A stretch of 64,000 nt of DNA, taken from the NCBI GenBank assembly GCA_963826115.1, contig CAWGVS010000003.1:128001-192000 (forward strand), given 5' to 3'. This document shows, piece by piece, positions 1 through 64,000 of this stretch. How positions within the stretch are numbered: the first letter of the stretch is position 1; each line of letters starts with the position of its first letter. Under the pieces are notes generated by a model, which was not told where the DNA came from, searched no databases, and saw nothing but the letters and a program-made list of their open reading frames with translations. Source of the DNA: an uncultured Candidatus Rokubacteria bacterium. GTDB taxonomy: Bacteria; Methylomirabilota; Methylomirabilia; Rokubacteriales; DASRDR01. The position numbers and the translations under genes were made by a program.

Positions 1-886
1 TCATCGGCTGCTCGACCGGCAGGCTCGCCGGCTTCGCGCCCCTCAGGACGCGGTCCACATAGCGGGCACCGTCCCGGCCCTCGGTCCCGTAGCCGGGTCC
101 GTAGGACATCATGCAGCCGTTCTCCGCGTAGTCCGAGCGCGCGCAGATCGACGGCAGCCGGCTCTCGACCGCCAGCTCGGCGATCCGCTTCTGGTTGGAG
201 TTGGCCAGCGGGTTGAGCGTCACCCACAGCGCGGTGTTCCGCGCCTCGACCGCCTCCTTGAACGCCGTCTCGTAGCCGTCGGCGCTGCTCACCTCCATCG
301 AGTACAGCTGGAGGCCGAGCTCCCGCGCGCGGAGCTGACTTTCCTGCCACTGGGGCACGGAGCCCGGCGCCTTCGGGTCCCAGAGCACCGCCACCCGGGC
401 GAGCCCCGGCAGCGTCTCCCTGAGGAGCTCGAGGCGCTTCCCGGTCAGGACGGCCGCGATGTTCGTGATCCCCGTGATGTTCCCGCCCGGCCGCGACAGG
501 CTCTCCACCAGCCCGGCGGTCACCGGATCCGTCACGCCCATGAACACGATGGGGATCGTCGTGGTGGCGTTCCGGGCGGCGATGGCCGCGTTGGTCGTCA
601 CCGCGACGAGCACGTCCGGCTTCTGCGAGACCAGCTCGGTCGCGAGCTCGGGTAGCCGTTCGAACCCGCCGGTTTGATGGCGGTACTCCACGACGAGGTT
701 CTGCCCCTCGACGTAGCCGAGCTCCCGCAGCCCTTGCCGGAAGGCCTCGAGCCGCGGCGCGTCGGCGGCCGCGGAGACCGCCGCGAGGTACCCCACGCGC
801 CAGACCTTCCTCGGCTGGGCGGCCGCGGGAACGACGAGAGCCAGCAGGAGCGCGGACGCGCAGGCCAGGCGCAGCCGTCTACTCAT
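1..886 (-). CDS. ABC transporter substrate-binding protein (ABC_sub_bind family), 3' end cut by window edge
   Basis: Manual translation from ATG at 886: MSRRLRLACASALLLALVVPAAAQPRKVWRVGYL...EAFRQGLRELGYVEGQNLVVEYR...ATTTIPIVF...LPVEQP; signal peptide; no stop inside the window. Confidence 0.9.
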   Translation of the reverse strand, partial: MSRRLRLACASALLLALVVPAAAQPRKVWRVGYLAAVSAAADAPRLEAFRQGLRELGYVEGQNLVVEYRHQTGGFERLPELATELVSQKPDVLVAVTTNAAIAARNATTTIPIVFMGVTDPVTAGLVESLSRPGGNITGITNIAAVLTGKRLELLRETLPGLARVAVLWDPKAPGSVPQWQESQLRARELGLQLYSMEVSSADGYETAFKEAVEARNTALWVTLNPLANSNQKRIAELAVESRLPSICARSDYAENGCMMSYGPGYGTEGRDGARYVDRVLRGAKPASLPVEQPM

Positions 887-1028
887 GGATGTCTCCCGCG
901 AACGCCCGGTCTCGACCACCGCGGGCCGACGGACCGCGCGGCCCGGGCCACGACGCCCTCCGAGCCGCGAACGGGGTCACCACTTGATCGTACTTGTCCG
1001 GCGGTCCGTTGCGCCAGTCCCGCGACGC

Positions 1029-1214
1029 TCAGAACCGGACGGAGCAGCGGACGGAGACGGGCGGCGGACTGGCCGCCGCCGTGTGCCCGCCGCAGCGCTC
1101 CGGGGTCATCGACGCGCAGCCGCCCAGCCACAGCGCCACGATGACCGCGCCCAGCGTCGCGAGCGCGTCACGCCGGGGACGGGAGGGCCCGACACCCGAT
1201 GCCGTCCTGCGCAC
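1029..1214 (-). CDS. possible small lipoprotein
   Basis: 3' part of ORF 1029..1715: hydrophobic stretch ending in lipobox-like LGGC (ALATLGAVIVALWLGGCASM); GTG start uncertain. Confidence 0.3.
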   Translation of the reverse strand: MRRTASGVGPSRPRRDALATLGAVIVALWLGGCASMTPERCGGHTAAASPPPVSVRCSVRF

Positions 1215-1362
1215 GAACCCGAGTATACTCGCTCGTCCCCTGACACGACATGCGCGCCGCGATGGGCTCGACCGGTAGGATGTGGATGGGAGTGATGTGG
1301 CTTGATGAGCCTCGCCTGCACACCGTGACGGCGCCGATGACCCGCGCGCGAGCGGCACACGC

Positions 1363-3171
1363 ATGACCACGGCCGAGACGCCGGGGCCGGCCACGCCGAC
1401 CGCCCGAGAGTTCGCCCGCATCCTGCGCTGGGTGGTCGGCCTCACCTGGACCACGAGCCCCACGCTCGTCCTCACCGTGCTCGGGCTGGCGCTCGCGCGC
1501 AGCACCGTGGCGGCCGGCCTCGCACTGAGCGCCCGCGGCCTCATCAACGCCGTCGTGGCGGAGAGCCATCGGAGCCCGGGACACCTGGCGCCGGTCCTCC
1601 CGTGGCTCCTCGCCGCGCTGGGCTTCGGCTTCATCGAGGTGCTGGCGCCGCTCGGCAGCACCCGGGTGATCCAGCGCCTGACCGACGCCATCCAGCTCCG
1701 GGTCAACGTGGACATTCTGCGTCACGCGTCCCGCCTGGACGCCGCCGACACCCAGGGCCCGAGCGGGCGCCATCTGCTCGAGCACGCGCGGGACGCCGCC
1801 GCGCACAAGCTCGGACAGCTGGTGAACGAGCTCCTCACGATCGTGTCGGACGGCTCGCAGACCGTCCTGCTCGCCGCCGTGCTCGTTCACATCGAGCCGG
1901 CGACGCTCGTCGTCGTCGTTCCCGGCGCGGCTGCGTATCTGTACGCGGAGTGGCGGATGACGCGCATCGCGCACGAGGCCGCCCCGATCCGTCTGCTCCG
2001 CCAGCGATGGGGCCGCTACCTCTCGGACCTCCTGACCAACGCCCGCTCCGCCGGCCACGTGCGGCTGCTCGGCCTGGCGCCGACCCTCATCGACCGCTTC
2101 CTGGGGCTCATGCGGGAGCTCGAGGAATCGGAGCAGGCCCGCCGGCGCCATCAGTTCGGGACCGGCGCGGCGTTCGGCCTCGCGACCACGCTCCTCCTCA
2201 CCGGCGTCCTGGCCTTCGTCGCGAGCCGGGTGATCGCCGGCCGGCTCACGGTCGGCGACGTCGCGGTGTTCGCGGCGGCGAGCCCCCGGCTGCGGCAGAC
2301 GGTGCACCGTCTCGTCGGGGCCGTGACCCGTTCGATGGAGGCCCTCCTGGCGGCCGATGCCATCCTCAGGTTCCTGGCGATTCCCGCGCCGCCGGTCCGA
2401 TCCGCGGCGGCGTGGTCCGCCTCGGCGAGCCCCGGCGTGGAGATCGAGGACGTCTGGTTCACCTATCCGGGCGCGACGGCGCCCGCGCTGGCGGGCGTGA
2501 GCCTGAGCGTCCCGCCGGGCGAGATGGTCGCCCTGGCCGGAGACAACGGCGCGGGCAAGACGACCCTCATGAAGCTGCTCGCCGGCCTCTACACGCCGCA
2601 GAAGGGCCGCATCCTCCTCGACGGGCGGGACCTTCGGGAGTGGCCGTTCGAGGCCCTGCGCGAGCGGCTCGTCCTGGTGTCGCCGGACAGCCCGCGGTTC
2701 GAGGCGACCGCGCGCGACAACGTCGCGTTCGGGCACTGGCCGGCGCTCGCCGACGCCCCGGAGACCGTCGAGCGCCTGGCCGCGGAGGCCGGCGTGCACC
2801 AGCGCCTGCGCGACCTGCCTCGCGGCTACGAGACGACGCTCGGCCCCGCGTTCGGCGAGCGGGACCTCTCCTCCGGCGAGTGGCAGCAGGTGGTCCTGGC
2901 GCGCGCGCTGACCCGTCCGGCCTCGCTCTGGCTCCTCGACGAGCCGACGGCGCACGTCGACCAGCGCTCGGAGCGCAACCAGCTCGACCGCCTCCGGGCT
3001 CTCGCGGCGGGCCGGACGATCCTCGTCGCGTCGCATCGGCCGGCGGTGCTCGCCCTCGCCTCGCGGATCGTGGTCCTCGAGCGCGGCCGGGTCGTCGAGT
3101 CGGGCGAGCGGGACGAGCTCCTCGTCCGCGGCGGGCGCTACGCCCGCCTGGTGGGGGCGCAGGGTTCGTGA
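1363..3171 (+). CDS. ABC exporter, fused permease/ATP-binding protein
   Basis: N-terminal TM helices; Walker A GDNGAGKT, signature LSSGEWQ, Walker B WLLDEPT, H-loop ASHR. Confidence 0.92.
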   Translation: MTTAETPGPATPTAREFARILRWVVGLTWTTSPTLVLTVLGLALARSTVAAGLALSARGLINAVVAESHRSPGHLAPVLPWLLAALGFGFIEVLAPLGSTRVIQRLTDAIQLRVNVDILRHASRLDAADTQGPSGRHLLEHARDAAAHKLGQLVNELLTIVSDGSQTVLLAAVLVHIEPATLVVVVPGAAAYLYAEWRMTRIAHEAAPIRLLRQRWGRYLSDLLTNARSAGHVRLLGLAPTLIDRFLGLMRELEESEQARRRHQFGTGAAFGLATTLLLTGVLAFVASRVIAGRLTVGDVAVFAAASPRLRQTVHRLVGAVTRSMEALLAADAILRFLAIPAPPVRSAAAWSASASPGVEIEDVWFTYPGATAPALAGVSLSVPPGEMVALAGDNGAGKTTLMKLLAGLYTPQKGRILLDGRDLREWPFEALRERLVLVSPDSPRFEATARDNVAFGHWPALADAPETVERLAAEAGVHQRLRDLPRGYETTLGPAFGERDLSSGEWQQVVLARALTRPASLWLLDEPTAHVDQRSERNQLDRLRALAAGRTILVASHRPAVLALASRIVVLERGRVVESGERDELLVRGGRYARLVGAQGS

Positions 3172-3424
3172 TCGGGCGCGGGCGCCCGCGGGCGGGTCAG
3201 CCGCGGGAGACGGCCGCGTCCGACGTCAACCGACGCACCAGCTCCCCCGCCGACGCCCGATCCCGGTAGGCGACCCGGCCGAGACGCGCCTCGTAGCGCG
3301 GAATCCGCGCGGCGAGCGCCGTGCAGCGCCCCCGGAGCGCGGCCACACGCGGTCTGTGACGACGTAGAATCGCTCCGTCGACCGGGCTGGCCCGGGCGCC
3401 GCTCATCCTCGAGGGAGGGCTCGA

Positions 3425-4180
3425 ATGTCGCAGCCGAGAGTGGCCATCGTCACGGGCGCGGGCCAGGGCATCGGCGCCGGCGTCGCGAGGAGCTTCGCCG
3501 CCGCCGGCTACCGGGTGTCGCTGATGTCGCCCTCGGAGCGCAGCGTGAACCTGGCCCGCGAGCTGGGCGGCATCGGGCGCCAGGGCTCGGTCCTGGACCC
3601 CGGAGACCTCGCGGCGCTCGTCGATGGCACGCGGGCCGCCTTCGGGCGGATCGACGCGGTGGTGAACAACATGGGCCACGGCAGCGGCACGCCCCCCAGC
3701 GTCACCACGAGCACCGTGTTCGACCCGGACGGCTTTACGGATCCCCTCGCCTTCCCCGACGACACGTGGCACGAGGCGCTCGACATGTACGTGCTGACCG
3801 CGGTGCGCATGGCCCGGGCGGTGACGCCGCTCATGGTGGCCCAGGGCGGCGGCGCGATCGTCAACATCTCCTCGATGAACGCGACCGAGCCGCGGCCGGG
3901 CTACTCGCAGATGAGCGTCCTGCGCGCGTCGCTCCACGGGTTCACGAAGCTCTTCGCCGACAAGTACGCGCGCCACAACGTCCGCATGAACAACGTCATG
4001 CCCGGCTACTGCGAGAACGTGACGATGTCGGACGGCGCCCTCCGCAGCATCCCGATGGGCCGGACTGCCCGCTTCGACGAGATCGGCCAGGCGTGCGTGT
4101 TCCTGGCGTCCGAGGCGTCCAGCTACGTGACCGGGCAGAACCTCCTCGTCGACGGCGGCGTCAACCGGGCCGTGCGCTGA
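3425..4180 (+). CDS. SDR family oxidoreductase
   Basis: TGAGQGIG Rossmann motif, IVNISS, C-terminal YVTGQNLLVDGG; GGAGGG RBS. Confidence 0.92.
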   Translation: MSQPRVAIVTGAGQGIGAGVARSFAAAGYRVSLMSPSERSVNLARELGGIGRQGSVLDPGDLAALVDGTRAAFGRIDAVVNNMGHGSGTPPSVTTSTVFDPDGFTDPLAFPDDTWHEALDMYVLTAVRMARAVTPLMVAQGGGAIVNISSMNATEPRPGYSQMSVLRASLHGFTKLFADKYARHNVRMNNVMPGYCENVTMSDGALRSIPMGRTARFDEIGQACVFLASEASSYVTGQNLLVDGGVNRAVR

Positions 4181-4181
4181 C

Positions 4182-5249
4182 ATGACCGCGCGGCTCCGCG
4201 TCGGCGTCCTGGGATTGAGCCACGACCACGTCTGGAGCAACCTCGCCGCCCTCGCCGCCGGCGATCTCGGCCGCCTGGTGGCCGCGGCCGACCCGGCCCC
4301 GAGGCTCCGGGACCGCCTCGCGCGGGAGCACGGCGGCGTGGAGCCCCACGACTCGTACGAGGCCCTCCTCGACCGTCAGGACCTGGACGCGGTGCTCGTC
4401 TTCGCCGACAACCGCGGATCCGCAGAGCTCGGCGTGCGGGCGCTCGCGCGCGGGCTGCCCGTGATGGTCGAGAAGCCGATGGCCGCGGATCTCGCGGGCG
4501 CGGAGGCCCTCCTGGCCACCGCGCGCGCGACGGGGCTCCCACTCATGGTCAACTGGCCGAGCGCCTGGCGGCCCGCCATCCGCCACGGGCTCGACCTCGC
4601 GCGGTCGGGGCGCGTCGGCGACCCGGTCCAGCTGAGCCACCGCGGCGGTCACGCCGGGCCACGGGAGTTCGGCTGCTCGCCGGAGTTCTCCGCGTGGCTC
4701 TACGACCCGGCGCGGAACGGCGGCGGCGCCCTCGTCGACTACTGTGGCTACGGCGCGGTCCTCGCGCGCGTCCTCCTGGGGCAGCCCTCCGCCGTGACCG
4801 CGGTCAGTGCCCGCCTTCGGAAGCCGGACCTGCCCGCCGAGGATTCCGCCGTGGTGGTCCTCCGCTACCCCCGGGCGCTCGCGCTTCTCGAGGCGAGCTG
4901 GAACCAGATCGGCGCTCAGCCGGCCTTCGGCATGATCGTCTACGGCGACGCGGGGACGCTGATCGTCCACCAGCCCCGGCCGACCCGCGACGGCCAGACG
5001 GTCGGGCCCGGGCGGATCGAGCTCGTGTCGGCCGGCGGGAGCGAGACCATCGAGCCGCCGGCGCTTCCGGCCACGGGGCGCGACGGCCCGACCTACTTCC
5101 TGACCTGCCTCCGCGAGGGTCGCCGGGTCGAGGGTTTGTGCGCACCCGACGTGGGGCGCGACGTCCAGGAAGTGCTGGAGGCCGCACTTCAGGCGAGCGC
5201 CACGGGGCGGGTCGTGCCCTTGCCACTCGGCCTGTCCGGCCGGCCATGA
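4182..5249 (+). CDS. Gfo/Idh/MocA family oxidoreductase
   Basis: RVGVLG start, EKPMA motif, GGGALVDY; 1 nt after the SDR stop. Confidence 0.92.
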   Translation: MTARLRVGVLGLSHDHVWSNLAALAAGDLGRLVAAADPAPRLRDRLAREHGGVEPHDSYEALLDRQDLDAVLVFADNRGSAELGVRALARGLPVMVEKPMAADLAGAEALLATARATGLPLMVNWPSAWRPAIRHGLDLARSGRVGDPVQLSHRGGHAGPREFGCSPEFSAWLYDPARNGGGALVDYCGYGAVLARVLLGQPSAVTAVSARLRKPDLPAEDSAVVVLRYPRALALLEASWNQIGAQPAFGMIVYGDAGTLIVHQPRPTRDGQTVGPGRIELVSAGGSETIEPPALPATGRDGPTYFLTCLREGRRVEGLCAPDVGRDVQEVLEAALQASATGRVVPLPLGLSGRP

Positions 5250-5483
5250 CGTCTCGCCGCCATCGAGGGCGTCACCGCCGTCAGCCGCTCGAGGCCGCGC
5301 GTGCGTAGCGAATCACGCCGGGGTTGCGTGCCGCCGCGCCCGGTTGCCATCGCACCCTAGCCCCAACTTCGTCCGCTCGGTCGCCCTCATGCGGGTACGA
5401 TAGCTGGAGCGATTCGTGCCACTGGCGAAGACGCACTGTTGGCGCGAAGCGGTCCGGCGGATGCTCCGGAAGGAGAAGACATC

Positions 5484-6146
5484 GTGCGACGACATGGCAT
5501 GATCTTCGTCATCGGCGCGGTCATGGTCTTCGGGACGGTCGGTGTGGCGCTCGCGCAAGGGGGTGGCAACCCGACGCTGGACCCGGTCTCGGGCGCCAAT
5601 CTCTTCCGGACGAAAGGGTGCGTCGCCTGCCACGCGATCAATGGCGCTGGCGGCACGCGGGGCCCCGATCTCGGGCGACTCCCGAGTCCCGGATCGTTCT
5701 ATGCTTTCGCCGCAAGGATGTGGAACCATCTTCCGCCCATGTCCCAGCAGATCTGGGCTTCGGAGACCAACCGACCCTATCTCACCGCCAACGAGATGAG
5801 CGACCTCGTGGCGTTTCTCGAGACATCCGGTGTTCCCGGTCCACCCGGCGCCGTCGACCTGGGAACGCGGCTGCTCCGCGCGCCCGGCGACGCCCAGCGC
5901 GGCCGACAGTTGCTCGCGGACAAGGGGTGTCTCGTCTGCCACTCGCTCTCGGTCGACGACGGCCGCCGGACAGCCGGAGGCAGCCTCGACCGGCCGGTCG
6001 GCTTTGACACCCCTTGGATTGTGGTGTCGACGATGTGGAACCACACGTTTCTGATGGAGCTCGAGGCGAGGAAGCAGGGTCGCGCGTGGCCGCGGCTGAG
6101 CGCCGACGAGATGGCGGACGTGGCGGCGTTTCTGACTCATCGGTAG
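5484..6146 (+). CDS. exported di-heme c-type cytochrome
   Basis: Signal peptide ending ALA-Q; two CxxCH motifs (CVACH, CLVCH), each followed by an MWNH..M repeat; GTG start after AGGAG. Confidence 0.88.
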   Translation: MRRHGMIFVIGAVMVFGTVGVALAQGGGNPTLDPVSGANLFRTKGCVACHAINGAGGTRGPDLGRLPSPGSFYAFAARMWNHLPPMSQQIWASETNRPYLTANEMSDLVAFLETSGVPGPPGAVDLGTRLLRAPGDAQRGRQLLADKGCLVCHSLSVDDGRRTAGGSLDRPVGFDTPWIVVSTMWNHTFLMELEARKQGRAWPRLSADEMADVAAFLTHR

Positions 6147-6318
6147 CCGGCAGCGGCTCATGCCGCTCGGCGCAGCCCATCGAGTCGCCTTTCCGCACGC
6201 GCACACGATTGCGCCGGGTGCGCGCCACGATGGCCGACCCTGACAGGAGCCCGATCACCCGGCCGAGGGTGACGGCGGATTCTCCAGCTCGTCGCCTTCG
6301 ATCGAGAGACCCGTCGTC

Positions 6319-7380
6319 GTGAAGCGCCCTCCCCGATTCGTGAGCCTCTATCGTTATGTGGCGTCGCGGAGCTTGGGCCATCAGATCCGTCTCATAGGGG
6401 TGGTCGCGCTTGCCACCGGGGTGGCGCTGATCCCCATCGAGATGCAGAGGCGCATCGTCAACGAGGCCATCGGCGGCGGCAACCTCACGGCCCTTGCCCG
6501 CTACGGGGTCCTCTTCGTGCTCGGCGCGTTGGCCGCGACCGGGCTGAAGTTCGCCATCAACCTCTACGAAGCCCTCATCGCCGAGCGGGTGCTGCGCGAT
6601 TTCCGCGCCATGCTGTACGAGCGCATCCTCGGCCTGCCCGTCTCGCAGCTACGCCACATGCCCCCCGCGCAACTCGTGTCGATCGTGCTCGCCGAGGCCG
6701 ATGAGCTGGGCGGCTTCTTCGGGCAGGCGTTCTCCGTTCCCCTCGTGTCCGGCTGCATGCTGATCGCGCTGACCGCGTACCTGGCCAGCCTGAATCCCTG
6801 GACGCTCGGCCTCCTGGCCTTGCACCCGATCGAGATCTGGGTGATTCCTCGGCTCCAGGGGCGCGTGAATCGCCTCTCCCGGAGTCGGGTCGCTCTCGGC
6901 CGTCACCTGGCCGCACACCTCGAGCGCTCGGTCCGTCGCCGCGCAAGGGCGGCGGCCGGTCCGATCGATCCATCCACCGACGTCCTCCGCTTTCGCCAAC
7001 GCCTCGATCGGATGCTCGCGATCCGGGTGCGCGCTGCCGCCTTCAAGTACGGCATCAAGTGGGTCGGCAACGGCGTGGCCAAGCTGGGGCCCTTCCTCCT
7101 CTTCATGGGGGGAGGGTGGCTGATCATCTCCCACTCGGCCGCGTTCGATCTCGGCCGGCTCGTCGCCGCGCTGGCGGCCTTCGACCGCCTCAACGACCCC
7201 TGGCAGGACCTGCTGGACTACTATTCGGCCAAGGAGATCGCCACGACCCGATACGCCCAGATCCTCGACACGCTGACGCCGAAGGACCTCGCAGGATCGC
7301 CTGGTCCCGCCACGGTCCCGGACTCGGCGGCGGTACCGTCTGAGCCCGGCCCGCACTCTCGCCAGCCCGCTGACTCCTGA
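6319..7380 (+). CDS. ABC transporter transmembrane domain with no ATPase domain
   Basis: ABC_membrane-like helices (ERVLRDFRAMLYERIL, DLGRLVAALAAF); ORF ends with no Walker motifs. Confidence 0.75.
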   Translation: MKRPPRFVSLYRYVASRSLGHQIRLIGVVALATGVALIPIEMQRRIVNEAIGGGNLTALARYGVLFVLGALAATGLKFAINLYEALIAERVLRDFRAMLYERILGLPVSQLRHMPPAQLVSIVLAEADELGGFFGQAFSVPLVSGCMLIALTAYLASLNPWTLGLLALHPIEIWVIPRLQGRVNRLSRSRVALGRHLAAHLERSVRRRARAAAGPIDPSTDVLRFRQRLDRMLAIRVRAAAFKYGIKWVGNGVAKLGPFLLFMGGGWLIISHSAAFDLGRLVAALAAFDRLNDPWQDLLDYYSAKEIATTRYAQILDTLTPKDLAGSPGPATVPDSAAVPSEPGPHSRQPADS

Positions 7381-7460
7381 CCCGGGGGAAATAGACCCCA
7401 CGCACTACCCGATCGCGCCCTTTGAGCAGGGCGGACACACTGGGAAAGCGACGCAATCGC

Positions 7461-8324
7461 CTAGTACGCCGTCGACGACGAGGGCTTCCCTGCCTTCCGG
7501 TCGCCGTACGTCAAGGATGCCCACGGCGGTCGGCGGGCCCGTTCTGATTCCACCACGACCAGATAGCGCCCCGACCACGGAGTCGGCGTGCGATCCTTGC
7601 GCAGGACCCACAACGGCACGCCACGCTCGAGCGCCGCTTCGTAGTCGGCGTCCAGCACCCCGTGCTTGTCGAGCACCTGGTTCAGCGATGCAGACACGCG
7701 AATGCATCCCTTCGATGCAGGTAACCCGAGTCGCGGCTCGAGGACATCAGGATCCGTTGAATGCAGCTGCAAACGCATCGGGCTCAGTCCACCGTCACCC
7801 CAGGTCCGCTCGCCGATCACCCAGCCGAAATCGAACACGCGCATGCCCTTGACACCGTAGCCACGAATCCCAAGATCGTTCCACGTGCCCTCCGCGCGGA
7901 AGTCCGAATGTGCGACGCTGTGCTCGAACACGCCCAGCGGCGTGAGGAAGTGGTCATAGGCGCCGGGACGCCCGGTTGAAACCAACGAAGCCCCGATGAA
8001 GTGCCGTTTGCCCTCCCCGTCGTCCCAATACAGAAGCGCCACCTGCACCTGTGGATTGCGGTCGACCACCAGAATGTATTGAGCCCGGGTCAGATCCACG
8101 CTCGCGTTCGCGAGCGCGGCCTCCATCAAGGCCGCGTACCGGGCGTGTTCCCCCTTCGGTGGCTTCACCTGTGGTCTGACTTCTCGCGAAAAGACGGACG
8201 CCAGGTCGATCCCTGAACGCAGTCGGCGAGGCGCCGTGCCCGGCCCATCCGCCCTTTGCTGTGCGACGGCTTGGGCGCTCAAGGCCAGAACCGTCCCGAG
8301 GACGGCCAGCCACACCCTATTCAC
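7461..8324 (-). CDS. L,D-transpeptidase (YkuD-like)
   Basis: GTG start with signal peptide (VNRVWLAVLGTVLALSAQAVA); VSTG..TPLG; catalytic H..SKGCIR motif. Confidence 0.85.
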   Translation of the reverse strand: MNRVWLAVLGTVLALSAQAVAQQRADGPGTAPRRLRSGIDLASVFSREVRPQVKPPKGEHARYAALMEAALANASVDLTRAQYILVVDRNPQVQVALLYWDDGEGKRHFIGASLVSTGRPGAYDHFLTPLGVFEHSVAHSDFRAEGTWNDLGIRGYGVKGMRVFDFGWVIGERTWGDGGLSPMRLQLHSTDPDVLEPRLGLPASKGCIRVSASLNQVLDKHGVLDADYEAALERGVPLWVLRKDRTPTPWSGRYLVVVESERARRPPWASLTYGDRKAGKPSSSTAY

Positions 8325-8410
8325 GCGTCCGGATGCGCGGCGACCTGTGCTACGCCACCGGGCCAGCCGGCGCACGCGTTCCCCGGCTATGCCCTCCTGG
8401 CTGGAAGCAC

Positions 8411-10996
8411 TCACGAGTACGCCGAGACTCCCGGCTTGCCCGCAAGCGGTCCGGAGCTCCTGCCGAGCAGCCTGCCCATTAATCGACGCTTGACCACCTC
8501 GACGAGGACGAGATACGCGATGGTGACCCCGCCCAGAAACACGAAGTACGCGCCCGGGAGCGGCACGAAGCCCAGCGGCCCCGCGAGCGGCGTGAAGGGC
8601 AGCATCACGCCGGTCAGCACCACGAGAATCGTGGTCGTCGCCAGCGGGAGGCTCGGGCGACTGCGCAAGGGGTTGCCCACCGTCCGGATGACGAAGAGGA
8701 CGAGCGTCTGCGTCGCCAGCGACTCGACGAACCACCCCGTATGGAACACCGCTTCCGAGGCGCGGAAGACCCACAGCAGGACGCCGAACGTGAGGAAGTC
8801 GTAAATGGAGCTGATCGGCCCGATCACCATCATGAACCGCCGTATGACCCCGATGTCCCACCGCTGCGGCGTCCGGATGAACGCGTCATCGACGTTGTCC
8901 GTGGGGATCGTGATCTGGGCAAGATCGTAGAGGAGGTTGTTGAGCAGGATCTGGGTCGGCAGCATCGGGAGGAACGGGAGGAAGAGGAACGCGCCCGCCA
9001 TGCTGAACATGTTGCCGAAGTTCGAGCTGGTCCCCATCAGCAGGTACTTCATCACGTTGCCGAAGGCGCGGCGACCCTCGAGGATGCCGGCGTGGAGGAC
9101 GCCCAGGTCGCGCTCGAGCAGGATGATGTCGGCCGCGTCCTTGGCGACGTCGACGGCGGTCGCCACGGACACGCCGACGTCCGCCGTGTGGATGGAGGGG
9201 GCGTCGTTGATCCCGTCGCCCAGGAAGCCAACGACGTGGTTGCGGTTCTTCAGCGCGAGGATGATCCGAGTCTTCTGAGCGGGAGAGACGCGCGCGAAGA
9301 CCGTCGTGTGCTCAGCCACCGCCGCGAGCGCGCTGTCGGTCATGCGCTCGATCTCGTCGCCGACGAGAACTCGAGCGCTGTCGAGGCCAACCTGACCGCA
9401 GATGTGCTGGGCGACAAGCTCACTGTCACCGGTGAGAATCTTCACCCCGACGCCGTCCCGGCGAAGCGCGCGAATCGCCTCGGCGACACCTTCCATCGGC
9501 GGATCGAAGAAGCTCACGAAACCAGCAAGGACGAGATCGATCTCGTCACGGGCCGAATACACCGCCTGGATGGGCGCCACCACGTAGGCGACGGCCAGGA
9601 CTCGAGATCCCTGAGCGCTCAGCTCGCGGTACGTCGCTTCGCAGCGTGCCCGCACCGCCTCATCGAGCGGGACCCGGCGACCGTCGACCTCGTACGCCGT
9701 GCAGCAGGCGACCACCCCTTCCGGAGCTCCCTTCGTGATCAGCAGGCGTCCGCCACTGTCTTCGACGACGACCGAGAGCCGCCGGCGCTCGAAGTCGAAC
9801 GGGATCTCATCGATCTTCCGGTACCCATCGCTGGCGACCCCGCCACGCTTGAGAATTCCCGCGTCCAGCGGACTCTTGATGCCCGCTTGGTGGGAGCTGT
9901 TGACGTAGGCCAGGGCGAACGGTCGCTCCGATACCTGGCCGAGCGGGTCGAGGCACCGGTCAAGCGCCATGTCGCCGCTCGTCAGGGTGCCCGTCTTGTC
10001 GCTGCAGAGGATGTCCATGCTGCCGAAGTTCTCGATCGCCTCGAGATGCCGGACGATCACCTTCTGGCGCGCCATGTGCGCGGCTCCGCGCGAGAGAGTC
10101 ACGGCGCTGATCATGGGCAGGAACTCCGGCGTCAGGCCCACCGCAAGCGCCACCGCGAAGAGCAGCGACTCGAGAAACGCGTGATGCAGCAGCGCGCTGG
10201 TGAACAGAACGAAGAGCACCAGGAACAGCACCGTGCGCGTGATGAGGAGCGCAAATTGCCGCGTGCCCCGCTCGAACTCGGTCTCGGGCGGCCGCGTGGA
10301 CAGGCGGGCGGCAATGTCGCCAAACGCGGTCGCCCGCCCCGTCGCGACGACGAGCGCCGTCGCCGTCCCGCTCACGACCGACGTGCCGAGGAAGACGACG
10401 TTGCGGGCCTCCGCCGCCTGGCGCGGCGCGACCTCGAGGTCCTCCGATCCCTTCTCCGCCGGCATCGACTCGCCCGTCAGGGCCGCCTGCTGGACGTGGA
10501 GGTTCCGTGTCTCGAGGAGGCGCGCGTCGGCCGGCACGCGATCTCCGGCCGCCATGCGGACGATGTCGCCCGGGACGAGGTCGCGTCGTCGGATCTCGCC
10601 CCAGCTTCCATCACGGAGGGCGGTCGCCGTCGGCGCGACGACGTCGCGCAGCCGCTCCGCGACACGATGGGAACGATAGGTCTGAACGAAGTTGAGCACC
10701 ACGCTGAGCGCCACCATGAGGACGATGATGGAGGCGTTGACCGGTTCGCCGAGGATCGCGGAGGCAGCGCTCGCGATCAGCAGGGTGACGACCAAGGGAT
10801 TCGCAAGGAGCCGGAGGACTTGGACAAGACCCGCCGTGCGGGGCGCTCGCGCGGGCTCGTTCGGGCCAACCTCCCCGAGCCTCCGGCGCGCTTCGTCCGT
10901 GGTCAAGCCTCCGGACGAGGCCTGGAGCGCGGCGAAGAGCACATCCACAGGCTCGTGGAGCGCCGTCCCGACGAAACGGCTCTCCGGCATCGTCAT
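8411..10996 (-). CDS. mgtA: Mg2+-translocating P-type ATPase
   Basis: TGES, LTPEFLP, DKTGT, KGAPE, GDGIND, SSNFGNMFS, NNLLYD motifs of P3B ATPases. Confidence 0.93.
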   Translation of the reverse strand: MTMPESRFVGTALHEPVDVLFAALQASSGGLTTDEARRRLGEVGPNEPARAPRTAGLVQVLRLLANPLVVTLLIASAASAILGEPVNASIIVLMVALSVVLNFVQTYRSHRVAERLRDVVAPTATALRDGSWGEIRRRDLVPGDIVRMAAGDRVPADARLLETRNLHVQQAALTGESMPAEKGSEDLEVAPRQAAEARNVVFLGTSVVSGTATALVVATGRATAFGDIAARLSTRPPETEFERGTRQFALLITRTVLFLVLFVLFTSALLHHAFLESLLFAVALAVGLTPEFLPMISAVTLSRGAAHMARQKVIVRHLEAIENFGSMDILCSDKTGTLTSGDMALDRCLDPLGQVSERPFALAYVNSSHQAGIKSPLDAGILKRGGVASDGYRKIDEIPFDFERRRLSVVVEDSGGRLLITKGAPEGVVACCTAYEVDGRRVPLDEAVRARCEATYRELSAQGSRVLAVAYVVAPIQAVYSARDEIDLVLAGFVSFFDPPMEGVAEAIRALRRDGVGVKILTGDSELVAQHICGQVGLDSARVLVGDEIERMTDSALAAVAEHTTVFARVSPAQKTRIILALKNRNHVVGFLGDGINDAPSIHTADVGVSVATAVDVAKDAADIILLERDLGVLHAGILEGRRAFGNVMKYLLMGTSSNFGNMFSMAGAFLFLPFLPMLPTQILLNNLLYDLAQITIPTDNVDDAFIRTPQRWDIGVIRRFMMVIGPISSIYDFLTFGVLLWVFRASEAVFHTGWFVESLATQTLVLFVIRTVGNPLRSRPSLPLATTTILVVLTGVMLPFTPLAGPLGFVPLPGAYFVFLGGVTIAYLVLVEVVKRRLMGRLLGRSSGPLAGKPGVSAYS

Positions 10997-11366
10997 CCCT
11001 GTGAAGTCACGTGATGCATTTCTGCCTCGTGTGGCCCGGTGTCGCGAACAGCGTCAGTGGCCGCTCACGATCGGGATGCCCTCACCGCGAAAGACGCCAG
11101 GGTTGTCCGCTCCCTCTACCACGAGGAAGGCAAGGCCGCGTTCCAGGCGTGACTGTGCATGGGCCACGAGGATGTGGCGGTCCGGCAGCTCCAGCTTGAG
11201 CTCGACAATCGGATCATGGCGCTGTTCTCCTGGGCCGCGTCCGTGGAGCCCCGTCGGTCGGCCCGTGGGGACGGTGCAGCCGGCATGCCAGTCGCTGACC
11301 GCCCGGCCGTTGATGATCCTCGCGGAGGTGCCGCGCTCGGACACCAGGGCCTGACCCAGGCGCGCC

Positions 11367-11630
11367 TCACTGGGGCACCGGAAGGTCACCCCGGCAGGTG
11401 GCCATGCGCGGATAGAGTCGAGGGGCAGCGGCGGTGAGGAGCGCACAGGTACCAAGCAGAGCGGCGGCGTCGAGCCAGAGCCCTGAAATAGGCGTGCCGG
11501 AAGGCAGCATCAGCGCTCGGAGAGCGTCGACCTGATACGTGAGGGGGTTCGCCCGGGACACGAGCCGCAGCCAGCGGGGTATCAGCGCCAAGGGGCAGAC
11601 GGCGCTGCTCGCGAACAAGGTGGGCGTCAT
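11367..11630 (-). pseudogene. C-terminal remnant of an ABC-2 type permease
   Basis: LFASSAVCPLALIPRWLRLVSRANPLTYQVDALRALM matches ABC-2/DrrB permease C-termini; N-terminal part absent. Confidence 0.7.
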
Positions 11631-11653
11631 GTGGCGCGCAGGTCAAGAATCGG

Positions 11654-11669
11654 TGGCACCACGGTTGCT
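11654..11669 (+). promoter_or_regulatory. sigma54 promoter (DUF3300-DUF2950 operon)
   Basis: TGGCAC-CACGG-TTGCT, just upstream of ATG at 11684. Confidence 0.8.
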
Positions 11670-11683
11670 TGTCACGATGTGAG

Positions 11684-12982
11684 ATGGCTTCCCCGAGCCG
11701 GATCATCAGCCTCGGGCTCACCGTGGTCCTGGTCGCCTCGGCCGGTCAGGCACAGTCCCCCCAGACAAGCCCACCGGCTCAAGGGCCGGCCGTCTTCACG
11801 CCAGACCAACTGGACCAGTTGCTGGCCCCAATCGCGCTCCATCCGGATCCCCTGGTTGGCCAGATCCTCATGGCCGCCACCTATCCGCTCGAGGTGGTCC
11901 AGGCGACCCGCTGGCTCCAGGACCCGAATCACGCGGCGCTGACCGGGTCGGCGCTGGCGGCGGCCCTCGACCTCCGGCCGTGGGATCCTAGCGTCAAGGC
12001 GCTCGTGTCCTTTCCCCAGATCCTTCGCATGATGGATGGAGCGCTCGAGTGGACGGAAGCAGTCGGCGACGCATTCCTGTCCGATCAGGTGGCCGTCATG
12101 GACGCGATCCAGCGGCTGCGCCTGCGCGCGCAGTCGGCCGGGACCCTGGTCACCACCCCGCAGCAGATGGTGCTGACACAGGACCAGGCGATCGGCATCA
12201 TCCCGGCCGATCCTCAGGTTGTCTACGTGCCGATGTACAACCCTGCTGCGGTGTATGGGACGTGGGTGTACGCGCCGAGTCCCTACTTCGGCTATCCCGT
12301 TGTCGCCCCCGTCGGGGTCGTCGGCGGCGTGGGCTTCGGCGTCGGCATCGTCGTCGTGCCGTACTTTTGGGGCTGGCATCACTGGGACTGGCCTCACCAC
12401 CGTCTTCACGTCGATCATGACCGGTTTGTTCACATCAGCGGTCACCGGCCCCCCCCCGGCGGCGTCTGGGTACACGACCCGGTCCACCGTCACGGGATCC
12501 CTTATCGCGATCCGGGAACGCGCGCGCGCTTTGTGCCTCCCCCTCACGGCGACGTGCGCGGCTACGGGACGGGCCTCCCGCCGGGGAGACCGGGCCCCGG
12601 CGCCAAGAGCGGGAGCGCGCCGCCGCGCGCTGCCGCTCCTCCGGGAAGCCCGGCCCCGCCCCGCGGGAACCCCGCCCCCGGCGGTGCCGGGAGCGCCCCC
12701 GTGGCGCGACCAACCACTCGTCTGACTCTGCCGCCACAGACCCCGACGACACGCCCCGCGCCACCTGCCGTCGGCGGAGCGCTCCGCCCGCTCGCCCCCG
12801 CCTTCGAATCCTTCGGACGGGGCGTCGATGTTCGCACGCAGACCGAGCGGGGCCAGTCGAGCCGCCGGTCCATCGCCCCATCGGTGCCGAAGGCTCCAGC
12901 CAAACCGCCATCAAGCGGGACGCGCTCCGGAGGAGTCCCCTCCGGGACCCCCAAGTCCGGGGGCAGTCAACCTCGCCGGTGA
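11684..12982 (+). CDS. DUF3300 domain exported protein with Pro/Gly-rich tail
   Basis: Signal peptide; LDQLLAPIALHPDPL..ILMAATYP, WDPSVKAL, VMDAIQRLR. Confidence 0.9.
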   Translation: MASPSRIISLGLTVVLVASAGQAQSPQTSPPAQGPAVFTPDQLDQLLAPIALHPDPLVGQILMAATYPLEVVQATRWLQDPNHAALTGSALAAALDLRPWDPSVKALVSFPQILRMMDGALEWTEAVGDAFLSDQVAVMDAIQRLRLRAQSAGTLVTTPQQMVLTQDQAIGIIPADPQVVYVPMYNPAAVYGTWVYAPSPYFGYPVVAPVGVVGGVGFGVGIVVVPYFWGWHHWDWPHHRLHVDHDRFVHISGHRPPPGGVWVHDPVHRHGIPYRDPGTRARFVPPPHGDVRGYGTGLPPGRPGPGAKSGSAPPRAAAPPGSPAPPRGNPAPGGAGSAPVARPTTRLTLPPQTPTTRPAPPAVGGALRPLAPAFESFGRGVDVRTQTERGQSSRRSIAPSVPKAPAKPPSSGTRSGGVPSGTPKSGGSQPRR

Positions 12983-12995
12983 GGGTCACACGACG

Positions 12996-13940
12996 ATGAG
13001 ACGCACGGGCCAGTCACGAACGATCCGACCAGGCTGGCCGGTGCTGATCGCAGCACTCCTCTTGGTGGCCGCGAGTCCGCCGGGATGGACGGCGGGCGAG
13101 CCGCCGGCGACGTTCGCCTCGGCGCAGCAGGCCGTGGACGCGCTCGTGACCGCCACCAGGACTACCCGGCTGGCCGACCTGCGCCAGATCCTGGGCACGG
13201 CGGGGCGGGCTCTCATCTGGTCCGGAGATCGGGTTGCCGATCGCGTAGGGCGGGACAAGTTCATCGTGGCCTACGATCACGGCCATCGACTCGAGATGAC
13301 CGGATCGACCCGGGCAGTCCTGATCGTCGGCCCCGACCAGTGGCCCTTTCCCATCCCCTTGGTCCACGACGCGACGGGCTGGCACTTCGACACACCCGCC
13401 GGTGTCCAGGAGATCCTCAATCGACGCGTCGGGCGGAACGAGCTCAACGTCATCGAGGTCTGCCGGGCCTTCGTCGTGGCGCAGCGCGAGTATGCCGCGC
13501 GAAACCCGTTGGGAAGCGACCTCGCGGAGTTCGCCCAGAACCTCCTCAGCACGCCGGGGACCCGCGACGGCCTCTACTGGCCCGCCGAGCCGGGCGAGCA
13601 GGACAGCCCGCTCGGACCTCTGGTTGCGAGCGCCCGGGCCGAGGGCTACCAGCGCACGCCGGTCGCTCAGCCCATCCCCTACCACGGCTACTACTATCGG
13701 ATGCTCACGCGCCAGGGAGCCAACGCCCCCGGAGGCGCGCGCGACTACATCGTGGACGGCCACATGCGGGGAGGCTTCGCGCTGGTGGCGTTCCCCGCGA
13801 AGTACGGCAACTCCGGCGTCATGACGTTCCTGGTCAACCAGACCGGCATCGTCTACCAGAAGAACCTCGGTCCGGACACGGCGACCATTGGGCTCCAGCT
13901 CGCGGCGTTCGACCCCGATGCCACGTGGACGACGCCCTGA
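12996..13940 (+). CDS. DUF2950 domain protein
   Basis: WPFPIPL, EILNRRVGRNEL, DGLYWP, PYHGYYYRML, YGNSGVMTF; usual partner of DUF3300. Confidence 0.9.
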   Translation: MRRTGQSRTIRPGWPVLIAALLLVAASPPGWTAGEPPATFASAQQAVDALVTATRTTRLADLRQILGTAGRALIWSGDRVADRVGRDKFIVAYDHGHRLEMTGSTRAVLIVGPDQWPFPIPLVHDATGWHFDTPAGVQEILNRRVGRNELNVIEVCRAFVVAQREYAARNPLGSDLAEFAQNLLSTPGTRDGLYWPAEPGEQDSPLGPLVASARAEGYQRTPVAQPIPYHGYYYRMLTRQGANAPGGARDYIVDGHMRGGFALVAFPAKYGNSGVMTFLVNQTGIVYQKNLGPDTATIGLQLAAFDPDATWTTP

Positions 13941-14115
13941 CGCGATAGGTCGCGACTCCTGGTGAGCTTGCCTCCCCTTGTGAAGACTCGCTCTCCGCCA
14001 TCGAGGGTTCCCGGTCGACTGGACGCCTTCCGATACACAGGGAACCACGATCAGGATCCCGGCCTACTACCCCTCCGGCACCGACACAACGGCCATTGCA
14101 CACGCGCGACTACCC

Positions 14116-16482
14116 TCACGCATGCGGCCATGTCCAGTTCCGCACCTCCGGCCGGTCCTCCCCGTGCTCGGCGATGTACGCCTTGTGCTCGCTCCGACGA
14201 TCGCGCATCGCCTGCCTGACGTGCGGGGCGCGGGAGAGCAGCCCGGGGACGCGATCGATCACGTCCATCACGAGGTGGTAGCGGTCCAGATCGTTCAGCA
14301 CGACCATGTCGAAGGGCGTGGTGGTCGTGCCCTCCTCCTTGTAGCCGCGCACGTGGAGATTCCCGTGATTGGTCCGCCGGTACGTCAGCCGGTGGATGAG
14401 CCAGGGATACCCGTGGTAGGCGAAGACGATCGGCCGATCCGTGGTGAACAGCGCGTCGAACTCGGCGGTCGACAACCCGTGGGGATGCTCCTCGCTCGGC
14501 TGAAGGCGCATGAGGTCCACGACGTTGACGACCCGCACGCGCACCTCGGGCAGATGCTCGCGAAGCAGCGCCGCCGCCGCGAGGGTTTCGAGCGTCGGCA
14601 CGTCACCGGCGCACGCGAGGACCACGTGTGGATCCACGCCGCCGTCGGTGCTCGCCCACTCCCAGGTCCCGATGCCGGCGGCGCAGTGTGCCATCGCCGT
14701 CTCCATGTCGAGGTACTGAAGAGCGGGCTGCTTGCCCGCAACGATCACATTGACGTAGCCGCGGCTCCGTAAGCAGTGGTCCGCGACCGACAACAGCGTG
14801 TTGGCGTCCGGGGGCAGATAGACGCGAATCACCTCGGCTTTCTTGTTGACCACGTGGTCGATGAACCCGGGGTCCTGATGCGAGAACCCGTTGTGGTCCT
14901 GGCGCCAGACGTGCGAGGTCAGCAGATAGTTCAGCGACGCAATCGGAGGACGCCAAGGGATCTGGCGCGTCACCTTCAGCCACTTGGCGTGCTGGTTGAA
15001 CATCGAATCCACGACGTGGATGAACGCCTCGTAGCTCGAGAACAGTCCATGGCGCCCGGTGAGCAGGTAGCCCTCGAGCCATCCCTGGCAGGTGTGCTCG
15101 CTCAAAATCTCCATCACCCGCCCTTCGGCACCGAGGTGCTCGTCCTCCGGCCGCCGCTCGGCCATCCAGGCGCGGTCGGTTACCTCGAACAAGGCATCGA
15201 GGCGGTTCGACGCGGTCTCATCGGGGCCGAACACCCGGAAGTTGCGCCGGTCCCGGTTGAGCGTCATCACGTCACGCAGGAATCGACCGAGGGGCCGGGT
15301 GGCCTCCGCGACCACGACCCCCGGCCGGGGGACCTCCACCGCATGCTGGCGGAAGTCCGGTAGCTGGAGCTCCTCGAGCAGCAGTCCCCCATTGGCGTGC
15401 GGGTTCGCGCCCATGCGGCGGGCACCCGTCGGGGCGAGCTGGGCGAGCTCGCGGCGAAGCCGGCCCGATTCGTCGAACAGCTCTCCCGGCCGATAGCTCC
15501 GCATCCACATCTCGAGCTGTCGCAGGTGATCGGGGTGATCCGCCAGGCCAGCGAGCGGCACCTGGTGCGAGCGCCACGAACCCTCGGTCTTCTTGCCGTC
15601 CACTTCCTTCGGGCCGGTCCAACCCTTGGGGGTCACGAGGACGAGCGCCGGCCAACGAGGCCGGGTCGCCGGCCCGCCAGCGCGCGCGCGCCGCTGGATC
15701 GACCGAATCTCCCCGACGACGGCATCGAGGGTCGCCGCCATGGCCTCGTGCATCGAAGCTGGCTCGTCCCCCTCCACGACGTAGGGGCGGTGTCCGTAAC
15801 CGGTGAGGAGGCTCTCCAGCTCGGCCCGGCCGATCCGGGCCAGAACGGTCGGGTTCGCGATCTTGTATCCGTTCAGGTGGAGGATAGGCAGGACGGCACC
15901 GTCCGTCACCGGGTTGAGGAACTTGTTCGAGTGCCATGCCGTGGCGAGCGGCCCGGTCTCCGCCTCTCCGTCGCCAATCACGCACGCGACCAGGAGGTCG
16001 GGGTTGTCGAACGCGGCGCCATAGGCATGGGCGAGCGAATAGCCGAGCTCACCGCCCTCGTGGATCGAGCCGGGCGTTTCGGGCGCGACGTGACTGGGAA
16101 TCCCGCCCGGAAAGGAGAATTGCCGGAACAGACGCCGCATCCCGGCCTCGTCCCGGGAGACGTCCGGATAGCGCTCGCTGTACGTGCCCTCGAGGTACGT
16201 GTTCGCCACCATGCCCGGCCCGCCATGGCCCGGACCGCACACGTAGATGACGTCGAGGTCGCGCGCTCGGATCAGGCGGTTCAGATGCGCGTAGATGAAG
16301 TTCAGACCCGGAGTCGTCCCCCAGTGGCCGAGAAGTCGCGGCTTGACGTGGGCGATCTCGAGCGGCTTCCGGAGCAGCGGGTTGTCGAGAAGATAGATCT
16401 GCCCGACGGACAGGTAGTTCGCCGCCCGCCAGTAGGCGTCGATCAGGGCCAGCTCCCCTGTGGACAACACACCAGCAGCCAT
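14116..16482 (-). CDS. xfp: phosphoketolase
   Basis: [42 protein letters not shown]; AGGAGG RBS. Confidence 0.96.
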
Positions 16483-16788
16483 CAGTCCTCCTGTTTGTCG
16501 TGGCGGGCCGGGCCAATCACCGCGTCAGCCACTGAAGTCCGGGGGGTCGTTCGAGGCCTTGATTCGCGTGGAAGACGCCGGGACGACCGGGCGATACGGG
16601 AACATGCCACGAACGCCACTGCGCGTCGAGCATTTCGGCGTCAGCGGCCACATCCTCTCCTCACGCCGCTCGCCCATCGTGCAGCTCACATCCTCCATCA
16701 TCTCGCTCTTCCGATCCATTCGATCCGGCGACAGCGAGCCACTGCCCCGCGCCCCACGCCGTCCACCGCTTCGCGTCCGGTGCAACGG

Positions 16789-16837
16789 TGAGGCGATCCC
16801 GCCCCAGGTGTCGCATCAGTGGGACAGTCTGCCCGAG
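16789..16837. promoter_or_regulatory. candidate enhancer (UAS) sites
   Basis: TGAGGC-GATCCC-GCCCCA at 16789 and weaker TGGGAC-AGTCTG-CCCGAG at 16820; 122 and 91 bp before the promoter at 16911. Confidence 0.55.
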
Positions 16838-16910
16838 GAGCGCCAGGGCCCACGCTTTGCGGGGCCGCCAACGACCGGAGCCATGTCGCCATCGTCCGGC
16901 TCCTCGAGGC

Positions 16911-16926
16911 CGGCATCACCGTTGCA
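16911..16926 (+). promoter_or_regulatory. sigma54 promoter (USP-OsmC)
   Basis: CGGCAT-CACCG-TTGCA; GG and GC cores intact. Confidence 0.75.
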
Positions 16927-17006
16927 CACCACACCAGGAAGAGGTTCCGAAGTCATACCGGATGCCGGCCGAGGCGGGCCGCTGAGGCCGTGCACACGAG
17001 GGATCC

Positions 17007-17954
17007 ATGACGACGATCAATCGAATCCTCTACGCGACGGATCTTTCCGCCACCTCGGAGGCGGCCTGGAGCGAGGCACGGCGACTCGGGCGCCTGTTCG
17101 ACGCCGAGATTGTGATCCTGCACGTGGTCACGCCGCCGGTCGTCTTCCCCGTCGAGGGATACTTCCCACCGGACCTTTACCAGGAATACCTTCGAAGCGC
17201 ACAACACGACGCGGAAAGAGGACTGGATCGCTTGCTCGGCAGCGTGGCGGGCTCGGGCCTCAAGGTCCGCCTCCGCCTCGAAGAGGGACCGCCGGCTCCA
17301 CGGATCCTCGACATCGCAAGCCAAGAGGCCGCCGACATTCTCGTGGTCGGCACGCACAGCCGCACGGGTCTCCGACGGGCCATGCTCGGGAGCATCGCCG
17401 ACCGGATGGTCCGCCAAGCGAGGTGCCCGGTCTTGACGGCCCGGCCTCAACCGGATGCTGCGCCTCCTGTCCAGATTCGTCGGATCTGCTACGCCACCGA
17501 CTTCTCCCCGACCGCCCGCGCCGCCTGGTCGTGGGTGGTCGCGATCGCCGGTGCCGCGAACGCCGAGGTCGACCTCGTTCACGTCACGTTCGAGCCGGTG
17601 GCCGACCGTCACATGCCCGCGGAGATGACCGGGCGCATGGCCCGGTTCCTCCGCGAGCAGGGCCACATGGAAGTCGAGCGGTTCCTGCAGCGGTCCACGC
17701 TGCCACGTGAGCGGATCCACGTGCACCTGTCCCCCGGAGTCCCGGGGGAGCAGATCGTCCATCGCGCTCTGGAGCGAGCCGCCGATCTCATCATCATGGG
17801 TACCCACGGCTGGTCCGGGGTCGTTCGCTGGGTGCTCGGTTCAGTCGCTCACTACGTGATCCAGACCGCGCCGTGCCCGGTGCTCACCATCGCGCCGGCC
17901 GGGGCACCGGGGGAATCGGGCGCAGGGACAGCGGCGGCGGGGATCACGCGATGA
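17007..17954 (+). CDS. universal stress protein, tandem domains
   Basis: Two ILYATDLS/ICYATDFS...GTH..G..LGS...CPVL repeats. Confidence 0.95.
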   Translation: MTTINRILYATDLSATSEAAWSEARRLGRLFDAEIVILHVVTPPVVFPVEGYFPPDLYQEYLRSAQHDAERGLDRLLGSVAGSGLKVRLRLEEGPPAPRILDIASQEAADILVVGTHSRTGLRRAMLGSIADRMVRQARCPVLTARPQPDAAPPVQIRRICYATDFSPTARAAWSWVVAIAGAANAEVDLVHVTFEPVADRHMPAEMTGRMARFLREQGHMEVERFLQRSTLPRERIHVHLSPGVPGEQIVHRALERAADLIIMGTHGWSGVVRWVLGSVAHYVIQTAPCPVLTIAPAGAPGESGAGTAAAGITR

Positions 17955-18379
17955 AGCCCATGCCCCATCACTACACGGTCCGGATCGCCGGGGGCCCGAG
18001 CGGTCCCGCGCTCGCCATGGCTGACGGTCTGCCCGACCTCGGAAGCGCACCGCCCCCCGAGTTCGGTGGCCCCGGCGGCGCGTGGAGCCCGGAGCACCTC
18101 CTGTTGGCTGCCGTGGAAGCGTGCTTCCTGTTCACCCTGCGAGCCGTCGCGCGGGCCTCGCACGTCGAGTTCGAGACGTGCGAGGTGACCGCCGAAGGGA
18201 CCGTCGACCGCACGGACGGTGTGACGCGCTTCACGGACATCCTCCTGCGGCCGCGTCTCAGGCTCGCGACCGGGACGGATCCGGACCGGGCACGGCGGGC
18301 CATGGAAAAGGCCGAGAAGGCGTGTCTCGTCTCGGCTTCGCTCGTGACGCCGGTCCGGCTCGAGGCTGAGCTCGCCTAG
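17951..18379 (+). CDS. OsmC family protein
   Basis: PPPEFGG, WSPEHLLLAAVEAC, AEKACLVSASL; ATGA overlap with the USP gene. Confidence 0.9.
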   Translation: MKPMPHHYTVRIAGGPSGPALAMADGLPDLGSAPPPEFGGPGGAWSPEHLLLAAVEACFLFTLRAVARASHVEFETCEVTAEGTVDRTDGVTRFTDILLRPRLRLATGTDPDRARRAMEKAEKACLVSASLVTPVRLEAELA

Positions 18380-18433
18380 CGCTGACCAGCCTTCTGTCCC
18401 CTCGCCCGTCTCGCGCCGCCAACGCCCGTCGCG

Positions 18434-19195
18434 TCACTCCAGAACCGCCAGAAGCCCCATCACACCCATCCCCAGCGTCATGAGGCCGATCTGCAGGAGC
18501 GCCCCGCGGCCGGTCCGGTCGTGCTGGAGCTCCGGGATCAAATCGGCGGCCGCAATGTATACGAAGCCCCCGGCCGTGATCGGGACCAGCAGCCCCGTCA
18601 CCGCCGCCCCAAAGACCGCGCCCAGCAGCAGCGCGGCGACGGCTCCCAGGATGGCCGCGCTGGCCGACCCGAGGTTCAAAAGCACCGCCCGTCGCACGCT
18701 GAGTCCGCTGTGAATGAGGATGCCGAAGTCGCCGAGCTCCTGCGGGATCTCGTGGAAGAGCACGGCGACAGTCGTCGCCAGGCCGAGAGCTGGGCTCACG
18801 AGATAGCTCCCCGCGATCAGGACGCCGTCGATGAAGTTGTGGATCGCGTCCCCAAGAACGTTCACGGCAGCCAGCTCCGGGCGCGCGATCGACTCCGGAT
18901 GATGGTACCGGTGGAGCAGGCCGTGCTCGTGCCGCAGCAGCTTCTCGACCGCGAAGAACAGCAGCATCCCGCCCAGAATCAGGAGCGATGGCCGCAGCGT
19001 GGCCGCGTCCTGCTTGAGGGACTGTGGGATGAGGTGGATGAACGCATCGCCGAGCAGCGCGCCCACCGCGAAGCTCACGAGGAAGGCGGCGAGACGGCGC
19101 GTACGCGCTTCGTCAAGGGACAGGGTCACGAGACCCACCAGGGAGACCAGGCTGACGACTCCCACACTCACCAGACTCAAGATGGCGTTGGTCAT
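18434..19195 (-). CDS. ZIP family metal transporter
   Basis: GDAIHNFIDG, HEIPQELGDF, His-rich loop. Confidence 0.92.
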   Translation of the reverse strand: MTNAILSLVSVGVVSLVSLVGLVTLSLDEARTRRLAAFLVSFAVGALLGDAFIHLIPQSLKQDAATLRPSLLILGGMLLFFAVEKLLRHEHGLLHRYHHPESIARPELAAVNVLGDAIHNFIDGVLIAGSYLVSPALGLATTVAVLFHEIPQELGDFGILIHSGLSVRRAVLLNLGSASAAILGAVAALLLGAVFGAAVTGLLVPITAGGFVYIAAADLIPELQHDRTGRGALLQIGLMTLGMGVMGLLAVLE

Positions 19196-19373
19196 CGCAT
19201 GCCGCAGTGAAACGGCCCCTGCGAACACGCCGCCGTCCCAGCATGCGCCTCGGGGACGATGGCCGACCGCGCCGGGCTCGTCACCGCCCCCGCCGAGCTG
19301 GGCCGAGCTTTCGGTCGGGGCGCCGGTCTCGTCGCGGCCTGCGCATCCATCCCCCCGAGGCTCTCGAGTCCAT

Positions 19374-20324
19374 TCAGCTGGCCCGTCGTCCCGTCCGACT
19401 CGGCGGCCCTAGTTCGCCCTTCGCGCCAGAATCCCCCTCCCTGGGCGTGTCGGGTGCCAGCCCAAAGAGCCTGCCCGCAGTCCGGGCTCGGTGCTGCGGC
19501 TTGGCTAGCTCCCGGACACGCCCGTCCTCGATCAACAGGATGCGGTCGGCCTCCTGAGCGAGGCGGTCGTCATGAGTGATCATGATGAACGCGACTCCGT
19601 GCTCGCGGCTCATCTCCCGCATCAGGGCGAAGACCTCTTCACCGGCGCGGCTGTCCAGGTTCCCGGTCGGCTCGTCGGCCAGGATGATCTTCGGGGCGTT
19701 TGCCAGCGCCCGCACGATGGCACAGCGCTGGTTCTGGCCACCGCTCATCTCGCCGGGTCGCTTGTGCAGCTCCCCCTCGAGCCCGACCCGGCGCAGGAGT
19801 CCCACGACACGCGCCCGCTGAGCGTCGGTGACGCCTCCGCATCGGATGATGATGGGCATCAGGGCGTTCTCCAGGCAGCTGAACTCGTCGAGCAGGTAAT
19901 GGAACTGGAACACGAATCCGATCTCGTCGCTCCGGAAGTCGGCCAACCCATCGTCGTCGAGCCCACCGATGTCCACGCCGTTGATCACGACCGAACCGCC
20001 CGTGGGCGTGTCCAGGGCTCCGAGGAGGTTGAGAAGCGTCGTCTTCCCACTGCCCGACTGGCCGACGATCGCCACGAATTCGCCTGATCGGATCTCGAGG
20101 TCGACGCCGTGCAGAACCGGCACCGGCACCTTGCCACCATAGGTCTTCCGAAGATCGCGCGTCTCCACCACGACCGGCCCGGCAACCCGCGACTCGTCAT
20201 CACCGGGGTCAGAAGACCCGGCGGGATCGACCTCCGAGGGCGCCGGGCTGTCGGCGTCGGCGGGTCGTCGGCCTTGGGGCCCCGGGCCGGGACCGAGCGG
20301 GCGGCCTTGATCCGATGGCTTCAT
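19374..20324 (-). CDS. ABC transporter ATP-binding protein (LolD/MacB type)
   Basis: GQSGSGKT, MSGGQNQR, ILADEPTGNLD, ITHD. Confidence 0.92.
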   Translation of the reverse strand: MKPSDQGRPLGPGPGPQGRRPADADSPAPSEVDPAGSSDPGDDESRVAGPVVVETRDLRKTYGGKVPVPVLHGVDLEIRSGEFVAIVGQSGSGKTTLLNLLGALDTPTGGSVVINGVDIGGLDDDGLADFRSDEIGFVFQFHYLLDEFSCLENALMPIIIRCGGVTDAQRARVVGLLRRVGLEGELHKRPGEMSGGQNQRCAIVRALANAPKIILADEPTGNLDSRAGEEVFALMREMSREHGVAFIMITHDDRLAQEADRILLIEDGRVRELAKPQHRARTAGRLFGLAPDTPREGDSGAKGELGPPSRTGRRAS

Positions 20325-21586
20325 CGCATCACGTCCACCGGGTTCAGCCGCGCGGCTCGGCGGGAGGGCAGATAGGCCGCCAGCACCGTCGCGACGATCG
20401 CCGCGCCCACGGCCAGGCCGATGTAGGCGGGCAGGATCGCCACCGGGAAGAACTGCTCGGGCAGCTGCCCCGGCCGATACGGGGGCTGTTCGATCCGCCC
20501 GAGGAGGAAGACGATCAGCGTGCCGACGACCGCCCCGATCGCACTTCCCGCGAAGGCGATCCCCAGGCCCTCGAGTACGAAGATGCGCAGGATCTGGCGC
20601 CGCCGAGCGCCGATCGCCTTCAGGATGCCGATCTGCTTGGACTTCTGCAGCACCGAGACGATGAGCACGGACGCGATGGCGAACGACGAGGCGACCAGGC
20701 TGAAGATCGAGATGAGATACGCGGTCGCGCTCTGCATCCGGAGCCGGTCCAGGAAGACCGGAAACTCGCGCGACCAGGACTTTGCCTCGTACGGCACGAG
20801 TCCCATGATCTGGTCCGCGATCTCGTCTGCGCTGTAGATGTCGCGCAGCTTCACGTACACGATGTTGACGGCGGTCCCCAGTCCGAACAGGCTCTGGGCC
20901 GTGCGCAGGGTGATATAGGCGTCGCCGCGACCCTGGCCGCGACTGTAGATGCCCACGATGGTGAACGTCTCGGACGCCCCGGTGTTCGACAGGAGCCGGA
21001 TGCGCTCGCCCATCACCAGGTTCAGGTCCTTCGCGAGCTCCGTGTCCACGACGATCTCGTCGCTTGCGAGATCCCGGAATCGGCCCATCACCATGTACTT
21101 CGTGATCGGAGTGACCTCGTCCTGGAGCACCGGATCCGCCCCGACGACACCGACCCCGACGGCGTGACTGCCCTTGGACGCGAATCCCTGCTGCCGGACG
21201 ACGGGGTTCACGAGGGCCACACCGGGCAGGGCCCGGATCGTCTCGGTCACGCGCGGCCAGTCGTCGATGTCCTTCTGCTGGGGCGCTAGCTGGTCAATGC
21301 GGCTCGAGCTCGGTCCCGGTGGGGCGCCTGGAACCTCGGCCAGCGGGGTCGGCTTGGGATCCTCGACGCGGATGGTCACGTGCGGAATGGCCTCGGTCAG
21401 GAGGGCGGTCAGCTTCCGGTGGAGGCCGAAGATCAGCGCCGTGACGAAGATCACGATGATCACTGCGGCGGCGACCGCGCTGATCGTCAGCCACGTCTGG
21501 CCGCCGCCCGATCGAAGGTGACGGGCGGCCACCAGGAGCTCGAAGCGAAGCCCCGGCCGGCGCGCCGCGGGCCGCTCCCCGCTCAC
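20321..21586 (-). CDS. ABC transporter permease (MacB/FtsX/LolE type)
   Basis: FELLVAARHLR, QIGILKAIGA, PSRRAARLNPV; GTG start overlaps the upstream stop. Confidence 0.9.
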   Translation of the reverse strand: MSGERPAARRPGLRFELLVAARHLRSGGGQTWLTISAVAAAVIIVIFVTALIFGLHRKLTALLTEAIPHVTIRVEDPKPTPLAEVPGAPPGPSSSRIDQLAPQQKDIDDWPRVTETIRALPGVALVNPVVRQQGFASKGSHAVGVGVVGADPVLQDEVTPITKYMVMGRFRDLASDEIVVDTELAKDLNLVMGERIRLLSNTGASETFTIVGIYSRGQGRGDAYITLRTAQSLFGLGTAVNIVYVKLRDIYSADEIADQIMGLVPYEAKSWSREFPVFLDRLRMQSATAYLISIFSLVASSFAIASVLIVSVLQKSKQIGILKAIGARRRQILRIFVLEGLGIAFAGSAIGAVVGTLIVFLLGRIEQPPYRPGQLPEQFFPVAILPAYIGLAVGAAIVATVLAAYLPSRRAARLNPVDVMR

Positions 21587-22995
21587 CGCCCCCCTCGCTC
21601 GCTCGAGGAACGGATTCGGACGCGGTCCCCAGGATGGATCGCCACGGGGTTCGTGATCACGCGGTCGTCGAGGCCGAGTCCGCCCACTACGGGAACGCCG
21701 TCCTTCGTAGGCGGTCGCGTCTGGACCATCTTCTCGACCGCGCGAGAGTTCTGCACCACCAGCACGACGGTCCGGTCCCCGACCCGACGTAGCGCCACCG
21801 CCGGCACCAGAATTCGTTGCGCGGCCGGGTTGGTCACGATGTTGACGTTGACCGTCTGCCCGGGACGCAGCCACCCCGGTGGCTTGTTCGGCACGACGGT
21901 CACCATGATCGTCCCGCGCGTCTGATCGACAGCGGCGGCGATCTCGGAAACGGATCCCGCGAACGTGGATCCGAGGAACGTGCCAGAGGAGATGACCGCG
22001 GACTGGCCGACCGCAAGATCAGCGAGATTGGTCTCGTCGACGTCCACGTGGATCTCCAGCTCGTTGCTGACCAGCCGCAGGACGCCCTGGGCTCCCACCG
22101 TCTGGCCCACCTCGGCATTGATCGCCGTCACCACCCCGCCGAAGGGCGCGAGCACGACCGCCTCCTGCGCCTGGCGACGAGCCACCGCCAGGGCTCGCTC
22201 GGATTCCCGCACGCGCTCCCGGGCGATCGCGACGTCTTCCGGTCGAGCGCCGACCTCCAGCGTCCGCAGCCGAGCCTCCTGGACTCCGACGTTGGCCTCG
22301 GCGGCGGCCACTCCTCCGCGGAACGCGCGCACGACGGTCTCGGCGACGGCAACCGCCTGCCGCTGGGCAGCGACCTGCTGCTCCACCACGCGGGAGCGGG
22401 TCAGAGCTTCGTCGTGCTCGGCCCTGGCGACGAGCCCGCGCTCGAGCAGCCGCTCGGCCCGCTCCAGCTGACGGGCAGCCAGCTCCCGCTCAGCCTGGTG
22501 CTGAGCGAGCTGAGCCTGCGCCTGAACGACGGTCTGTTCGGCCTGGGCCAGCGACGACTGCTGCTGAGCGAGTTGGGCGCGGGCCTGCTGGACCTGCGCC
22601 GTCGCGGCCTCGAGCTCGGACGGCAGCGCGCCGCGCGCCACCTGAACCAGCGTGGCCTGAGCGGTCGTCAGGGCCGCCTCCGCCTGCGCAACCCGGGCCT
22701 CGGCAACGTCGCTCTTGATGAGCGCCAGCCTCTGACCCGCCGAGACCCGTTCCCCTTCCTGAACGTAGAGCCGCTCCACGACTCCGGCCGCCTGGGCCCC
22801 CGCGAGCGTCTCGGTGACCCCGCGGACCCGTCCGCTGCTGGCGATCGATTCGATGATGCTGGCGGGCACCGGCCGAGCGACGGACACGTCCTTGGCCCGC
22901 TGCCCCCACCAGATCCCGGCTCCGACCGTCAGGACTCCCAGCAGGACCAGGGACATGATCCAGGAGCCCCTGAGTCTAGGCACAGTCCTCTCCAT
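21583..22995 (-). CDS. efflux periplasmic adaptor (HlyD/MacA type)
   Basis: N-terminal TM, lipoyl half-motifs, long coiled coil, APFGGVV, LRPGQT. Confidence 0.9.
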   Translation of the reverse strand: MERTVPRLRGSWIMSLVLLGVLTVGAGIWWGQRAKDVSVARPVPASIIESIASSGRVRGVTETLAGAQAAGVVERLYVQEGERVSAGQRLALIKSDVAEARVAQAEAALTTAQATLVQVARGALPSELEAATAQVQQARAQLAQQQSSLAQAEQTVVQAQAQLAQHQAERELAARQLERAERLLERGLVARAEHDEALTRSRVVEQQVAAQRQAVAVAETVVRAFRGGVAAAEANVGVQEARLRTLEVGARPEDVAIARERVRESERALAVARRQAQEAVVLAPFGGVVTAINAEVGQTVGAQGVLRLVSNELEIHVDVDETNLADLAVGQSAVISSGTFLGSTFAGSVSEIAAAVDQTRGTIMVTVVPNKPPGWLRPGQTVNVNIVTNPAAQRILVPAVALRRVGDRTVVLVVQNSRAVEKMVQTRPPTKDGVPVVGGLGLDDRVITNPVAIHPGDRVRIRSSSERGGR

Positions 22996-23009
22996 TCGCG
23001 CGGTCAGGT

Positions 23010-23025
23010 TGCAATGGCTCTGCCA
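23010..23025 (-). promoter_or_regulatory. sigma54 promoter (adaptor-ABC operon, possibly including ZIP)
   Basis: Minus strand TGGCAG-AGCCA-TTGCA. Confidence 0.78.
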
Positions 23026-23079
23026 GGAGGTAACCTGGCGTCTCCACTGCGGAACACTCCCCCAGTCGTCACGTGAGCC

Positions 23080-23117
23080 GGGGGTCCCGGCTACCCACCC
23101 GAGGCACGATCGCCCCA
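23080..23117. promoter_or_regulatory. candidate tandem UAS
   Basis: CGAGGC-ACGATC-GCCCCA at 23100 (92 bp from the promoter) and weaker GGGGGT-CCCGGC-TACCCA at 23080. Confidence 0.55.
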
Positions 23118-23249
23118 GCCCTGGGCCGGGCGCCTCGCCAGGACCAGATCCAAAGCAGTGGGCAGCCTAGATGGATGATGGAAGGCGCCGATACCGTTCG
23201 GCTTCTCGCGAGTTCCGGCCAAGGACACCGCCAGCGCGAGCGATCGAGT

Positions 23250-23738
23250 CTAGTTGGGTGTCGTCTGGCCTGGACCTCCGCCAAGACGCCGGAGGAGTTG
23301 ATCCAGGAAGCCGCGCTGTCCCTGGATGATCCGGTCCCGGGCCTCGTCAATCAGAAACCAAGCGGCGCGGTCAACCTCGGGGAACTCCTGGACGTGGCCC
23401 GAGCGGGGTGGCCACTCGATCGCGAACGTGTTGCTCCTGATCGCCGCCGGGTCACAGTCCCCCTCGACCGCCCAGGCGTGGATGATCTTCCCGCCGGGTT
23501 GCCTGATCGGCATCAGGGATAGGAAGGCACCCGATATCTCGGCGCCCGTCTCCTCGAGAAGCTCCCGCCGCGCTGCGCCGAGAGGCTCCTCGTCGGGCCG
23601 GACCTCGCCCTTGGGAATGGACCAGGCCCCCAGGTCCCTCGACTGCCAGAAGGGTCCTCCCGGGTGCACCAGGAACACCTCCCAAGCCGCGGGTCCACGC
23701 CGGTAGACCAGAACGCCCGCGCTACGCTTTCTCGGCAC
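23250..23738 (-). CDS. NUDIX hydrolase
   Basis: HPGGPFW, WSIPKGE...AARRELLEETG Nudix box, EWPPRSG. Confidence 0.92.
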   Translation of the reverse strand: MPRKRSAGVLVYRRGPAAWEVFLVHPGGPFWQSRDLGAWSIPKGEVRPDEEPLGAARRELLEETGAEISGAFLSLMPIRQPGGKIIHAWAVEGDCDPAAIRSNTFAIEWPPRSGHVQEFPEVDRAAWFLIDEARDRIIQGQRGFLDQLLRRLGGGPGQTTPN

Positions 23739-23794
23739 TATTCGAGGACATCGAGGCAGTCGTGGTCGACGAGATCGGTGTCGTGGGTCGCTTC

Positions 23795-24022
23795 CTAAAC
23801 AGGCTCCCGCCCCAGGTCCTCCTCGACATCCCCCTGCGAACGCCGACAGTGGTCACACCGCGTTCGGAGCCACAGGTTCCCGTCCGCATCCTCAGGGCCG
23901 CGGCTCTCCGCATGGATCAAGCCGCCACACGGGCAGGCTTCGGGGTACTCCTCGAGACATTCGGGGCATTGGGCATCTCCGACGTGGTGAACGACTTCTT
24001 CCTCGACCGCAAAGAACTGCAT
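23795..24022 (-). CDS. small acidic Cys-rich (metal-binding) protein
   Basis: 75 aa; CPEC, CPC..H, CDHC; GGAGGG RBS before ATG. Confidence 0.7.
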   Translation of the reverse strand: MQFFAVEEEVVHHVGDAQCPECLEEYPEACPCGGLIHAESRGPEDADGNLWLRTRCDHCRRSQGDVEEDLGREPV

Positions 24023-24102
24023 GGGGACCCCTCCATCCTCATGGGTTTCGCAACCGCGGTGCCGACAGGTGCGTTCGGCCAACCCTGGCTCCAGATCCGG
24101 CG

Positions 24103-25011
24103 TCACCCGGACTGGCTGCCCCGCTGAATCAGCTTCCCTGGAAGCAGGGACGAGCATGCCATCACATGCGTGATCGCGTCACGATCATACTCGTCGTTCG
24201 AGCGGTAGGTGGCGAAGTAGCGCTGCAGCGCACGAACCCGCTCAAGGTGGGCCCCCACCGCCTGCAATCCGACCGACACCCCGTGGTTCGTGAACGCGAA
24301 CCGCACGTCGCGCAGGCCGGGCTCGCGACAGAAGTACCCGGGTGGATCCACCCACATCCGGTCGAGGGTCGCGAGCGAACGCTCGCGCAGCACCCGCGCC
24401 CAGGTCGCGCCGGGAAAGAAGTGCGACATCCACAGGATCATCCCCAGGCCGAGGTCCTGAGTGACGTCAAGATCCCCATACAGCCGCTGAACCAGCCCCT
24501 GCATGTCTCGGATCTCTCCGGCGAGCTCCGCCTCATCCAGCAGCCGGTAAACCACGTAGCCGTGGAACGGATCCAGTGCTCCATAGCCGAATCCTGGATA
24601 AGGAGCGCTGAGATCCTCGCGCATCTTCCAGATCACGCCGACCCCGGGCCGAACGAAGGCAGGATGGATCTGGCGGACCAGCGCGATGGCCTGCTGGCGA
24701 TACGCGGGCCGCTTCTCGGCGAGCACGTGAAGCGCGAACAGCCACATGGCGAGATAGTGGAAGTACTGTCCATCTCGATCGGGCGCCTCCCCGATCCGAA
24801 TGCCGCGCGGCCGTCCGAGCACCCGGCCCACGTCCGCCACCACTCCCTCCGCCGCATCCACGTACCGATCGTCGAGCATTTCCGAGGCGAGCGACACGAG
24901 CAACACGACGCCGAACGCATCGGTCCAGAGGTACCGGGGCCCGTTCGGCCAGATGCGCTCGCGGCGCATCCACTCGAGCCTGCGCAGCGTCTCCTCGGCC
25001 TCCGGCCGCAT
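24103..25011 (-). CDS. conserved hypothetical protein (RYLWTDAF / DGQYFHY type)
   Basis: Coding-like sequence; motifs RYLWTDAFG, GIRIG, DGQYFHYLAMWLFAL, AITHVMAC. Confidence 0.8.
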   Translation of the reverse strand: MRPEAEETLRRLEWMRRERIWPNGPRYLWTDAFGVVLLVSLASEMLDDRYVDAAEGVVADVGRVLGRPRGIRIGEAPDRDGQYFHYLAMWLFALHVLAEKRPAYRQQAIALVRQIHPAFVRPGVGVIWKMREDLSAPYPGFGYGALDPFHGYVVYRLLDEAELAGEIRDMQGLVQRLYGDLDVTQDLGLGMILWMSHFFPGATWARVLRERSLATLDRMWVDPPGYFCREPGLRDVRFAFTNHGVSVGLQAVGAHLERVRALQRYFATYRSNDEYDRDAITHVMACSSLLPGKLIQRGSQSG

Positions 25012-25260
25012 CAGACCGACCCGCCTCCGGACCGCCGACGCGGTGACACGGTTTCCCTCTGGAAAGGCAGCGCGCCCCGAACAGCCGCCAGCACGCGAGC
25101 GACGCCGGAACGGGTCGCCTGCTCCCGCGCGAAGCCGACGAACGGCAGGTCGTGTCTCGTGACGCGCGCGATCCGCGCCTGCAACGAGAGCAACCGCGAC
25201 GGCGCCCGGAGCCCTGCCACTCGAGCCCACCGCGGCATCAGGGGGCCTCGGACAGCGGCC

Positions 25261-27267
25261 TCAGGCCGCGCCGGTGCTGAACGGGTGCAACGCCGGGAGC
25301 ATCCGCGTCTCGGCGGCGGTGATGGGCCGCACCGCTTGCGTCTCATCGAACCAGATGTACTCGTCGAACTGGTACGGCAGTGAGGCGTGGAAGTAGTGGC
25401 TCTGGAGCTCCGTGTCCGGCCGGTAGACGACGCCGACGGCGCGCTCGAGTCGAGAGGACGCCAACTCCGCGCGCACCTCCTCGCGCGCCGGAGCGCGGAG
25501 ATGCAGCCGGAAGGCCTTGACGCCCGAGTCGTGACACAGGCGCTCGTAGCTCTCGGGATGGGCGGGCCGCAGCTTCATGATCCGCATCGGCCCATCCCAA
25601 TCATGCGCGGCGGCAACTGTCCCGTGATCGGTGCCGAACCCGACCAGGGAGACCGCGTCGCCGAATCGTTCCCGGCACAGCTGTCCGAGATTCAGCTCGC
25701 CGCGCGCGCTCATCTCGGTCGCCCGCGCGTCACCGAGATGCGAGTTGTGCGCCCACACGACGGCTTTCGAGGATGGCCCGTGGAACGCGAGCAGGCGCTC
25801 GAGCGTGTCGAACATGTGCCGGTCGCGCTGATTCCAGGACTCGGCCGCTCCGTAGTACATCGACCGGTAGTAGCGCTCGGCGTCAGCGACGAGGCGCGCA
25901 TTCTGCACGGCGTCGAGGAACCGCTCGCCGTCCCGTTCCGCATAGTCGAGCTCCCGGCTGAGCATGTCGCGCAACATCGCCACCGCCTCCTTCTCGCAGA
26001 CGCGGTAGCGCCCGCTGATGGCGGCACGCCCATAGGCTTGCGGATCGGCCTGCCAGGGCGTCAAGCAAGAGTACCGCTCGCGGGCAAGGCGGGCGGCCGG
26101 CGGATCCACCCGCTCCAGGTACTCGAGCACGGAGCGAATCGACGCGAACAGACTGTACAGATCCAGGCCGTAGAAACCGGCCTGCCGCGTCGGCTCGTGG
26201 GCCTCGGCGTTGAAGACCCGCAGCCACTCGACGAAGCCCCACGTCTCGTGGTTCCGCCACATCCAGGTCGGAAACCGCGCAAACACCGACTCCTCGGGAC
26301 GGTGCCCATCCGGAAGCGCCTCGACGTAGCGATTGACGCGGCGCGCATCCGGCCAGTCGGCCTCGACCGCGACGATCCGGAACCCGCGGGTGCGGATGAG
26401 CTCCTGGGTGATGCGAGCGCGCATTCGGTAGAACTCGGAAGTGCCGTGCGTCGCTTCACCGATCAGGACCAGTCGCGATTCGCCGAGCCGCTCGAGCAGC
26501 GCGCCGAGATCCTGGCCATCGATCGATGCGAGCGGCTCGGCGACTTCACGCAGGAGGTGAACCAAGGTGCCTGGACGGCTCAGGGTCTGCGCGGGACGCC
26601 CGTTCCACTCGGTCGGCTCTGCCGTCCAGCCCTGCGTCCCAATCAGCGGCACGAAGCGCACGTCGCCGAGCTCTTCCTCGCGCAGCCGGCCATCCGCTTC
26701 CCGGGTCACCCGGAGCAGGCGTTGAACGCTTCGGCCCTCCCCTACCGGAATCACGAGACGCCCGCCGGGTGCCAGCTGGTCCAGCAGCGCCTCGGGGACT
26801 TTCGGGCCACCTGCCGCGACGACGATCGCGTCGTATGGGGCATGCTCGGGCCAGCCGAGCGTGCCGTCACCATGCAGCACGAGGACGTTCGAGAATCCAA
26901 GCCGGGCAAGACGTTCGGTCGCGACGCGGGCCAGCTCCTCGTGCCGCTCGACCGTATAGACCTCGCGAGCGATCCGGCCGAGAATCGCCGCCGCGTAACC
27001 AGAGCCCGTCCCCACCTCCAGCACGCGATCCCCGGGGCGAAGGGCCGCCGCCGCGGTCATGAGCGCGACGATGTAGGGCTGCGAGATCGTTTGCCCCCGC
27101 TCGATCGGCAGGGGCGCATCCGCATACGCGAACTCCTCGAGCTTCGGCGGTAGGAACGCCTCCCGCGGGACATTCCGCATCGCCTCGAGCACGGCCGGGT
27201 CACGGACGCCTCGAGCGGCGATGTGGGCACGAACCATGCGCACTCGTTCGTCGACCAGGTTCATCAT
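25261..27267 (-). CDS. protein-L-isoaspartate O-methyltransferase fused to an erythromycin-esterase-like domain
   Basis: QTISQPY, LEVGTGSGY, APYDAI followed by IGEATHGT, VEADWPD, FPTWMWRN, WAHNSHLGDA. Confidence 0.92.
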   Translation of the reverse strand: MMNLVDERVRMVRAHIAARGVRDPAVLEAMRNVPREAFLPPKLEEFAYADAPLPIERGQTISQPYIVALMTAAAALRPGDRVLEVGTGSGYAAAILGRIAREVYTVERHEELARVATERLARLGFSNVLVLHGDGTLGWPEHAPYDAIVVAAGGPKVPEALLDQLAPGGRLVIPVGEGRSVQRLLRVTREADGRLREEELGDVRFVPLIGTQGWTAEPTEWNGRPAQTLSRPGTLVHLLREVAEPLASIDGQDLGALLERLGESRLVLIGEATHGTSEFYRMRARITQELIRTRGFRIVAVEADWPDARRVNRYVEALPDGHRPEESVFARFPTWMWRNHETWGFVEWLRVFNAEAHEPTRQAGFYGLDLYSLFASIRSVLEYLERVDPPAARLARERYSCLTPWQADPQAYGRAAISGRYRVCEKEAVAMLRDMLSRELDYAERDGERFLDAVQNARLVADAERYYRSMYYGAAESWNQRDRHMFDTLERLLAFHGPSSKAVVWAHNSHLGDARATEMSARGELNLGQLCRERFGDAVSLVGFGTDHGTVAAAHDWDGPMRIMKLRPAHPESYERLCHDSGVKAFRLHLRAPAREEVRAELASSRLERAVGVVYRPDTELQSHYFHASLPYQFDEYIWFDETQAVRPITAAETRMLPALHPFSTGAA

Positions 27268-27330
27268 TTCACTCCGCCTCGGGAGCCCGGCCAAGGAACG
27301 CCGGCCATCCGGTCGGCGTCCCGGGGACGC

Positions 27331-27750
27331 TCATTCCTCGGACACCAGGTCCTGGACCGCCCGCAGCACGTCGATGTAGCTGACGATTCCGACCACTTCA
27401 CGCGTGTCTGGCTGAACCACGGGGATCGCGCCCACCTTGTTCTCGATCATCAGGTCGATCACCTCGCCCAGGTCGGTCTCCGGCTCGACCGAGATGACGT
27501 CGGAGCTCATCGCCTCGACGACCGGCGCGGCGAGCGCCCGCCGGAGGGCGTCCGCTCCCTCCGTCGTCAGCAGGCGCCCCACGTCCAGGGCGGCGAGATC
27601 GCGGTCGCTCAGCATGCCAAGCAGGATTCCACCTCGCGCGACGGGCACGTGGCGAATGTCAGCCTCGCGCATGACGTCCCACACCTCCGCCAGAGTCGCC
27701 TGCGGAGTCATGGTGATCGGATTCCGCGTCATCACCTCATGGGCTTTCAT
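27331..27750 (-). CDS. CBS domain protein
   Basis: Two CBS repeats (IRHVPV..GMLSDRD; GAIPVV..GIVSYID). Confidence 0.92.
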   Translation of the reverse strand: MKAHEVMTRNPITMTPQATLAEVWDVMREADIRHVPVARGGILLGMLSDRDLAALDVGRLLTTEGADALRRALAAPVVEAMSSDVISVEPETDLGEVIDLMIENKVGAIPVVQPDTREVVGIVSYIDVLRAVQDLVSEE

Positions 27751-27772
27751 CGGATCGATCCCTCCCGCCCTT

Positions 27773-28711
27773 CTAGCCGGGCGAAGTGATCACCTGAGGA
27801 TAGAGTCGGTCGACGTCTTCGCGGCGGCAGAGCGCGGTTCCTGGATTCATCACGGCCGCCGCGCCGGCGGCGACTCCGAAACGCACGGCCTCGCTCAGGG
27901 CACGCCCCCGGGCGAGGGAGAGCACGATGCCCGCCACCAAGCTGTCGCCGGCCCCCACGCTGCTCTTCACCTGGACGGCCGGAGAGGCCAATCGCTCCCG
28001 CTCCGAGGCGGTCACCCACAGAGCACCCCCGGCTCCGAGCGAAAGGACCAGGATCTCGCACCAGCCACGCTTGACGGCCGTGGCCGCGAGACTCGCCAGC
28101 TGCGACTCGTCGCCTCCCTGCTCCCCCGTCAGCGCCCGGAACTCCCGAAGGCTCGGCTTCAGGAGATAGACGCCCTCCTCGACGGCGCGGGCGAGCGGCG
28201 CTCCCGAGGTGTCCAGCACCACCCGGCTTCCGATCTCCCGGCCCACCGCTGCCAGGCGCGCGTAGAAGTCGACCGGGACCCCGGGCGGCAAGCTGCCGCT
28301 CGCCACCAGAAAGTCCGGCGGCGGGCGCAGCTGACGCACCCAGTCCAGGAAGACCGGCCACTCCCGGTCGCCGAGGGCCGCGCCCGGCATGCAGAAGCGG
28401 AACTGGCGGCCGCTCACCTCCTCCAGGACGTTCAGATTCTCGCGCGTCCAGCCGTCCACCGGCATCGGCGCGTGCGGCACGCCTTCTCCGTCGAGCAATC
28501 GCTTCAGCAGCTCGCCGGCCGGCCCCGCCGCGGGGAAGCAGGCCAGCGCGTCTCCGCCGAGCTTCCGGATCGCTCGCGCGACGTTGATCCCCCCGCCTCC
28601 CGGCTCGAATGTCGGGGCTCGGCACCGGAGCTTCTGCTCGGGCAGGACGTAGGGAACGCTGGTGCTCTCGTCGACCGCTGGGTTCATCGTGAGCGTGACG
28701 ATCGAGCGCAT
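27773..28711 (-). CDS. pfkB: PfkB-family (1-phosphofructokinase-like) sugar kinase
   Basis: TLTMNPAVD, PGGGGINVAR, SGSLPPG, LLKPS, VGAGDS. Confidence 0.9.
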   Translation of the reverse strand: MRSIVTLTMNPAVDESTSVPYVLPEQKLRCRAPTFEPGGGGINVARAIRKLGGDALACFPAAGPAGELLKRLLDGEGVPHAPMPVDGWTRENLNVLEEVSGRQFRFCMPGAALGDREWPVFLDWVRQLRPPPDFLVASGSLPPGVPVDFYARLAAVGREIGSRVVLDTSGAPLARAVEEGVYLLKPSLREFRALTGEQGGDESQLASLAATAVKRGWCEILVLSLGAGGALWVTASERERLASPAVQVKSSVGAGDSLVAGIVLSLARGRALSEAVRFGVAAGAAAVMNPGTALCRREDVDRLYPQVITSPG

Positions 28712-28737
28712 CGGTGGCCCCTCCGACGAGAGGCGCA

Positions 28738-29757
28738 TCACTCGATTGCGCGCTCGAGCTCGGGCGCGTATCGCCCATCGCGCGCCGCGCTGTTGCAGCG
28801 TGCCCGGTGATGGAGGGCTCGTTGCCCGGCGGCCACGAGGGCCGGCTTCCCGTGCCATCGCCGCATGGCGTCATCCTGCAAGGCCCGCCCGTAGGAAAAG
28901 CTCAGTGCCCACGGATGAGGGCCACCCTTGGCATTGATGGCATTCAGGTGAGCGGTCGCGAGAACGGCCGTCTGTCCTCCCGATAGGAACACGATCCCGG
29001 GCACGGCAGCGGGGACGGCGCGCCTGAGACAGCGAATCGTCGACGTCGCGACCTCTTCCACGTCGGCCTGGCGAGGGCAGCTCTTGCCGGCGAGCACCAT
29101 GCTCGCCTTCAGGAGCATCGCCTCCGGAACGACGCGCTGATGACGGAGGGCCGAGAAGACCGCGTGCAGCGTGGCCTCGGTGACCTCGAAGCACCGCGCG
29201 ATGGTGTGATCCCCATCCATCAGGACCTCGGGTTCGACGATCGGGACGAGGCCGGCGTCCTGGCACGCCGCCGCGTAGCGAGCGAGCGCGTGCGCATTCG
29301 CCTCGATGCAGCGTGCGCTGGGGATGCCCGGTCCGATGGCGATCACTGCCCGCCACTTCGCGAAGCGCGCGCCGAGAGCCTTGTACTCGCCGAGCCGATC
29401 GCGAAGCCCGTCGAGCCCCTCGGTGACTACCTCGCCGGCCGCGCCGGCCAGCGGTCTCGTGCCCGTGTCCACCTTGATGCCGGGCAGGGTCCCCCGCCGT
29501 GTGAGGAGCTCGGGGAAAGGCGTGCCGTCATCGGCCTTCTGCCGAATGGTCTCGTCGAACAGGATGACGCCGCTGATGAAGTCGGAAATGTCTCGGGTCG
29601 TGAAGAGCAGCTGCCGATAGAGACGGCGATTCTCCTCGCTGTTCTCGATGCCGAGGGCCGCGAAGCGCTTGGCGATCGTGGGATGGCTCTCGTCGGCAGC
29701 CAGGATCCCCCTTCCCGGGGCAACCAGTGCTCGCGCAATCGATTCCAGGGCGTCCAT
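28738..29757 (-). CDS. class I fructose-bisphosphate aldolase
   Basis: GILAADES, GIKVD, FAKWR, PIVEPEV, FLSGGQ, FSYGRALQ. Confidence 0.95.
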   Translation of the reverse strand: MDALESIARALVAPGRGILAADESHPTIAKRFAALGIENSEENRRLYRQLLFTTRDISDFISGVILFDETIRQKADDGTPFPELLTRRGTLPGIKVDTGTRPLAGAAGEVVTEGLDGLRDRLGEYKALGARFAKWRAVIAIGPGIPSARCIEANAHALARYAAACQDAGLVPIVEPEVLMDGDHTIARCFEVTEATLHAVFSALRHQRVVPEAMLLKASMVLAGKSCPRQADVEEVATSTIRCLRRAVPAAVPGIVFLSGGQTAVLATAHLNAINAKGGPHPWALSFSYGRALQDDAMRRWHGKPALVAAGQRALHHRARCNSAARDGRYAPELERAIE

Positions 29758-29786
29758 GTCCGTTTCCTCGCCCGCTCCCGGCCCGT

Positions 29787-30440
29787 TCAGCCCCCGAGCA
29801 CGAGCCCGTTCGTGACGCTCGAGACCCCGGGCGACGCCCACGCCACACGCTCGGCTTCCTGCCTCTCGGCCCACGACCGCACGTTGCCCCGCAAGGTGAC
29901 GGCACTACCTTCGATCTCCACGGTGACGCGACGGGCGTCAACCTCGGCGCTGCGCCGGAACGCGTCTTCGATTCTCGTCTTGATGGTCTCGGACGTGGGT
30001 CGCGGCCTGACCGTCACATGATTCCGGATGCCCAGCACGCCGGTGAGCCGTCGCACGGCGTCTTCGGCCGCAGTCCGCTGGTGCCCCCACTCGACGGCTC
30101 CCTCCAGGGTGATCCAGCCTTTGCTCACGACAACCTTGATGCGGTCGGGCGGGATGGAGCTGTTCCACTCGAGAAGCTGGACCGCCGCGCGCGCGAGGTC
30201 CACATCCGAGCGCCGGCTCCCGCCGGGCAGGTGCACCTCGATCTCGCTCGCCATCCCCTTCACGCCGGCCACCCGCAGCGCGGCTCGCTCGGCCTCGATC
30301 TTCTCGTGGAAGTTCTGAACCTCGCCGCTCAGGGTCACGACGCCATCCGTCACCGCCACGCCGATCCCCGCGGACTTGATGCCGGGCTCCCATTCCAGCT
30401 CGTCCACCACTTGATCCTTCAGGAGCACGTCCGTCTTCAT
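29787..30440 (-). CDS. triple BON domain protein
   Basis: Three BON repeats (GVVTLSG, GWITLEG, AVTLRG...AWASPGV); GGAGAGGAG RBS. Confidence 0.9.
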   Translation of the reverse strand: MKTDVLLKDQVVDELEWEPGIKSAGIGVAVTDGVVTLSGEVQNFHEKIEAERAALRVAGVKGMASEIEVHLPGGSRRSDVDLARAAVQLLEWNSSIPPDRIKVVVSKGWITLEGAVEWGHQRTAAEDAVRRLTGVLGIRNHVTVRPRPTSETIKTRIEDAFRRSAEVDARRVTVEIEGSAVTLRGNVRSWAERQEAERVAWASPGVSSVTNGLVLGG

Positions 30441-30568
30441 GGCGCCTCTCCTCTCCGGCAGGCCTCAATTTCCCCCCGGCTGGGGCACCTTGCCGCGAGC
30501 CTGGGCCCCGCCAACTGGTCGGAGGACGGCCACGAGCACCACCGCGGCCGGCACGACGCGTGGCAGCG

Positions 30569-31540
30569 TCAGGGCCCACCCCTCGATTCGACCTCCACCA
30601 AGCTCCGCTTCCCTTCAGCCCACTCGGGATGGAGACCCAGCCGTCCGAGCGTGCTGAGCGCCCGATCCGGGTCCCCCCAGTCGCTCCACGAGACTCCCCG
30701 AACCGGCAGTACTGCGAGATTGCCCGGCCCGGTGCTCAGCACGTCGTCCGAGAAGTTCGTCGAGGGGAGCGTCGCGTAGAGCGATCGCATGGCTTCGCGC
30801 TCGCCGAGGGTCGCATGGCGGAGCCACGCCGCCGTGAACGCGCTGAAGAGATCGGGCACGGACTCCCGAATCAGGCCGAGCAGCGCAGGCACCCGACCCA
30901 CGAGGACAAAGCTGTTCCAGAGACAACCGCGCTCGAAGAGCATTTCGGCGACCGCCGCCGTGGGCTTCTCCCAGAATCGCCGGACCCGGTACACCGGATA
31001 CGCGGGCCGCTCGATGAGCGGATCCCCGACCTCGATCCAGCCGTACTGCACCTCCGGACTATCCGCGCGAATCCCCAGCAGGATCACGAGGTCGGGACGA
31101 GCCTCGACCGCGGCGAAGGCCGCTTCCACGTGGGCCATGAAGCGCGCGTCGTCCGAGACGTGGTGATCCGAGGGGAATAGGGCCACCGCGTCCGACGATC
31201 CTCCGTCCGCGACGCGCAGGAGCCCGTAGAGGATCGCGGGAGCAGTGCCCCGGCCCTCGGGCTGAAGGGCCAACAACGGACCCGGCGCCCCCTCGGCGAG
31301 AAGCGGCGCATAGAAGCGCTCGTGGGAGCGGGTCAGGACCAGGCACGTCCGATCCGGTCTCACGGCCCGCGCCACACGCGCTCGCGTCCCGTCCAGCAGC
31401 GTCACGCCGTCCATGAGCGCGCAGAACTGCTTCGGCCGCTCGTCGCCCGCAATCCGTCGCGTCAGCGGCCGGAGCCGCATCCCCTCCCCTCCGGCCAGGA
31501 TGATCGCCGATCGGCCTGCTCGCCCCGTCGGGAAGTCCAT
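30569..31540 (-). CDS. sugar-phosphate nucleotidyltransferase (mannose-1-P guanylyltransferase-like)
   Basis: IILAGGEGMRL, PKQF, PSDH, YGWIE, RFWEKP, WSDWG. Confidence 0.9.
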   Translation of the reverse strand: MDFPTGRAGRSAIILAGGEGMRLRPLTRRIAGDERPKQFCALMDGVTLLDGTRARVARAVRPDRTCLVLTRSHERFYAPLLAEGAPGPLLALQPEGRGTAPAILYGLLRVADGGSSDAVALFPSDHHVSDDARFMAHVEAAFAAVEARPDLVILLGIRADSPEVQYGWIEVGDPLIERPAYPVYRVRRFWEKPTAAVAEMLFERGCLWNSFVLVGRVPALLGLIRESVPDLFSAFTAAWLRHATLGEREAMRSLYATLPSTNFSDDVLSTGPGNLAVLPVRGVSWSDWGDPDRALSTLGRLGLHPEWAEGKRSLVEVESRGGP

Positions 31541-31607
31541 CCCCCTGCCCTGGATCGACATCTCATCCGCTCGGCCGACTTGAAGGAGGCCCATGTGCGT
31601 AATGCGT

Positions 31608-31623
31608 AGCAACGGCGCTGCCA
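31608..31623 (-). promoter_or_regulatory. sigma54 promoter of the leftward operon (nucleotidyltransferase onward)
   Basis: Minus strand TGGCAG-CGCCG-TTGCT. Confidence 0.8.
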
Positions 31624-31706
31624 CTCTCGACATCTGCCATGGGCGGGCGCATCCCCGCCCGGAGGTGGCCGGCAGGCCCATCGGGGTCGCTTGCGCCGAA
31701 CGACGA

Positions 31707-31755
31707 TGCGGACTGCCCGCCCCACACGGGGCAGCGATGGGACACCGCCCGGACC
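31707..31755. promoter_or_regulatory. candidate UAS shared by divergent promoters
   Basis: TGCGGA-CTGCCC-GCCCCA at 31707 (79 bp before 31786); TGGGAC half-site at 31738, the same 31-bp offset as 16789/16820. Confidence 0.5.
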
Positions 31756-31785
31756 ACCGCGCCCATGTCCGATGCATGGCGGCGG

Positions 31786-31801
31786 TGGCACTCGGGTTGC
31801 A
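31786..31801 (+). promoter_or_regulatory. sigma54 promoter (USP-ATPase operon)
   Basis: TGGCAC-TCGGG-TTGCA. Confidence 0.82.
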
Positions 31802-31862
31802 CCTCGACGCGGTGGTGCCGCGCCGGCAAGCGTGGAAAGCGAGCGCCAGTAGGGGGAAGACG

Positions 31863-32696
31863 ATGGGGTTGAAAGATCTGCTGGTGCACGTGGACAACGA
31901 CCCGGCATGCGGCTCGCGCGTGGACGTCGCGGTCGCCTTGGCCGCGAAACATGGAGCTCATCTCACGGGCCTGCATGCCATGGGACGCCCTCCCCAACTG
32001 CCCGGCTACATCGAGTTGCAGCTGCCGCCGAGCTTCCAAGAGGAGCAGCAGCGGCAGCGCGAGGAGCTCGCCCGCCGGGCGGAGGAGCAGTTCCACGACC
32101 GGACACGGCGACGCGGGATCCGTGGCGAGTGGCGGGTCGACGCTGGCGACATCGTCGAGGCAACGAAGCTGCACGCCCGATACGCCGACCTCACGGTCAT
32201 CGGCCAGGGTCTCGACCTCGGCAACGCGCCTTACGACCTCGCTTCCCTCCCCGAGAACCTGGTCCTCGGCGTGGGCCGGCCTGTGCTGGTCGTCCCACGC
32301 TACGGGGCTTTCGAGACGGTCGGCGAGCGGGTCATGATCGCGTGGAACGGGAGCCGCGAGGCGACACGGGCGGTGCACGATGCGATTCCGCTCCTGCAGC
32401 TCGCGACGAACGTCACGGTGCTCTCGGTCGACCCCGAGCGCGACTCAGGGCGCCGGTCGCCGGGTGCGGACATCGCGCTCCACCTGGCACGCCACGGTGT
32501 CACGGCCGAAGCGGCATCGACGGTGGGCCTCGACATGCGGGTCGGTGACCTGCTCCTCTCCCGCGCAGCCGATCTCGGAGTCGATCTCATCGTCATGGGC
32601 GCCTATGGGCACACGCGCATGCGCGAGATGGTGCTGGGCGGGGCGACCCGAGACCTGCTCCAGCACATGACCGTGCCCGTGCTGATGTCCCATTGA
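31863..32696 (+). CDS. universal stress protein (proteobacterial tandem type)
   Basis: LKDLLVHVD, AWNGSREA, MGAYGH..GGATR..PVLMSH. Confidence 0.93.
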   Translation: MGLKDLLVHVDNDPACGSRVDVAVALAAKHGAHLTGLHAMGRPPQLPGYIELQLPPSFQEEQQRQREELARRAEEQFHDRTRRRGIRGEWRVDAGDIVEATKLHARYADLTVIGQGLDLGNAPYDLASLPENLVLGVGRPVLVVPRYGAFETVGERVMIAWNGSREATRAVHDAIPLLQLATNVTVLSVDPERDSGRRSPGADIALHLARHGVTAEAASTVGLDMRVGDLLLSRAADLGVDLIVMGAYGHTRMREMVLGGATRDLLQHMTVPVLMSH

Positions 32697-32910
32697 GATT
32701 CGCTCCGGACAATGGTGCCGATGCCCGAGATCTCGATGATCCGGACCCAGAGGAGTCAGAAGTCCGGAGGCATCGCTTCCCATGTTGGGGCGACGTCCGA
32801 GGAGACCTTGCGGAACCGGGGCCCGCGCTACCGGGACCTCGAGCGGAAGGCCACCGACGGCAACCGGTCGAGCTGACCACCGAGAGCCGGAAGCGACGTC
32901 TCGAACTGCC

Positions 32911-35595
32911 ATGGGGCCGCGACCACCGAGCCTGACCGACGTTGCCCGCGCTGCGGACCTGTCGGCAAACGGCCCGTCGGCCGCCGACGAGAGTCCCCCG
33001 ATCAGTCGCGAGTGGCACGCCCTCTCTCCTTCGGAGGTCCTGGCGCTCCTGACCGTCGATCCGGAATCGGGACTCGGAGCCGACGAAGCGCGCCGCCGGC
33101 TCGCGCGCATCGGTCCAAACGCCGTTGGCGAGCACCCCGACACGCCCCTGTGGCGTCTCGCGCTCGCCCAGTTCCGCAGCCTCGTCGTCCTGCTCCTCCT
33201 GGCCGCCTCGGCCGTCGCGGGCTCGCTCGGGGAGCATGTCGAAGCGCTCGCGATCCTGGCCGCGCTCGGGCTCAACGCGGGGCTCGGGTTCTTCACCGAG
33301 TGGCGGGCCCGCATCTCGCTGGCGAAGCTGCGTGCCCTGGCGGTGCCTCACGCCCTCGTGCGGCGGGATGGGGACGTCGTCCGGATCCGCGCCGCCGAGG
33401 TGGTGCCCGGCGATCTGCTGATCCTCGAGGCGGGAGCTCATGTCCCGGCGGACGCGCGGCTCGTCCGGAGCAGCCGTCTCCGCACCGCCGAGGCGACATT
33501 GACCGGCGAGAGCGTGCCGGTCGACAAGGACGCCGATGCGCGCCTCGCCCCCGAAACAGCGCTCGCCGACCGCCGCACGATGGTGTACCTCGGGACCACG
33601 GTGGTCGCCGGAAGCGGCCTGGCCGTCGTGACCGCGACCGGCGTCGCGACGGAGCTGGGCCGCATCGGCCAACTGGTTGCCCTCGCCGAAGAGCGGACCA
33701 CCCCGCTCGAAGGGCAGGTCGAGGGGCTCGGTCGCCGCCTGATCGGGTTCGCGCTCGGGACGTGCAGCGTCGTCGCCCTGACGGGAATCCTCCGTGGCCT
33801 GCCGGTTGGGCTCATGCTCGAGACGGCCATCACGCTGGCCATCGCCGCAATCCCGGAGGGCTTGCCCGCCGTCACGACGGTGGCGCTCGCCGCCGGTCTC
33901 TGGCGCCTCGCGCGCTCGGGGGCGCTCGTCCGGCGGCTTCCGGCCGTGGAAACCCTCGGCTCGACGACGGTGATCTGCACCGACAAGACCGGGACCATGA
34001 CCGAGAACCGCATGACCGTGAGCCGCCTCCACGTGGACCAAGAGACGATTGCCGTCGTCTCGCGCACACCGGGAGCGGCCCGGGAGTTCATTCGCGACGA
34101 CGTGACTTTCGATCCCCTCGCCGATGCCCGGCTCGTGCGCCTCCTGACGGTAGGCGCGCTCGTCAACGACGCCAGCGTGACCCACGGCCCGGATGGTCTC
34201 GAGTTCCAGGGTGATCCGACGGAGATCGCCTTGCTGGCGGCCGCCTTGGACGCCGGGCTCGACCCTGTGGCCCTCGGCCGCGGGTGGCCGCGGCGCGGAG
34301 AGATCCCCTTTGATCCCACGGTGCGACTGATGGCCACCCTCCACGAGACGGAGGAGGGCCGCGCGCTCTGCGTGAAGGGGGCGCCCGCCGCCGTGCTCGA
34401 GGCGTCGATCCAGTACGACACGCGGAGGGGCCCGGCGCCACTGACCGAGGAGACCCGGGCCGCTCTCCTCGAGGCGAACCGGGCGCTCGCCCGCGAGGGG
34501 CTTCGTGTGCTGGCAGTAGCCTGGCACCCCGAGGGCTGGCCGGAGCGCGGCCGCATCGAGGGGCTGACGTTCCTCGGATTCGTGGGGCTCGAGGACCCGG
34601 TGCGGAGCGGCGTCCGGGAGGCGCTCGCGCGCTGCGCCACCGCCGGGATCCGCACCATCATGCTCACGGGCGATCAGCGCCTGACGGCGGAAGCAGTCGG
34701 TCGCCAGCTGGGCCTCACGCCCGAATCGATCCGGAGCCGCGTCAGCCCCCAGGACAAGCTCGACCTCATCATGGCGCTCCAGGCCGAAGGCGAGATCGTG
34801 GCCATGACCGGGGACGGCGTCAACGACGCCCCGGCCTTGGCTCGGGCGGACATCGGAGTCGCCATGGGTCGCCACGGCACGGACATCGCCCGCGAGGCGG
34901 CCGACGTGGTCCTCACCGACGACAACTTCGCGACGATTGCCCGGGCGGTCGAGGAAGGCCGGGTGATCTACGCCAACCTGCGCAAGGTCATCCACTTCCT
35001 GTTCACCTGCAACCTCTCCGAGATCCTGGCCGTCTTCGTCGCGATCCTGCTGGGCTTCCCCGCCCCGCTCCTGCCACTCCAGATTCTGTGGGTGAACCTG
35101 GTCACGGACATCCTGCCCGCGATGGCGCTGATCCGCGATCCGGCCGAGCCCGACGTCATGCGTCGGCCGCCGCGGGACCCCCGGGACGCCCTCGTCACGT
35201 GGCGCTTCGGGCGGCGCATGCTGGCGGAAGGCGCCCTCCTGAGTGCCGGCGTCCTGGGCGCCTACCTCTGGGCGGTCTGGCAGGACGGCCCGGGCCCCCG
35301 GGCCAGCACCATCGCATTCGTCGCGCTCGTCCTGATCCACCCGCTCCAGGCGATGAACTGCCGCTCGGATCGGCTCGGATGGTGGCGATTGCCCCCGAAC
35401 GGCCTCTCCTGGGCCGCGGTCGCGATCCTCTGGGCCGTTCAGTGGGCGGCCGTGTCCTGGGCCCCGCTCGCGCACCTCCTCGGAACGGTGAGCCTTTCAG
35501 CCGGCGACTGGGGCCTAGTGACGCTGTGGGTGCTGTCCCCGGTGGTGCTCCTCGAGGCCCTCAAGGCCGCTCAGGCCCGAGCGGGCCGGCGATGA
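32911..35595 (+). CDS. P2A-type cation (Ca2+-like) P-type ATPase, CtpF-like
   Basis: TGES, IPEGLP, DKTGT, KGAP, GDGVND, LWVNLVTD; start uncertain. Confidence 0.92.
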   Translation: MGPRPPSLTDVARAADLSANGPSAADESPPISREWHALSPSEVLALLTVDPESGLGADEARRRLARIGPNAVGEHPDTPLWRLALAQFRSLVVLLLLAASAVAGSLGEHVEALAILAALGLNAGLGFFTEWRARISLAKLRALAVPHALVRRDGDVVRIRAAEVVPGDLLILEAGAHVPADARLVRSSRLRTAEATLTGESVPVDKDADARLAPETALADRRTMVYLGTTVVAGSGLAVVTATGVATELGRIGQLVALAEERTTPLEGQVEGLGRRLIGFALGTCSVVALTGILRGLPVGLMLETAITLAIAAIPEGLPAVTTVALAAGLWRLARSGALVRRLPAVETLGSTTVICTDKTGTMTENRMTVSRLHVDQETIAVVSRTPGAAREFIRDDVTFDPLADARLVRLLTVGALVNDASVTHGPDGLEFQGDPTEIALLAAALDAGLDPVALGRGWPRRGEIPFDPTVRLMATLHETEEGRALCVKGAPAAVLEASIQYDTRRGPAPLTEETRAALLEANRALAREGLRVLAVAWHPEGWPERGRIEGLTFLGFVGLEDPVRSGVREALARCATAGIRTIMLTGDQRLTAEAVGRQLGLTPESIRSRVSPQDKLDLIMALQAEGEIVAMTGDGVNDAPALARADIGVAMGRHGTDIAREAADVVLTDDNFATIARAVEEGRVIYANLRKVIHFLFTCNLSEILAVFVAILLGFPAPLLPLQILWVNLVTDILPAMALIRDPAEPDVMRRPPRDPRDALVTWRFGRRMLAEGALLSAGVLGAYLWAVWQDGPGPRASTIAFVALVLIHPLQAMNCRSDRLGWWRLPPNGLSWAAVAILWAVQWAAVSWAPLAHLLGTVSLSAGDWGLVTLWVLSPVVLLEALKAAQARAGRR

Positions 35596-36662
35596 GGAAA
35601 TCGCCGATCCGCGTGCCGTCGACCAGATCGCCCCTGCGCCTGGGCAAGCTTCCGCCCGCCTTGCTCGATCGGCTGCTGCGATGGGGCGGGGCGAGAGACG
35701 ACCGCGTGCTGGTGGGACCCGGCTGTGGCGTGGACGCGGCGGTCGTCAGGGTTGGCTCTCGGGGGCTCGTGCTCAAGAGCGATCCGGTGACGTTCGCGAC
35801 GACCCACCTCGGCTGGTACGTCGTCCAGGTGAACGCCAACGACATCGCCGTCATGGGCGCCCGGCCCTGCTGGTTCCAGCCGACGATCCTCTTGCCGCCG
35901 GGCACCCGGGCTCCGCAGGTCATGGCCATCGCCCGCGACATTGACCGGGCGTGTCGGACGCTGGGCATCGCCGTGACGGGAGGACACACCGAGGTCACGG
36001 ACGGAGTCACCCGGGCCATCGTGGCCGGCGACATGCAAGGCCTGCTGCTCGGGCGCCGGCCGATCACGGCGGCGGGCGCTCGCCCGGGCGACGTGGTGCT
36101 GCTCACCAAGGCGGCGGGCATCGAAGGCACCGCGATTCTCTCGCTGGAGCGGGCCCAGGAGCTCCGGCGAGCCCTCCCGGCTGCCATCCTTCGCCGGGCC
36201 CAAGGCTTCCGCCGCCGACCCGGAATCTCGGTGGTGAGAGAAGCGACGGTCGCGGCCCGGCACGGAGCCTCGGCGATGCACGACCCGACGGAAGGGGGCG
36301 TGCGCGCCGCCCTTCACGAGCTGGCGCACGCGTCCGGCGTGCGTCTTCGGGTCGACCTCGATCGCGTGCCGATCCGTCTCGAGACCGATCGCCTCTGTCG
36401 CCACTTCGACATCGACCCGCTCGGTCTCATCGGATCTGGCGCCCTCCTGGTGGCGATCGGGTCGAGGCGCGTCGCCGCGTTGCGGCGCGCCTGGCGACGG
36501 GACGGCATCGTCGGCCACGTGATCGGTCAGATCGAGCGCGGGCACGGCGTCGTGGCGCGGCGGGCTGGACGACCGGTGCCGTTCCCCTGGGTGGCGCAGG
36601 ATGAGATCGTCAAGGCGCTCTCCCGACGCCGCGCGCGAAGGCTCACCGCGCGACGACCATGA
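35592..36662 (+). CDS. AIR-synthase/HypE-like family protein
   Basis: GKLPP, GVDAA, KSDPVT, NANDIA, GGHTE, MHDPTEGG; ATGA overlap with the ATPase gene. Confidence 0.88.
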   Translation: MRKSPIRVPSTRSPLRLGKLPPALLDRLLRWGGARDDRVLVGPGCGVDAAVVRVGSRGLVLKSDPVTFATTHLGWYVVQVNANDIAVMGARPCWFQPTILLPPGTRAPQVMAIARDIDRACRTLGIAVTGGHTEVTDGVTRAIVAGDMQGLLLGRRPITAAGARPGDVVLLTKAAGIEGTAILSLERAQELRRALPAAILRRAQGFRRRPGISVVREATVAARHGASAMHDPTEGGVRAALHELAHASGVRLRVDLDRVPIRLETDRLCRHFDIDPLGLIGSGALLVAIGSRRVAALRRAWRRDGIVGHVIGQIERGHGVVARRAGRPVPFPWVAQDEIVKALSRRRARRLTARRP

Positions 36663-36695
36663 CCGTGCGCGGCACGGTCCCTCGGAGGGGCCCGC

Positions 36696-36713
36696 TGGGG
36701 AGGGACCGCCTCT
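36696..36713. promoter_or_regulatory. candidate UAS
   Basis: TGGGGA-GGGACC-GCCTCT, 78 bp before the promoter at 36774. Confidence 0.5.
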
Positions 36714-36773
36714 GCTGAGGCACGGGCGGGACAGCGAACGTCGCGAATCGCCTTTGTTTCCGTCGCTTTCCTC

Positions 36774-36789
36774 TGGCACTTCCGTTGCA
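36774..36789 (+). promoter_or_regulatory. sigma54 promoter (hpf-USP-groEL)
   Basis: TGGCAC-TTCCG-TTGCA preceded by a T-rich tract. Confidence 0.82.
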
Positions 36790-36860
36790 GTTGCCGCAAT
36801 GGGCGCGATCGACGCGCCCCCGACTGCGGACCAGCGGAGGACCGAACGAGGAGCAAGACC

Positions 36861-37280
36861 ATGGCGATCGAGATCCGAGGCGTCCCGACCGACTCCGCCT
36901 TACGCGCGCACGTGACGGCCCGGCTGACGCCCAGCCTGGCGCACCTGGCCACGAAGCCGATCACCGCGCAGGTGACCTTCTTCGACGAAAACGGGCCGAA
37001 AGGCGGAGTGGCCATGCGCAGCGCGATCACGGTGCGTCTGCCATACCGGCCCCACGTCCACGCCGAGGACACTGCCACGACGCTGCGGGCGGCCTTCGAT
37101 GGCGCCTTCGCGAAGCTCGAGCGGGAGCTCGAGCGATATCGGGACCGAGACCGGGAGAGCAAGCGGCATCCGAAGAAGTACTACACCGCCATGCGACTCA
37201 TGACGACGGACACGGGAGCCGCGAGCGCGCCGCCCCAGCGCCGGTCCGGTCGGCGGGCGCCCAATCGCGGTCGGCCCTGA
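36861..37280 (+). CDS. hpf: HPF/RaiA-family ribosome hibernation protein
   Basis: IEIRG..ALRAHV..L, DENGPKGG, AAFDGAFAKLEREL; GAGGAG RBS. Confidence 0.82.
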   Translation: MAIEIRGVPTDSALRAHVTARLTPSLAHLATKPITAQVTFFDENGPKGGVAMRSAITVRLPYRPHVHAEDTATTLRAAFDGAFAKLERELERYRDRDRESKRHPKKYYTAMRLMTTDTGAASAPPQRRSGRRAPNRGRP

Positions 37281-37322
37281 CGGGACAGCGCGGGAATGGC
37301 GGGGCCGCTCGCGGACGCAGGC

Positions 37323-37760
37323 ATGATCCGGAAAATCCTGGTGGCGATCGACGGCTCGGAGCACGCCCTGCGCGCCACCAGGCTGGCCGCAGACCCCACG
37401 CTGAGGTACGACGCCGACCTCCACCTCGTCCAGGTCGTCCCGCGGCTCGTGGTCTCCAAGGAGCTCGAGGAGTTCGCGGAGGTGGAGGAGATCGACGTCC
37501 CGACGTCCCTCGACGTGGCCACCCGCCACCTCCTTGGCCCCGCCGAATCGATCGCGGAAGCGGCGGGTGTGCGGAGGGTATTCAGAGACGTGCTGACTGG
37601 AGACCTCGCAGAACGCCTGCTCGAGCACACGAAGGACAAGGAAGTCGATCCCATCGCGCTGGGTCGGCGAGGCCTCGGGCGCGTCAGCGGACTCCTGATG
37701 GGCAGCGTTTCCTTCAAGGTGAACAGTCTTGCGGAGTGCCCCGTGCTGACCGTGAAGTGA
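37323..37760 (+). CDS. universal stress protein
   Basis: KILVAIDGS, GRRGLG..LLMGSVS..CPVLTVK. Confidence 0.92.
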   Translation: MIRKILVAIDGSEHALRATRLAADPTLRYDADLHLVQVVPRLVVSKELEEFAEVEEIDVPTSLDVATRHLLGPAESIAEAAGVRRVFRDVLTGDLAERLLEHTKDKEVDPIALGRRGLGRVSGLLMGSVSFKVNSLAECPVLTVK

Positions 37761-37863
37761 TCTCGCTGCCCGGGTACCCCGGCTGATCCACGGCATGGAT
37801 CAGGGCACGGAGCGGAGAACCTTCCCGGAGACGCCGATCGCGGCATGACAGGAGGAATGACCG

Positions 37864-39480
37864 ATGCCTGCAAAGCAAGTGCTGTTCAGATCCGAAGCGC
37901 GAGAGAAGCTCCTGCGCGGCGCGACGGCCCTGGGAGACGCGATCCGAGTGACGCTCGGGCCGAAGTCGAAGTGCGTGCTCATCGAGAAGACGTACGGGTC
38001 CCCGGTCGTCTGCAACGATGGCGTCACCATCGCGAAGGAGATGCAGCTCAAGGATCATGCCGAGAACCTGGGCGTCCAGATGCTGCGTCAGGCGGCCGAA
38101 CGGACCGGCGACGCCGTCGGAGACGGGACCAGCACGTCCGCGCTACTCGCCCATGCGATCTTCGCGGACGGCGTGAAGAACGTGGTGGCCGGGGCCAGTG
38201 CCATCGATCTCAAGCGAGGGCTGGACAGGGGCGTGAAGGCGGCCGTCGAGGCCCTGCGCGCCCAGTCGCGGCCCGTGCGCAGTCGTCTCGAGAAGGCCCA
38301 GGTCGCCACCATCTCCGCGCACAACGACCCGATCACCGGCGAGCTCGTAGCCGAGGCGATGGAGAAAGTCGGGGGCGAGGGCGTCATCTCCGTCGAGGAA
38401 TCGAAGACCATCGAGACGCAGCTCGAGGTGGTGGAGGGCCTGCAGTTCGACCGAGGCTATGTCTCGCCGTACTTCGTCACCGACGGCGAGAAGATGGAGG
38501 CAGCGCTGGAGAACACGCTGATCCTCCTGACGGACAAGCGGGTGGGAGTCATGAAGGACCTCTTGCCCTTGCTGGAGCAGGTCGCGCAATCGGGCGGGTC
38601 GATCCTCGTCGTCGCGGAGGACGTGGAGGGAGAGGCTCTGGCGACGCTCGTCGTGAACAAGCTGCGGGGCTCGCTACGATGCGCGGCCGTCAAGGCTCCC
38701 GGATTCGGCGACCGGCGGAAGGACCTCCTGGAGGACATCGCAGTCGTCACCGGCGCCCAGGTGGTTGCCCAGGAAGTCGGCCTCCGCCTCGAAGACGTCA
38801 CCCTCACTCATCTCGGGCACGCGGCGCGGGTCGTCGTCGACCGCGAGCACACGACGATCATCGGAGGCCGCGGCGACAAGAAGGCGATCGAGGCCCGTGC
38901 CCAGCAGATCCGACAGCAGATCGAGAAGGCGACCAGCGACTACGACCGGGAGAAGCTGGAGGAGCGCCTGGCGAAGCTGGCCGGCGGCGTCGCGGTGATC
39001 CGAGTCGGAGCCCCGTCCGAGGCGGAGATGAAGAGTCGAAAGGAGGCGCTGGATGATGCCATCAGCGCCACGAAGGCGGCGGTAGCCGAAGGCATCGTCC
39101 CGGGCGGCGGCCTTGCTCTGCTGCGAGCGACCGACGCCATCGCGAGCGAAGAGACGAAGGTGGACGGCGACGAGCGGACGGGACTCCAGATCCTACGGCG
39201 GGCCCTGGAGATCCCCACGCGGCAGATTGCGGAGAACTCGGGAGTGGACGGCGGCGTAGTGGTGAATCAAATGCGTGCTGGCAGCGGGAACATCGGCTTC
39301 GATGCCGCCCGCAAGGAATACGTCGACTTGGTTCAGGCGGGGATCATCGATCCCACGAAGGTGGTCCGGGTCGCGCTGGAGAATGCGGTCTCGGTGGCGA
39401 GTCTCCTTCTCCTGAGCGAGGCCACGATGACCGAGGTCCGCGAGCCCAAGGAAGAGCGCGTGGCGCCCCCCCTGGAATGA
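37864..39480 (+). CDS. groL: chaperonin GroEL paralog
   Basis: [49 protein letters not shown]. Confidence 0.96.
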
Positions 39481-39671
39481 GCCACTGGATTACCCGTGCC
39501 TGCGGGTCGGAAATGGAGGCGGGAAAGACGGCGTAGCGATCCGGAAGCTACAGGGGGTTGGCCGGCAATGCGTCCAAGCCCGGTAGCCCGGTCCCGGCAG
39601 AATGCCCAGGACCAGCGCGCCTTGCGCGGCCATCACCGTCTCGCCCGCACGATGACCACCGTCTGACGTCG

Positions 39672-42338
39672 ATGCCCCCGCTCTCGACGCTGATCGAGCT
39701 CGCCGACCGGCTGGGGGGGTTCACGGACCGGCCGGCCATGGTCGTCTTCGGCGCCCGAGAGCGCCGCGAGTGGAGCTACGGGCACCTGGCCGGAGCCGTG
39801 CGTGAGATGGCGGCGGGGCTCGCCGGCACAGGACTCGAGGCGGGAGCCCGGGCGGCCCTGTTCGCACCGGACGGGCCGGAGTGGATCGTCGCGGCGCTCG
39901 CGATCATCCGGGCGGGCGCCGTGGTGGTTCCCCTGGACGCCCAGCTCACCGACGATCCCCTGGCCCATGCCCTGCTCGACAGTGCGGCGCGTCTCGTGTT
40001 CACCACGTCGGACCGGTCGCAGCGCGTAGCCCGTCTGGCGCCGTCGGCACGCGTCCTCTTGTTGGACGTGCCGGAGGGTCCCGGCAGCTGGCGAGAATTG
40101 CGCGGCTCCGGGGAATCCCTGACCGAGCGCCGGGACACTGATCCCGCCGCCCTCTTCTACACGTCCGGCACGACGGGGCCGCCGAAGGGCGTTCCACTCA
40201 CCCACGGCAACCTCGCCTTTCAGCTCAACACGCTGGCAACCCTCCGGCTCGTGACCACGGGTGACCGAGTCTGCATGCCTCTCCCTATGCACCACGTCTA
40301 TCCCTTCGTGGTGGGCGTGCTCACCCCCCTGGCCCTCGGACTTCCGCTCGTCGTGCCATACGCCCTCACGGGTCCCCAGATCATCCGAGCCCTGAGAGAA
40401 GGCGAAGCCACAGTGCTGGTGGGAGTACCCCGCCTGTACGACGCTCTGCTGTCCGCCATCGAGCTGGAGCTGGCCGGTCGCGGGCGCGTGGTGGCGGTGT
40501 CGGTCCGTTTGGCGCTCGGCCTGTCCATCTGGATGCGTCGGCGACTCGGCCTCGGCGGGGGGGCACGGATGTTCCGCGCCCTTCGGGCCCGGCTCGGCCC
40601 GCAGCTCCGCCTGCTGACGTCGGGCGGCGCCGCGCTGGAGCCGACCGTCGCCCGGAAGCTCGAGGGCCTCGGCTGGAAGGTGGCGAGCGGGTACGGGCTC
40701 ACCGAGACCTCGCCACTGCTCACGATGAACTTGCCGGGGAGCGGTCGCCCGGAGAGCGCGGGGCACCCGATTCCCGGGGTCGAGCTGCGGGTCGCATCGC
40801 CAACGGGCCAAGAACGTGCGGAAGGCGAGATTCAGACACGCGGTCCCGGCGTGTTCGCCGGCTACCTGAACCTGCCCGAGAAGACACGAGACGCGTTCAC
40901 CGCTGACGGCTGGTTCCGAACCGGCGACCTCGGCCGCCTCGACGCGGATGGCTTCCTCCACGTCACGGGTCGCGTGGACGAGATGCTGGTGATGCCCGGG
41001 GGCGAGAACGTCAATCCCGAGAACGTCGAGGCCGCCTTCCTCCGGCACGCCTTGCTTCGCGATTTTGCGGTGCTGCAGCAGAACGGCCGCCTCGTGGGCC
41101 TCGCCCTGCCCGACGTCGCGGCCATCGAGCGCGCGGGCCGCACCGACGTGCTCCAGACGGTACGCGACGCCGTCGGCGAGATCAATCGGGCGCTGCCCTC
41201 GTACCAGCGTGTGAGCCACGTGGCCGTGACGCGGGACCCGCTGCCCCGGACTCGGCTGGGGAAGCTCCAGCGCCGAGGGCTCTCCCATCTCTATGCCGAT
41301 GCCGATACCAGCAGCGGCCAGCCCGGGGGCGGCCCGATCGCAGTCGCCGAGATGGCGGAGGCGGATCGGCTGCTCCTCCAGCACGGTCCGGCAAAGGTAG
41401 TCTGGGAGTGGCTCTCCCAGCGCTATCCAGGACGCCGGCTCACCATGGACGTGAGTCTCGACCTCGACTTGGGCGTGGACTCCTTGGAATGGCTCGGCCT
41501 GACGCTCGAAGTCCAGAGGCGGGCCGGGGTGGAGCTCGACGAAGCGGCGATCTCCCGCGTCGCGACGATCCGTGATCTGCTCCGAGCGGTGGCCGACGCC
41601 CCCCGGGCTGGAGTCAGCGTGTCCGGCCTGCCGTGGGACGAGCCCGAACGGCTCCTGTCACCGGCACAGTCTCGGTGGCTCGCGCCGCTGGGGCCCGTCC
41701 TGACGTTCCTGTCGCGGAGCTTGATGGTCGCGAACGGCGGGCTCATGCGCTTCGTGTTCAGACTCCGGACGGTGGGGCGTGAACACCTCCCGACTGAACC
41801 TTGCGTCTTCGCCCCGAACCACACGAGCTTCCTCGACCCGTTGGTCCTATCGGCCGCCTTGGGACGGCAGTGGCTCGCGCGGAGTTACTGGGGCGGCTGG
41901 ACGGGGGTGGCGTTCGCAAACCCCATCATGCGAGGTGTGAGCCGCCTTTGGCGCGTCCTTCCCGTCGACCAAGAACGAGGCGCCGGATCCAGCCTGGCGC
42001 TCGCGGCCGCGGTCTTGAAGCGAGGCCAGTGCCTGATCTGGTTCCCGGAGGGGGAGCGCTCCACAATGGGGACACTGCTACCCTTCCGCCCGGGTATCGG
42101 GCTTCTGCTCGCGCGGTTTCCGCGCCCGATCGTACCCGTCTTCATCCGGGGAACGTTCGAGGCCTGGCCGCGGGGCCGCTGGTGGATCAGGCCCGGCCCC
42201 GTGACGGTGACGTTCGGGGCCCCGCTCGACCCTCGGCAACTGGTCGGCCCCGGAAGCCCACCGGACGAGGCGGCCCGCCGGATTGCCGAGGCGCTCCACG
42301 TGGCGGTGGCCGATCTGGGGCGCCGAGGGGGGACATGA
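39672..42338 (+). CDS. acyl-CoA/ACP synthetase + ACP + acyltransferase fusion (Aas-like)
   Basis: YTSGTTGPPKG, GYGLTE, TGDLG; ACP motif LGVDSL; acyltransferase NHTSFLD and FPEGER. Confidence 0.9.
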   Translation: MPPLSTLIELADRLGGFTDRPAMVVFGARERREWSYGHLAGAVREMAAGLAGTGLEAGARAALFAPDGPEWIVAALAIIRAGAVVVPLDAQLTDDPLAHALLDSAARLVFTTSDRSQRVARLAPSARVLLLDVPEGPGSWRELRGSGESLTERRDTDPAALFYTSGTTGPPKGVPLTHGNLAFQLNTLATLRLVTTGDRVCMPLPMHHVYPFVVGVLTPLALGLPLVVPYALTGPQIIRALREGEATVLVGVPRLYDALLSAIELELAGRGRVVAVSVRLALGLSIWMRRRLGLGGGARMFRALRARLGPQLRLLTSGGAALEPTVARKLEGLGWKVASGYGLTETSPLLTMNLPGSGRPESAGHPIPGVELRVASPTGQERAEGEIQTRGPGVFAGYLNLPEKTRDAFTADGWFRTGDLGRLDADGFLHVTGRVDEMLVMPGGENVNPENVEAAFLRHALLRDFAVLQQNGRLVGLALPDVAAIERAGRTDVLQTVRDAVGEINRALPSYQRVSHVAVTRDPLPRTRLGKLQRRGLSHLYADADTSSGQPGGGPIAVAEMAEADRLLLQHGPAKVVWEWLSQRYPGRRLTMDVSLDLDLGVDSLEWLGLTLEVQRRAGVELDEAAISRVATIRDLLRAVADAPRAGVSVSGLPWDEPERLLSPAQSRWLAPLGPVLTFLSRSLMVANGGLMRFVFRLRTVGREHLPTEPCVFAPNHTSFLDPLVLSAALGRQWLARSYWGGWTGVAFANPIMRGVSRLWRVLPVDQERGAGSSLALAAAVLKRGQCLIWFPEGERSTMGTLLPFRPGIGLLLARFPRPIVPVFIRGTFEAWPRGRWWIRPGPVTVTFGAPLDPRQLVGPGSPPDEAARRIAEALHVAVADLGRRGGT

Positions 42339-42391
42339 CACGGGAGGGGCGAACTGGTCCGCGATGCCGCGCGGGCCAGACGTCGCGCCGG

Positions 42392-42829
42392 TCAGCCTAG
42401 GTAGAGCTCGGGGGGCAGGCGCTCGCTGTCCGTACCGAGCGCTTCGAGGATGTCATGTTCGGTCACCAGGCCGACCAGCGTCCCGTGGTCCGTCACGGGG
42501 AGGCTTCCGATGCGCCGCTCGAACATCAGGGCGGCAGCCCGGACGACGTCAGCGTCCGGCTCGATCGTCACGACCTTCCACGTCATGATGTCCCGAACCC
42601 GCGGCGCCTTCAGCCACCGCTCCTCCCACGCGAAGTGTCGCGCGAGCGCCGGCAGCAACGCCGAGTGCCGAAGGTCGCGGTCGGTCAGGATCCCGATCAG
42701 CCGGGTCCCCTCGTCGGTCACGAGGAGATGCCTCACCTGACGGCTGCGCATGACCTCCACTGCGCTCCGGGCCGGAGCGTCGGGACGGACCGTCACGAGC
42801 GCCTGCCGCATGATCTCCCGCACTTTCAT
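42392..42829 (-). CDS. CBS domain protein
   Basis: MKVREIM, RHLLV..GILTDRD, GSLPV..GLVTEHD. Confidence 0.9.
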   Translation of the reverse strand: MKVREIMRQALVTVRPDAPARSAVEVMRSRQVRHLLVTDEGTRLIGILTDRDLRHSALLPALARHFAWEERWLKAPRVRDIMTWKVVTIEPDADVVRAAALMFERRIGSLPVTDHGTLVGLVTEHDILEALGTDSERLPPELYLG

Positions 42830-42833
42830 GGCG

Positions 42834-43148
42834 TCACCGCCTGGCCCGACGGGCCACGATCCCCTGCTGCATGAGCCGCTTGGCCTTCTCGAGCTCGGCT
42901 CGCCGGGAGGGCGAAGGCTGCCGGCCGGCTCGATTGATGAAGAAGGACAGCATCCGCAAGCCCGAAACCGGCCCCTTGGGGCTGACCCGCGGGGAGGCGA
43001 GTATGCGTGCGATGAGGGCGACATCCCGGGTGAACAGCCCCGGCGGGGTCGTCGTGGAGCCGGTGGTCACGTCCTTCACCCAGCGCCGAGGAGCTCGCCG
43101 TCGAGTTTGGCCGCGAGGCCTGCCCGGCCGAGATCGCTTCCGGACCAT
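42834..43148 (-). CDS. DUF3175-like small basic protein
   Basis: RRWVKDVT..S..PPGLFT..IAR, RMLSFFINRAG, LEKAKR. Confidence 0.8.
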   Translation of the reverse strand: MVRKRSRPGRPRGQTRRRAPRRWVKDVTTGSTTTPPGLFTRDVALIARILASPRVSPKGPVSGLRMLSFFINRAGRQPSPSRRAELEKAKRLMQQGIVARRARR

Positions 43149-43254
43149 GTTCCATCGCCCCGCTCCGGTGTCCTGCGATCCTCGTGCCGGGGCCAGGCAG
43201 CGCGCCTGGGCGCCGAGGCCCGATGCTCCGGGAGCTCCAGCGCCCTTTCTTCGC

Positions 43255-43291
43255 TGGGGCGAAGCACGCCCGCTGGGGCAGAGCCGCCCCA
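43255..43291. promoter_or_regulatory. candidate tandem UAS
   Basis: TGGGGC-GAAGCA-CGCCCG (43255) and perfect TGGGGC-AGAGCC-GCCCCA (43274), 19 bp apart; 97 and 78 bp before the promoter. Confidence 0.68.
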
Positions 43292-43351
43292 ACTGAGGCG
43301 CCGGGGCGTCGTTGGAGGCTAGCAAGCCCTGCTTCGCGGGGGTTAGCACAG

Positions 43352-43367
43352 TGGCACCATGGATGCA
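43352..43367 (+). promoter_or_regulatory. sigma54 promoter (USP-CBS-tdh-kbl)
   Basis: TGGCAC-CATGG-ATGCA; GG and GC cores intact. Confidence 0.72.
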
Positions 43368-43447
43368 CACGGGAGCGAGACAGGAGTGAACAGGCGTTGC
43401 ACTTCGGGGTGGCGACCGCGTCACCCGTCCAACAAGGAGAGAGCCCG

Positions 43448-43894
43448 ATGAGCACGTTCCGCCGCATCTTGTACGCCTCGGACTTTTCCCCGGCATCGCG
43501 CCCTGCGTTTCGCCGTGCCCTCGACCTCGCGCGGGCGAACCGGGCGCGCCTTACCCTCGTTCACGTCTCTTCAGCCGTGATCCCGTTGATGGGAGAGGGC
43601 TACACTCCCGCGCAGGTCTACGACAAGTGGATTGCCGACGTCCGGGCCGACGCCCAGCGCCGACTCGGGCGGCTCGTGGCCCAGGCCAAGGAGCGCGGGG
43701 TTCGGGCCAAGGGGCTCGTTCTCGAGGGAATTCCCCACGAGCGCATCTTGCGGGCGGCCCGATCGACACGGGCGGATCTCATCGTGCTCGGGACCCACGG
43801 CCGCACCGGTCTCGGTCGGGTGCTCCTGGGAAGCGTCGCGGCGCGTGTCGTCACGCTCGCTCCCTGCCCGGTTCTCACCGTCCGGGCGAGATAG
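43448..43894 (+). CDS. universal stress protein
   Basis: RRILYASDFS, LGTHGRTG..LLGSVA..CPVLTV; AAGGAG RBS. Confidence 0.94.
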   Translation: MSTFRRILYASDFSPASRPAFRRALDLARANRARLTLVHVSSAVIPLMGEGYTPAQVYDKWIADVRADAQRRLGRLVAQAKERGVRAKGLVLEGIPHERILRAARSTRADLIVLGTHGRTGLGRVLLGSVAARVVTLAPCPVLTVRAR

Positions 43895-43967
43895 CTCACC
43901 AAAGCCGCGGATCGAGTCAAGCGACGTCGACCGATCGGCGAAGCTCGTAGGCGCCGGGGAGAACGCC

Positions 43968-44436
43968 ATGCAGGTCAAGGACATCATGACCCGGAATCCG
44001 ATCACGATCGATCCCGAGGCACCGCTCGCCACGGCGATGGCGGTAATGAAGAAGAACGGGATCCGTCACTTGCTGGTGACCGACGACGACCGGCCGTCTG
44101 GTCGGGATCATCACCGACCGGGATCTCCGCAGCGCGGCCTTTGCCCCCGCGCTGATCGAGCATCTCTCCGGCCGTGCCGAGCGCCGCGCGCATGGACTGG
44201 GTCAGGTCCTGGAGGAGCTCCGGGTGCGCGATGCGATGACCTGGGACATCGTGACCACGCATCCCGAGATCGGCCTCGGGCACGCAGCACGCGTACTGTT
44301 CTTCGGGCGCTTCGGGAGTCTTCCGGTCGTGGATGGTACGAAGCTGGTCGGGATCCTCACCGAGCGAGACCTGCTGAAGGCCGTGTCGATCCTGATGCCG
44401 GATCCACCCGTCGATGTCGAGGGCTTCCTCTGGTAG
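43968..44436 (+). pseudogene. CBS domain protein with a +1 frameshift near 44091 (may be a sequencing error)
   Basis: MQVKDIMTRNP...RHLLVTDDD, then GRLVGIITDRDLR...VEGFLW in the next frame. Confidence 0.82.
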
Positions 44437-44602
44437 GCTCCGCGACGAATCGGTGCCCCCGCCGCCGGGGTCCCGCCTCCCCGAGCCTGGCCGCCCTCGG
44501 TGACGGCCCGCGCGGCCGGACTCCCGATGGCGCGACCGGGCACCGGGACGTCGGGCAGGCAATCCGTAACCACGGGTCCCATCGGTCACCCTCGGGGGGC
44601 TC

Positions 44603-45631
44603 GTGATGCCACGCAGACCCATGGCGCTCGTCACCGGGGCGAGCGGCGAGATGGCGCACGGGCTGATCAACCGCTTTGCCGAAGGCGGCATGGTCGATGT
44701 GCTCGCCCTCGACGTGCGGCCGCTCGATCCCGAGCTGGCGCGTCGCTGCGCCGTCAGCCTCACGGGTGACATTCGCGATCGTCACCTCCTCGAGCGCCTC
44801 CGCAGCGAGTTCGAGATCCATGCGATCTACCATCTCGCCGCCATCCTATCCACCCGAGCGGAGTTCGTGCCGGAGACCGCCCACGAGATCAACGTAGGGG
44901 GGACGCTGAATCTGCTGAAGCTGGCCGTCGAGGAGGCGCGCTGGCACGGTCACCGCGTCCGGTTCCTCTTCCCGAGCTCCATCGCCGTCTACGGCTTGCC
45001 GGACGTCGAGACGAAGGAGAAGACCGGGCCGGTCACGGAGAACACCTGGACCCTGCCGATCACCATGTACGGGTGCAACAAGCTCTACGCCGAGCATCTC
45101 GGGCGCTACTATGGCCGGCACTACGGGCAGCTCGCGGCCGAGGAGGAACCGCGCGCCGTCGATTTCCGGGCGATTCGGTTCCCCGGGCTCATCTCGGCCT
45201 TCACGATGCCCAGCGGGGGGACGAGCGACTACGCGCCGGAGATGATCCACGCCGCCGCCCAGGGTCACCCGTATGCGTGCTTCGTTCGCGAGGACACGCG
45301 GATCCCGTTCATGGCGATGCCCGACGCCGTGGACGCGCTTCTGGCGCTCGCCGACGCGCCGGCCGAGCGCCTGGCCAGTCCGGTCTACAACGTGACCGCC
45401 TTCAACCCGAGCGCCGGCGAGCTGGCCGAGCTGGTGCGCGCCGCCTTCCCGGGAGCGGCGATCACCTTCGCGCCTGACCGGCGCCGGCAGCGAATCGTCG
45501 ACTCCTGGCCGGCGGACCTGAACGACAGCCAGGCGCGACAGGACTGGGGATTCCGTCCCAGGTACGATCTCGACCGGGCGCTGCGCGAGTACCTGGTGCC
45601 GAGCATCCGGCGGCGCTACCACGGAGCGTGA
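44603..45631 (+). CDS. NAD-dependent epimerase-family L-threonine 3-dehydrogenase
   Basis: [36 protein letters not shown]; adjacent to kbl. Confidence 0.85.
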
Positions 45632-45632
45632 C

Positions 45633-46817
45633 ATGGACGAGACAGCGCGGCGGCGATTCCAGGTCGAGCTGGACGAGATCGAGGCCGCGGGCCTCACCAA
45701 GCGCGAGCGGGTCATCGACAGCGCTCAGGGAGCGGTCATCTCGGTTGGTGGTCGGTCCGTCCTCAACTTCTGCGCCAACAACTACCTCGGCCTGGCCGAC
45801 GATCCCCACCTCGTCCAGGCCGCTCGGGAGGGATTGGAACGCTGGGGCTTCGGCCTGTCGAGCGTCCGGTTCATCTGCGGCACGCAGGCGATCCACAAGG
45901 AGCTCGAGGCCGCGCTCACGCGGTACCTCGGCACGGAAGACACGATCCTTTACACGTCCTGCTTCGATGCCAACGGGGGGCTGTTCGAGACGCTCCTCGA
46001 CGAGCGGGACGCCGTGATCTCCGATGCCTTGAACCACGCCTCCATCATCGACGGTGTTCGTCTCTGCAAGGCGCAGAGACACCGGTACGCCCACGGTGAC
46101 ATGGACGAGCTCGAGCGGAGGCTCGTGGAGACAGCCGGGGCGCGGACGCGGCTCATCGCGACCGATGGCGTCTTCTCCATGGACGGGGATGTCGCGCCGC
46201 TGCGCGAGATCTGCGCGCTCGCCGGTCGCCATCACGCGCTCGTCATGGTCGACGACAGTCACGCCACCGGCTTCTTCGGGCCGACCGGCCGGGGGACGCC
46301 CGAGCACTGCGGAGTGTCAGGGCAAGTCGACATTGTGACCTCGACCCTCGGCAAGGCTCTTGGCGGTGCCAGCGGGGGCTTCACGACCGGCCGGCGAGAG
46401 ATCATCGCGCTCCTGCGTCAGCGATCGCGGCCCTACCTGTTCTCCAACACCCTCGCCCCGGCGATCGTGTGCGCCTCGCTCGCCTGCCTCGACCTCCTGT
46501 CCCAGACGACAGAGCGCCGCGACCGGCTCGCCGCCAACACTCGCTGGTTCAGGGAGGCGATGACGAGCGCGGGCTTCCGGATCCGCGCCGGAGAGCATCC
46601 GATCGTCCCGATCATGCTGGGCGACGCCCGCCTTGCCGATGCGGTGGCTTCCGACCTCCTCGGCGAGGGAATCTATGCCGTGGGCTTCTGGTACCCGGTG
46701 GTTCCCAAAGACCAGGCCCGGATCCGAGTCCAGATCAGCGCGGCCCACTCACGCGATCACCTCGAGCGCGCCGTCGCGGCGTTCGTCAAGGTGGGCCGTG
46801 TCCACGGCGTCGTCTGA
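45633..46817 (+). CDS. kbl: glycine C-acetyltransferase (2-amino-3-ketobutyrate CoA ligase)
   Basis: [49 protein letters not shown]. Confidence 0.95.
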
Positions 46818-46921
46818 GGGCTGTGGGTCGTCTCCAGTGAGGCGGTGGCAGGCCACACCGGCGACACGTGAGCGCGCACGACGCCGGGCCGCGCACGGTC
46901 GCCTCGCACCCCGCTCCAAGC

Positions 46922-46937
46922 AGGCACTCGGGATGCG
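46922..46937 (+). promoter_or_regulatory. weaker sigma54-like promoter
   Basis: AGGCAC-TCGGG-ATGCG, about 60 nt before the small ORF at 46996. Confidence 0.4.
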
Positions 46938-46995
46938 CATGCAGTCGGCACAATCGGAACGCTCCACTCGCCCAAGGCGGATCGAGGAGGTATCG

Positions 46996-47088
46996 ATGGT
47001 CGAAGCCATTCAGGATCAATGGGCGATCGTCATCGCCGTGGTCGTGGTCGTCGTCGCCGTGGTCGTCTGGGTCTATGCGCGGCGGTGA
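46996..47088 (+). CDS. 30-aa single-TM small protein
   Basis: GAGGAGG RBS; MVEAIQDQWAIVIAVVVVVVAVVVWVYARR. Confidence 0.7.
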   Translation: MVEAIQDQWAIVIAVVVVVVAVVVWVYARR

Positions 47089-47256
47089 ACCGAGACGCGG
47101 CGCCCGACTCAGGCCGGGCCGCGGACCGGCGGCGTGAAGCCCCCAGTGTGCTGAACGACTTGGAAAGGGCGTCCCCGTTGGCCTGGCTCGCCGAGCCCGG
47201 ACTCGCTCGCGTGGAAGGCCGCGCCACGTGGACCTGGTGACGCCGGCGGCCCGGGC

Positions 47257-47925
47257 GTGACCGGGCGACCGGATCCGGTGACCGCGCCATCGGGAGCGGC
47301 CCCCGGGCGAACGCCCCCGGGCAAGTCCGCCCCGGGGATCGATCGGACGCGGGAGCAGACTCCCGCCTCCGGCGCCGTGAGCCTATGGCTGGACACCTAC
47401 GAGGACATCTTCTCGGACTTCGATCCGCGCCCCTATGGTCAGCGCGCCTTGTCCGAGGACTTCATCGCCGAGGCCAAGCGCGCGGTCCGAGATCGCCGCG
47501 ATGACGTGCCCGAACTGCGCTTCCTGGTGCCGACGCAGGTGCGCGACCACAACGACGAAGCCACCATTCGGAAGCGTCTCCGCGAGCACTTCCGGAGACA
47601 CGCCGATCGGCTCAGACGCGAGCGCCGGCGATCCATCTGGGGGAGCCTCGGCATCGCCGCGGCAGGGTTCGGGGTCATGACGGCGTCGGCGCTGCTCCGA
47701 CGACAGCCGGACACCGTCACCCTGACTGTCCTCCATGTGCTCCTGGAGCCTGCCGGGTGGTTCGCGGTGTGGTTCGGCCTGGATCAGCTCTTCTACGGAA
47801 CCCGGGAGCTCGCCCGCGAGCACGCCTTCTACCGGAAGATGGCCCGCGCCGACGTCGTCTTCTCCGCCTACGCGGACGAGGGACACGGCGAGGTCTCGGC
47901 GACCGAGACGAATCGGACCGAGTAG
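47257..47925 (+). CDS. hypothetical membrane protein
   Basis: LWLDTYEDIFSDFDPRP..RALSEDF, two C-terminal TM helices, EPAGWF. Confidence 0.78.
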   Translation: MTGRPDPVTAPSGAAPGRTPPGKSAPGIDRTREQTPASGAVSLWLDTYEDIFSDFDPRPYGQRALSEDFIAEAKRAVRDRRDDVPELRFLVPTQVRDHNDEATIRKRLREHFRRHADRLRRERRRSIWGSLGIAAAGFGVMTASALLRRQPDTVTLTVLHVLLEPAGWFAVWFGLDQLFYGTRELAREHAFYRKMARADVVFSAYADEGHGEVSATETNRTE

Positions 47926-47949
47926 GTCGCCCCAGGGACGTACTCGATC

Positions 47950-47986
47950 TGGGGCGCCGGTGCCCCGCTGGGGCGACCACAACCCG
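47950..47986. promoter_or_regulatory. candidate tandem UAS
   Basis: TGGGGC-GCCGGT-GCCCCG (47950) and TGGGGC-GACCAC-AACCCG (47969), 19 bp apart. Confidence 0.65.
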
Positions 47987-48071
47987 GTGCCCGTTTCCGC
48001 GGCGACGCGCATCGGCCGGTCTGTGAACGCAGCTCAGCAGCCTGATTCACCTCTCGGGCCCGCCTTGTCCG

Positions 48072-48087
48072 TGGCATCGGCGTTGCA
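48072..48087 (+). promoter_or_regulatory. sigma54 promoter (USP-ppsA)
   Basis: TGGCAT-CGGCG-TTGCA. Confidence 0.82.
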
Positions 48088-48115
48088 CCGTGACCCCAAG
48101 GAGGGGTCAACCGCG

Positions 48116-48562
48116 ATGAAGATCATCCATTCGACCGACTTCTCGGACTGCGCCGAGCAGGCCCGGGGACTGGCGGTGCAGCTGGCCCGCGCCCTGGGCG
48201 CCGAGTTGGTGCTACTCCACGTCGGCGTGGAAGCGCCCCTGTTCCGCGAGGGGCTGATGGGACCGCGCGAGCTGGAACGCATCTTCGAGGAGCAGCGGGA
48301 ATGGGCCACGAAGGCGCTCGAAGAGCGCGCGGCGGAGTGCCGAGGGCAAGGCGTCCCGACACTCGCCCGCGTCGTCACCGGCGTCCCCCACCGTGAGATC
48401 GTGGAAGCCGCCAAGCAGGAGGGCGCAGCCTTCATCGTCATGGGCACGCACGGACGCGGCATCATCGAGCGGTTCCTCCTCGGGAGCGTGGCCGACCGGG
48501 TCGTCCGGACCGCACCGTGCGCCGTGGTGACGAGACGGCCGACGGAAGGAGCCGCCCCCTAG
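48116..48562 (+). CDS. universal stress protein
   Basis: IIHSTDFS, MGTHGRG..FLLGSVADRV; AAGGAGG RBS. Confidence 0.93.
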   Translation: MKIIHSTDFSDCAEQARGLAVQLARALGAELVLLHVGVEAPLFREGLMGPRELERIFEEQREWATKALEERAAECRGQGVPTLARVVTGVPHREIVEAAKQEGAAFIVMGTHGRGIIERFLLGSVADRVVRTAPCAVVTRRPTEGAAP

Positions 48563-48647
48563 TGCGCTGGACGCCGCCGGGTCCCACCGGAATCCTTGCC
48601 GGCGCATCTCGGGTGAGCCAACCCGGCGCCGCGTCGAGGACGATACG

Positions 48648-51123
48648 ATGACGGGGTACGTCGCGTGGTTTCGGGATATCCGCCTCGACGATCTGCCACG
48701 CGTCGGGGGCAAGAACGCCTCGCTCGGCGAGCTCTACGGCGAACTGACCGCCGCGGGCGTCCAAGTACCGAACGGCTTCGCGGTCACCGGCGAGGCGTAC
48801 GCCGCGCTCCTCGACGAGTCCGGACTCCGGAGCCGGGTGACGGCCCTCTTGAAGGACGTGTCGGGCGAGGACGTGACCGTCCTGGCCAAGGCCGGGGCTG
48901 CCCTTCGCCAGCTCATCCTGGAGGCACCGTGGCCAGCCGGACTCGAGCGGCAGATCCGCGACGCCTACGGCGTCCTCGGGAAGGAAGGCGGGCCGGATCC
49001 GAGCGTGGCCGTCCGCTCGAGCGCGACGGCCGAGGATCTCCCCGAGGCGAGCTTCGCCGGACAGCAGGAGACGTACCTCGGCGTGCGAGGCGCCGACGCC
49101 CTCATCGCGGCCTGCCGACGCTGTTTCGCCTCGCTCTTCACCGATCGCGCGATCGTCTACCGAATCCAGCATGGATTCGATCACCTGGACGTCCGCCTCT
49201 CGATCGGCGTCCAGCACATGGTCCGAGCCGACCTCGGCGCCGCCGGCGTCATGTTCACGCTCGACCCGGAGAGCGGCTCCCGGGACGTGGTGGTGATCAA
49301 CAGCGCCTACGGTCTGGGCGAGGCCGTCGTCCAGGGACAGCTCGACCCCGACGAATTCTGGGTCTTCAAGCCGACCCTCCGCTCGGGCCACCAGGCCATT
49401 CTCAAGCGAGCCATCGGCCGGAAGGACTGGAAGCTCGGGCTCGGCGCCGACGGCACACCGGCGCGGGTCGATGTGCCAGCCGAGGCACGTCTCGCGTCCC
49501 AGCCTGACGGATCCGGAGGTACTCGAGCTCGCACGTCTCGGCATGGCGATCGAAGCTCACTACTCGGCGAAGGCGGGACGGCCCACGCCGATGGACATCG
49601 AGTGGGCGCGGGACGGCGCGAACGGTCGCCTCTACATTCTCCAGGCACGCCCCGAGACGGTGCACGGGGCAGAGCGCCGGCCAACGATGCAGGTGTTCTC
49701 TCTGGGGCCAACCGCGGGCTTCGAGCGGCTGGTCTCGGGCAAGGCGATCGGCCAACGCGTGGGTGTCGGGCGCGCCCGCCGCCTCAGGGATCCACGGGAC
49801 CTCGCCCGGCTCGCCCCGGGTGAGGTACTCGTGGCGCCGATGACCGATCCCGATTGGGAGCCGGTCATGAAACGCGCGGCGGCGATCGTCACCGACCGCG
49901 GCGGCCGCACCTGCCATGCCGCCATCGTGAGCCGGGAGCTGGGTGTTCCTTGCGTCGTCGGCACGGGGCGAGGCACGGAGCTCATCCCGGAGGACGAGAT
50001 GATCACCGTGAGCTGCGCCGAGGGCGAGCTCGCCTCCGTCTACCGGGGGGCCGTGCCCTTCGAGCGGCGCACCGTCGATCTCACGAACCTGTCCCCTCGA
50101 GCCACCAAGGTCATGCTGAACGTCGGGAACCCGAGCGAGGCGTTTCGCCTGGGCGTCCTCCCGACCGACGGCGTGGGGTTGGCGCGGATCGAGTTCATCA
50201 TCGCGAGCGTGGTCCGGGTGCACCCTCTCGCCCTGCTCCATCCCGAGATGGTCTCCGAGCCGGAGGCCCGCGCCGCGATCGATGCGCTCACCCGCGGGTA
50301 CGCCGACCTCGCGGAGTACTTCGTCGACCGCCTGGCGGAGGGCGTGGCCGTGATCGCCGCCGCATTCTATCCGCGGGACGTGATCGTCCGTCTCTCCGAC
50401 TTCAAGTCGAACGAGTACGCGGGGCTTCTCGGCGGCAGGGCGTTCGAGCCCGTGGAGGCCAACCCGATGCTGGGCTTCCGGGGCGCGTACCGCTACGCGC
50501 ATCCGCGCTACCGGGAAGGTTTCGCCCTCGAGTGCCGGGCGATGCGGCGAGTGCGCGACGAGATGGGGCTGACCAACGTCAAGCTCATGGTCCCGTTCTG
50601 CCGGACTCCCGAGGAGGGCGAGCAGGTCGTGGCCCTGATGGCCGAGCACGGACTCCGGCAAGGCGACCGGGGGCTCGAGATCTACGTGATGTGCGAGATT
50701 CCATCGAACGTCCTCCAAGCACGCGAGTTCGCTCGGGTCTTCGATGGCTTCTCGATCGGATCGAACGACCTCACCCAGCTCGTCCTGGGCGTCGATCGGG
50801 ATTCCGAGCTCGTGGCGCCGATCTTCGACGAGCGGAATCCCGCCGTGCTGGCGATGGTGGGATCGGTGATCGCGGCGGCGCGAGCGGCCGGCCGGAAGAT
50901 CGGCATCTGCGGCCAGGCTCCCAGCGATTACCCGGAATTCACCCGCTTTCTGGTCGAGCGAGGGATCACGAGCATCTCGCTGAACCCGGACGCGCTGATC
51001 CGAGGGCTCGAGGCGATCGCCGAAGCCGAGCGCGGTACTGCCGCCCCCGCCGGTAGTCTCCCGCCACCTTCCGCGGCGCCGCCTCCGGTGGCCGGGCCCA
51101 CCGCCCAGAGCCAGCCGAGTTGA
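48648..51123 (+). pseudogene. ppsA: phosphoenolpyruvate synthase with a +1 frameshift near 49490
   Basis: VGGKNASLGE and RSSATAEDL in one frame; SLTDPEV, DIEWA, GGRTCHAAI, NPMLGFRG, FSIGSNDLTQ in the next. Confidence 0.9.
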
Positions 51124-51164
51124 TGGGTGAGCCCACCGAAATCCCGCGGTGGCCGCTGCGGGAG

Positions 51165-51201
51165 TGGGACGCCGCCGCCTCACTGGGGTGACGGAGGGAC
51201 G
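51165..51201. promoter_or_regulatory. candidate tandem UAS
   Basis: TGGGAC-GCCGCC-GCCTCA (51165) and TGGGGT half-site (51184), 19 bp apart; 98 and 79 bp before 51263. Confidence 0.55.
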
Positions 51202-51262
51202 GGATTGCCGGATGTTCTGGCTTGATCGGGCATCATCCGAAGGCGGGACAGGGCTCTCGTCG

Positions 51263-51278
51263 TTGCACGGTCCTTGCA
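51263..51278 (+). promoter_or_regulatory. degenerate sigma54-like promoter (CBS-glgP)
   Basis: TTGCAC-GGTCC-TTGCA; GG core altered, but the UAS pair lies at the usual distance. Confidence 0.45.
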
Positions 51279-51333
51279 CGATCTGGTCCTCTTGGTCCTA
51301 CTGACAGCCTGCACACCCAAGAGGAGATCGACG

Positions 51334-51762
51334 ATGATCGGACAGATCTGCAGCAAGCCTCCAGTCACCGCCTCGCTCGACACCACGGTTCGGGAAGCCG
51401 CCCATCGGATGTGGAGCCGGAAGGTCGGCGCCCTCGTGGTCGTCAACGGTCGCGGCAAGCCGATCGGCGTCGTGACGGATCGAGACATCGCGGTGAAGGT
51501 CGTCGCCCAAGGGGGTGACCCGGCTTTGGTCCGGGTGGGCTCGCTGATCACGCGGAAGCCCGCCGTGATTCACGAGCGCGCCGGAATCCTCGACGCCACC
51601 AAGCTCCTGAGCCGCCGAGGGGTTCGACGCCTGCCGGTGGTGAGCCAGTCAGGCAAGCTGGTCGGCATCATCTCCCTCGATGACCTGTTGATGCTGATCG
51701 GCAGCGAGCTGAGCCACATCGCCTCCACCCTGGCGAGCGAGCTCGGACGCAGCCGGATCTGA
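51334..51762 (+). CDS. CBS domain protein (Hrp1-like)
   Basis: VGALVVV..GVVTDRDI, RRLPVV..GIISLDD; GAGGAG RBS. Confidence 0.92.
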   Translation: MIGQICSKPPVTASLDTTVREAAHRMWSRKVGALVVVNGRGKPIGVVTDRDIAVKVVAQGGDPALVRVGSLITRKPAVIHERAGILDATKLLSRRGVRRLPVVSQSGKLVGIISLDDLLMLIGSELSHIASTLASELGRSRI

Positions 51763-51813
51763 CGCCTCCCCGGAGCCCCTGCCGGAGCGAGTGGAGAGGG
51801 ACCGCAGGCTCTC

Positions 51814-53523
51814 ATGACAGCTGAAGGGATGATCGCCTATTTCTCCATGGAGATCGCCCTCGACAACCGCATCCCCACGTACAGCGGTGGTCTCGGTGTG
51901 CTGGCCGGGGATACGCTCCGGGCCGCCGCCGATCTCGAGGTGCCGATGGTCGGCGTGACCCTCCTCCACCGCCAGGGGCACTTCACTCAGCGCCTCGACG
52001 CGGATGGCACGCAGCACGAAGAACTGGTCACCTGGTCCGTGGCCGATCGGCTCGAGCCCAGGGAGGGGGTGTGTTCCGTCGAAGTCGAAGGACGTGATGT
52101 CATGGTGCGAGCGTGGCGCTACCTCATCCGCGGGGTGACGGGAGCCACGGTACCGGTGTTCCTCCTCGACACCGACATCCCCGGCAACGATCCGCTCGAT
52201 CGACGCCTGACTGACCGGCTCTATGGCGGCGATGCTCACTACCGGCTCTGCCAGGAGCTGATCCTGGGGGCGGGCGGGGTCCGGATGCTCCGGGCGCTCG
52301 GCTACTCGCGCGTCTCGAGATACCACATGAACGAGGGCCACGCGGCGCTGCTCGCCCTCGAGCTTCTGGCCGAGGAAGAGGCGCACACCGGCGAACCGCC
52401 CCACGAGGCAATCGACCGGGTGAAGCAACGATGCGTGTTCACGACGCACACGCCCGTGCCGGCCGGACACGACCAGTTCGAGCTGCCTCTGGCACGAGCG
52501 GTGCTCGGCCCGTCCCGGATTCAGGTTCTGCAGACGCTCAAGTGCTGCGACACCGTGCTGAATCTCACGCTGGTCGCCCTCGAGCTCTCTCACTACGTCA
52601 ACGGGGTGACGCGGCGCCACGGCGAGGTGTCGCGGTCGATGTTTCCCGGTTATCCGATCGGGTCGATCACGAACGGGGTGCACTCGACGACCTGGACCGC
52701 TCCACCCTTCGCCGCCCTGTACGATCGCTACATCCCGGACTGGCGGCGTGACAGCTTCGCCCTGCGCTACGCGCTGGGGATCCCCGTGGCCGCCATCCAG
52801 AGCGCCCATCGGGCGGCGAAGGAGCAGCTGGTCCGGACCGTGAACGAGCGGACTTCCGTGCCTCTCGATCCCGAGCGCTTCACCCTGGGGTTCGCGCGCC
52901 GAACCACCGCCTACAAGCGGCCCACGCTCTTGCTTCGCGACCCCGGCCGCCTTCGCCGACTCGCCGCCGCCCGCGGCCCGTTGCAGGTGGTCTTCGCCGG
53001 CAAGGCGCATCCGCAGGACGTCGAGGGTAAGCGCTTGATCCAGGAGATCGTCAGCCGTGGAATCCAGCTCGCGCCCGACATTCGGATCGCGTATCTGCCC
53101 GACTACGACCTCGACCTCGCCCGGCAAGTCACAGCAGGAGTCGACCTCTGGCTGAACACGCCGAGACCTCCCTTGGAGGCCTCGGGAACCAGCGGCATGA
53201 AGGCCGCCCACAACGGCGTCCCGAGTCTCAGCGTCCTCGACGGCTGGTGGCTCGACGGTCATGTCGAAGGGGTCACCGGGTGGTCGATCGGGCGCCGGGA
53301 CGGGGGAACCTCCGAGGCCGCCGACGACGACGACGCGCGACATCTCTACGAGACGCTCGAGCAGACGATCCTGCCGCTCCACGCCGACCGGCCCGCGAGC
53401 TGGGCCGAGGTGATGCGGCTGACCATCGCGCTCAACGCCTCGTTCTTCAATGCCCATCGGATGCTCCAGGAGTACGTCATCCACGCCTACCAGGACCAGA
53501 ATCACGCGGGCCCCGCCCCGTGA
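51814..53523 (+). CDS. glgP: alpha-glucan (glycogen) phosphorylase
   Basis: YFSME, YSGGLGVLAGD, HMNEGH, FTTHTP, EASGTSGMK. Confidence 0.95.
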   Translation: MTAEGMIAYFSMEIALDNRIPTYSGGLGVLAGDTLRAAADLEVPMVGVTLLHRQGHFTQRLDADGTQHEELVTWSVADRLEPREGVCSVEVEGRDVMVRAWRYLIRGVTGATVPVFLLDTDIPGNDPLDRRLTDRLYGGDAHYRLCQELILGAGGVRMLRALGYSRVSRYHMNEGHAALLALELLAEEEAHTGEPPHEAIDRVKQRCVFTTHTPVPAGHDQFELPLARAVLGPSRIQVLQTLKCCDTVLNLTLVALELSHYVNGVTRRHGEVSRSMFPGYPIGSITNGVHSTTWTAPPFAALYDRYIPDWRRDSFALRYALGIPVAAIQSAHRAAKEQLVRTVNERTSVPLDPERFTLGFARRTTAYKRPTLLLRDPGRLRRLAAARGPLQVVFAGKAHPQDVEGKRLIQEIVSRGIQLAPDIRIAYLPDYDLDLARQVTAGVDLWLNTPRPPLEASGTSGMKAAHNGVPSLSVLDGWWLDGHVEGVTGWSIGRRDGGTSEAADDDDARHLYETLEQTILPLHADRPASWAEVMRLTIALNASFFNAHRMLQEYVIHAYQDQNHAGPAP

Positions 53524-53542
53524 AGCCGGTCTGACACGGGCT

Positions 53543-53935
53543 CTACCGAGCCGAGCCGTCGGTCGATCCGGGCGTTTCGTCCCTCAGAAGACGCTCCACA
53601 GCCTGCCGGAAAGCGGCGTTCGCGAACGGCTTCGCAAGGAACGTGTCGACCCCGATCTTCTTCGCGGCATCCCTCGTGCTGACGGAATCGTCGGCGCTGA
53701 TGAGGAGCACCGGGATCGGCGGGACGCGGGTACGCGCATGCCGTGCCACCACGAGTCCATCAGGTCCAGGCAACCGCAGATCCGTCACGACGAGGTCGGG
53801 AGCCTCCCGGTCGATGACGGCGATCGCACCCGCGGCCGTGCTCGCGCTCAGAGGGACGTGCCCGAGCGGCCGGAGGAGTCGCTGGCAGTTCGTCACCAGG
53901 TCCGGCTCGTCGTCCACGACCAAGATGGTTGCCAA
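53543..53935 (-). CDS. single-domain response regulator
   Basis: ILVVDDE, TDLRLP phosphoacceptor, LAKPF; likely TTG start after GAGG. Confidence 0.9.
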   Translation of the reverse strand: MATILVVDDEPDLVTNCQRLLRPLGHVPLSASTAAGAIAVIDREAPDLVVTDLRLPGPDGLVVARHARTRVPPIPVLLISADDSVSTRDAAKKIGVDTFLAKPFANAAFRQAVERLLRDETPGSTDGSAR

Positions 53936-53959
53936 GATGTGATGCCTCACTGAACGGAA

Positions 53960-53975
53960 CGCAATCGAGGTGCCA
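53960..53975 (-). promoter_or_regulatory. sigma54 promoter of the receiver gene
   Basis: Minus strand TGGCAC-CTCGA-TTGCG. Confidence 0.8.
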
Positions 53976-54035
53976 ATCGTCGTGGGTGCGATTCAGCTCT
54001 CCACGCCCCGCCCGCCAATCCCGGACCCCGCGGGA

Positions 54036-54053
54036 TGGGGCATCATCGGCCCG
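54036..54053. promoter_or_regulatory. candidate UAS
   Basis: TGGGGC-ATCATC-GGCCCG, 78 bp from the minus-strand promoter. Confidence 0.55.
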
Positions 54054-54146
54054 ATCGAGGCGCGCGGGCCACAGAGGCGCGCAGGGAGCCGCGACCGGCG
54101 ATCCGGACTTGACGCGGCCCTGGCCACCCGGAAGAATGGCATCGGA

Positions 54147-55853
54147 ATGGCGGACGGCAAGCCGAGGGCACGGGAAGCGTCCAGTCCGGCCGGGCGCCAA
54201 CGGCGCGGGAGCGGAGGAACTCACTCCGGCGCGCTCCCGGAAGGGGCATCCCGCAACCCCTCGGCGCTGGCCGATGCCGCTCTGGAGAACTCCCCTCTCG
54301 GCATCGTCATTGTCGACCACACCGGACGGATCGTGCGGGCCAACAGTCGTCTGGACGACATGTTCGGGTACGCACGGGGCGAGCTCGCCGGCGTGGTGCT
54401 GGAGACCCTCCTGCCCGAGCGCTTCCGCCCCAGCCACGTGCGGCACCGCGCAGGCTTTTTCAGCGACCCCCGGGTCCGCCCCATGGGACTCGGCCTCGAC
54501 CTCATGGCCCGTCGCAAGGACGGTGGTGAGTTCCCCGTCGAGATCAGCCTGAGCTTCATCGAGGCGGAGGAAGGTCTCCTCGCCCTCGGCTTCGTCACCG
54601 ACATCACGCCGCGCAGGAACGCGGAGCGGCGACTCCACGCGGAATTCCTGGTGACGCGCGTGTTTACGGAGCCTTACGGAGCGAAGGATCTCCCCACGAG
54701 CCTACTCCAGGCGCTGTGCGAGAGCCTCGACTGGGAGCTGGGCGAGCTCTGGCGCCCAGACGGCGAGGTGCTGCGATACGAGGTCGGATGGCATCGACCC
54801 GAGCTCGACACGAGTGAGTTCGACGCCTTCAGCCGCGAAGTCGTCTTGCCACGCGGAACTGGGCTGGCCGGCAGGGCCTGGGAGACGGAGCGCACACTCT
54901 GGATGGGGATCGACCGGGGTGCGAATCCCCGGTCCGCGGTTGCGGCGAAGATCGGGCTCAGGTCCGGCTACGCGGTCCCGATCGTCGGGGGCAGCGCAGT
55001 GACCGCCGTCGTGGTGCTCCTCAGCCGGGAGCCGCGTGAGCTGGACGAAGCGCTCCTCGCCATGCTGACCGACATCGGCAGCCGGATCGGCCAGTATCTC
55101 GATCACCGGCGCGTCGAGGTGGAGCTCCGGCACCAGCGCGAGGTGCTCTATCAGACCGAGAAGCTCAGCGCCCTCGGCCGTCTCGTGGCCGGGGTCGCCC
55201 ACGAGATGAACAACCCCCTGGGCATCATTTCGTCACGGATCGAGCTGATGCTGGGCGAGGCGGAGGGCCAGGCCTTCCCGGCCCAGCATCTCGAGGACTT
55301 GAAGGTGATCCACCGCAACGTGCTGCGCGTGGCGGGGGTCGCCCAGGCCCTCCGGTCGTTCGCCCGCCAGTCCACGGGAGAGCGGCGCCCGGTCGACCTG
55401 AACGCGGTGGTCGCGGAGACGCTCCTCCTCGTGGGAAAGCCGCTGAGCACGGACAACATCCGCGTCGTGACGGGGCTCGACCAGACCCTCCCGTCCATCC
55501 TCGGCGACGCGAACGCGCTCCAGCAGGTCTTGCTGAACCTTCTCGCGAACGCGCGTGAGGCCATGACGGGTGAAGGCGAGATTCGCATCCAGTCCGGGCG
55601 CGACCCGGCACGGAGCGGGCGGGTCCGTCTCGTCGTGACGGATACCGGACCCGGGATCCCGGCGGCGCACCTCCCCCACCTGTTCGAGCCGTTCTACACG
55701 ACGAAGCCCTCCGGAACCGGGCTCGGGCTCGCGGTGAGCTACGGGATCGTCCAGAACCACCTCGGCACGATCGACGTCCACTCCATCCCAGGCCAGGGTG
55801 CGACCTTCACCCTGAGCTTCCCAACCCTGGACGATGCCGCGGGGTCCGCGTGA
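54147..55853 (+). CDS. cytoplasmic PAS-GAF sensor histidine kinase
   Basis: PAS (LLPERFRPSH...RKDGGEFPVEISLS), GAF (GLAGRAW), H-box AHEMNNPL, N/G1/F/G2 boxes; no TM helix; start uncertain. Confidence 0.93.
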   Translation: MADGKPRAREASSPAGRQRRGSGGTHSGALPEGASRNPSALADAALENSPLGIVIVDHTGRIVRANSRLDDMFGYARGELAGVVLETLLPERFRPSHVRHRAGFFSDPRVRPMGLGLDLMARRKDGGEFPVEISLSFIEAEEGLLALGFVTDITPRRNAERRLHAEFLVTRVFTEPYGAKDLPTSLLQALCESLDWELGELWRPDGEVLRYEVGWHRPELDTSEFDAFSREVVLPRGTGLAGRAWETERTLWMGIDRGANPRSAVAAKIGLRSGYAVPIVGGSAVTAVVVLLSREPRELDEALLAMLTDIGSRIGQYLDHRRVEVELRHQREVLYQTEKLSALGRLVAGVAHEMNNPLGIISSRIELMLGEAEGQAFPAQHLEDLKVIHRNVLRVAGVAQALRSFARQSTGERRPVDLNAVVAETLLLVGKPLSTDNIRVVTGLDQTLPSILGDANALQQVLLNLLANAREAMTGEGEIRIQSGRDPARSGRVRLVVTDTGPGIPAAHLPHLFEPFYTTKPSGTGLGLAVSYGIVQNHLGTIDVHSIPGQGATFTLSFPTLDDAAGSA

Positions 55854-55889
55854 CATGCCTCGTGCGGCCGCGCCGGAGCCACGGCGCAG

Positions 55890-56438
55890 TCAGAGCTTCA
55901 GCGGCGGGATCGAGCCGTGGCCCGGCGCCGTCAGTTGGGGGGGCCCGGGCGGTGCCAGGAGCAACGAGAGCACGCCCGACTCCAGGTTCCGGTCCACGAT
56001 CGTCGTGACGCGCCGGATCAGCTTCAGCATCCGCACGTTGTCCCCCAGGACGTAGGCCCGGAGACGGTCAATTCCCTTTCCCTTCGCATAGTCGACCAGC
56101 TCCCCGAGCAGCAGCGTCCCGAGACCCCGGCCCTGCCACCGATCCTCGATGACGATGGCGATCTCGGCCTCCCGGGCCCGCTCGTCGTAGATGTAGCGCG
56201 CGACCCCGATCAGGTCGCCCTCCGGGCCGATAGCGGCGATCGCCATCCGTCGATCGTAGTCGACGTTGGCCAGGATGTGCGCCCAGTTCGGCGGCAGCCG
56301 GCGCGTCACCGTGAAGAATCGCTGGTAGGCGGTCTGCGGGCTCAGTCGCTCGTAGAGGGCCGTCAGCGCGGGCTCGTCCCCGGGATGGATCGGCCGCAGG
56401 GCGACCTCGGTGCCATCCGCCAGCGTGACGGCTTTCAT
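55890..56438 (-). CDS. GNAT N-acetyltransferase (Pat/Pka GNAT-domain-like)
   Basis: TLADGTEVALRPI, RLSPQTAYQRF, EAEIAIVIEDRWQGRGLG, N..ML. Confidence 0.88.
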   Translation of the reverse strand: MKAVTLADGTEVALRPIHPGDEPALTALYERLSPQTAYQRFFTVTRRLPPNWAHILANVDYDRRMAIAAIGPEGDLIGVARYIYDERAREAEIAIVIEDRWQGRGLGTLLLGELVDYAKGKGIDRLRAYVLGDNVRMLKLIRRVTTIVDRNLESGVLSLLLAPPGPPQLTAPGHGSIPPLKL

Positions 56439-56475
56439 GGGGCAGGAGCGCCCCACCGACCCGGTCAATGCCCCA
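56438..56475. promoter_or_regulatory. candidate UAS overlapping the GNAT start
   Basis: Perfect TGGGGC-AGGAGC-GCCCCA at 56438 (91 bp before the promoter) and a second GCCCCA half-site 20 bp on. Confidence 0.65.
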
Positions 56476-56528
56476 CTGTCGGCCTGAGAGCCCGCGCATA
56501 TCCCACGATCCGGCAGGCTTTTCTCTTC

Positions 56529-56544
56529 TGGCATCGCAGTTGCT
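56529..56544 (+). promoter_or_regulatory. sigma54 promoter (aeRF1-like operon)
   Basis: TGGCAT-CGCAG-TTGCT after a T-rich tract. Confidence 0.82.
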
Positions 56545-56579
56545 CCGTGATTGACCGACTAGACCACCAAGAGGCGGGG

Positions 56580-56702
56580 ATGAGCAGGCCATGCACGCAC
56601 TCGACGGATTTCTCGACGATGAAGAAGGTGGGGCAAGGCTCTTCATCGCCATGCGTGGCCGGACTCCCCGACCATCTCGTCGACCACGGCGCCAGCACAT
56701 GA
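56580..56702 (+). pseudogene. collapsed USP remnant
   Basis: MSRPCTHSTDFS...GQG...VAGLPDHLVD echoes IIHSTDFS...GQG...VTGVPHREIVE of the USP at 48116. Confidence 0.4.
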
Positions 56703-56740
56703 ATGACGCCTGTCCCCTTGCCAGCCAATAGGGCCCCAGG

Positions 56741-57874
56741 GTGGCCCATGCCATGACGCTTGCCGAACAAATCGCACGCTTGTCGAAGCTGGAACAGACC
56801 GGTGCACCGGTGGTGAGCGCTTACCTGAACACGCAATGGACGGACGAGCACCAGCGCGAGCGGACGCGGCTCTTCGTCAAGGGCGAAATCCGCCGCGCGC
56901 GGGCGACAGGTCTGGCTGGCCTGGCGAAGGCCCTCGACTGGATCGAGGCGCAAGCGGAGGCGATCCTCAGCCCGAGCCACGCCAAGGCCCACGGCGTCGC
57001 GCTCTTCGCCTGCCCCGACGTCGGCCTCCGGGAGATGATCTCGGTTCGGGCGCCCCTGGAGAACATGGTCGTCGTGGGCGATCGGCCTTTCCTCGGCCCG
57101 CTCGCCGCCGCGCTGGCGGAAGCTCCTCCCCTGCTGGTGGTGTTCGTCGACGAGGAGAGCGCGCGACTGATCCCCGTTCTCGATGCCGGACCTGGCGAGG
57201 AGATTCACCTGAACAGCGAGGTGCCCGGCCATCACCGGCGTGGCGGCTGGGCGCAGCTCGCCCTGGGCCACTATCAGCGCCACATCGAGGAGCGCCGCGG
57301 CCGGCATCTCGAGGCGGTGGCGGAAGCGCTCGGCCGAGTCGTGGAGGAGCACCATATTGAGCGGATCGTGATCGGCGGGACCAGCGACAGCACGGCGGCC
57401 CTTCGCCGAGCGCTGCCCGCGGCGGTCACCGCGAGGGTCGCGGGGGTCGTGTCCGGGCGTCGACATGAGCCGGCAAGCGAGCTCGTCGCCCGGGCCGTTG
57501 AGCTGATCGGCCGCGTCAACACCGAGGAGGTCGCGGCTGCCGTCGATGGGCTCCTGACCCAGGCGGCCAAGGGTGGCCATGCTGCGGCGAGTCTCGAGGG
57601 CGTGCTGGAAGCCGTGCAGCGCGGGGCCGTCGATCGGCTCTATCTCCTGCGGACCTTCCGGGAGCGCGGGCGAGCGTGCACCACATGCCCCGCCCTCCAG
57701 CCGGGAGACGTGGCGACATGCCGGATATGCGGCCAGGCTTCGATCGCGGTCGAGCTCGACGAGGCAATGGTGAGCCGGACGATCGCGGCGGGCGGAGGCG
57801 CCACGATGGTCGACGCCCACGCCGCGCTGGGGGCGGTCGGTGGCGTCGCCGCTCGATTGCGCTTCGTCTCGTAG
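56741..57874 (+). CDS. bacterial aeRF1-superfamily protein with C-terminal Zn ribbon
   Basis: PVVSAYL, GVALFA, HRRGGWAQ loop, CTTC/CRIC, terminal GGVAARLRF. Confidence 0.85.
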   Translation: MAHAMTLAEQIARLSKLEQTGAPVVSAYLNTQWTDEHQRERTRLFVKGEIRRARATGLAGLAKALDWIEAQAEAILSPSHAKAHGVALFACPDVGLREMISVRAPLENMVVVGDRPFLGPLAAALAEAPPLLVVFVDEESARLIPVLDAGPGEEIHLNSEVPGHHRRGGWAQLALGHYQRHIEERRGRHLEAVAEALGRVVEEHHIERIVIGGTSDSTAALRRALPAAVTARVAGVVSGRRHEPASELVARAVELIGRVNTEEVAAAVDGLLTQAAKGGHAAASLEGVLEAVQRGAVDRLYLLRTFRERGRACTTCPALQPGDVATCRICGQASIAVELDEAMVSRTIAAGGGATMVDAHAALGAVGGVAARLRFVS

Positions 57875-57883
57875 CGGTAGCCC

Positions 57884-59194
57884 GTGCGGTCTCCCGTTCG
57901 TGTCCTGATTCTGGGAGCCGCGGGTCGAGACTTCCATAACTTCAACGTTGTCTACCGGGACGACCCGGCGACGGAGGTCGTGGCGTTCACGGCGGCCCAG
58001 ATCCCGGGCATCTCGGGTCGCCGATACCCGCCGAAGTTGGCCGGGCCGCGCTATCCGGCCGGTATTCCGATCGAGCCGGAAGAGGCCCTCGACAGGCTGG
58101 TCCGCGAGCATACCGTCGACCTCGTGGTGCTTGCTTACAGCGATCTCAGCCACGAGCAGGTCATGCACCTCGCGAGCCGCGCGCTGGCGGCCGGTGCCGA
58201 CTTCGCCCTCCTGGGGCCGCGGAGGACCATGCTCCGCTCCGCGCGGCCGGTCGTCGCCGTCACGGCCGTCCGGACCGGTTGCGGGAAGGGAGCCGTGAGT
58301 CGACGGGTCGTGGACATCCTCCGGGGGCGGGGGCGGCGGGTCGCGGTCGTGCGGCACCCGATGCCTTACGGCGATCTCGGAGCCCAGCGGGTCCAGCGCT
58401 TCGCCACGCTCGCCGATCTCGACCGAGCCGAGGTGACGCTGGAGGAGCGTGAAGAGTACGAGCCGCACCTGGAGAAGGGGGTGGTGGTGTGGGCCGGCGT
58501 CGACTACGCGGCGATCCTGGCGCGCGTGGAGGCCGAGACGGACGTCATCGTCTGGGACGGCGGGAACAACGATCTGCCCTTCTTCACCCCCACGATCCAC
58601 ATGTGTCTGGTCGATCCGCACCGCTCCGGGCATGAGTCGCGTTTCCATCCCGGGGAGACGAATCTCCGGCTTGCGGATGTCGTGATCGTCGTCAAGGAAG
58701 ACACGGCGGACCCCGTCCAGATCGAGGCGGTCAGAGTGGCGGCTCGGTCCCTCAATCCGCGCGCCCGGCTCGTCGACACACGGTTCCCCCTCCGGGTCGA
58801 GGCACCCGAGCGCCTCCAGGGCCGCCGGGTGCTCGCCGTCGACGACGGCCCCACCCTGACGCACGGCGGCCTGCCGGCGGGGGCGGCCGAGCTGGCGGCC
58901 CGACGATTCGGCGCGATCCTGGTCGATCCCCGCCCGTACGCTCGGGGCAGCATCCAGCGAGTGTTCGACGACTACCCGATGCTCGGAGCCGTTCTCCCCG
59001 CCGTCGGCTACGGTGCCCAGCAAATGGCGGAGCTTCGCGCCACGATCGACGCGGTGCCATGCGATTTCGTCCTCCTGGGGACGCCGATCGATCTCGGCCG
59101 CGCGCTGGCGCTGCGCCATCCTGTGATCCGGGTGCGCTACGAGGTCGAGGAGGTCGGACGCCCGACCCTTGACGAGGTCCTCGGAGACCTCTAG
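57884..59194 (+). CDS. COG2403 P-loop protein (cDPG-synthetase-like / ArcE arginine-synthetase-like)
   Basis: GAAGRDFHNFN, FTAAQIP, RTGCGK, RHPMPYG, EEREEYE, WDGGNND, DGPTLTHG. Confidence 0.85.
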   Translation: MRSPVRVLILGAAGRDFHNFNVVYRDDPATEVVAFTAAQIPGISGRRYPPKLAGPRYPAGIPIEPEEALDRLVREHTVDLVVLAYSDLSHEQVMHLASRALAAGADFALLGPRRTMLRSARPVVAVTAVRTGCGKGAVSRRVVDILRGRGRRVAVVRHPMPYGDLGAQRVQRFATLADLDRAEVTLEEREEYEPHLEKGVVVWAGVDYAAILARVEAETDVIVWDGGNNDLPFFTPTIHMCLVDPHRSGHESRFHPGETNLRLADVVIVVKEDTADPVQIEAVRVAARSLNPRARLVDTRFPLRVEAPERLQGRRVLAVDDGPTLTHGGLPAGAAELAARRFGAILVDPRPYARGSIQRVFDDYPMLGAVLPAVGYGAQQMAELRATIDAVPCDFVLLGTPIDLGRALALRHPVIRVRYEVEEVGRPTLDEVLGDL

Positions 59195-59222
59195 TAGTCG
59201 CCGGGTGCCCGCGGGCCTCCGA

Positions 59223-60605
59223 TCAGGCCTTGATGCCGTGCTTGGTCAGCAAGCGATGAAGCGTCTTCCGGTCGATGCCGGCCGACTTCGCGGCCTGCGA
59301 GATGTTGCCCCCGTGTCGTCGGAGCAGGTCGGTCAGGTACCCCTGCGCGAAGGTATGCAGCCAGGCCTCGCGAGCCTGGGCGAGAGGCAGGTTCGTGCCC
59401 GGAATCGCCGGGCCCGGGCGACCTCTCCCGCGAATGTGGTCCGGGAGATCCCGGACCCGGATCATCGGCCCGTCCGTGAGCGCGCAGGCGCGCTCGATCA
59501 CATTCTGGAGCTCGCGGACATTGCCCGGCCAGGCGTGGGCCTCGAGGCGCGCGAGCGCCTCCGTCTCGATTCCCTCGAGCGGCCGCTCGCGGTTCCGCCC
59601 GTAGCGGCGCAGGAAATGGTGCGCCAGAAGGCCCACGTCACCTGCCCGCTCGCGCAGAGGTGGCAACATGATCGTGATCACATTGACCCGGTAGAAGAGA
59701 TCGTCGCGAAACTCGCCCTTCCGGACGAGCTCCGCAGTGTCGCGGTTGGTCGCGGACACGAGCCGAATGTCCACATTCACGAACTTGATCCCGCCGACGC
59801 GGCGGATCTGCCGCTCCTGGAGCGCCCGGAGAAGCTTCGACTGGAGCGCCTTGGGCAGCTCGCCGATCTCGTCGAGAAAGAGCGTGCCCCGATCGGCGAC
59901 CTCGATCATCCCCGGCTTGCTGCGGTCCGCACCGGTGAACGCGCCACGCTCGTGACCGAACAGCTCGGATTCGAGCAGGGCATCGGGCAGCGCGGCGCAG
60001 TCCACGGGAACGAACACCTCGGCGGCCCGCGCGCTCTGGGCATGGATCGCCCGGGCAATCAGCTCTTTCCCGGTCCCCGACTCGCCCTGGATCAGGATGT
60101 TGGCCTCGGATCGGGCCGCCTTCTGGACGAGCTCGAACACCGCCGTCATGACCGGGCTCTTGCCAATGACATTGTCGAACCCCGCGCGTGGCGCGAGCGG
60201 CTGGCGAAGCCGGCGATTCTCTTCGATCAGACGGCGCCGCTCGGCTGCGCGCTCGACGGCGATGCGGAGCACGTCATTGGACGGTAGTGGCTTCAACAGA
60301 TAGTCGAACGCCCCTGCCCGCATGGCGTCGACGGCAGACTCCACCGTCCCGTGCCCCGTAATCATGATCACCACGACGTCGGGATCGAGCTCGAGGGCGC
60401 GAGCGAGCACCTGCATCCCGTCGACCCGCGGCATCTTGAGATCGGTGAGAACGACGTCCGGGCACTCGCTCTCGAGGAGCGCCATCGCCCGCTCCCCGTC
60501 GGTCGCCGTGATGCAAGGATAGTCCTCACGGCCGAGGAGCCTTGCCCAGTTGGCGACGACGTCCGGCTCGTCGTCCACGATCAGTACTCGTGGCTTCGTG
60601 CTCAT
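59223..60605 (-). CDS. NtrC-family sigma54-dependent response regulator (bEBP)
   Basis: Receiver (VDDE, TDLKMP, LKP), Walker A GESGTGKE, intact GAFTGA, LFLDEIG, WPGNVREL, Fis-type HTH. Confidence 0.96.
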   Translation of the reverse strand: MSTKPRVLIVDDEPDVVANWARLLGREDYPCITATDGERAMALLESECPDVVLTDLKMPRVDGMQVLARALELDPDVVVIMITGHGTVESAVDAMRAGAFDYLLKPLPSNDVLRIAVERAAERRRLIEENRRLRQPLAPRAGFDNVIGKSPVMTAVFELVQKAARSEANILIQGESGTGKELIARAIHAQSARAAEVFVPVDCAALPDALLESELFGHERGAFTGADRSKPGMIEVADRGTLFLDEIGELPKALQSKLLRALQERQIRRVGGIKFVNVDIRLVSATNRDTAELVRKGEFRDDLFYRVNVITIMLPPLRERAGDVGLLAHHFLRRYGRNRERPLEGIETEALARLEAHAWPGNVRELQNVIERACALTDGPMIRVRDLPDHIRGRGRPGPAIPGTNLPLAQAREAWLHTFAQGYLTDLLRRHGGNISQAAKSAGIDRKTLHRLLTKHGIKA

Positions 60606-60674
60606 GGCGCGCCCACGAGGGATCAGGGTAGCACGGCACGGCCAAAACTGGCCGCGCCGCACGTCGGCGGGCCG

Positions 60675-60917
60675 TCAGGCGGGAAGGTTCTCCGGGACCG
60701 CGAGCGTCGTGTAGTCCACGAACCCGTAGTCGACGGGTCGCTTGAGCTTCCAGACGTCCCGATCGGTGAGGAAGACCCAGGAGATGCGCGTCATGACCAG
60801 CGCGACGCCCGACGGCCGGAGAGCCGGATACGCGTCAGGGGACCGAAGGTCCGCGAGCATCGAGCGCGCCGGCTCATCGCTCGCCATGGTGTCGTCCAGC
60901 TTGCCAGACCCCCTCAT
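60675..60917 (-). pseudogene. N-terminal remnant of an Rv2004c-like APH/AAA_33 kinase
   Basis: TRISWVFLTDRDVWKLKRPVDYGFVDYTTL matches the family N-terminus, then stops after about 80 aa. Confidence 0.75.
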
Positions 60918-61297
60918 CCACCTCCATCCGTCACCAGCGGGGGTAAAACTCGTTTGATGGCATCGAGGAACGCCCCGTTCGAGAACGGCTTCGCCAGGTA
61001 GACCTCAGCGCCGCTCTCCGTCGCCGCCTGCCTCGTTTGGGGGGAGTCGTACCCAGTGATCAGGATCACCGGGATCGGCGGCACCTGGCGGCGGGCGTGA
61101 CGGGTCACGGCCAGACCGTCCGCCCCGGGGAGCCGGAGATCCGCCACGACCAGATCCGGCCGTTCCCGGTCGATCATCGCCATCGCGTCGGGCCCCGTGT
61201 GGGCCCGAAGGGAGGCGTGACCGATCCTCTGGAGAAGGCGTTCACAGTTCGCGACAAGATCCGGCTCGTCATCGACAACCAAGATGGTTCGAGGCAT
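60914..61297 (-). CDS. single-domain response regulator (paralog of 53543..53935)
   Basis: TILVVDDEPDLV.NC.RLL, DLRLPG.DGL, VPPIPV, LAKPF.N shared with the first copy. Confidence 0.92.
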   Translation of the reverse strand: MPRTILVVDDEPDLVANCERLLQRIGHASLRAHTGPDAMAMIDRERPDLVVADLRLPGADGLAVTRHARRQVPPIPVILITGYDSPQTRQAATESGAEVYLAKPFSNGAFLDAIKRVLPPLVTDGGG

Positions 61298-61317
61298 CGT
61301 CACCGCCATGCGATGAA

Positions 61318-61333
61318 AGCAATCAGGATGCCA
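61318..61333 (-). promoter_or_regulatory. sigma54 promoter of the receiver-remnant-bEBP operon
   Basis: Minus strand TGGCAT-CCTGA-TTGCT. Confidence 0.82.
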
Positions 61334-61394
61334 CTCCCGGCAGGGTGGACTGACACCCCAGCGGCCCTTGCCAGCCGCGCGCGCGGGCGCCCTC

Positions 61395-61431
61395 TGGGGC
61401 GCCGCCGTCCCTATGGGTGCCCATCGCCCCA
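61395..61431. promoter_or_regulatory. candidate tandem UAS shared by divergent promoters
   Basis: TGGGGC-GCCGCC-GTCCCT (61395) and TGGGTG-CCCATC-GCCCCA (61414), 19 bp apart. Confidence 0.68.
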
Positions 61432-61483
61432 CCAGTACCCTGACAGAGCGCTACCAAGCCTCTGAGTCCAGCCGAATCCGCGC

Positions 61484-61499
61484 TGGCACCGCCGTTGCT
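61484..61499 (+). promoter_or_regulatory. sigma54 promoter (cytochrome-ackA)
   Basis: TGGCAC-CGCCG-TTGCT. Confidence 0.82.
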
Positions 61500-61673
61500 C
61501 CCGGAGCAGTCTGACGATCAGCAGGGGCCCGGCCGGGCGAGGTACCATGCTGGTGACCGGTGGCGAGATCATGGCCCGCGCGGTCATCCGGGGCCGGTTC
61601 GAGATCGGGCTCGGCAACCAGCCTCACGCGCCTGCCGAAGCCGTGGATTCTCCACCCAGGGAACCCGGAGGAG

Positions 61674-62020
61674 ATGATGACGCGCGCCGAAATCTCCCGC
61701 ATTGCTCTGATCTGCCTGTTGGCCGCGGGTCTCTGGACTCATCGGTGACCCGGCTCGACGCGCAGAGCCGAGCGGCGCTCGTCACGCAGGGACGGCAGCT
61801 CTACACGGACAAGGGCTGCTACGGCTGTCACACGGTGGGGGCCACCGGGACGCCCATCGCCCCGGACCTCCGCCGCGCGGCCACCCGCTATCCGGAGGCC
61901 AGTCTGGCGCGGTGGCTGCGTGACCCATCCGCTCAGGAACCAACGCGCCACATGCCGAATCTCGACCTGAGCGAAGCCGAGGCGAGCGCCCTCGCCGCTT
62001 ACCTGGCCACGCTCCCGTGA
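61674..62020 (+). CDS. mono-heme cytochrome c; signal peptide apparently frameshifted near 61740
   Basis: GGAGGAG RBS + MMTRAEISRIALICLLAAGLW in one frame; CYGCH, APDL, WLRDP, HMPN in another (ORF 61547..62020). Confidence 0.75.
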
Positions 62021-62129
62021 GAGCGACGCCCGCGAGGGCGCGTCGACATGTCCACGACAGGCCATGCGGACAGGTTCCGCGTGTGGCCTGACGGCAGCCC
62101 ACAAGCTGATGGTGATCGAGGAGGGAACG

Positions 62130-62333
62130 ATGCCACGTCCACGAAGCCCGCTTCAGCCGCCCCGGTCGAAGAAGGCCGGTCAACCGCCTCAGGAGCTCGC
62201 GGTCAGCCCACGGGTTCGCCGACGACAGAAGACTGCCACGACTGCGGTCCGCAAGGACACGACGATCTCTCAGCCCGCGCAGGATCCTCGCGCGCGCTGG
62301 CCGGCGTCGAAGCCGAAGTTCTCGAAGCGGTGA
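62130..62333 (+). CDS. small basic low-complexity protein
   Basis: GAGGAGGG RBS; 67 aa rich in K/R/P; stop 20 nt before ackA. Confidence 0.6.
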   Translation: MPRPRSPLQPPRSKKAGQPPQELAVSPRVRRRQKTATTAVRKDTTISQPAQDPRARWPASKPKFSKR

Positions 62334-62352
62334 CGGTCTCCCCCGTCCGGCC

Positions 62353-63565
62353 GTGATCGTCCTGGCCCTGAACTGCGGGAGCTCGTCGCTCAAGTTCCAG
62401 GTCTTCGCCCATGACCCCGCGGCGTCGTCGGGAGATGCCCGGCGCCTCGCCCGCGGCGGCGTCGACCGCATCGGGGACGAGGCGACCCTCGCCTTCCAGG
62501 CGGAAGGAAGCCCGGCGACTCGGACGCGCGAGCCCATCCGGGATCATGAGGTCGCAGTCCGCCAGGTGCTCGGCTGGCTGGCCGCGGGCGGGGCGTCACC
62601 GCACGGAGACGCGATCCGGATCGACGCGGTCGGACACCGTGTAGTCCACGGAGGCGACCGCTTCAGGGAGTCCGTCCTGATCGACGCAGGACGTGCTGGA
62701 CGCGATCCGGGCGCTCGAGACGCTGGCGCCGCTCCACAACGCCCCGAGCCTCGTGGGCATCGAGGCCGCCCGAGCCGCGCTCGGCCCCGACGTCCCCATG
62801 GTCGCCGCCTTCGACACGACCTTTCACGCCTCGATGCCCGAGCACGCGTATCGCTATGCCATCCCCCACGAGCTGGCCCTGACGCATCGCGTCCGACGCT
62901 ACGGCTTCCACGGACTCGCCTACCGCTCGGTCCTTGCCCGCTACGCTCAGGTGGTCGGAGGGCCGCGCGACCGCGTCACCATTGTCGCGTTTCACCTCGG
63001 GAACGGCTGCTCGGCGGCCGCGATCAAGGATGGGCGCTCGATCGATACCTCCATGGGCCTCACACCCCTGGAAGGTCTCGTGATGGGGACCCGGTCGGGC
63101 GACGTCGATCCCGCGCTGATCGGCTATCTCGCGCGCGTGGAGGGCGTGCCCGCCCAGGAGGTCGAGCGGTGGCTCAACGAGCGCGCCGGGCTACTCGGCC
63201 TGTCGGGCCGGAGCCGCGACATGCGGGACCTGCTTGCGCACGAGGGGGACGACCCGCGGGCCCGGTTGGCGGTGGACGTCTTCTGCTACCGGGCCCGCAA
63301 GTACCTGGGCGCCTACCTGGCGACGCTGGGCGGGGCCGACGCGGTCGTGTTCAGCGGCGGCATCGGCGAGCACGCCCCCGCGGTGCGCGCCCGCATCTGC
63401 GCCGGGATGGAATGGTGCGGCCTGGTCCTGGATCCCGGGCGCAACGCCGCCGCGGTCGGGCGCGAGGCTCGCCTGACCCCCGACGGGGCCGCCCTCCCCG
63501 CCTACGTGATCCAGGCCGACGAGGAGCGGATGATCGCCCAGGATGTCGTGGAGCGGGTCGCATGA
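62353..63565 (+). pseudogene. ackA: acetate kinase with a +1 frameshift near 62689
   Basis: LNCGSSSLK and GHRVVHGG in one frame; LAPLHN, FDTTFH, RYGFHG, HLGNG, TSMGLTPLEG, GGIGE in the next. Confidence 0.9.
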
Positions 63566-63625
63566 AGCGGCGGATCCCGCTGCCGATGGCCGCCGTCGGC
63601 GGCTTCGCGGCCCTCGGGCTGGCCC

Positions 63626-63663
63626 TGGGGCACCGGCGGGCGGGCCGGTGCACGGACGCCTCA
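63626..63663. promoter_or_regulatory. candidate tandem UAS (degenerate)
   Basis: TGGGGC half-site at 63626 and CGGTGC-ACGGAC-GCCTCA at 63646; 113 and 93 bp before the promoter. Confidence 0.4.
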
Positions 63664-63738
63664 CCGCCAGCCGTGAATTCGAAGGGCGCCGCGCCCCCTG
63701 AGTCCCACGAAATCGACCCATCCTCACCTAGTCCGTAC

Positions 63739-63754
63739 GGGCATTCCGGTTGCA
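63739..63754 (+). promoter_or_regulatory. sigma54 promoter (USP)
   Basis: GGGCAT-TCCGG-TTGCA. Confidence 0.72.
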
Positions 63755-63806
63755 CGGGCGAATGAGGGCGGGGTAGGCCATCAAGCTCCGCGGAAAGGAC
63801 ACGCCC

Positions 63807-64000
63807 ATGTACAGGCGCATGCTGGTTCCCCTCGATGGCTCCGAGGTGGCCGAAGCCATCCTGCCCTTCGCCGAGCAGGTCGCCGGCCCACTCGATGCAG
63901 AGGTCGTCCTCCTCCGCGTCATCGAGCCGCTCTCTCCGGTCGAGCTCGTGGCTACCGCCGGGGTCGTTGCCCCGGATACCTTCACGCTCCGAGACATCGA
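63807..64000 (+). CDS. universal stress protein, cut by window end
   Basis: AAAGGA RBS; MYRRMLVPLDGSEVAEAILPFAEQVA..EVVLLRV. Confidence 0.9.
   Translation, partial: MYRRMLVPLDGSEVAEAILPFAEQVAGPLDAEVVLLRVIEPLSPVELVATAGVVAPDTFTLRDI

What the first reader, a model, noticed from the sequence alone, without database searches (positions are those of the whole stretch)
11575..64000. Self-contained sigma54-wired, DosR-like hypoxia/dormancy regulon
Seen: 13 clear -24/-12 promoters (11654+, 16911+, 23010-, 31608-, 31786+, 36774+, 43352+, 48072+, 53960-, 56529+, 61318-, 61484+, 63739+) and 2 weaker ones (46922+, 51263+). Each is oriented toward the head of an operon. The same block encodes a PAS-GAF kinase and an NtrC-type activator with intact GAFTGA. 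Known: the target families (multiple USPs, CBS/Hrp1-like, PfkB, erythromycin-esterase fusion like Rv2030c, Rv2004c-like kinase, CtpF-like ATPase, HPF-like and aeRF1-like proteins) mirror the M. tuberculosis DosR regulon, which is run by a NarL-family regulator without sigma54. Inference: a similar dormancy toolkit is clustered here over more than 50 kb and controlled by sigma54 plus a bEBP. I do not know of this architecture being described.
Basis: partly seen in the sequence, partly recalled or inferred. Interest (0 to 1): 0.9.

Follow-up and report, generated by a model that had tools for sequence, protein, structure and literature searches.

The report
Sigma-54 stress-survival island in a Rokubacterium
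A soil Rokubacteria genome carries a ~50 kb block of stress, ribosome-hibernation and fermentation genes that appears to be switched on together by sigma-54 promoters and one local activator, a larger, clustered version of a low-oxygen circuit recently described in Myxococcus.

Summary
All 15 listed -24/-12 sites exist (minus-strand ones 1 nt off), are intergenic and face gene starts. Strict sites number 14 in the window against 2.0 expected. rpoN is present once.

New here: 13 of the 15 sites carry a dyad, TGRGGC-N6-GCCYCA, 61-113 nt upstream, often in tandem about 20 bp apart. The dyad-plus-promoter unit recurs at other loci of this genome. It is conserved in related Rokubacteria. Across 40 relatives it occurs only where the local NtrC-type activator has an ortholog.

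The PAS-GAF kinase abuts that activator in three relatives. Its PAS domain resembles the heme O2 sensors DosP and FixL, with the proximal histidine aligned.

Gene content fits low-oxygen or energy-limited persistence: six USP genes, four CBS genes, HPF, a Balon/Rv2629-like factor, glycogen-to-acetate enzymes.

Corrections:
- It is not self-contained; there are satellite loci, and the kinase, phosphoketolase and others lack such promoters.
- It is not unprecedented: Myxococcus NmpRSTU (2025) is a sigma-54 hypoxia regulon, and the Burkholderia lxa locus is a clustered one.

The signal and expression remain untested.

The parts
53970..55853 (+). Sensor histidine kinase, PAS-GAF-HisKA-HATPase. The true start is probably at 54147 or 54333. 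No convincing sigma-54 promoter of its own.
   Evidence: Pfam. The PAS domain is nearest to the heme-PAS sensors DosP and FixL and to PDB 10jx, with the proximal His aligned. The motif is conserved in orthologs. The kinase is adjacent to the bEBP ortholog in 3 of 4 further relatives. Best PWM score upstream is 5.6. One weak sigma-70-like match lies at 54109-54137.
59223..60662 (-). NtrC-type enhancer-binding protein: receiver, AAA+ sigma-54 interaction domain with GAFTGA, and Fis-type HTH. It is the last gene of the operon started by promoter 61319(-).
   Evidence: Pfam. The translation shows GESGTGKE and ERGAFTGA. Orthologs of at least 60% identity occur in 24 of 40 relatives.
60914..61432 (-). 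Single-domain response regulator RR_b. It is the first gene of the RR_b / small ORF (60675-60917) / bEBP operon.
   Evidence: Pfam. The promoter context shows a start MPRTILVVDDE.
53543..53950 (-). Single-domain response regulator RR_a, with its own sigma-54 promoter.
   Evidence: Pfam; context.
16911..16925 (+). -24/-12 promoter (CGGCAT-N5-TTGC) for the tandem USP (17007-17954) and OsmC (17951-18379). Exact dyad at 16789-16806.
   Evidence: dyad centre at -113.
23011..23025 (-). -24/-12 promoter for the HlyD / FtsX / ABC efflux operon (22995 down to 19374). Dyad at 23100-23117.
31609..31623 (-). -24/-12 promoter for a 7-gene operon (31561 down to 24103): nucleotidyltransferase, BON, class I FBP aldolase, PfkB, CBS, PCMT-erythromycin-esterase fusion, unknown. 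It shares the dyad at 31707-31724 with 31786(+).
   Evidence: The divergent pair is conserved in G014 and G008.
31786..31800 (+). -24/-12 promoter for the tandem USP (to 32696), the type II P-type ATPase (32782-35595) and an AIR-synthase-like protein (35592-36662).
36774..36788 (+). -24/-12 promoter for HPF/S30AE (36861-37280), USP (37296-37760), GroEL (37864-39480) and an acyl-AMP ligase-ACP-acyltransferase (39558-42338). Dyads at 36696-36713 and about 20 nt downstream.
43352..43366 (+). -24/-12 promoter for USP (to 43894), CBS (to 44606), an epimerase-family dehydrogenase (44603-45631) and glycine C-acetyltransferase Kbl (45633-46817). Exact dyad at 43274-43291, plus flanking weaker copies.
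46922..46936 (+). Weaker -24/-12 promoter (AGGCAC-N5-ATGC) for a small membrane ORF and an unknown protein (47257-47925).
   Evidence: The best dyad here has 3 mismatches. In G014 a hit TGGCAC-N5-ATGC (40628-) with an exact dyad at -102 lies upstream of the ortholog of unknown protein 47257-47925 (39170-); orthology of the site is inferred from position and was not aligned.
48072..48086 (+). -24/-12 promoter for USP (to 48562) and PEP synthase (48648-51123, in two frames in this assembly). Dyads at 47950-47967 and about 19 nt downstream.
51263..51277 (+). Non-canonical promoter TTGCAC-N5-TTGC for CBS (to 51762) and alpha-glucan phosphorylase (51814-53523). Dyad at 51165-51182.
   Evidence: The TTGCAC/TTGCAT -24 element and the dyad are conserved in G014 and G008 (alignment A2).
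53961..53975 (-). -24/-12 promoter for RR_a. Tandem dyads at 54036-54053 and 54056-54073.
56529..56543 (+). -24/-12 promoter for the Balon/Rv2629-like aeRF1 homolog (56741-57874) and a cyclic-2,3-DPG-synthetase/CobW-like protein (57884-59194). Exact dyad at 56438-56455, plus an extra half-site.
   Evidence: Footprint alignment A1 across 5 close relatives.
61319..61333 (-). -24/-12 promoter for the RR_b / small ORF / bEBP operon (autoregulation). It shares tandem dyads at 61395-61412 and 61414-61431 with 61484(+).
   Evidence: The divergent pair is conserved in L002, L008, G014 and G008.
61484..61498 (+). -24/-12 promoter for cytochrome c (61547-62020), an unknown protein (62048-62356) and acetate kinase (62353-63565, in two frames in this assembly).
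63739..63753 (+). -24/-12 promoter (GGGCAT-N5-TTGC) for a USP (63807 to beyond the window end). Dyad at 63646-63663, 2 mismatches.
11654..11668 (+). Exact -24/-12 consensus in front of DUF3300 (to 12982) and DUF2950 (to 13940). No dyad within 200 nt, so membership of this regulon is uncertain.
11276..11290 (-). Tentative extra promoter (TGGCAT-N5-CTGC) with a dyad at -70, facing the Mg-type P-ATPase (10996 down to 8411). Possible left edge of the island.
   Evidence: PWM score 15.1; dyads; ATPase.
14116..16482 (-). Phosphoketolase (XFP). It lies in the island but has no convincing sigma-54 promoter.
   Evidence: Pfam. Best upstream PWM score is 7.6.

Best explanation
Window 11.3-64.3 kb is a genomic island of a Rokubacteria (Methylomirabilota) genome that works as one transcriptional unit of about 14-16 operons and about 40 genes.

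Proposed mechanism:
1. Each operon has a sigma-54 (-24/-12) promoter, which cannot fire without an ATP-driven activator.
2. Centred 61-113 nt upstream of the -24 element lie one to three copies of the palindrome TGRGGC-N6-GCCYCA, spaced about 20 bp apart.
3. I propose that these are the binding sites of the island's own NtrC-type activator (59223-60662). It would be phosphorylated by the island's PAS-GAF kinase (53970-55853).
4. The activator also drives its own operon, giving positive feedback, and two single-domain receiver proteins, which may act as phosphate sinks or connectors.
5. The kinase's PAS domain belongs to the FixL/DosP type and keeps the heme-ligating histidine. The most likely signal is therefore falling O2 (or NO, CO or redox state).

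Proposed output, a low-oxygen or low-energy survival programme:
- Nucleotide-sensing USP and CBS proteins.
- Ribosome hibernation (HPF plus a Balon/Rv2629-like factor).
- Protein repair and folding (PCMT fusion, GroEL).
- Ion pumps.
- Glycogen to acetate and threonine to acetyl-CoA routes that make ATP without respiration.
- At satellite loci, a cytochrome c / heme-copper oxidase set.

Status of each step:
- Shown by sequence statistics and comparative genomics: the promoters, the dyad, their pairing, their conservation, and the co-occurrence and linkage of the kinase with the activator.
- Inferred: who binds the dyad, heme binding, the signal, co-induction, and the physiology.
For: Promoters:
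- 14 strict sites in the window against 2.0 expected.
- All 15 listed sites are intergenic and face a start codon.
- rpoN is present.

Dyad in this genome:
- GCCCCA/TGGGGC words are enriched upstream of the promoters against 2,435 background intergenic chunks; the best 6-mer is in 9 of 13 regions against 12% of background.
- There are 9 exact dyads in the genome and 3 in the window, against 0.09 expected.
- 10 of 14 strict window hits have a dyad (up to 2 mismatches) 40-150 nt upstream, against 11 of 183 elsewhere (Fisher P = 1.5e-8). The two intragenic hits have none.
- Outside the window, and so not used to derive the motif, 3 exact dyads precede 4 sigma-54 sites at C5:626 kb and C6:956-959 kb. 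With the 3 window dyads, 6 of the genome's 9 exact dyads sit upstream of a sigma-54 site.
- Composite sites with at most 2 mismatches in total: 17, all intergenic, 10 in the window. With the dyad placed downstream as a control: 2.
- Dyad centres are phased at about -49, -69, -89 and -113.

Conservation in relatives:
- In 80 kb around the bEBP ortholog, hits with a dyad number 14 of 18 (G014), 10 of 11 (G008), 7 of 9 (G019), 6 of 14 (G036) and 2 of 9 (G031).
- Half-sites are conserved while spacers vary (A1; A2).
- G014 is syntenic for window 25-62 kb.
- The exact composite pattern gives 37 hits in 18 of 41 genomes, with 0 for the reversed control. It occurs in 16 of 24 genomes with a bEBP ortholog of at least 60% identity, in 1 of 1 ambiguous genome, and in 0 of 15 without an ortholog.

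Kinase and activator as a pair:
- Full PAS-GAF orthologs lie on the bEBP's contig in 8 of 9 genomes.
- The kinase sits directly upstream on the same strand in G022, G023 and G030, and divergently in G032.

Signal:
- The PAS domain's best PDB sequence matches are DosP, FixL and a heme-PAS sensor. The query's RPSH aligns to DosP's RPAH, and the motif is conserved in orthologs.

Content:
- Pfam and NCBIfam.

Precedent:
- NmpR in M. xanthus is hypoxia-induced and sigma-54-dependent, and controls a CBS protein, a USP and a P-type ATPase (PMC11841059, sections 13, 16 and 22 read).
Against: - There are no expression data. No RNA run holding this DNA was listed, so co-induction and transcription start sites are untested.
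- I derived the dyad by eye and by k-mer counts from these same promoters, so the window counts are partly circular. The out-of-window and cross-genome results are the independent part.
- Nothing shows that the local bEBP, rather than one of the roughly 26 other bEBPs, binds the dyad.
- Heme binding is unproven. By my hand alignment against a FixL sequence recalled from memory, the position of FixL's distal arginine is a leucine here.
- Several island genes lack a convincing -24/-12 site: the kinase, phosphoketolase, GNAT and CBS_b/DUF3175.
- Site 11654 has no dyad.
- Two key fermentation genes, PEP synthase and acetate kinase, are split between frames in this assembly.
- I did not find the DosR hallmarks alpha-crystallin, nitroreductases and NarK2/NarX among the window genes scanned.
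- An oxidase and c-type cytochromes in the regulon fit micro-oxic respiration as well as dormancy.
- Intergenic and coding labels rest on my own rough GC3 gene caller.
- Relatives are not independent, so the Fisher tests overstate.
Confidence: 0.65

Rival explanations
1. The wiring is the same (sigma-54 promoters plus this kinase-activator pair), but the signal is not oxygen. The island would be a general growth-arrest programme responding to starvation, energy charge or desiccation, and the PAS-GAF kinase would read a metabolite or redox cofactor.
For: USP, CBS, HPF, Balon-like, GroEL, BON, OsmC and PCMT are general stress or stationary-phase families. Balon homologs sit in varied stress operons (PMC10901736, passages read). 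Heme binding is unproven, and the distal Arg of FixL seems absent (hand alignment against a recalled FixL sequence). The GAF domain has an unknown ligand.
Against: The PAS domain's nearest solved relatives by sequence are O2-sensing heme-PAS domains, with the proximal His aligned. Satellite targets include cytochrome c, a heme-copper oxidase, a FocA-like channel and an ADP-forming acetyl-CoA synthetase. These genes, together with the acetate kinase in the sigma-54 operon at 61484 and the phosphoketolase that lies in the island without a convincing -24/-12 site, point to respiration limits. The closest described circuits (NmpR, DosR, lxa) are all hypoxia-driven.
Confidence: 0.25
2. The sensor reads NO or CO (as DosS/DosT also do) or the redox state of a heme or flavin, not O2 as such. 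The island would then be a nitrosative or redox stress response.
For: Heme-PAS and GAF sensors commonly bind several diatomic gases (general knowledge, recalled). A FocA/NirC-family channel is in the regulon.
Against: No NO-detoxifying genes (Hmp, NorVW, Hcp) were seen among the targets scanned. This remains compatible with the main model, which already allows these ligands.
Confidence: 0.12
3. The dyad is bound by another of the genome's bEBPs or by a non-bEBP regulator, or the island is run by several activators. The local NtrC-type protein would control only a few promoters.
For: The genome holds about 27 full bEBPs. Site 11654 and the 24050 site lack the dyad. The -12 regions and dyad quality vary. 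A conserved extra block, CGATCCGGCAGG, lies between the dyad and the -24 element at the Balon-like promoter.
Against: The composite pattern was found only in genomes that have this bEBP's ortholog: 17 of 25, against 0 of 15 without. The bEBP's own operon carries the tandem dyad, and ortholog neighbourhoods are rich in the pairs. bEBPs below 50% identity from other phyla have no USP or CBS neighbours.
Confidence: 0.08
4. The -24/-12 matches are chance look-alikes in GC-rich DNA and the genes are transcribed from ordinary promoters.
For: With 2 mismatches allowed, the pattern is hardly above shuffles: 59 against 45 +/- 7. Two strict hits are intragenic.
Against: There is a seven-fold excess of strict hits. 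All listed sites are intergenic and correctly oriented. The upstream dyads are positionally phased, the units are conserved across genera, and reversed-pattern controls give zero.
Confidence: 0.02

Closest known systems
Myxococcus xanthus NmpRSTU / NmpR 'oxygen utilization regulon' (McAllister et al. 2025, J Bacteriol, PMC11841059; outline and sections 13, 16 and 22 read)
   Same: A heme-dependent sensor kinase pathway feeds an NtrC-like activator. The activator binds tandem palindromes upstream of sigma-54 promoters and regulates its own operon. Its targets include a CBS-domain protein, a USP and a P-type ATPase, with links to a terminal oxidase. One target was shown to be hypoxia-induced.
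   Different: The sensor there is a protoglobin kinase (NmpU) acting through a hybrid kinase (NmpS); here it is a PAS-GAF kinase. The binding site there is GCGCA-N5-TGCGC; here it is TGRGGC-N6-GCCYCA. That regulon has 7 promoters and 23 genes scattered in the genome. Here about 17-26 composite sites are predicted, with more than half packed into about 52 kb, and there are added hibernation factors and fermentation enzymes. Orthology of the activators was not tested because no NmpR sequence was at hand. Myxococcota bEBPs found were only 40-48% identical by tblastn (43-49% best segment), like any bEBP.
Mycobacterium tuberculosis DosR (DevR) dormancy regulon
   Same: Shared protein families:
- Several USPs, including a tandem USP that aligns end to end with PDB 'TB31.7' (that this is Rv2623 is recalled).
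- A CBS-pair protein (Rv2626c at E = 4e-5).
- PfkB.
- An erythromycin-esterase-domain protein.
- A type II P-type ATPase.
- An S30AE/HPF protein.
- An Rv2629-family aeRF1-like factor.

The gene list of the DosR regulon was taken from PMC5309233 (passages read).
   Different: The regulator there is a NarL/LuxR-type response regulator acting with a housekeeping-type sigma factor, and actinobacteria lack sigma-54 (recalled). The sensors are GAF-heme kinases. The resemblance is at family level, not orthology. The window lacks alpha-crystallin, nitroreductases and nitrate transport genes. DosR genes lie in nine blocks (PMC5309233), not one island.
Burkholderia cenocepacia low-oxygen-activated (lxa) locus (Sass et al. 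2013, ISME J, PMC3721108; passages read)
   Same: A roughly 50-gene contiguous cluster, silent in air and induced by low O2. A shared upstream motif occurs at 17 intergenic points, with a few co-regulated satellite loci. It holds many USPs, a cation ATPase, a phosphofructokinase, ABC and efflux components and two-component systems. The authors note the overlap with DosR.
   Different: The motif there is TGA-N6-TCA, of Anr/Fnr (CRP family) type, which implies sigma-70-class activation. No sigma-54 or bEBP is involved. The phylum is different.
FixL/FixJ and DosP heme-PAS O2 sensors
   Same: The kinase's PAS domain matches these by sequence (E = 1e-12 to 2e-8), with the heme-ligating His aligned. 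It has a FixL-like kinase core.
   Different: The partner here is an NtrC-type bEBP, not FixJ. A GAF domain is inserted. Heme binding was not shown, and distal-pocket residues differ.
NtrB/NtrC paradigm of sigma-54 activation
   Same: A receiver-AAA+-HTH activator with GAFTGA, tandem dyad sites about 60-110 bp upstream of -24/-12 promoters, autoregulation, and a cognate kinase.
   Different: The signal, targets and DNA site differ. An unusually large share of the targets is clustered beside the regulator.

Membership tests
Sigma-54-dependent promoter | GG at -24 and GC at -12 with exact spacing (TGGCAC-N5-TTGC), upstream of a gene and on its strand | tested here: met
   14 of the 15 listed sites keep GG and GC. 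51263 has TG in place of GG, but this variant is conserved in 3 genomes.
Sigma-54-dependent promoter | The genome encodes sigma-54 (rpoN) | tested here: met
   TIGR02395 matches full length at 445 bits against a cut-off of 277, at C5:818494-819903.
Sigma-54-dependent promoter | Transcription starts about 11-13 nt after the -12 GC and depends on rpoN | not testable with these tools
   No RNA run holding the stretch was listed.
NtrC-type bacterial enhancer-binding protein | Receiver domain, AAA+ sigma-54 interaction domain with GAFTGA and Walker A, and a C-terminal HTH | tested here: met
   Response_reg, Sigma54_activat (233 bits), AAA_lid_14 and HTH_8. GESGTGKE and ERGAFTGA are in the translation.
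NtrC-type bacterial enhancer-binding protein | Binds dyad enhancer sites upstream of its target promoters | tested here: inconclusive
   A conserved, phased dyad co-occurs with the protein across genomes. Binding itself was not tested.
DosR (DevR) dormancy regulon | Control by a NarL/LuxR-family response regulator, DosR, through its binding motif | tested here: not met
   The only DNA-binding response regulator found in the island is an NtrC-type bEBP. The other two are receiver-only proteins. The promoters are of -24/-12 type.
DosR (DevR) dormancy regulon | Target set: USPs, Hrp1-like CBS, PfkB, Rv2030c-like, CtpF-like, Rv0079-like, Rv2629-like, HspX, nitroreductases, NarK2 and others | tested here: inconclusive
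   Family-level matches exist for seven of these. HspX, nitroreductases and nitrate genes were not found in the window. Orthology was not tested. Domain make-up of Rv2030c, Rv2004c and CtpF is recalled.
NmpRSTU-type oxygen regulon (M. xanthus) | An NtrC-like regulator activating sigma-54 promoters of CBS, USP and P-type ATPase genes, and autoregulated | tested here: met
   Predicted from sequence. Compare PMC11841059, sections 16 and 22.
NmpRSTU-type oxygen regulon (M. xanthus) | Protoglobin kinase NmpU to hybrid kinase NmpS relay, and the NmpR site GCGCA-N5-TGCGC | tested here: not met
   The island's single kinase is PAS-GAF, with no receiver or globin domain. The enriched dyad is TGRGGC-N6-GCCYCA.
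lxa-type low-oxygen locus (Burkholderia) | A contiguous cluster of about 50 genes with one shared upstream motif and many USPs | tested here: met
   About 16 promoters over about 52 kb, with 6 USP genes.
lxa-type low-oxygen locus (Burkholderia) | An Anr/Fnr-like TGA-N6-TCA motif and CRP-family regulators in the locus | tested here: not met
   No CRP/FNR-family protein was found among the window genes scanned. The shared motif differs.
FixL/DosP heme-PAS O2 sensor | PAS fold with the proximal heme histidine | tested here: met
   phmmer to DosP gives E = 1e-12 and to FixL 3e-9. The query's RPSH aligns with DosP's RPAH. The motif is conserved in G014, G008, G036 and G019. That this His is the heme ligand of DosP is recalled.
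FixL/DosP heme-PAS O2 sensor | Binds heme, and kinase activity responds to O2 | not testable with these tools
   This needs protein biochemistry.
Balon / Rv2629 ribosome hibernation factor | Full-length match to the family model above its cut-off | tested here: not met
   NF052289 aligns residues 17-375 to model positions 3-357 of 357, but at 79 bits against a cut-off of 320. Pfam baeRF_family10 scores 88 bits, above its cut-off. It is a distant relative, not a confirmed member.

The most novel reading that the evidence does not exclude
Rokubacteria would carry an exchangeable 'persistence island'. A heme-PAS kinase and one NtrC-type activator would use the zero-leak sigma-54 mechanism to switch about 60 genes at once. 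These genes would together put ribosomes to sleep (HPF, a Balon-like factor, perhaps the many CBS proteins) and keep the cell alive on a glycogen/threonine-to-acetate maintenance fermentation. This would be a third independent regulatory solution for the same toolkit, after DosR (NarL type) and lxa (Anr type), and a far larger one than NmpR. It would imply that a common hypoxic-dormancy module has been assembled convergently across bacterial phyla, and would help explain how these abundant but uncultured soil bacteria persist.
Probability: 0.4. Interest if true: 0.7.

Novelty: new variant of a known kind. Interest (0 to 1): 0.55.

Why it matters
Rokubacteria are widespread soil bacteria with no cultured member, so their physiology has to be read from genomes. 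This island gives a concrete, testable regulatory model with four parts:
- a defined sensor;
- a defined activator;
- an 18-bp site;
- about 20 promoters.

It shows how such organisms could shut down and survive anoxic or energy-poor spells in soil.

For the sigma-54 field it would be one of the largest and most tightly clustered single-activator regulons. It would also be a second, independent case, after Myxococcus NmpR, of sigma-54 control of a low-oxygen programme.

For dormancy research it adds a third regulatory wiring around the same families (USP, CBS, HPF, Balon/Rv2629-like, PfkB, P-type ATPase). This strengthens the view that these families form a functional module. The conserved promoter-plus-site units could also serve as markers to read dormancy status in soil metatranscriptomes.

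Tried and rejected
- Expression and start-site test: the look-up of sequencing runs listed no RNA holder. Only DNA contigs were listed, with a best share of 0.28.
- Read laying on 48001-64000 with 4 DNA runs gave fragmentary contigs of related strains. It did not settle whether the PEP-synthase and acetate-kinase frame breaks are assembly errors.
- Terminator and sigma-70 scans were at chance level: 8 terminator-like sites against 4.7 +/- 2.4, and 0 against 6.0 +/- 2.9. They give no help with operon ends, so operons are inferred from strand and spacing only.
- Rfam and tRNA scans of the window found nothing.
- No integrase, transposase or tRNA edge was seen that would mark a mobile element.
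- My first motif script had a regex one base too long and returned zero hits; it was corrected.
- My GC3 gene caller under-calls island genes because their GC3 is low. I therefore used longest ORFs plus Pfam.
- The Binataceae bEBPs (54-56% identical by tblastn; 55-58% best segment) and the 69 loci with bEBPs at 48% or less from other phyla show no USP or CBS neighbours within 10 kb. I therefore dropped the idea that the architecture extends beyond Rokubacteria via this activator.
- Literature searches for sigma-54 with USP and hypoxia (0 papers) and for Rokubacteria with sigma-54 (0 papers) found nothing. A broader search found the NmpR paper. A search on Rokubacteria with dormancy terms gave nothing relevant among the 12 papers listed.
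- Supplementary tables of the papers were not opened. The regulon lists of Sass 2013 and McAllister 2025 may hold more overlaps than I cite.

Full report
**What the window is.** The window is C3:128001-192000 of a 6.24 Mb, 12-contig, 72% GC genome. The closest relatives of its NtrC-type activator are MAGs labelled Candidatus Rokubacteria, Rokuibacteriota or Methylomirabilota, at 95% (partial), 89%, 88%, 77% and 75% identity. After these come Binataceae at 55-58%, and then ordinary bEBPs of many phyla at 49% or less. I therefore treat the organism as an uncultured Rokubacterium.

**Check of the observation.**
- All 15 listed -24/-12 sites are present. The minus-strand ones begin 1 nt later than written.
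- Five are exact TGGCAC-N5-TTGC, seven have one mismatch (one of these, 51263, in the GG) and three have two mismatches.
- Each lies between genes and faces a start codon about 15-110 nt away, often behind a visible GGAGG-type ribosome-binding site.
- With two mismatches allowed, the pattern is barely above shuffled sequence: 59 against 45 +/- 7.
- With at most one mismatch and GG/GC fixed, there are 197 sites in the genome and 14 in the window, against 2.0 expected (P = 3e-8).
- Only one other region, C10:60-136 kb, is as dense among 630 overlapping 50 kb bins, whose median is 1.
- Genome-wide, 131 of the 197 lie outside my rough gene calls, although about 87% of the DNA is called coding. Most are therefore likely real, and the organism has a large sigma-54 regulon.
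- This agrees with one full-length rpoN and about 27 full bEBPs.
- Two window hits (52490+, 56401-) are intragenic and are probably chance.

**A shared upstream element.** In the 195 nt upstream of 13 non-redundant promoters, GCCCCA/TGGGGC-type words are the most enriched k-mers against 2,435 background intergenic chunks. They form a palindrome, TGRGGC-N6-GCCYCA.
- The genome has 9 exact copies, and 3 are in the window, against 0.09 expected.
- 10 of the 14 strict window hits have a copy (up to 2 mismatches) 40-150 nt upstream, against 11 of 183 elsewhere (Fisher P = 1.5e-8). The two intragenic hits have none.
- The centres fall at preferred distances of about -49, -69, -89 and -113 from the TGG. 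Several promoters have two or three copies about 20 bp apart. This is the layout expected for an oligomerising NtrC-type activator.

Because I derived the motif from these promoters, the independent evidence is what lies outside them.
- Six of the genome's 9 exact dyads sit upstream of a sigma-54 site. Three of these dyads are outside the window, at C5:626 kb and C6:956-959 kb.
- Composite sites with at most 2 mismatches in total number 17, all intergenic, 10 of them in the window. A control with the dyad placed downstream gives 2.

**Conservation.** The activator has orthologs of at least 60% identity in 10 of 14 same-genus genomes, 5 of 6 same-family genomes and 9 of 20 genomes of other families of the order. 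One is ambiguous and 15 have none, some of which are incomplete.
- In 54-80 kb around the ortholog, strict sigma-54 hits with an upstream dyad number 14 of 18 (G014), 10 of 11 (G008), 7 of 9 (G019), 6 of 14 (G036) and 2 of 9 (G031).
- G014 is syntenic with window 25-62 kb.
- Alignments of the Balon-like promoter in five close relatives, and of the CBS_d promoter in three, show conserved half-sites with variable spacers and conserved -24/-12 blocks. These include the odd TTGCAC -24 element of site 51263 (A1; A2).
- The exact composite pattern TGGGGC-N6-GCCCCA-N(50-80)-TGGCAY-N5-TTGC occurs 37 times in 18 of 41 genomes. It never occurs when read backwards.
- That pattern is present in 16 of 24 genomes with the ortholog, in the one ambiguous genome, and in 0 of 15 without.
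- Relatives are not independent, so this is a strong hint rather than a probability.
- One of the 15 (G038) is unpublished. Without it the figure is 0 of 14.

**Kinase-activator pairing and the likely signal.** The island has one histidine kinase, of PAS-GAF-HisKA-HATPase type.
- Full-length PAS-GAF orthologs lie on the activator's contig in 8 of 9 genomes.
- In G022, G023 and G030 the kinase gene directly precedes the activator on the same strand. In G032 they are divergent. This is the usual signature of a cognate pair.
- In G030 the pair sits beside a divergent sigma-54 plus dyad USP-CBS unit, which looks like the minimal core.
- The PAS domain's best solved relatives by sequence are a 'multi-sensor histidine kinase' (10jx, E = 1e-20), E. 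coli DosP (1e-12), the heme PAS sensor 1v9y, and FixL heme domains (3e-9). The query's RPSH aligns to DosP's RPAH.
- That this histidine is DosP's heme ligand is from memory.
- The motif LLPERFR-x-x-H-x-x-HR...RPMG...RRKDG is kept in orthologs.
- By my hand alignment to a recalled FixL sequence, the distal arginine is not kept. Heme and O2 sensing are therefore a reasoned guess, about even odds for O2 specifically.
- The kinase itself has no convincing -24/-12 site (best score 5.6). One weak sigma-70-like match lies just upstream, with 1 found against 0.8 expected.

**What the regulon encodes**.
- Sensing and regulation: two receiver-only proteins and the activator operon.
- Nucleotide-binding stress proteins: six USP genes (two of them tandem) and four CBS-pair genes.
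- Translation shutdown: an S30AE/HPF protein, and an aeRF1-like protein that aligns full length to NCBIfam 'Rv2629 family ribosome hibernation factor' but below its cut-off. The Balon paper shows that Rv2629 binds the ribosomal A site and is hypoxia-induced (PMC10901736, passages read).
- Proteostasis: GroEL, and a protein-isoaspartate methyltransferase fused to an erythromycin-esterase domain.
- Envelope and ions: BON, OsmC, a type II P-type ATPase, a MacB-type efflux set, and possibly an Mg-type ATPase.
- Carbon and energy: alpha-glucan phosphorylase, PfkB, class I aldolase, PEP synthase, acetate kinase, and a threonine-to-acetyl-CoA pair (epimerase-family dehydrogenase plus Kbl).
- Also in the island, but without a convincing -24/-12 site: phosphoketolase.
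- Satellite locus at C6: three more CBS genes, cytochrome c, a FocA-like channel, a divergent heme-copper oxidase, an ADP-forming acetyl-CoA synthetase and an AAA_33 protein.

Read together, this is a plausible programme for surviving without adequate respiration. It would sense energy charge, park ribosomes, protect proteins, keep ion gradients and make ATP by substrate-level steps from stored glucan. That reading is inference from family names. No gene was tested, and two of the pathway genes are split between frames in this assembly. The G014 ortholog of PEP synthase is an intact 878-codon frame.

**Limits of 'self-contained'.** More than half of the predicted composite sites are in the island, but at least seven are elsewhere. 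Within the island, phosphoketolase, the kinase, GNAT and CBS_b/DUF3175 lack a convincing site. Site 11654 (DUF3300/DUF2950) has the promoter but no dyad.

The island also stands out in composition. Its GC is 0.693 against 0.72 for the genome. GC3 of its genes is 0.86 against 0.94 (P = 4e-18). It is missing from some same-genus genomes. This fits an accessory, possibly exchanged, block. No integrase, transposase or tRNA border was seen.

**Comparison with what is known.**
- McAllister et al. 2025 (PMC11841059) show in M. xanthus that a heme-dependent kinase relay activates the NtrC-like NmpR. NmpR binds tandem GCGCA-N5-TGCGC sites at sigma-54 promoters of its own CBS-led operon, a USP, a P-type ATPase with cbb3 oxidase, and hemN-hemerythrin. 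One promoter was shown to be hypoxia-induced. The regulon has 7 promoters and 23 genes.
- Sass et al. 2013 (PMC3721108) describe the 50-gene lxa cluster of B. cenocepacia. It has an Anr-like motif at 17 intergenic points, and the authors note its overlap with the DosR regulon.
- A 2025 survey also notes enrichment of USP genes (COG0589) in its sigma-54 promoter analysis of Planctomycetia (PMC12316311, passage read).

What is new here is the combination and the scale. There is a different sensor type and a different DNA site. There are about 17-26 predicted promoters for one activator, most of them packed into about 52 kb. Hibernation factors and a fermentation route are included. All of this is in an uncultured phylum where I found no paper linking Rokubacteria with sigma-54. 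I could not test whether the activator is an ortholog of NmpR. bEBPs from Myxococcota were only 40-48% identical by tblastn (43-49% best segment) and had no USP or CBS neighbours. Independent recruitment therefore seems more likely than common descent.

**Verdict.** The regulatory wiring (sigma-54 plus a dedicated kinase-activator pair acting through a defined dyad) is well supported by sequence statistics and comparative genomics, at about 0.85. The low-oxygen signal and the dormancy physiology are plausible but untested, at about 0.5-0.6. It is a new variant of a known kind of system, of moderate to good interest.

Noticed in passing
G000 contig C10:60-136 kb (loci L084-L086): This is a second region as dense in -24/-12 sites as the window, with up to 15 strict hits per 50 kb. 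Its -12 element has a different flavour (CTTGC instead of G/ATTGC). It has its own HAMP kinase, bEBP and receiver protein. The few genes scanned are lipid and glucan related: LPG synthase, DAG kinase-like, MlaC, nucleotidyltransferase and isoamylase-like. It may be a second sigma-54 stress island run by another activator.
   Followed up: partly
window 48648-51123 and 62353-63765: PEP synthase and acetate kinase are each split between two reading frames in this assembly. The PEP synthase ortholog in G014 is one intact 878-codon frame. I could not decide whether these are assembly indels or real pseudogenes.
   Followed up: partly
window ~8000-64000 and on to the contig end: This stretch has lower GC (0.66-0.70 against 0.72) and much lower GC3 (0.86 against 0.94) than the rest of the genome. 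The activator ortholog was not found in 4 of 14 same-genus genomes. This suggests an accessory or exchanged block, although no integrase, transposase or tRNA edge was seen.
   Followed up: partly
window 51263-51277; G014 and G008 counterparts: A -24 element reading TTGCAC or TTGCAT instead of TGGCAC is conserved in three genomes together with its upstream dyad. It may be a functional sigma-54 promoter that lacks the 'invariant' GG.
   Followed up: partly
window 56470-56610: At the Balon-like gene's promoter, a block CGATCCGGCAGG between the dyad and the -24 element is conserved in five close relatives. So is a leader segment GACCGATTAGAACACCAA. Their roles are unknown; they could be an IHF or second-regulator site and a leader element. 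There is no Rfam match.
   Followed up: no
window 24050-24064 (-) and 23795-24157 (-): A one-mismatch -24/-12 site without a dyad precedes a small ORF with a CPEC...CPCGG motif, upstream of a NUDIX gene. The ORF has no Pfam match.
   Followed up: partly
window 57914-59075: One contig of a related strain in a soil metagenome run joins 57914 to 59075, with 5 other letters between. It therefore lacks most of the cyclic-2,3-DPG-synthetase/CobW-like gene, which seems dispensable or variable (tables 5 and 5c).
   Followed up: no
window 27331-27750 (CBS_a) and the other CBS genes: Among its best PDB sequence matches are 'CBS domain-containing protein' chains with single-character chain names in entries 9znf, 9zng and 9zni. 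A 2026 paper (PMC13324472; only the search listing and start of the abstract were seen) reports archaeal hibernation factors made of an HPF domain fused to a CBS module. The many CBS proteins of this regulon might act on ribosomes. This is a lead only.
   Followed up: no
window 54109-54137 (+): The only sigma-70-like match in 44-64 kb (TTGACG-17-AAGAAT) lies just upstream of the kinase's likely start. This would fit constitutive expression of the sensor, but one match is what chance gives.
   Followed up: no

Follow-up and report, generated by a model that had tools for sequence, protein, structure and literature searches.

A palindrome is repeated upstream of about 14 sigma-54 promoters in an island of stress and dormancy genes of an uncultured soil bacterium, which raises the question of whether it is a regulatory site and, if so, which protein binds it. 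The stretch of DNA that was analysed, called the window here, is 64,000 nucleotides long. The explanation that fits best as a whole, and that we consider probable from the sequence, is that TGGGGC-N6-GCCCCA represents a candidate enhancer (UAS) of a sigma-54 regulon, with the island's own activator, encoded at 59226-60605, most likely being the protein that docks there.

Enrichment of the palindrome upstream of sigma-54 promoters

The sigma-54 consensus TGGCAC-N5-TTGC, with at most one mismatch allowed, has 15 matches in the window compared with 2.65 expected, a number reached by none of 100 shuffles. These matches point toward gene starts and are assigned to the -24/-12 (GG-N10-GC) class by consensus alone; rpoN is absent from the 64-kb window. 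Among 16 strong promoter matches, 14 have a site 78–122 bp upstream with a PWM score of at least 9.7 (Table 1). These include the promoter match 11276(-), which lies beyond the range of the initial annotation and, like its site at 11352, took no part in training. No credible UAS was found within 50–160 bp upstream of promoter 11654(+), where the best PWM score is -1.2, or for promoter 24050, which is a good match yet has a best score of 2.9.

The half-site centres are 12 bp apart within the dyad. Exact copies occur at 43274 and 56438 (two matches, against none in any of 100 shuffles). The motif of the initial annotation is real but was described too exactly, a looser form being TGNGGY-N6-RCCNCA. 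Among the 18-mers listed there, those at 11575 and 51184 differ at five of 12 positions, those at 36696, 43255, 47969 and 63646 at three each, and the others at no more than two. Copies with at most two mismatches number 14 in the whole window compared with 8.3 expected, and 6 of 100 shuffles reach 14; ten of the copies are located 70–122 bp upstream of a sigma-54 promoter match, a zone that makes up 2.8% of the window.

In the -160 to -30 zones of the 15 promoter matches, TGGGGC/GCCCCA is the top-enriched of 1857 hexamer pairs, with 17 of its 64 window copies inside promoter-upstream zones that cover 2.8% of the window (binomial p 1.3e-12). Counted over the whole window, its 64 copies stay below the median of 95 for hexamers of identical composition. 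A de novo EM motif search of the 15 promoter upstream regions returned TGGGGCGgcccCGCCCCA with an LLR of 199.9 bits, compared with 134.8 +/- 4.1 for 15 shuffles and 158.2 +/- 9.9 (maximum 172.2) for 15 sets of random real segments of the window. The palindrome was recovered by both the unbiased k-mer test and the EM search; the enrichment over GC-matched DNA that the initial proposal required holds against shuffled as well as real sequence, and the de novo search upstream of promoters that had been suggested returns the palindrome above both controls. In a whole-window PWM scan, 11 of the 12 best hits are positioned 78–122 bp upstream of sigma-54 promoter matches, although matrix and promoter set both derive from this window, which renders this count and the 14 of 16 above partly circular and leaves only the 11352/11276 pair and the other loci independent of the training.

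Table 1. Candidate enhancer sites, promoter matches and regulatory genes of the window; USP, universal stress protein
Feature	Coordinates	Strand	PWM score	Position relative to promoter	Genes or domains
Perfect sigma-54 consensus	11654..11668	+			upstream of DUF3300 and DUF2950 genes
UAS, untrained	11352..11369	.	9.7	79 bp upstream of promoter match 11276-11290(-)	P-type ATPase (8414-10996)
UAS, 1 mismatch	16789..16806	.	18.0	122 bp upstream of 16911-16925(+)	tandem USP, OsmC
UAS	23100..23117	.	14.3	92 bp upstream of 23011-23025(-)	HlyD, MacB-like permease, ABC ATPase; ZIP transporter further, same strand
Common UAS	31707..31744	.	31707: 12.0; 31727 (weak second site): 2.3	79 bp from 31786(+); 101 bp from 31609(-)	(+) USP, P-type ATPase; (-) operon of NTP-transferase, BON, aldolase, PfkB, CBS, erythromycin-esterase fusion
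Tandem UAS	36696..36733	.	36696: 14.7; 36716: 5.0	78 and 58 bp upstream of 36774-36788(+)	unknown, USP, GroEL paralog, acyl-CoA synthetase/acyltransferase
Three-site array	43255..43311	.	43255: -1.4; 43274 (perfect): 17.0; 43294: 6.8	97, 78 and 58 bp upstream of 43352-43366(+); 102 bp from weak divergent promoter match 43175(-)	(+) USP, CBS, epimerase, aminotransferase
Tandem UAS	47950..47986	.	47950: 14.8; 47969: 5.7	122 and 103 bp upstream of 48072-48086(+)	USP, PEP synthase
UAS	51165..51201	.	51165: 16.6	98 bp upstream of 51263-51277(+); 18-mer 51184 (only 5' half-site TGGGGT kept, ends GGGACG) at 79 bp	CBS, phosphorylase-like
Tandem UAS	54036..54073	.	54036: 10.7; 54056: 6.4	78 and 98 bp from 53961-53975(-); 101 bp from weak promoter match 54137(+)	(-) receiver-only regulator; (+) kinase side
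Perfect UAS, further GCCCCA half-site at 56470	56438..56475	.	19.1	91 bp upstream of 56529-56543(+)	Rv2629-like hibernation factor, unknown 436-aa protein
Tandem UAS between divergent promoters	61395..61431	.	61395: 14.3; 61414: 4.9	79 and 98 bp from 61319-61333(-); 89 and 70 bp from 61484-61498(+)	(-) receiver, small ORF, activator; (+) cytochrome c, acetate kinase further on
UAS	63626..63663	.	63646: 11.0; 63626 (weak): 2.7	93 (63646) and 113 bp (63626) upstream of promoter match 63739-63753(+)	USP
Receiver-only response regulator	53546..53953	-		downstream of 53961(-)	Response_reg (Pfam)
Sensor histidine kinase	53970..55853	+			PAS, GAF, HisKA, HATPase (Pfam)
NtrC-type bEBP, 460 aa (activator)	59226..60605	-			REC, GAFTGA sigma-54 AAA+, Fis-type HTH_8 (Pfam)
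Receiver-only response regulator	60917..61300	-		first gene after 61319(-)	(Pfam)

The last base of the site at 56438..56475 is also the A of the start codon of a divergent GNAT gene.

Spacing, helical phasing and tandem sites

Six of 12 sites fall at 78–79 bp from the promoter, a single 2-bp bin, which none of 20000 simulations reproduces. When the two sites common to divergent promoters are dropped, 4 of 10 remain in the bin (34 of 20000 simulations), and when site 11352 is dropped in addition, 3 of 9 (772 of 20000), which makes the positional test weaker. The site-promoter distances repeat with the turn of the helix, at a period of about 10.9 bp (R 0.73; P 0.003 for the 14 window pairs). 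Once two weak promoters and the related loci L001-L003 described below are added, giving 24 pairs, the phasing reaches P <0.0002. The positional bias relative to promoters that had been put forward is borne out by the bin and by this phasing. Seven promoters had been placed at 78–79 bp; the cluster exists, but it comprises six sites and a different set, since promoter 11654 lacks a credible site there and promoter 51263 has its strong site at 98 bp.

A second site with a score of at least 2 is located 19 or 20 bp to either side of 7 of the 12 primary sites, compared with 0.23% per position at nearby control offsets (binomial P 4e-12). The pairs had been described as exactly 19 bp apart, which is too strict: the spacing is 19 or 20 bp, and the mean PWM score around primary sites peaks at +20. 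Because apparent frameshifts in two genes suggest indel errors, the distinctions between 78 and 79 bp and between 19 and 20 bp are insecure. The second sites are weak, with PWM scores of 2–7, and four of them end in GGGACR instead of GCCCCA, an ending that a symmetric dimer leaves unexplained.

The probable binding protein of the palindrome

Two readings do without a protein-binding enhancer. That the matches are chance products of DNA with 70% GC, picked by eye, is barely credible: the mild excess of copies with up to two mismatches and the 3–5 mismatches carried by several of the matches first listed would be expected of it, whereas the exact copies, hexamer enrichment, EM search, PWM ranking, spacing and phasing all speak against it, the hexamer is rarer in the window than others of its composition, and the motif is independently recovered in L001. 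It is very improbable, too, that the palindromes are DNA or RNA hairpins such as terminators or REP-like repeats. The arms could form a GC-rich 6-bp stem around a 6-nt loop, and the site at 47950 starts 25 bp past the stop codon of a gene ending at 47925; however, the arms are without covariation (76.7% paired cells, compared with 78.4% after shuffling, and one compensatory cell against 2.5 expected), and departures from the consensus break the pairing. The arm sequence itself is conserved beyond mere pairing, most sites are positioned between divergently oriented genes or in front of promoters and not at 3' ends, no Rfam family matches in the window, and helical phasing to promoters would be meaningless for a terminator.

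For a protein-binding site, the activator at 59226-60605 is the candidate binder; it is the sole GAFTGA-bearing protein in a six-frame translation of the window (GAFTGA at 59945; Pfam Response_reg 1e-27, Sigma54_activat 2e-69, HTH_8 2e-6). A tandem site precedes promoter 61319(-) of its presumed operon, in which the activator gene follows the receiver gene 60917..61300 and a small ORF on the same strand, suggesting that receiver and activator may be co-transcribed. The matches listed include at least 120 homologs of the activator, each with 74% identity or more; JGI's automatic annotation calls the orthologs 'AtoC', 'HydG' or 'NtrC family'.

The comparison with related loci covers three close ones. 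L001 is a syntenic locus with an activator 87% identical. The top two PWM hits in 12 kb of this locus are separated by 20 bp, at distances of 89 and 69 bp upstream of its single promoter match; in a pairwise alignment, UAS and promoter are conserved, as is the second half-site. In L002 and L003, where the activator is 77% identical and its HTH nearly identical, variant sites of the form TGCGGT-N6-TCCYCA, with CCTCA in front, are found 70–102 bp in front of promoter matches, among which is the one that precedes the activator's own upstream gene. The residues of the recognition helix are nearly invariant, with R451 replaced by S or V only in these two variant-motif loci. The motif goes with the activator clade in all three close loci, although neighbouring genes differ. 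No motif was found in L004 (58–60% identical), and of 118 promoter matches near 76 paralogous activators, one has a site with a score of 9.5 or more, compared with none of the 61 in paralog loci with at least 64% GC.

The remaining reading accepts a real regulatory site and gives it another binder, which would be a different bEBP from some other part of the genome or else a protein that represses or co-regulates the island, with the local activator using other, unrecognised sites; we consider it rather unlikely. It draws on the GGGACR ends of the four second sites and on the conserved block CGATCCGGCA between UAS and promoter, both of which hint at a second specificity, on sites that already differ at 77% identity, and on a view of the genome that spans 64 kb only, beyond which other activators are surely encoded. 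Set against it are the single activator in the window, the company that the motif keeps with the activator clade and its scarcity near paralogs. In addition, a phased dyad 80–125 bp upstream would suit, by its geometry, the Fis-type HTH dimer of a group 1 bEBP as portrayed in the available text of PMC7175178. The link between motif and activator is circumstantial yet consistent, and the initial proposal that the motif is the site of the 59223..60605 activator is supported by association: the sole GAFTGA protein, its own operon, L001-L003 and the paralogs.

With the island's activator as the preferred binder, we propose that its dimers would occupy one to three adjacent dyads, 19–20 bp centre to centre, on one helix face relative to the -24/-12 promoter. 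If the 15-mer is taken to start at -26, the centres of the sites would lie about 96 bp ahead of the start site, or 1, 2 or 4 helical turns beyond that. The presumed partner, the PAS-GAF histidine kinase nearby, may phosphorylate the receiver domain of the activator, which would then form an ATPase ring on the tandem sites, loop to the sigma-54 polymerase and open the promoter. Such a system would drive its own activator operon and both receiver-only proteins, perhaps the kinase as well, which would amount to positive autoregulation with possible phosphate sinks.

Relation to known switches and predicted regulon

According to the available text of PMC7175178, D-domain pairs of group 1 bEBPs bind one or more UAS, and these proteins are under phosphorylation control. 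The activator has the REC, AAA+ (GAFTGA) and HTH architecture in common with group 1 members such as NtrC, NtrC1, NtrC4, ZraR and DctD, the dyad sites of which are likewise often tandem and upstream of -24/-12 promoters; placement at roughly 80–150 bp, dyad symmetry, tandem arrangement and a bias in position and helical face are all seen here. Among proteins of solved structure, the activator is nearest in sequence to Aquifex NtrC4 and NtrC1, followed by LuxO, NtrC and ZraR. The NtrC site is TGCACC-N5-GGTGCA, unlike the half-site TGGGGC of the present motif. Contrary to those systems, the regulon here is without nitrogen-assimilation genes, and one activator apparently serves at least 14 promoters in one island. 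The activator aligns full-length to the NCBIfam models of AtoC (the best, with 464.5 bits against a cut-off of 714), PEP-CTERM PrsR (436.4 against 502.6) and NtrC (390.8 against 558.6). Since the score is below the curated cut-off for each of the 25 models listed, the activator stands outside every named bEBP equivalog (AtoC, PrsR, NtrC, NtrX, GlrR, ZraR, LuxO); no ato or PEP-CTERM genes occur near it. The motif and activator would be a further example of a well-known switch type.

The predicted regulon extends over at least 14 promoters and about 53 kb. It contains at least six universal stress proteins, several CBS proteins, a GroEL paralog, PfkB, aldolase, PEP synthase, acetate kinase, two P-type ATPases, an efflux system and a ribosome hibernation factor resembling the Rv2629 family (NCBIfam E 3e-22, below cut-off). 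DosR (DevR) of Mycobacterium tuberculosis, served by the kinases DosS and DosT, is a NarL/LuxR-type regulator, and its regulon has a CBS protein and alpha-crystallin among its members. The genes related to it, as given in the available text of PMC7753917, include seven universal stress proteins, the P-type ATPase ctpF, pfkB, Rv2629 and a GAF-domain kinase, and the likeness in gene content is at family level only, with weak PDB matches of window proteins to Rv2626c (CBS; E 4e-6) and Rv2623 (E 1e-8). The same text describes DosR sites that contain GGGAC half-sites with a spacing unlike that of the motif here. The switch differs from that of DosR, which acts at sigma-70-type promoters through a GGGAC-containing palindrome: in the window the proposed regulator belongs to the sigma-54 activators, the promoters are -24/-12, and motif and spacing are different; we read the likeness to DosR as a functional analogy in which the switch is not homologous.

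The kinase is located 3.4 kb from the activator, and in L001 its ortholog adjoins the activator locus. Its PAS domain resembles heme-PAS domains in sequence, with PDB matches to DosP (E 1e-12) and FixL (E 3e-9), and one of its histidines aligns with position 77 of the 807-residue DosP chain, the position of the proximal heme ligand, while the Met at DosP position 95 aligns with Leu. The kinase core is ZraS- or FixL-like, in contrast to DosS/DosT; the kinase has a GAF domain in addition to what FixL and DosP contain, and its presumed partner regulator is NtrC-type, not FixJ-type as for FixL. The target genes and the heme-PAS-like domain, taken together, suggest a low-oxygen or dormancy programme that would be DosR-like but sigma-54-driven. 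Hsp20 is present in L001 and L003.

Promoters and the upstream motif

The sigma-54 promoter consensus TGGCAC-N5-TTGC occurs 15 times in the window with at most one mismatch, against an expected 2.65, and none of 100 shuffles reached that count. All promoters discussed here are called from matches to the sigma-54 consensus only. The 15 candidates, chosen by orientation and downstream gene starts, comprise 13 of these 15 matches together with 16911 and 63739, which carry two mismatches each; 11276 (-) was added later through a promoter weight matrix built on the 15 candidates. Two matches were dropped, namely 56401 (-), located inside the GNAT coding sequence, and 52490 (+), located inside the phosphorylase-like gene and lacking a site.

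The candidate enhancer site (UAS) TGGGGC-N6-GCCCCA is present as two exact 18-mers, compared with none in 100 shuffles. When up to two mismatches are allowed, the whole window contains 14 copies against 8.3 expected, which is near chance; however, 10 of the 14 fall in the 70-122 bp zone ahead of a promoter, which covers 2.8% of the window. The signal emerges only once position relative to promoters is taken into account, and the window-wide tally is nearly uninformative. An unbiased count of 5-, 6- and 7-mers over the -160 to -30 zones, in which the previously proposed motif was not used, placed TGGGGC/GCCCCA at the top of 1857 hexamers (17 of 64 copies, p 1.3e-12), followed in enrichment by CTGGGG and TGGGGCG variants. 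Otherwise the hexamer is under-represented, with 64 copies in the window where equally composed hexamers have a median of 95.

Expectation-maximization (EM) motif finding yielded TGGGGCGgcccCGCCCCA when constrained to palindromes and GTGGGGCGgtCagGCCCCAT when unconstrained. Its log-likelihood ratio (LLR) of 199.9 bits exceeds both shuffles at equal settings (134.8 +/- 4.1, n = 15) and random sets of real segments (158.2 +/- 9.9, maximum 172.2, n = 15). Thus, the motif is real, and the initial annotation, which had proposed it from the sequence alone, was right about its enrichment, as seen in both the hexamer rank and the EM score. In a scan of the window with the motif weight matrix (PWM), 11 of the 12 best matches sit 78-122 bp upstream of promoters, and a site with a score of 9.7 or higher accompanies 14 of the 16 strong promoter matches, although both counts are partly circular since those zones supplied the training data for the matrix. 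A spacing of 79 bp is also seen for 11352/11276, a pair outside the training set. A promoter-anchored alignment of all 15 upstream regions revealed no conserved columns apart from the promoter; conserved columns do appear when the seven regions chosen for 78-79-bp spacing are aligned, but that result is circular.

A palindrome of this kind could also be read as a hairpin. This reading was rejected because the arms do not covary, with pairing in 20 aligned sites at 76.7% against 78.4% for shuffled arms and one compensatory cell against 2.5 expected, and because an Rfam search of the window returned nothing. The near-matches proposed along with the perfect copies are of uneven quality: 36696, 43255, 47969 and 63646 have three mismatches each, whereas 11575 and 51184 have five in 12 positions. 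The mismatches at 11575 led to its rejection and leave promoter 11654 without a credible site. Indeed, neither 11654-11668 (+) nor 24050-24064 (-) has a UAS of this type at 50-160 bp, and one of these two matches is a perfect consensus; they may respond to another activator, rely on the far-off site at 11352, or have no function.

Spacing and tandem arrangement

At six promoters (11276-, 31786+, 36774+, 43352+, 53961- and 61319-), the site begins 78-79 bp before the promoter 15-mer. Such an accumulation of six of 12 sites in one 2-bp bin was never obtained in 20000 uniform simulations; when the two sites common to divergent promoters are omitted, four of ten remain in the bin (34 of 20000 simulations), and when 11352 is omitted as well, three of nine remain (772 of 20000). 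It had been claimed earlier that seven promoters share this distance. The clustering stands; the number does not, given the lack of a credible site at 11654 and a strong site at 98 bp for promoter 51263. The other distances fall at 89-93, 98-102 and 122 bp. Taken together, the distances follow a period of 10.9 bp (Rayleigh R 0.73; P 0.003 over the 14 pairs of the window), and P falls below 0.0002 for 24 pairs, which include two weak promoters and the related loci L001-L003. If each site contributes a single distance, the best-fitting period is 14.0, at the edge of the tested range, and R is 0.69 at 11.0. We read the periodic distances as a helical-face constraint, a stronger statement than the fixed spacing suggested initially. 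Additionally, a divergent layout recurs, in which one promoter lies 78-79 bp and the other 100-102 bp from the same site.

The mean PWM score around primary sites peaks at +20, where it is -5.7 (global mean, -16.8). Seven of the 12 primary sites are accompanied at +/-19 or 20 bp by a second site with a score of 2 or more, while local control offsets reach this score at 0.23% of positions (P 4e-12), which makes the tandem dyads real. The exact 19-bp step of the initial annotation is relaxed by these data to 19-20 bp, and the second sites are weak.

An additional element, GGGAC(A/G), occurs in direct orientation 31-32 bp past the start of the primary UAS at four of 12 sites (16821, 31739, 36728 and 51196), and also near 23100. 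It stands where the GCCCCA half of a promoter-proximal second site would be expected, forming the ends of four second sites, and about 0.04 such cases would arise by chance according to a post hoc estimate; AGGGAC/GTCCCT is itself an enriched hexamer (6 of 23 copies). The element may represent a variant half-site or the site of a second factor. It was also observed, within 56434-56455, that the final base of the perfect UAS is also the A in the ATG start of the divergently oriented GNAT acetyltransferase gene, an overlap kept in L001 (5773-5790), so that the activator, if it binds here, would do so on the ribosome-binding region or promoter of that gene.

The activator and its relatives at other loci

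In a six-frame translation of the window, the NtrC-type enhancer-binding protein at 59226-60605 (minus strand) is the only GAFTGA protein. Its closest solved relatives are NtrC4 and NtrC1 of Aquifex, LuxO, NtrC and ZraR, and these together with its domain set place it among the group 1 enhancer-binding proteins. Members of this group, as described in PMC7175178, bind one or more UAS through pairs of D domains, and their inhibition is relieved by phosphorylation. All 120 homologs listed are at least 74% identical and metagenomic, one being named Candidatus Rokubacteria. The protein reached the cut-off of no NCBIfam equivalog and therefore carries no established name.

A search of genome contigs for loci with activator homologs listed 80, of which three are close (L001, L002 and L003, with 87, 77 and 77% identity), one is intermediate (L004, 58-60%), and the other 76 served as negative controls. 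L001 is syntenic with the window, encoding a hibernation-factor-like protein, Hsp20, GNAT, kinase, CBS and PEP synthase. The only promoter match there is preceded, at 89 and 69 bp, by the two best PWM matches in its 12 kb, which score 19.1 and 11.1 and are spaced 20 bp. Pairwise alignment with the window shows the UAS, a second GCCCCA half-site and the promoter conserved between flanks that have drifted. Sites that reach a score of 9.5 at a distance of 60-130 bp accompany 10 of 14 promoter matches in the window, 1 of 1 in L001, 1 of 5 in L002 and 5 of 8 in L003, where one site is common to two overlapping promoter candidates. By the same criterion, they accompany 1 of 118 in the paralog control loci, which belong to other lineages, and 0 of 61 in those with at least 64% GC. 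L004 has no motif.

The neighbours differ in L002 and L003, with an NTP-transferase upstream and 2-oxoglutarate dehydrogenase downstream. Their promoter matches (8818 and 17232 in L002; 8303, 8811 and 19582 in L003) mostly read TGGCTCG-N4-CTTGC, with a -24 element of TGGCTC rather than TGGCAC, and are preceded at 70-102 bp by CCTCA-c-TGCGGT-N6-TCCYCA. This variant leaves the dyad and the 19-bp tandem register unchanged and differs at half-site position 3. The HTH regions of the activators are nearly identical, with S or V standing in place of R451 in L002 and L003 alone, a suggestive co-variation drawn from two clades only.

Two further observations concern L001. The spacer that separates the UAS from promoter 56529 has diverged between the window and L001 around a 10-bp block, CGATCCGGCA (about 56506-56515), in which the two sequences are identical. 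Furthermore, L001, the closest and syntenic locus, is labelled as a Gemmatimonadota MAG and L002 and L003 as Methylomirabilota or Rokuibacteriota; hence either the taxonomic label of the window is uncertain or one bin is mislabelled.

The gene island and its putative signal

Pfam matches delineate a stress and energy-metabolism gene island from about 8.4 kb up to the right end of the window, which has a GC content of about 70% throughout.

Features of the gene island and of the divergent site layout (window positions unless a locus is named)
Feature	Position	L001 counterpart	Basis
Universal stress proteins (USPs)	17007, 31860, 37281, 43447, 48116, 63792		Pfam
CBS-pair proteins	27334(-), 42395(-), 44080, 51334		Pfam
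Phosphoketolase, acetate kinase, PfkB, class I aldolase, PEP synthase, phosphorylase-like protein			Pfam
Two P-type ATPases, BON protein, OsmC, GroEL paralog, MacB/HlyD efflux set			Pfam
PAS-GAF histidine kinase	53970-55853		Pfam
Receiver-only regulators (n = 2)			Pfam
baeRF-family protein	56741-57871	3889-5034
Conserved ~437-aa protein, directly after the baeRF gene	57884-59191	2566-3885
Divergent 78-79/100-102-bp layout	31707; 43274 and 54036 (second promoters weak); L002 at 8718

The baeRF protein aligns end to end with the NCBIfam Rv2629-family ribosome hibernation factor (E 3e-22, below the cut-off), and its ~437-aa partner matched nothing in Pfam or NCBIfam; the gene pair adjoins the activator in L001 too. 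The PAS domain of the kinase (54252-54644) has its strongest match in the solved 'multi-sensor histidine kinase' 10jx (E 1e-20) and also resembles the heme-PAS domains found in DosP (E 1e-12) and FixL (E 3e-9). One of its His residues aligns with position 77 of the 807-residue DosP chain, which we take to be the heme ligand. The heme-PAS matches and the aligned His make an oxygen, redox or gas signal plausible. In the proposed mechanism, activator dimers would occupy adjacent dyads, and phosphorylation by the neighbouring kinase would lead to assembly of the activator ring and looping to the sigma-54 polymerase. The circuit may also feed back on itself, because sites precede the presumed activator operon, both receiver-only genes and, weakly, the kinase.

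In content the island runs parallel to the DosR-related genes of M. tuberculosis described in PMC7753917, which include seven USPs, ctpF, pfkB, Rv2629 and a GAF kinase. However, the DosR switch itself is unrelated to the sigma-54 switch in the window, and the likeness is an analogy of programme, not membership. We offer tentatively, with somewhat less than even confidence, the view that an uncultured soil lineage runs a DosR-like hypoxia or dormancy programme wholly via sigma-54, in which a heme-PAS/GAF kinase would signal to one NtrC-type activator acting on at least 14 helically phased tandem-enhancer promoters. These would lie in one island of about 53 kb, whose products include stress proteins, a ribosome hibernation factor and enzymes of fermentative carbon metabolism. 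The system would then be a counterpart to the dormancy regulon of mycobacteria that arose by convergence on different transcription machinery.

A literature search on Rokubacteria/Methylomirabilota or on this USP-rich gene set with sigma-54 found nothing relevant, most subscription journals lying outside its reach, and the motif string returned only eukaryotic C/EBP primers. What is new here is the motif and regulon for an activator clade without a name; the mechanism is textbook and would be expected by specialists. We know of no cultured representative of the phylum and of no sigma-54 regulon described from it; the motif, spacing rules, activator and kinase give it a regulatory code that is concrete and can be tested. 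The motif would offer a well-defined way into the physiology of uncultured soil bacteria: paired with the promoter, it could chart the regulon across soil metagenomes and help to predict the genes that these abundant organisms induce at growth arrest. The natural spacing variants (78, 89, 100 and 122 bp) also provide a series for studying the enhancer helical face in sigma-54 activation.

Both ppsA (~49480) and ackA (~62680-62700) resume in a different reading frame. The PPDK_N profile of ppsA is split over two overlapping ORFs (positions 2-259 and 257-317), and the two ends of acetate kinase, N-terminal (ORF from 62116) and C-terminal (62681-63565), lie in different frames, with no homopolymer visible at either break. 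These are either pseudogenes or assembly indels, and for this reason spacing differences of 1 bp may be assembly noise. Finally, the long minus-strand operon of promoter 31609 includes, at 25264-27330 (-), a gene in which protein-L-isoaspartate O-methyltransferase is fused to an erythromycin-esterase-family domain.
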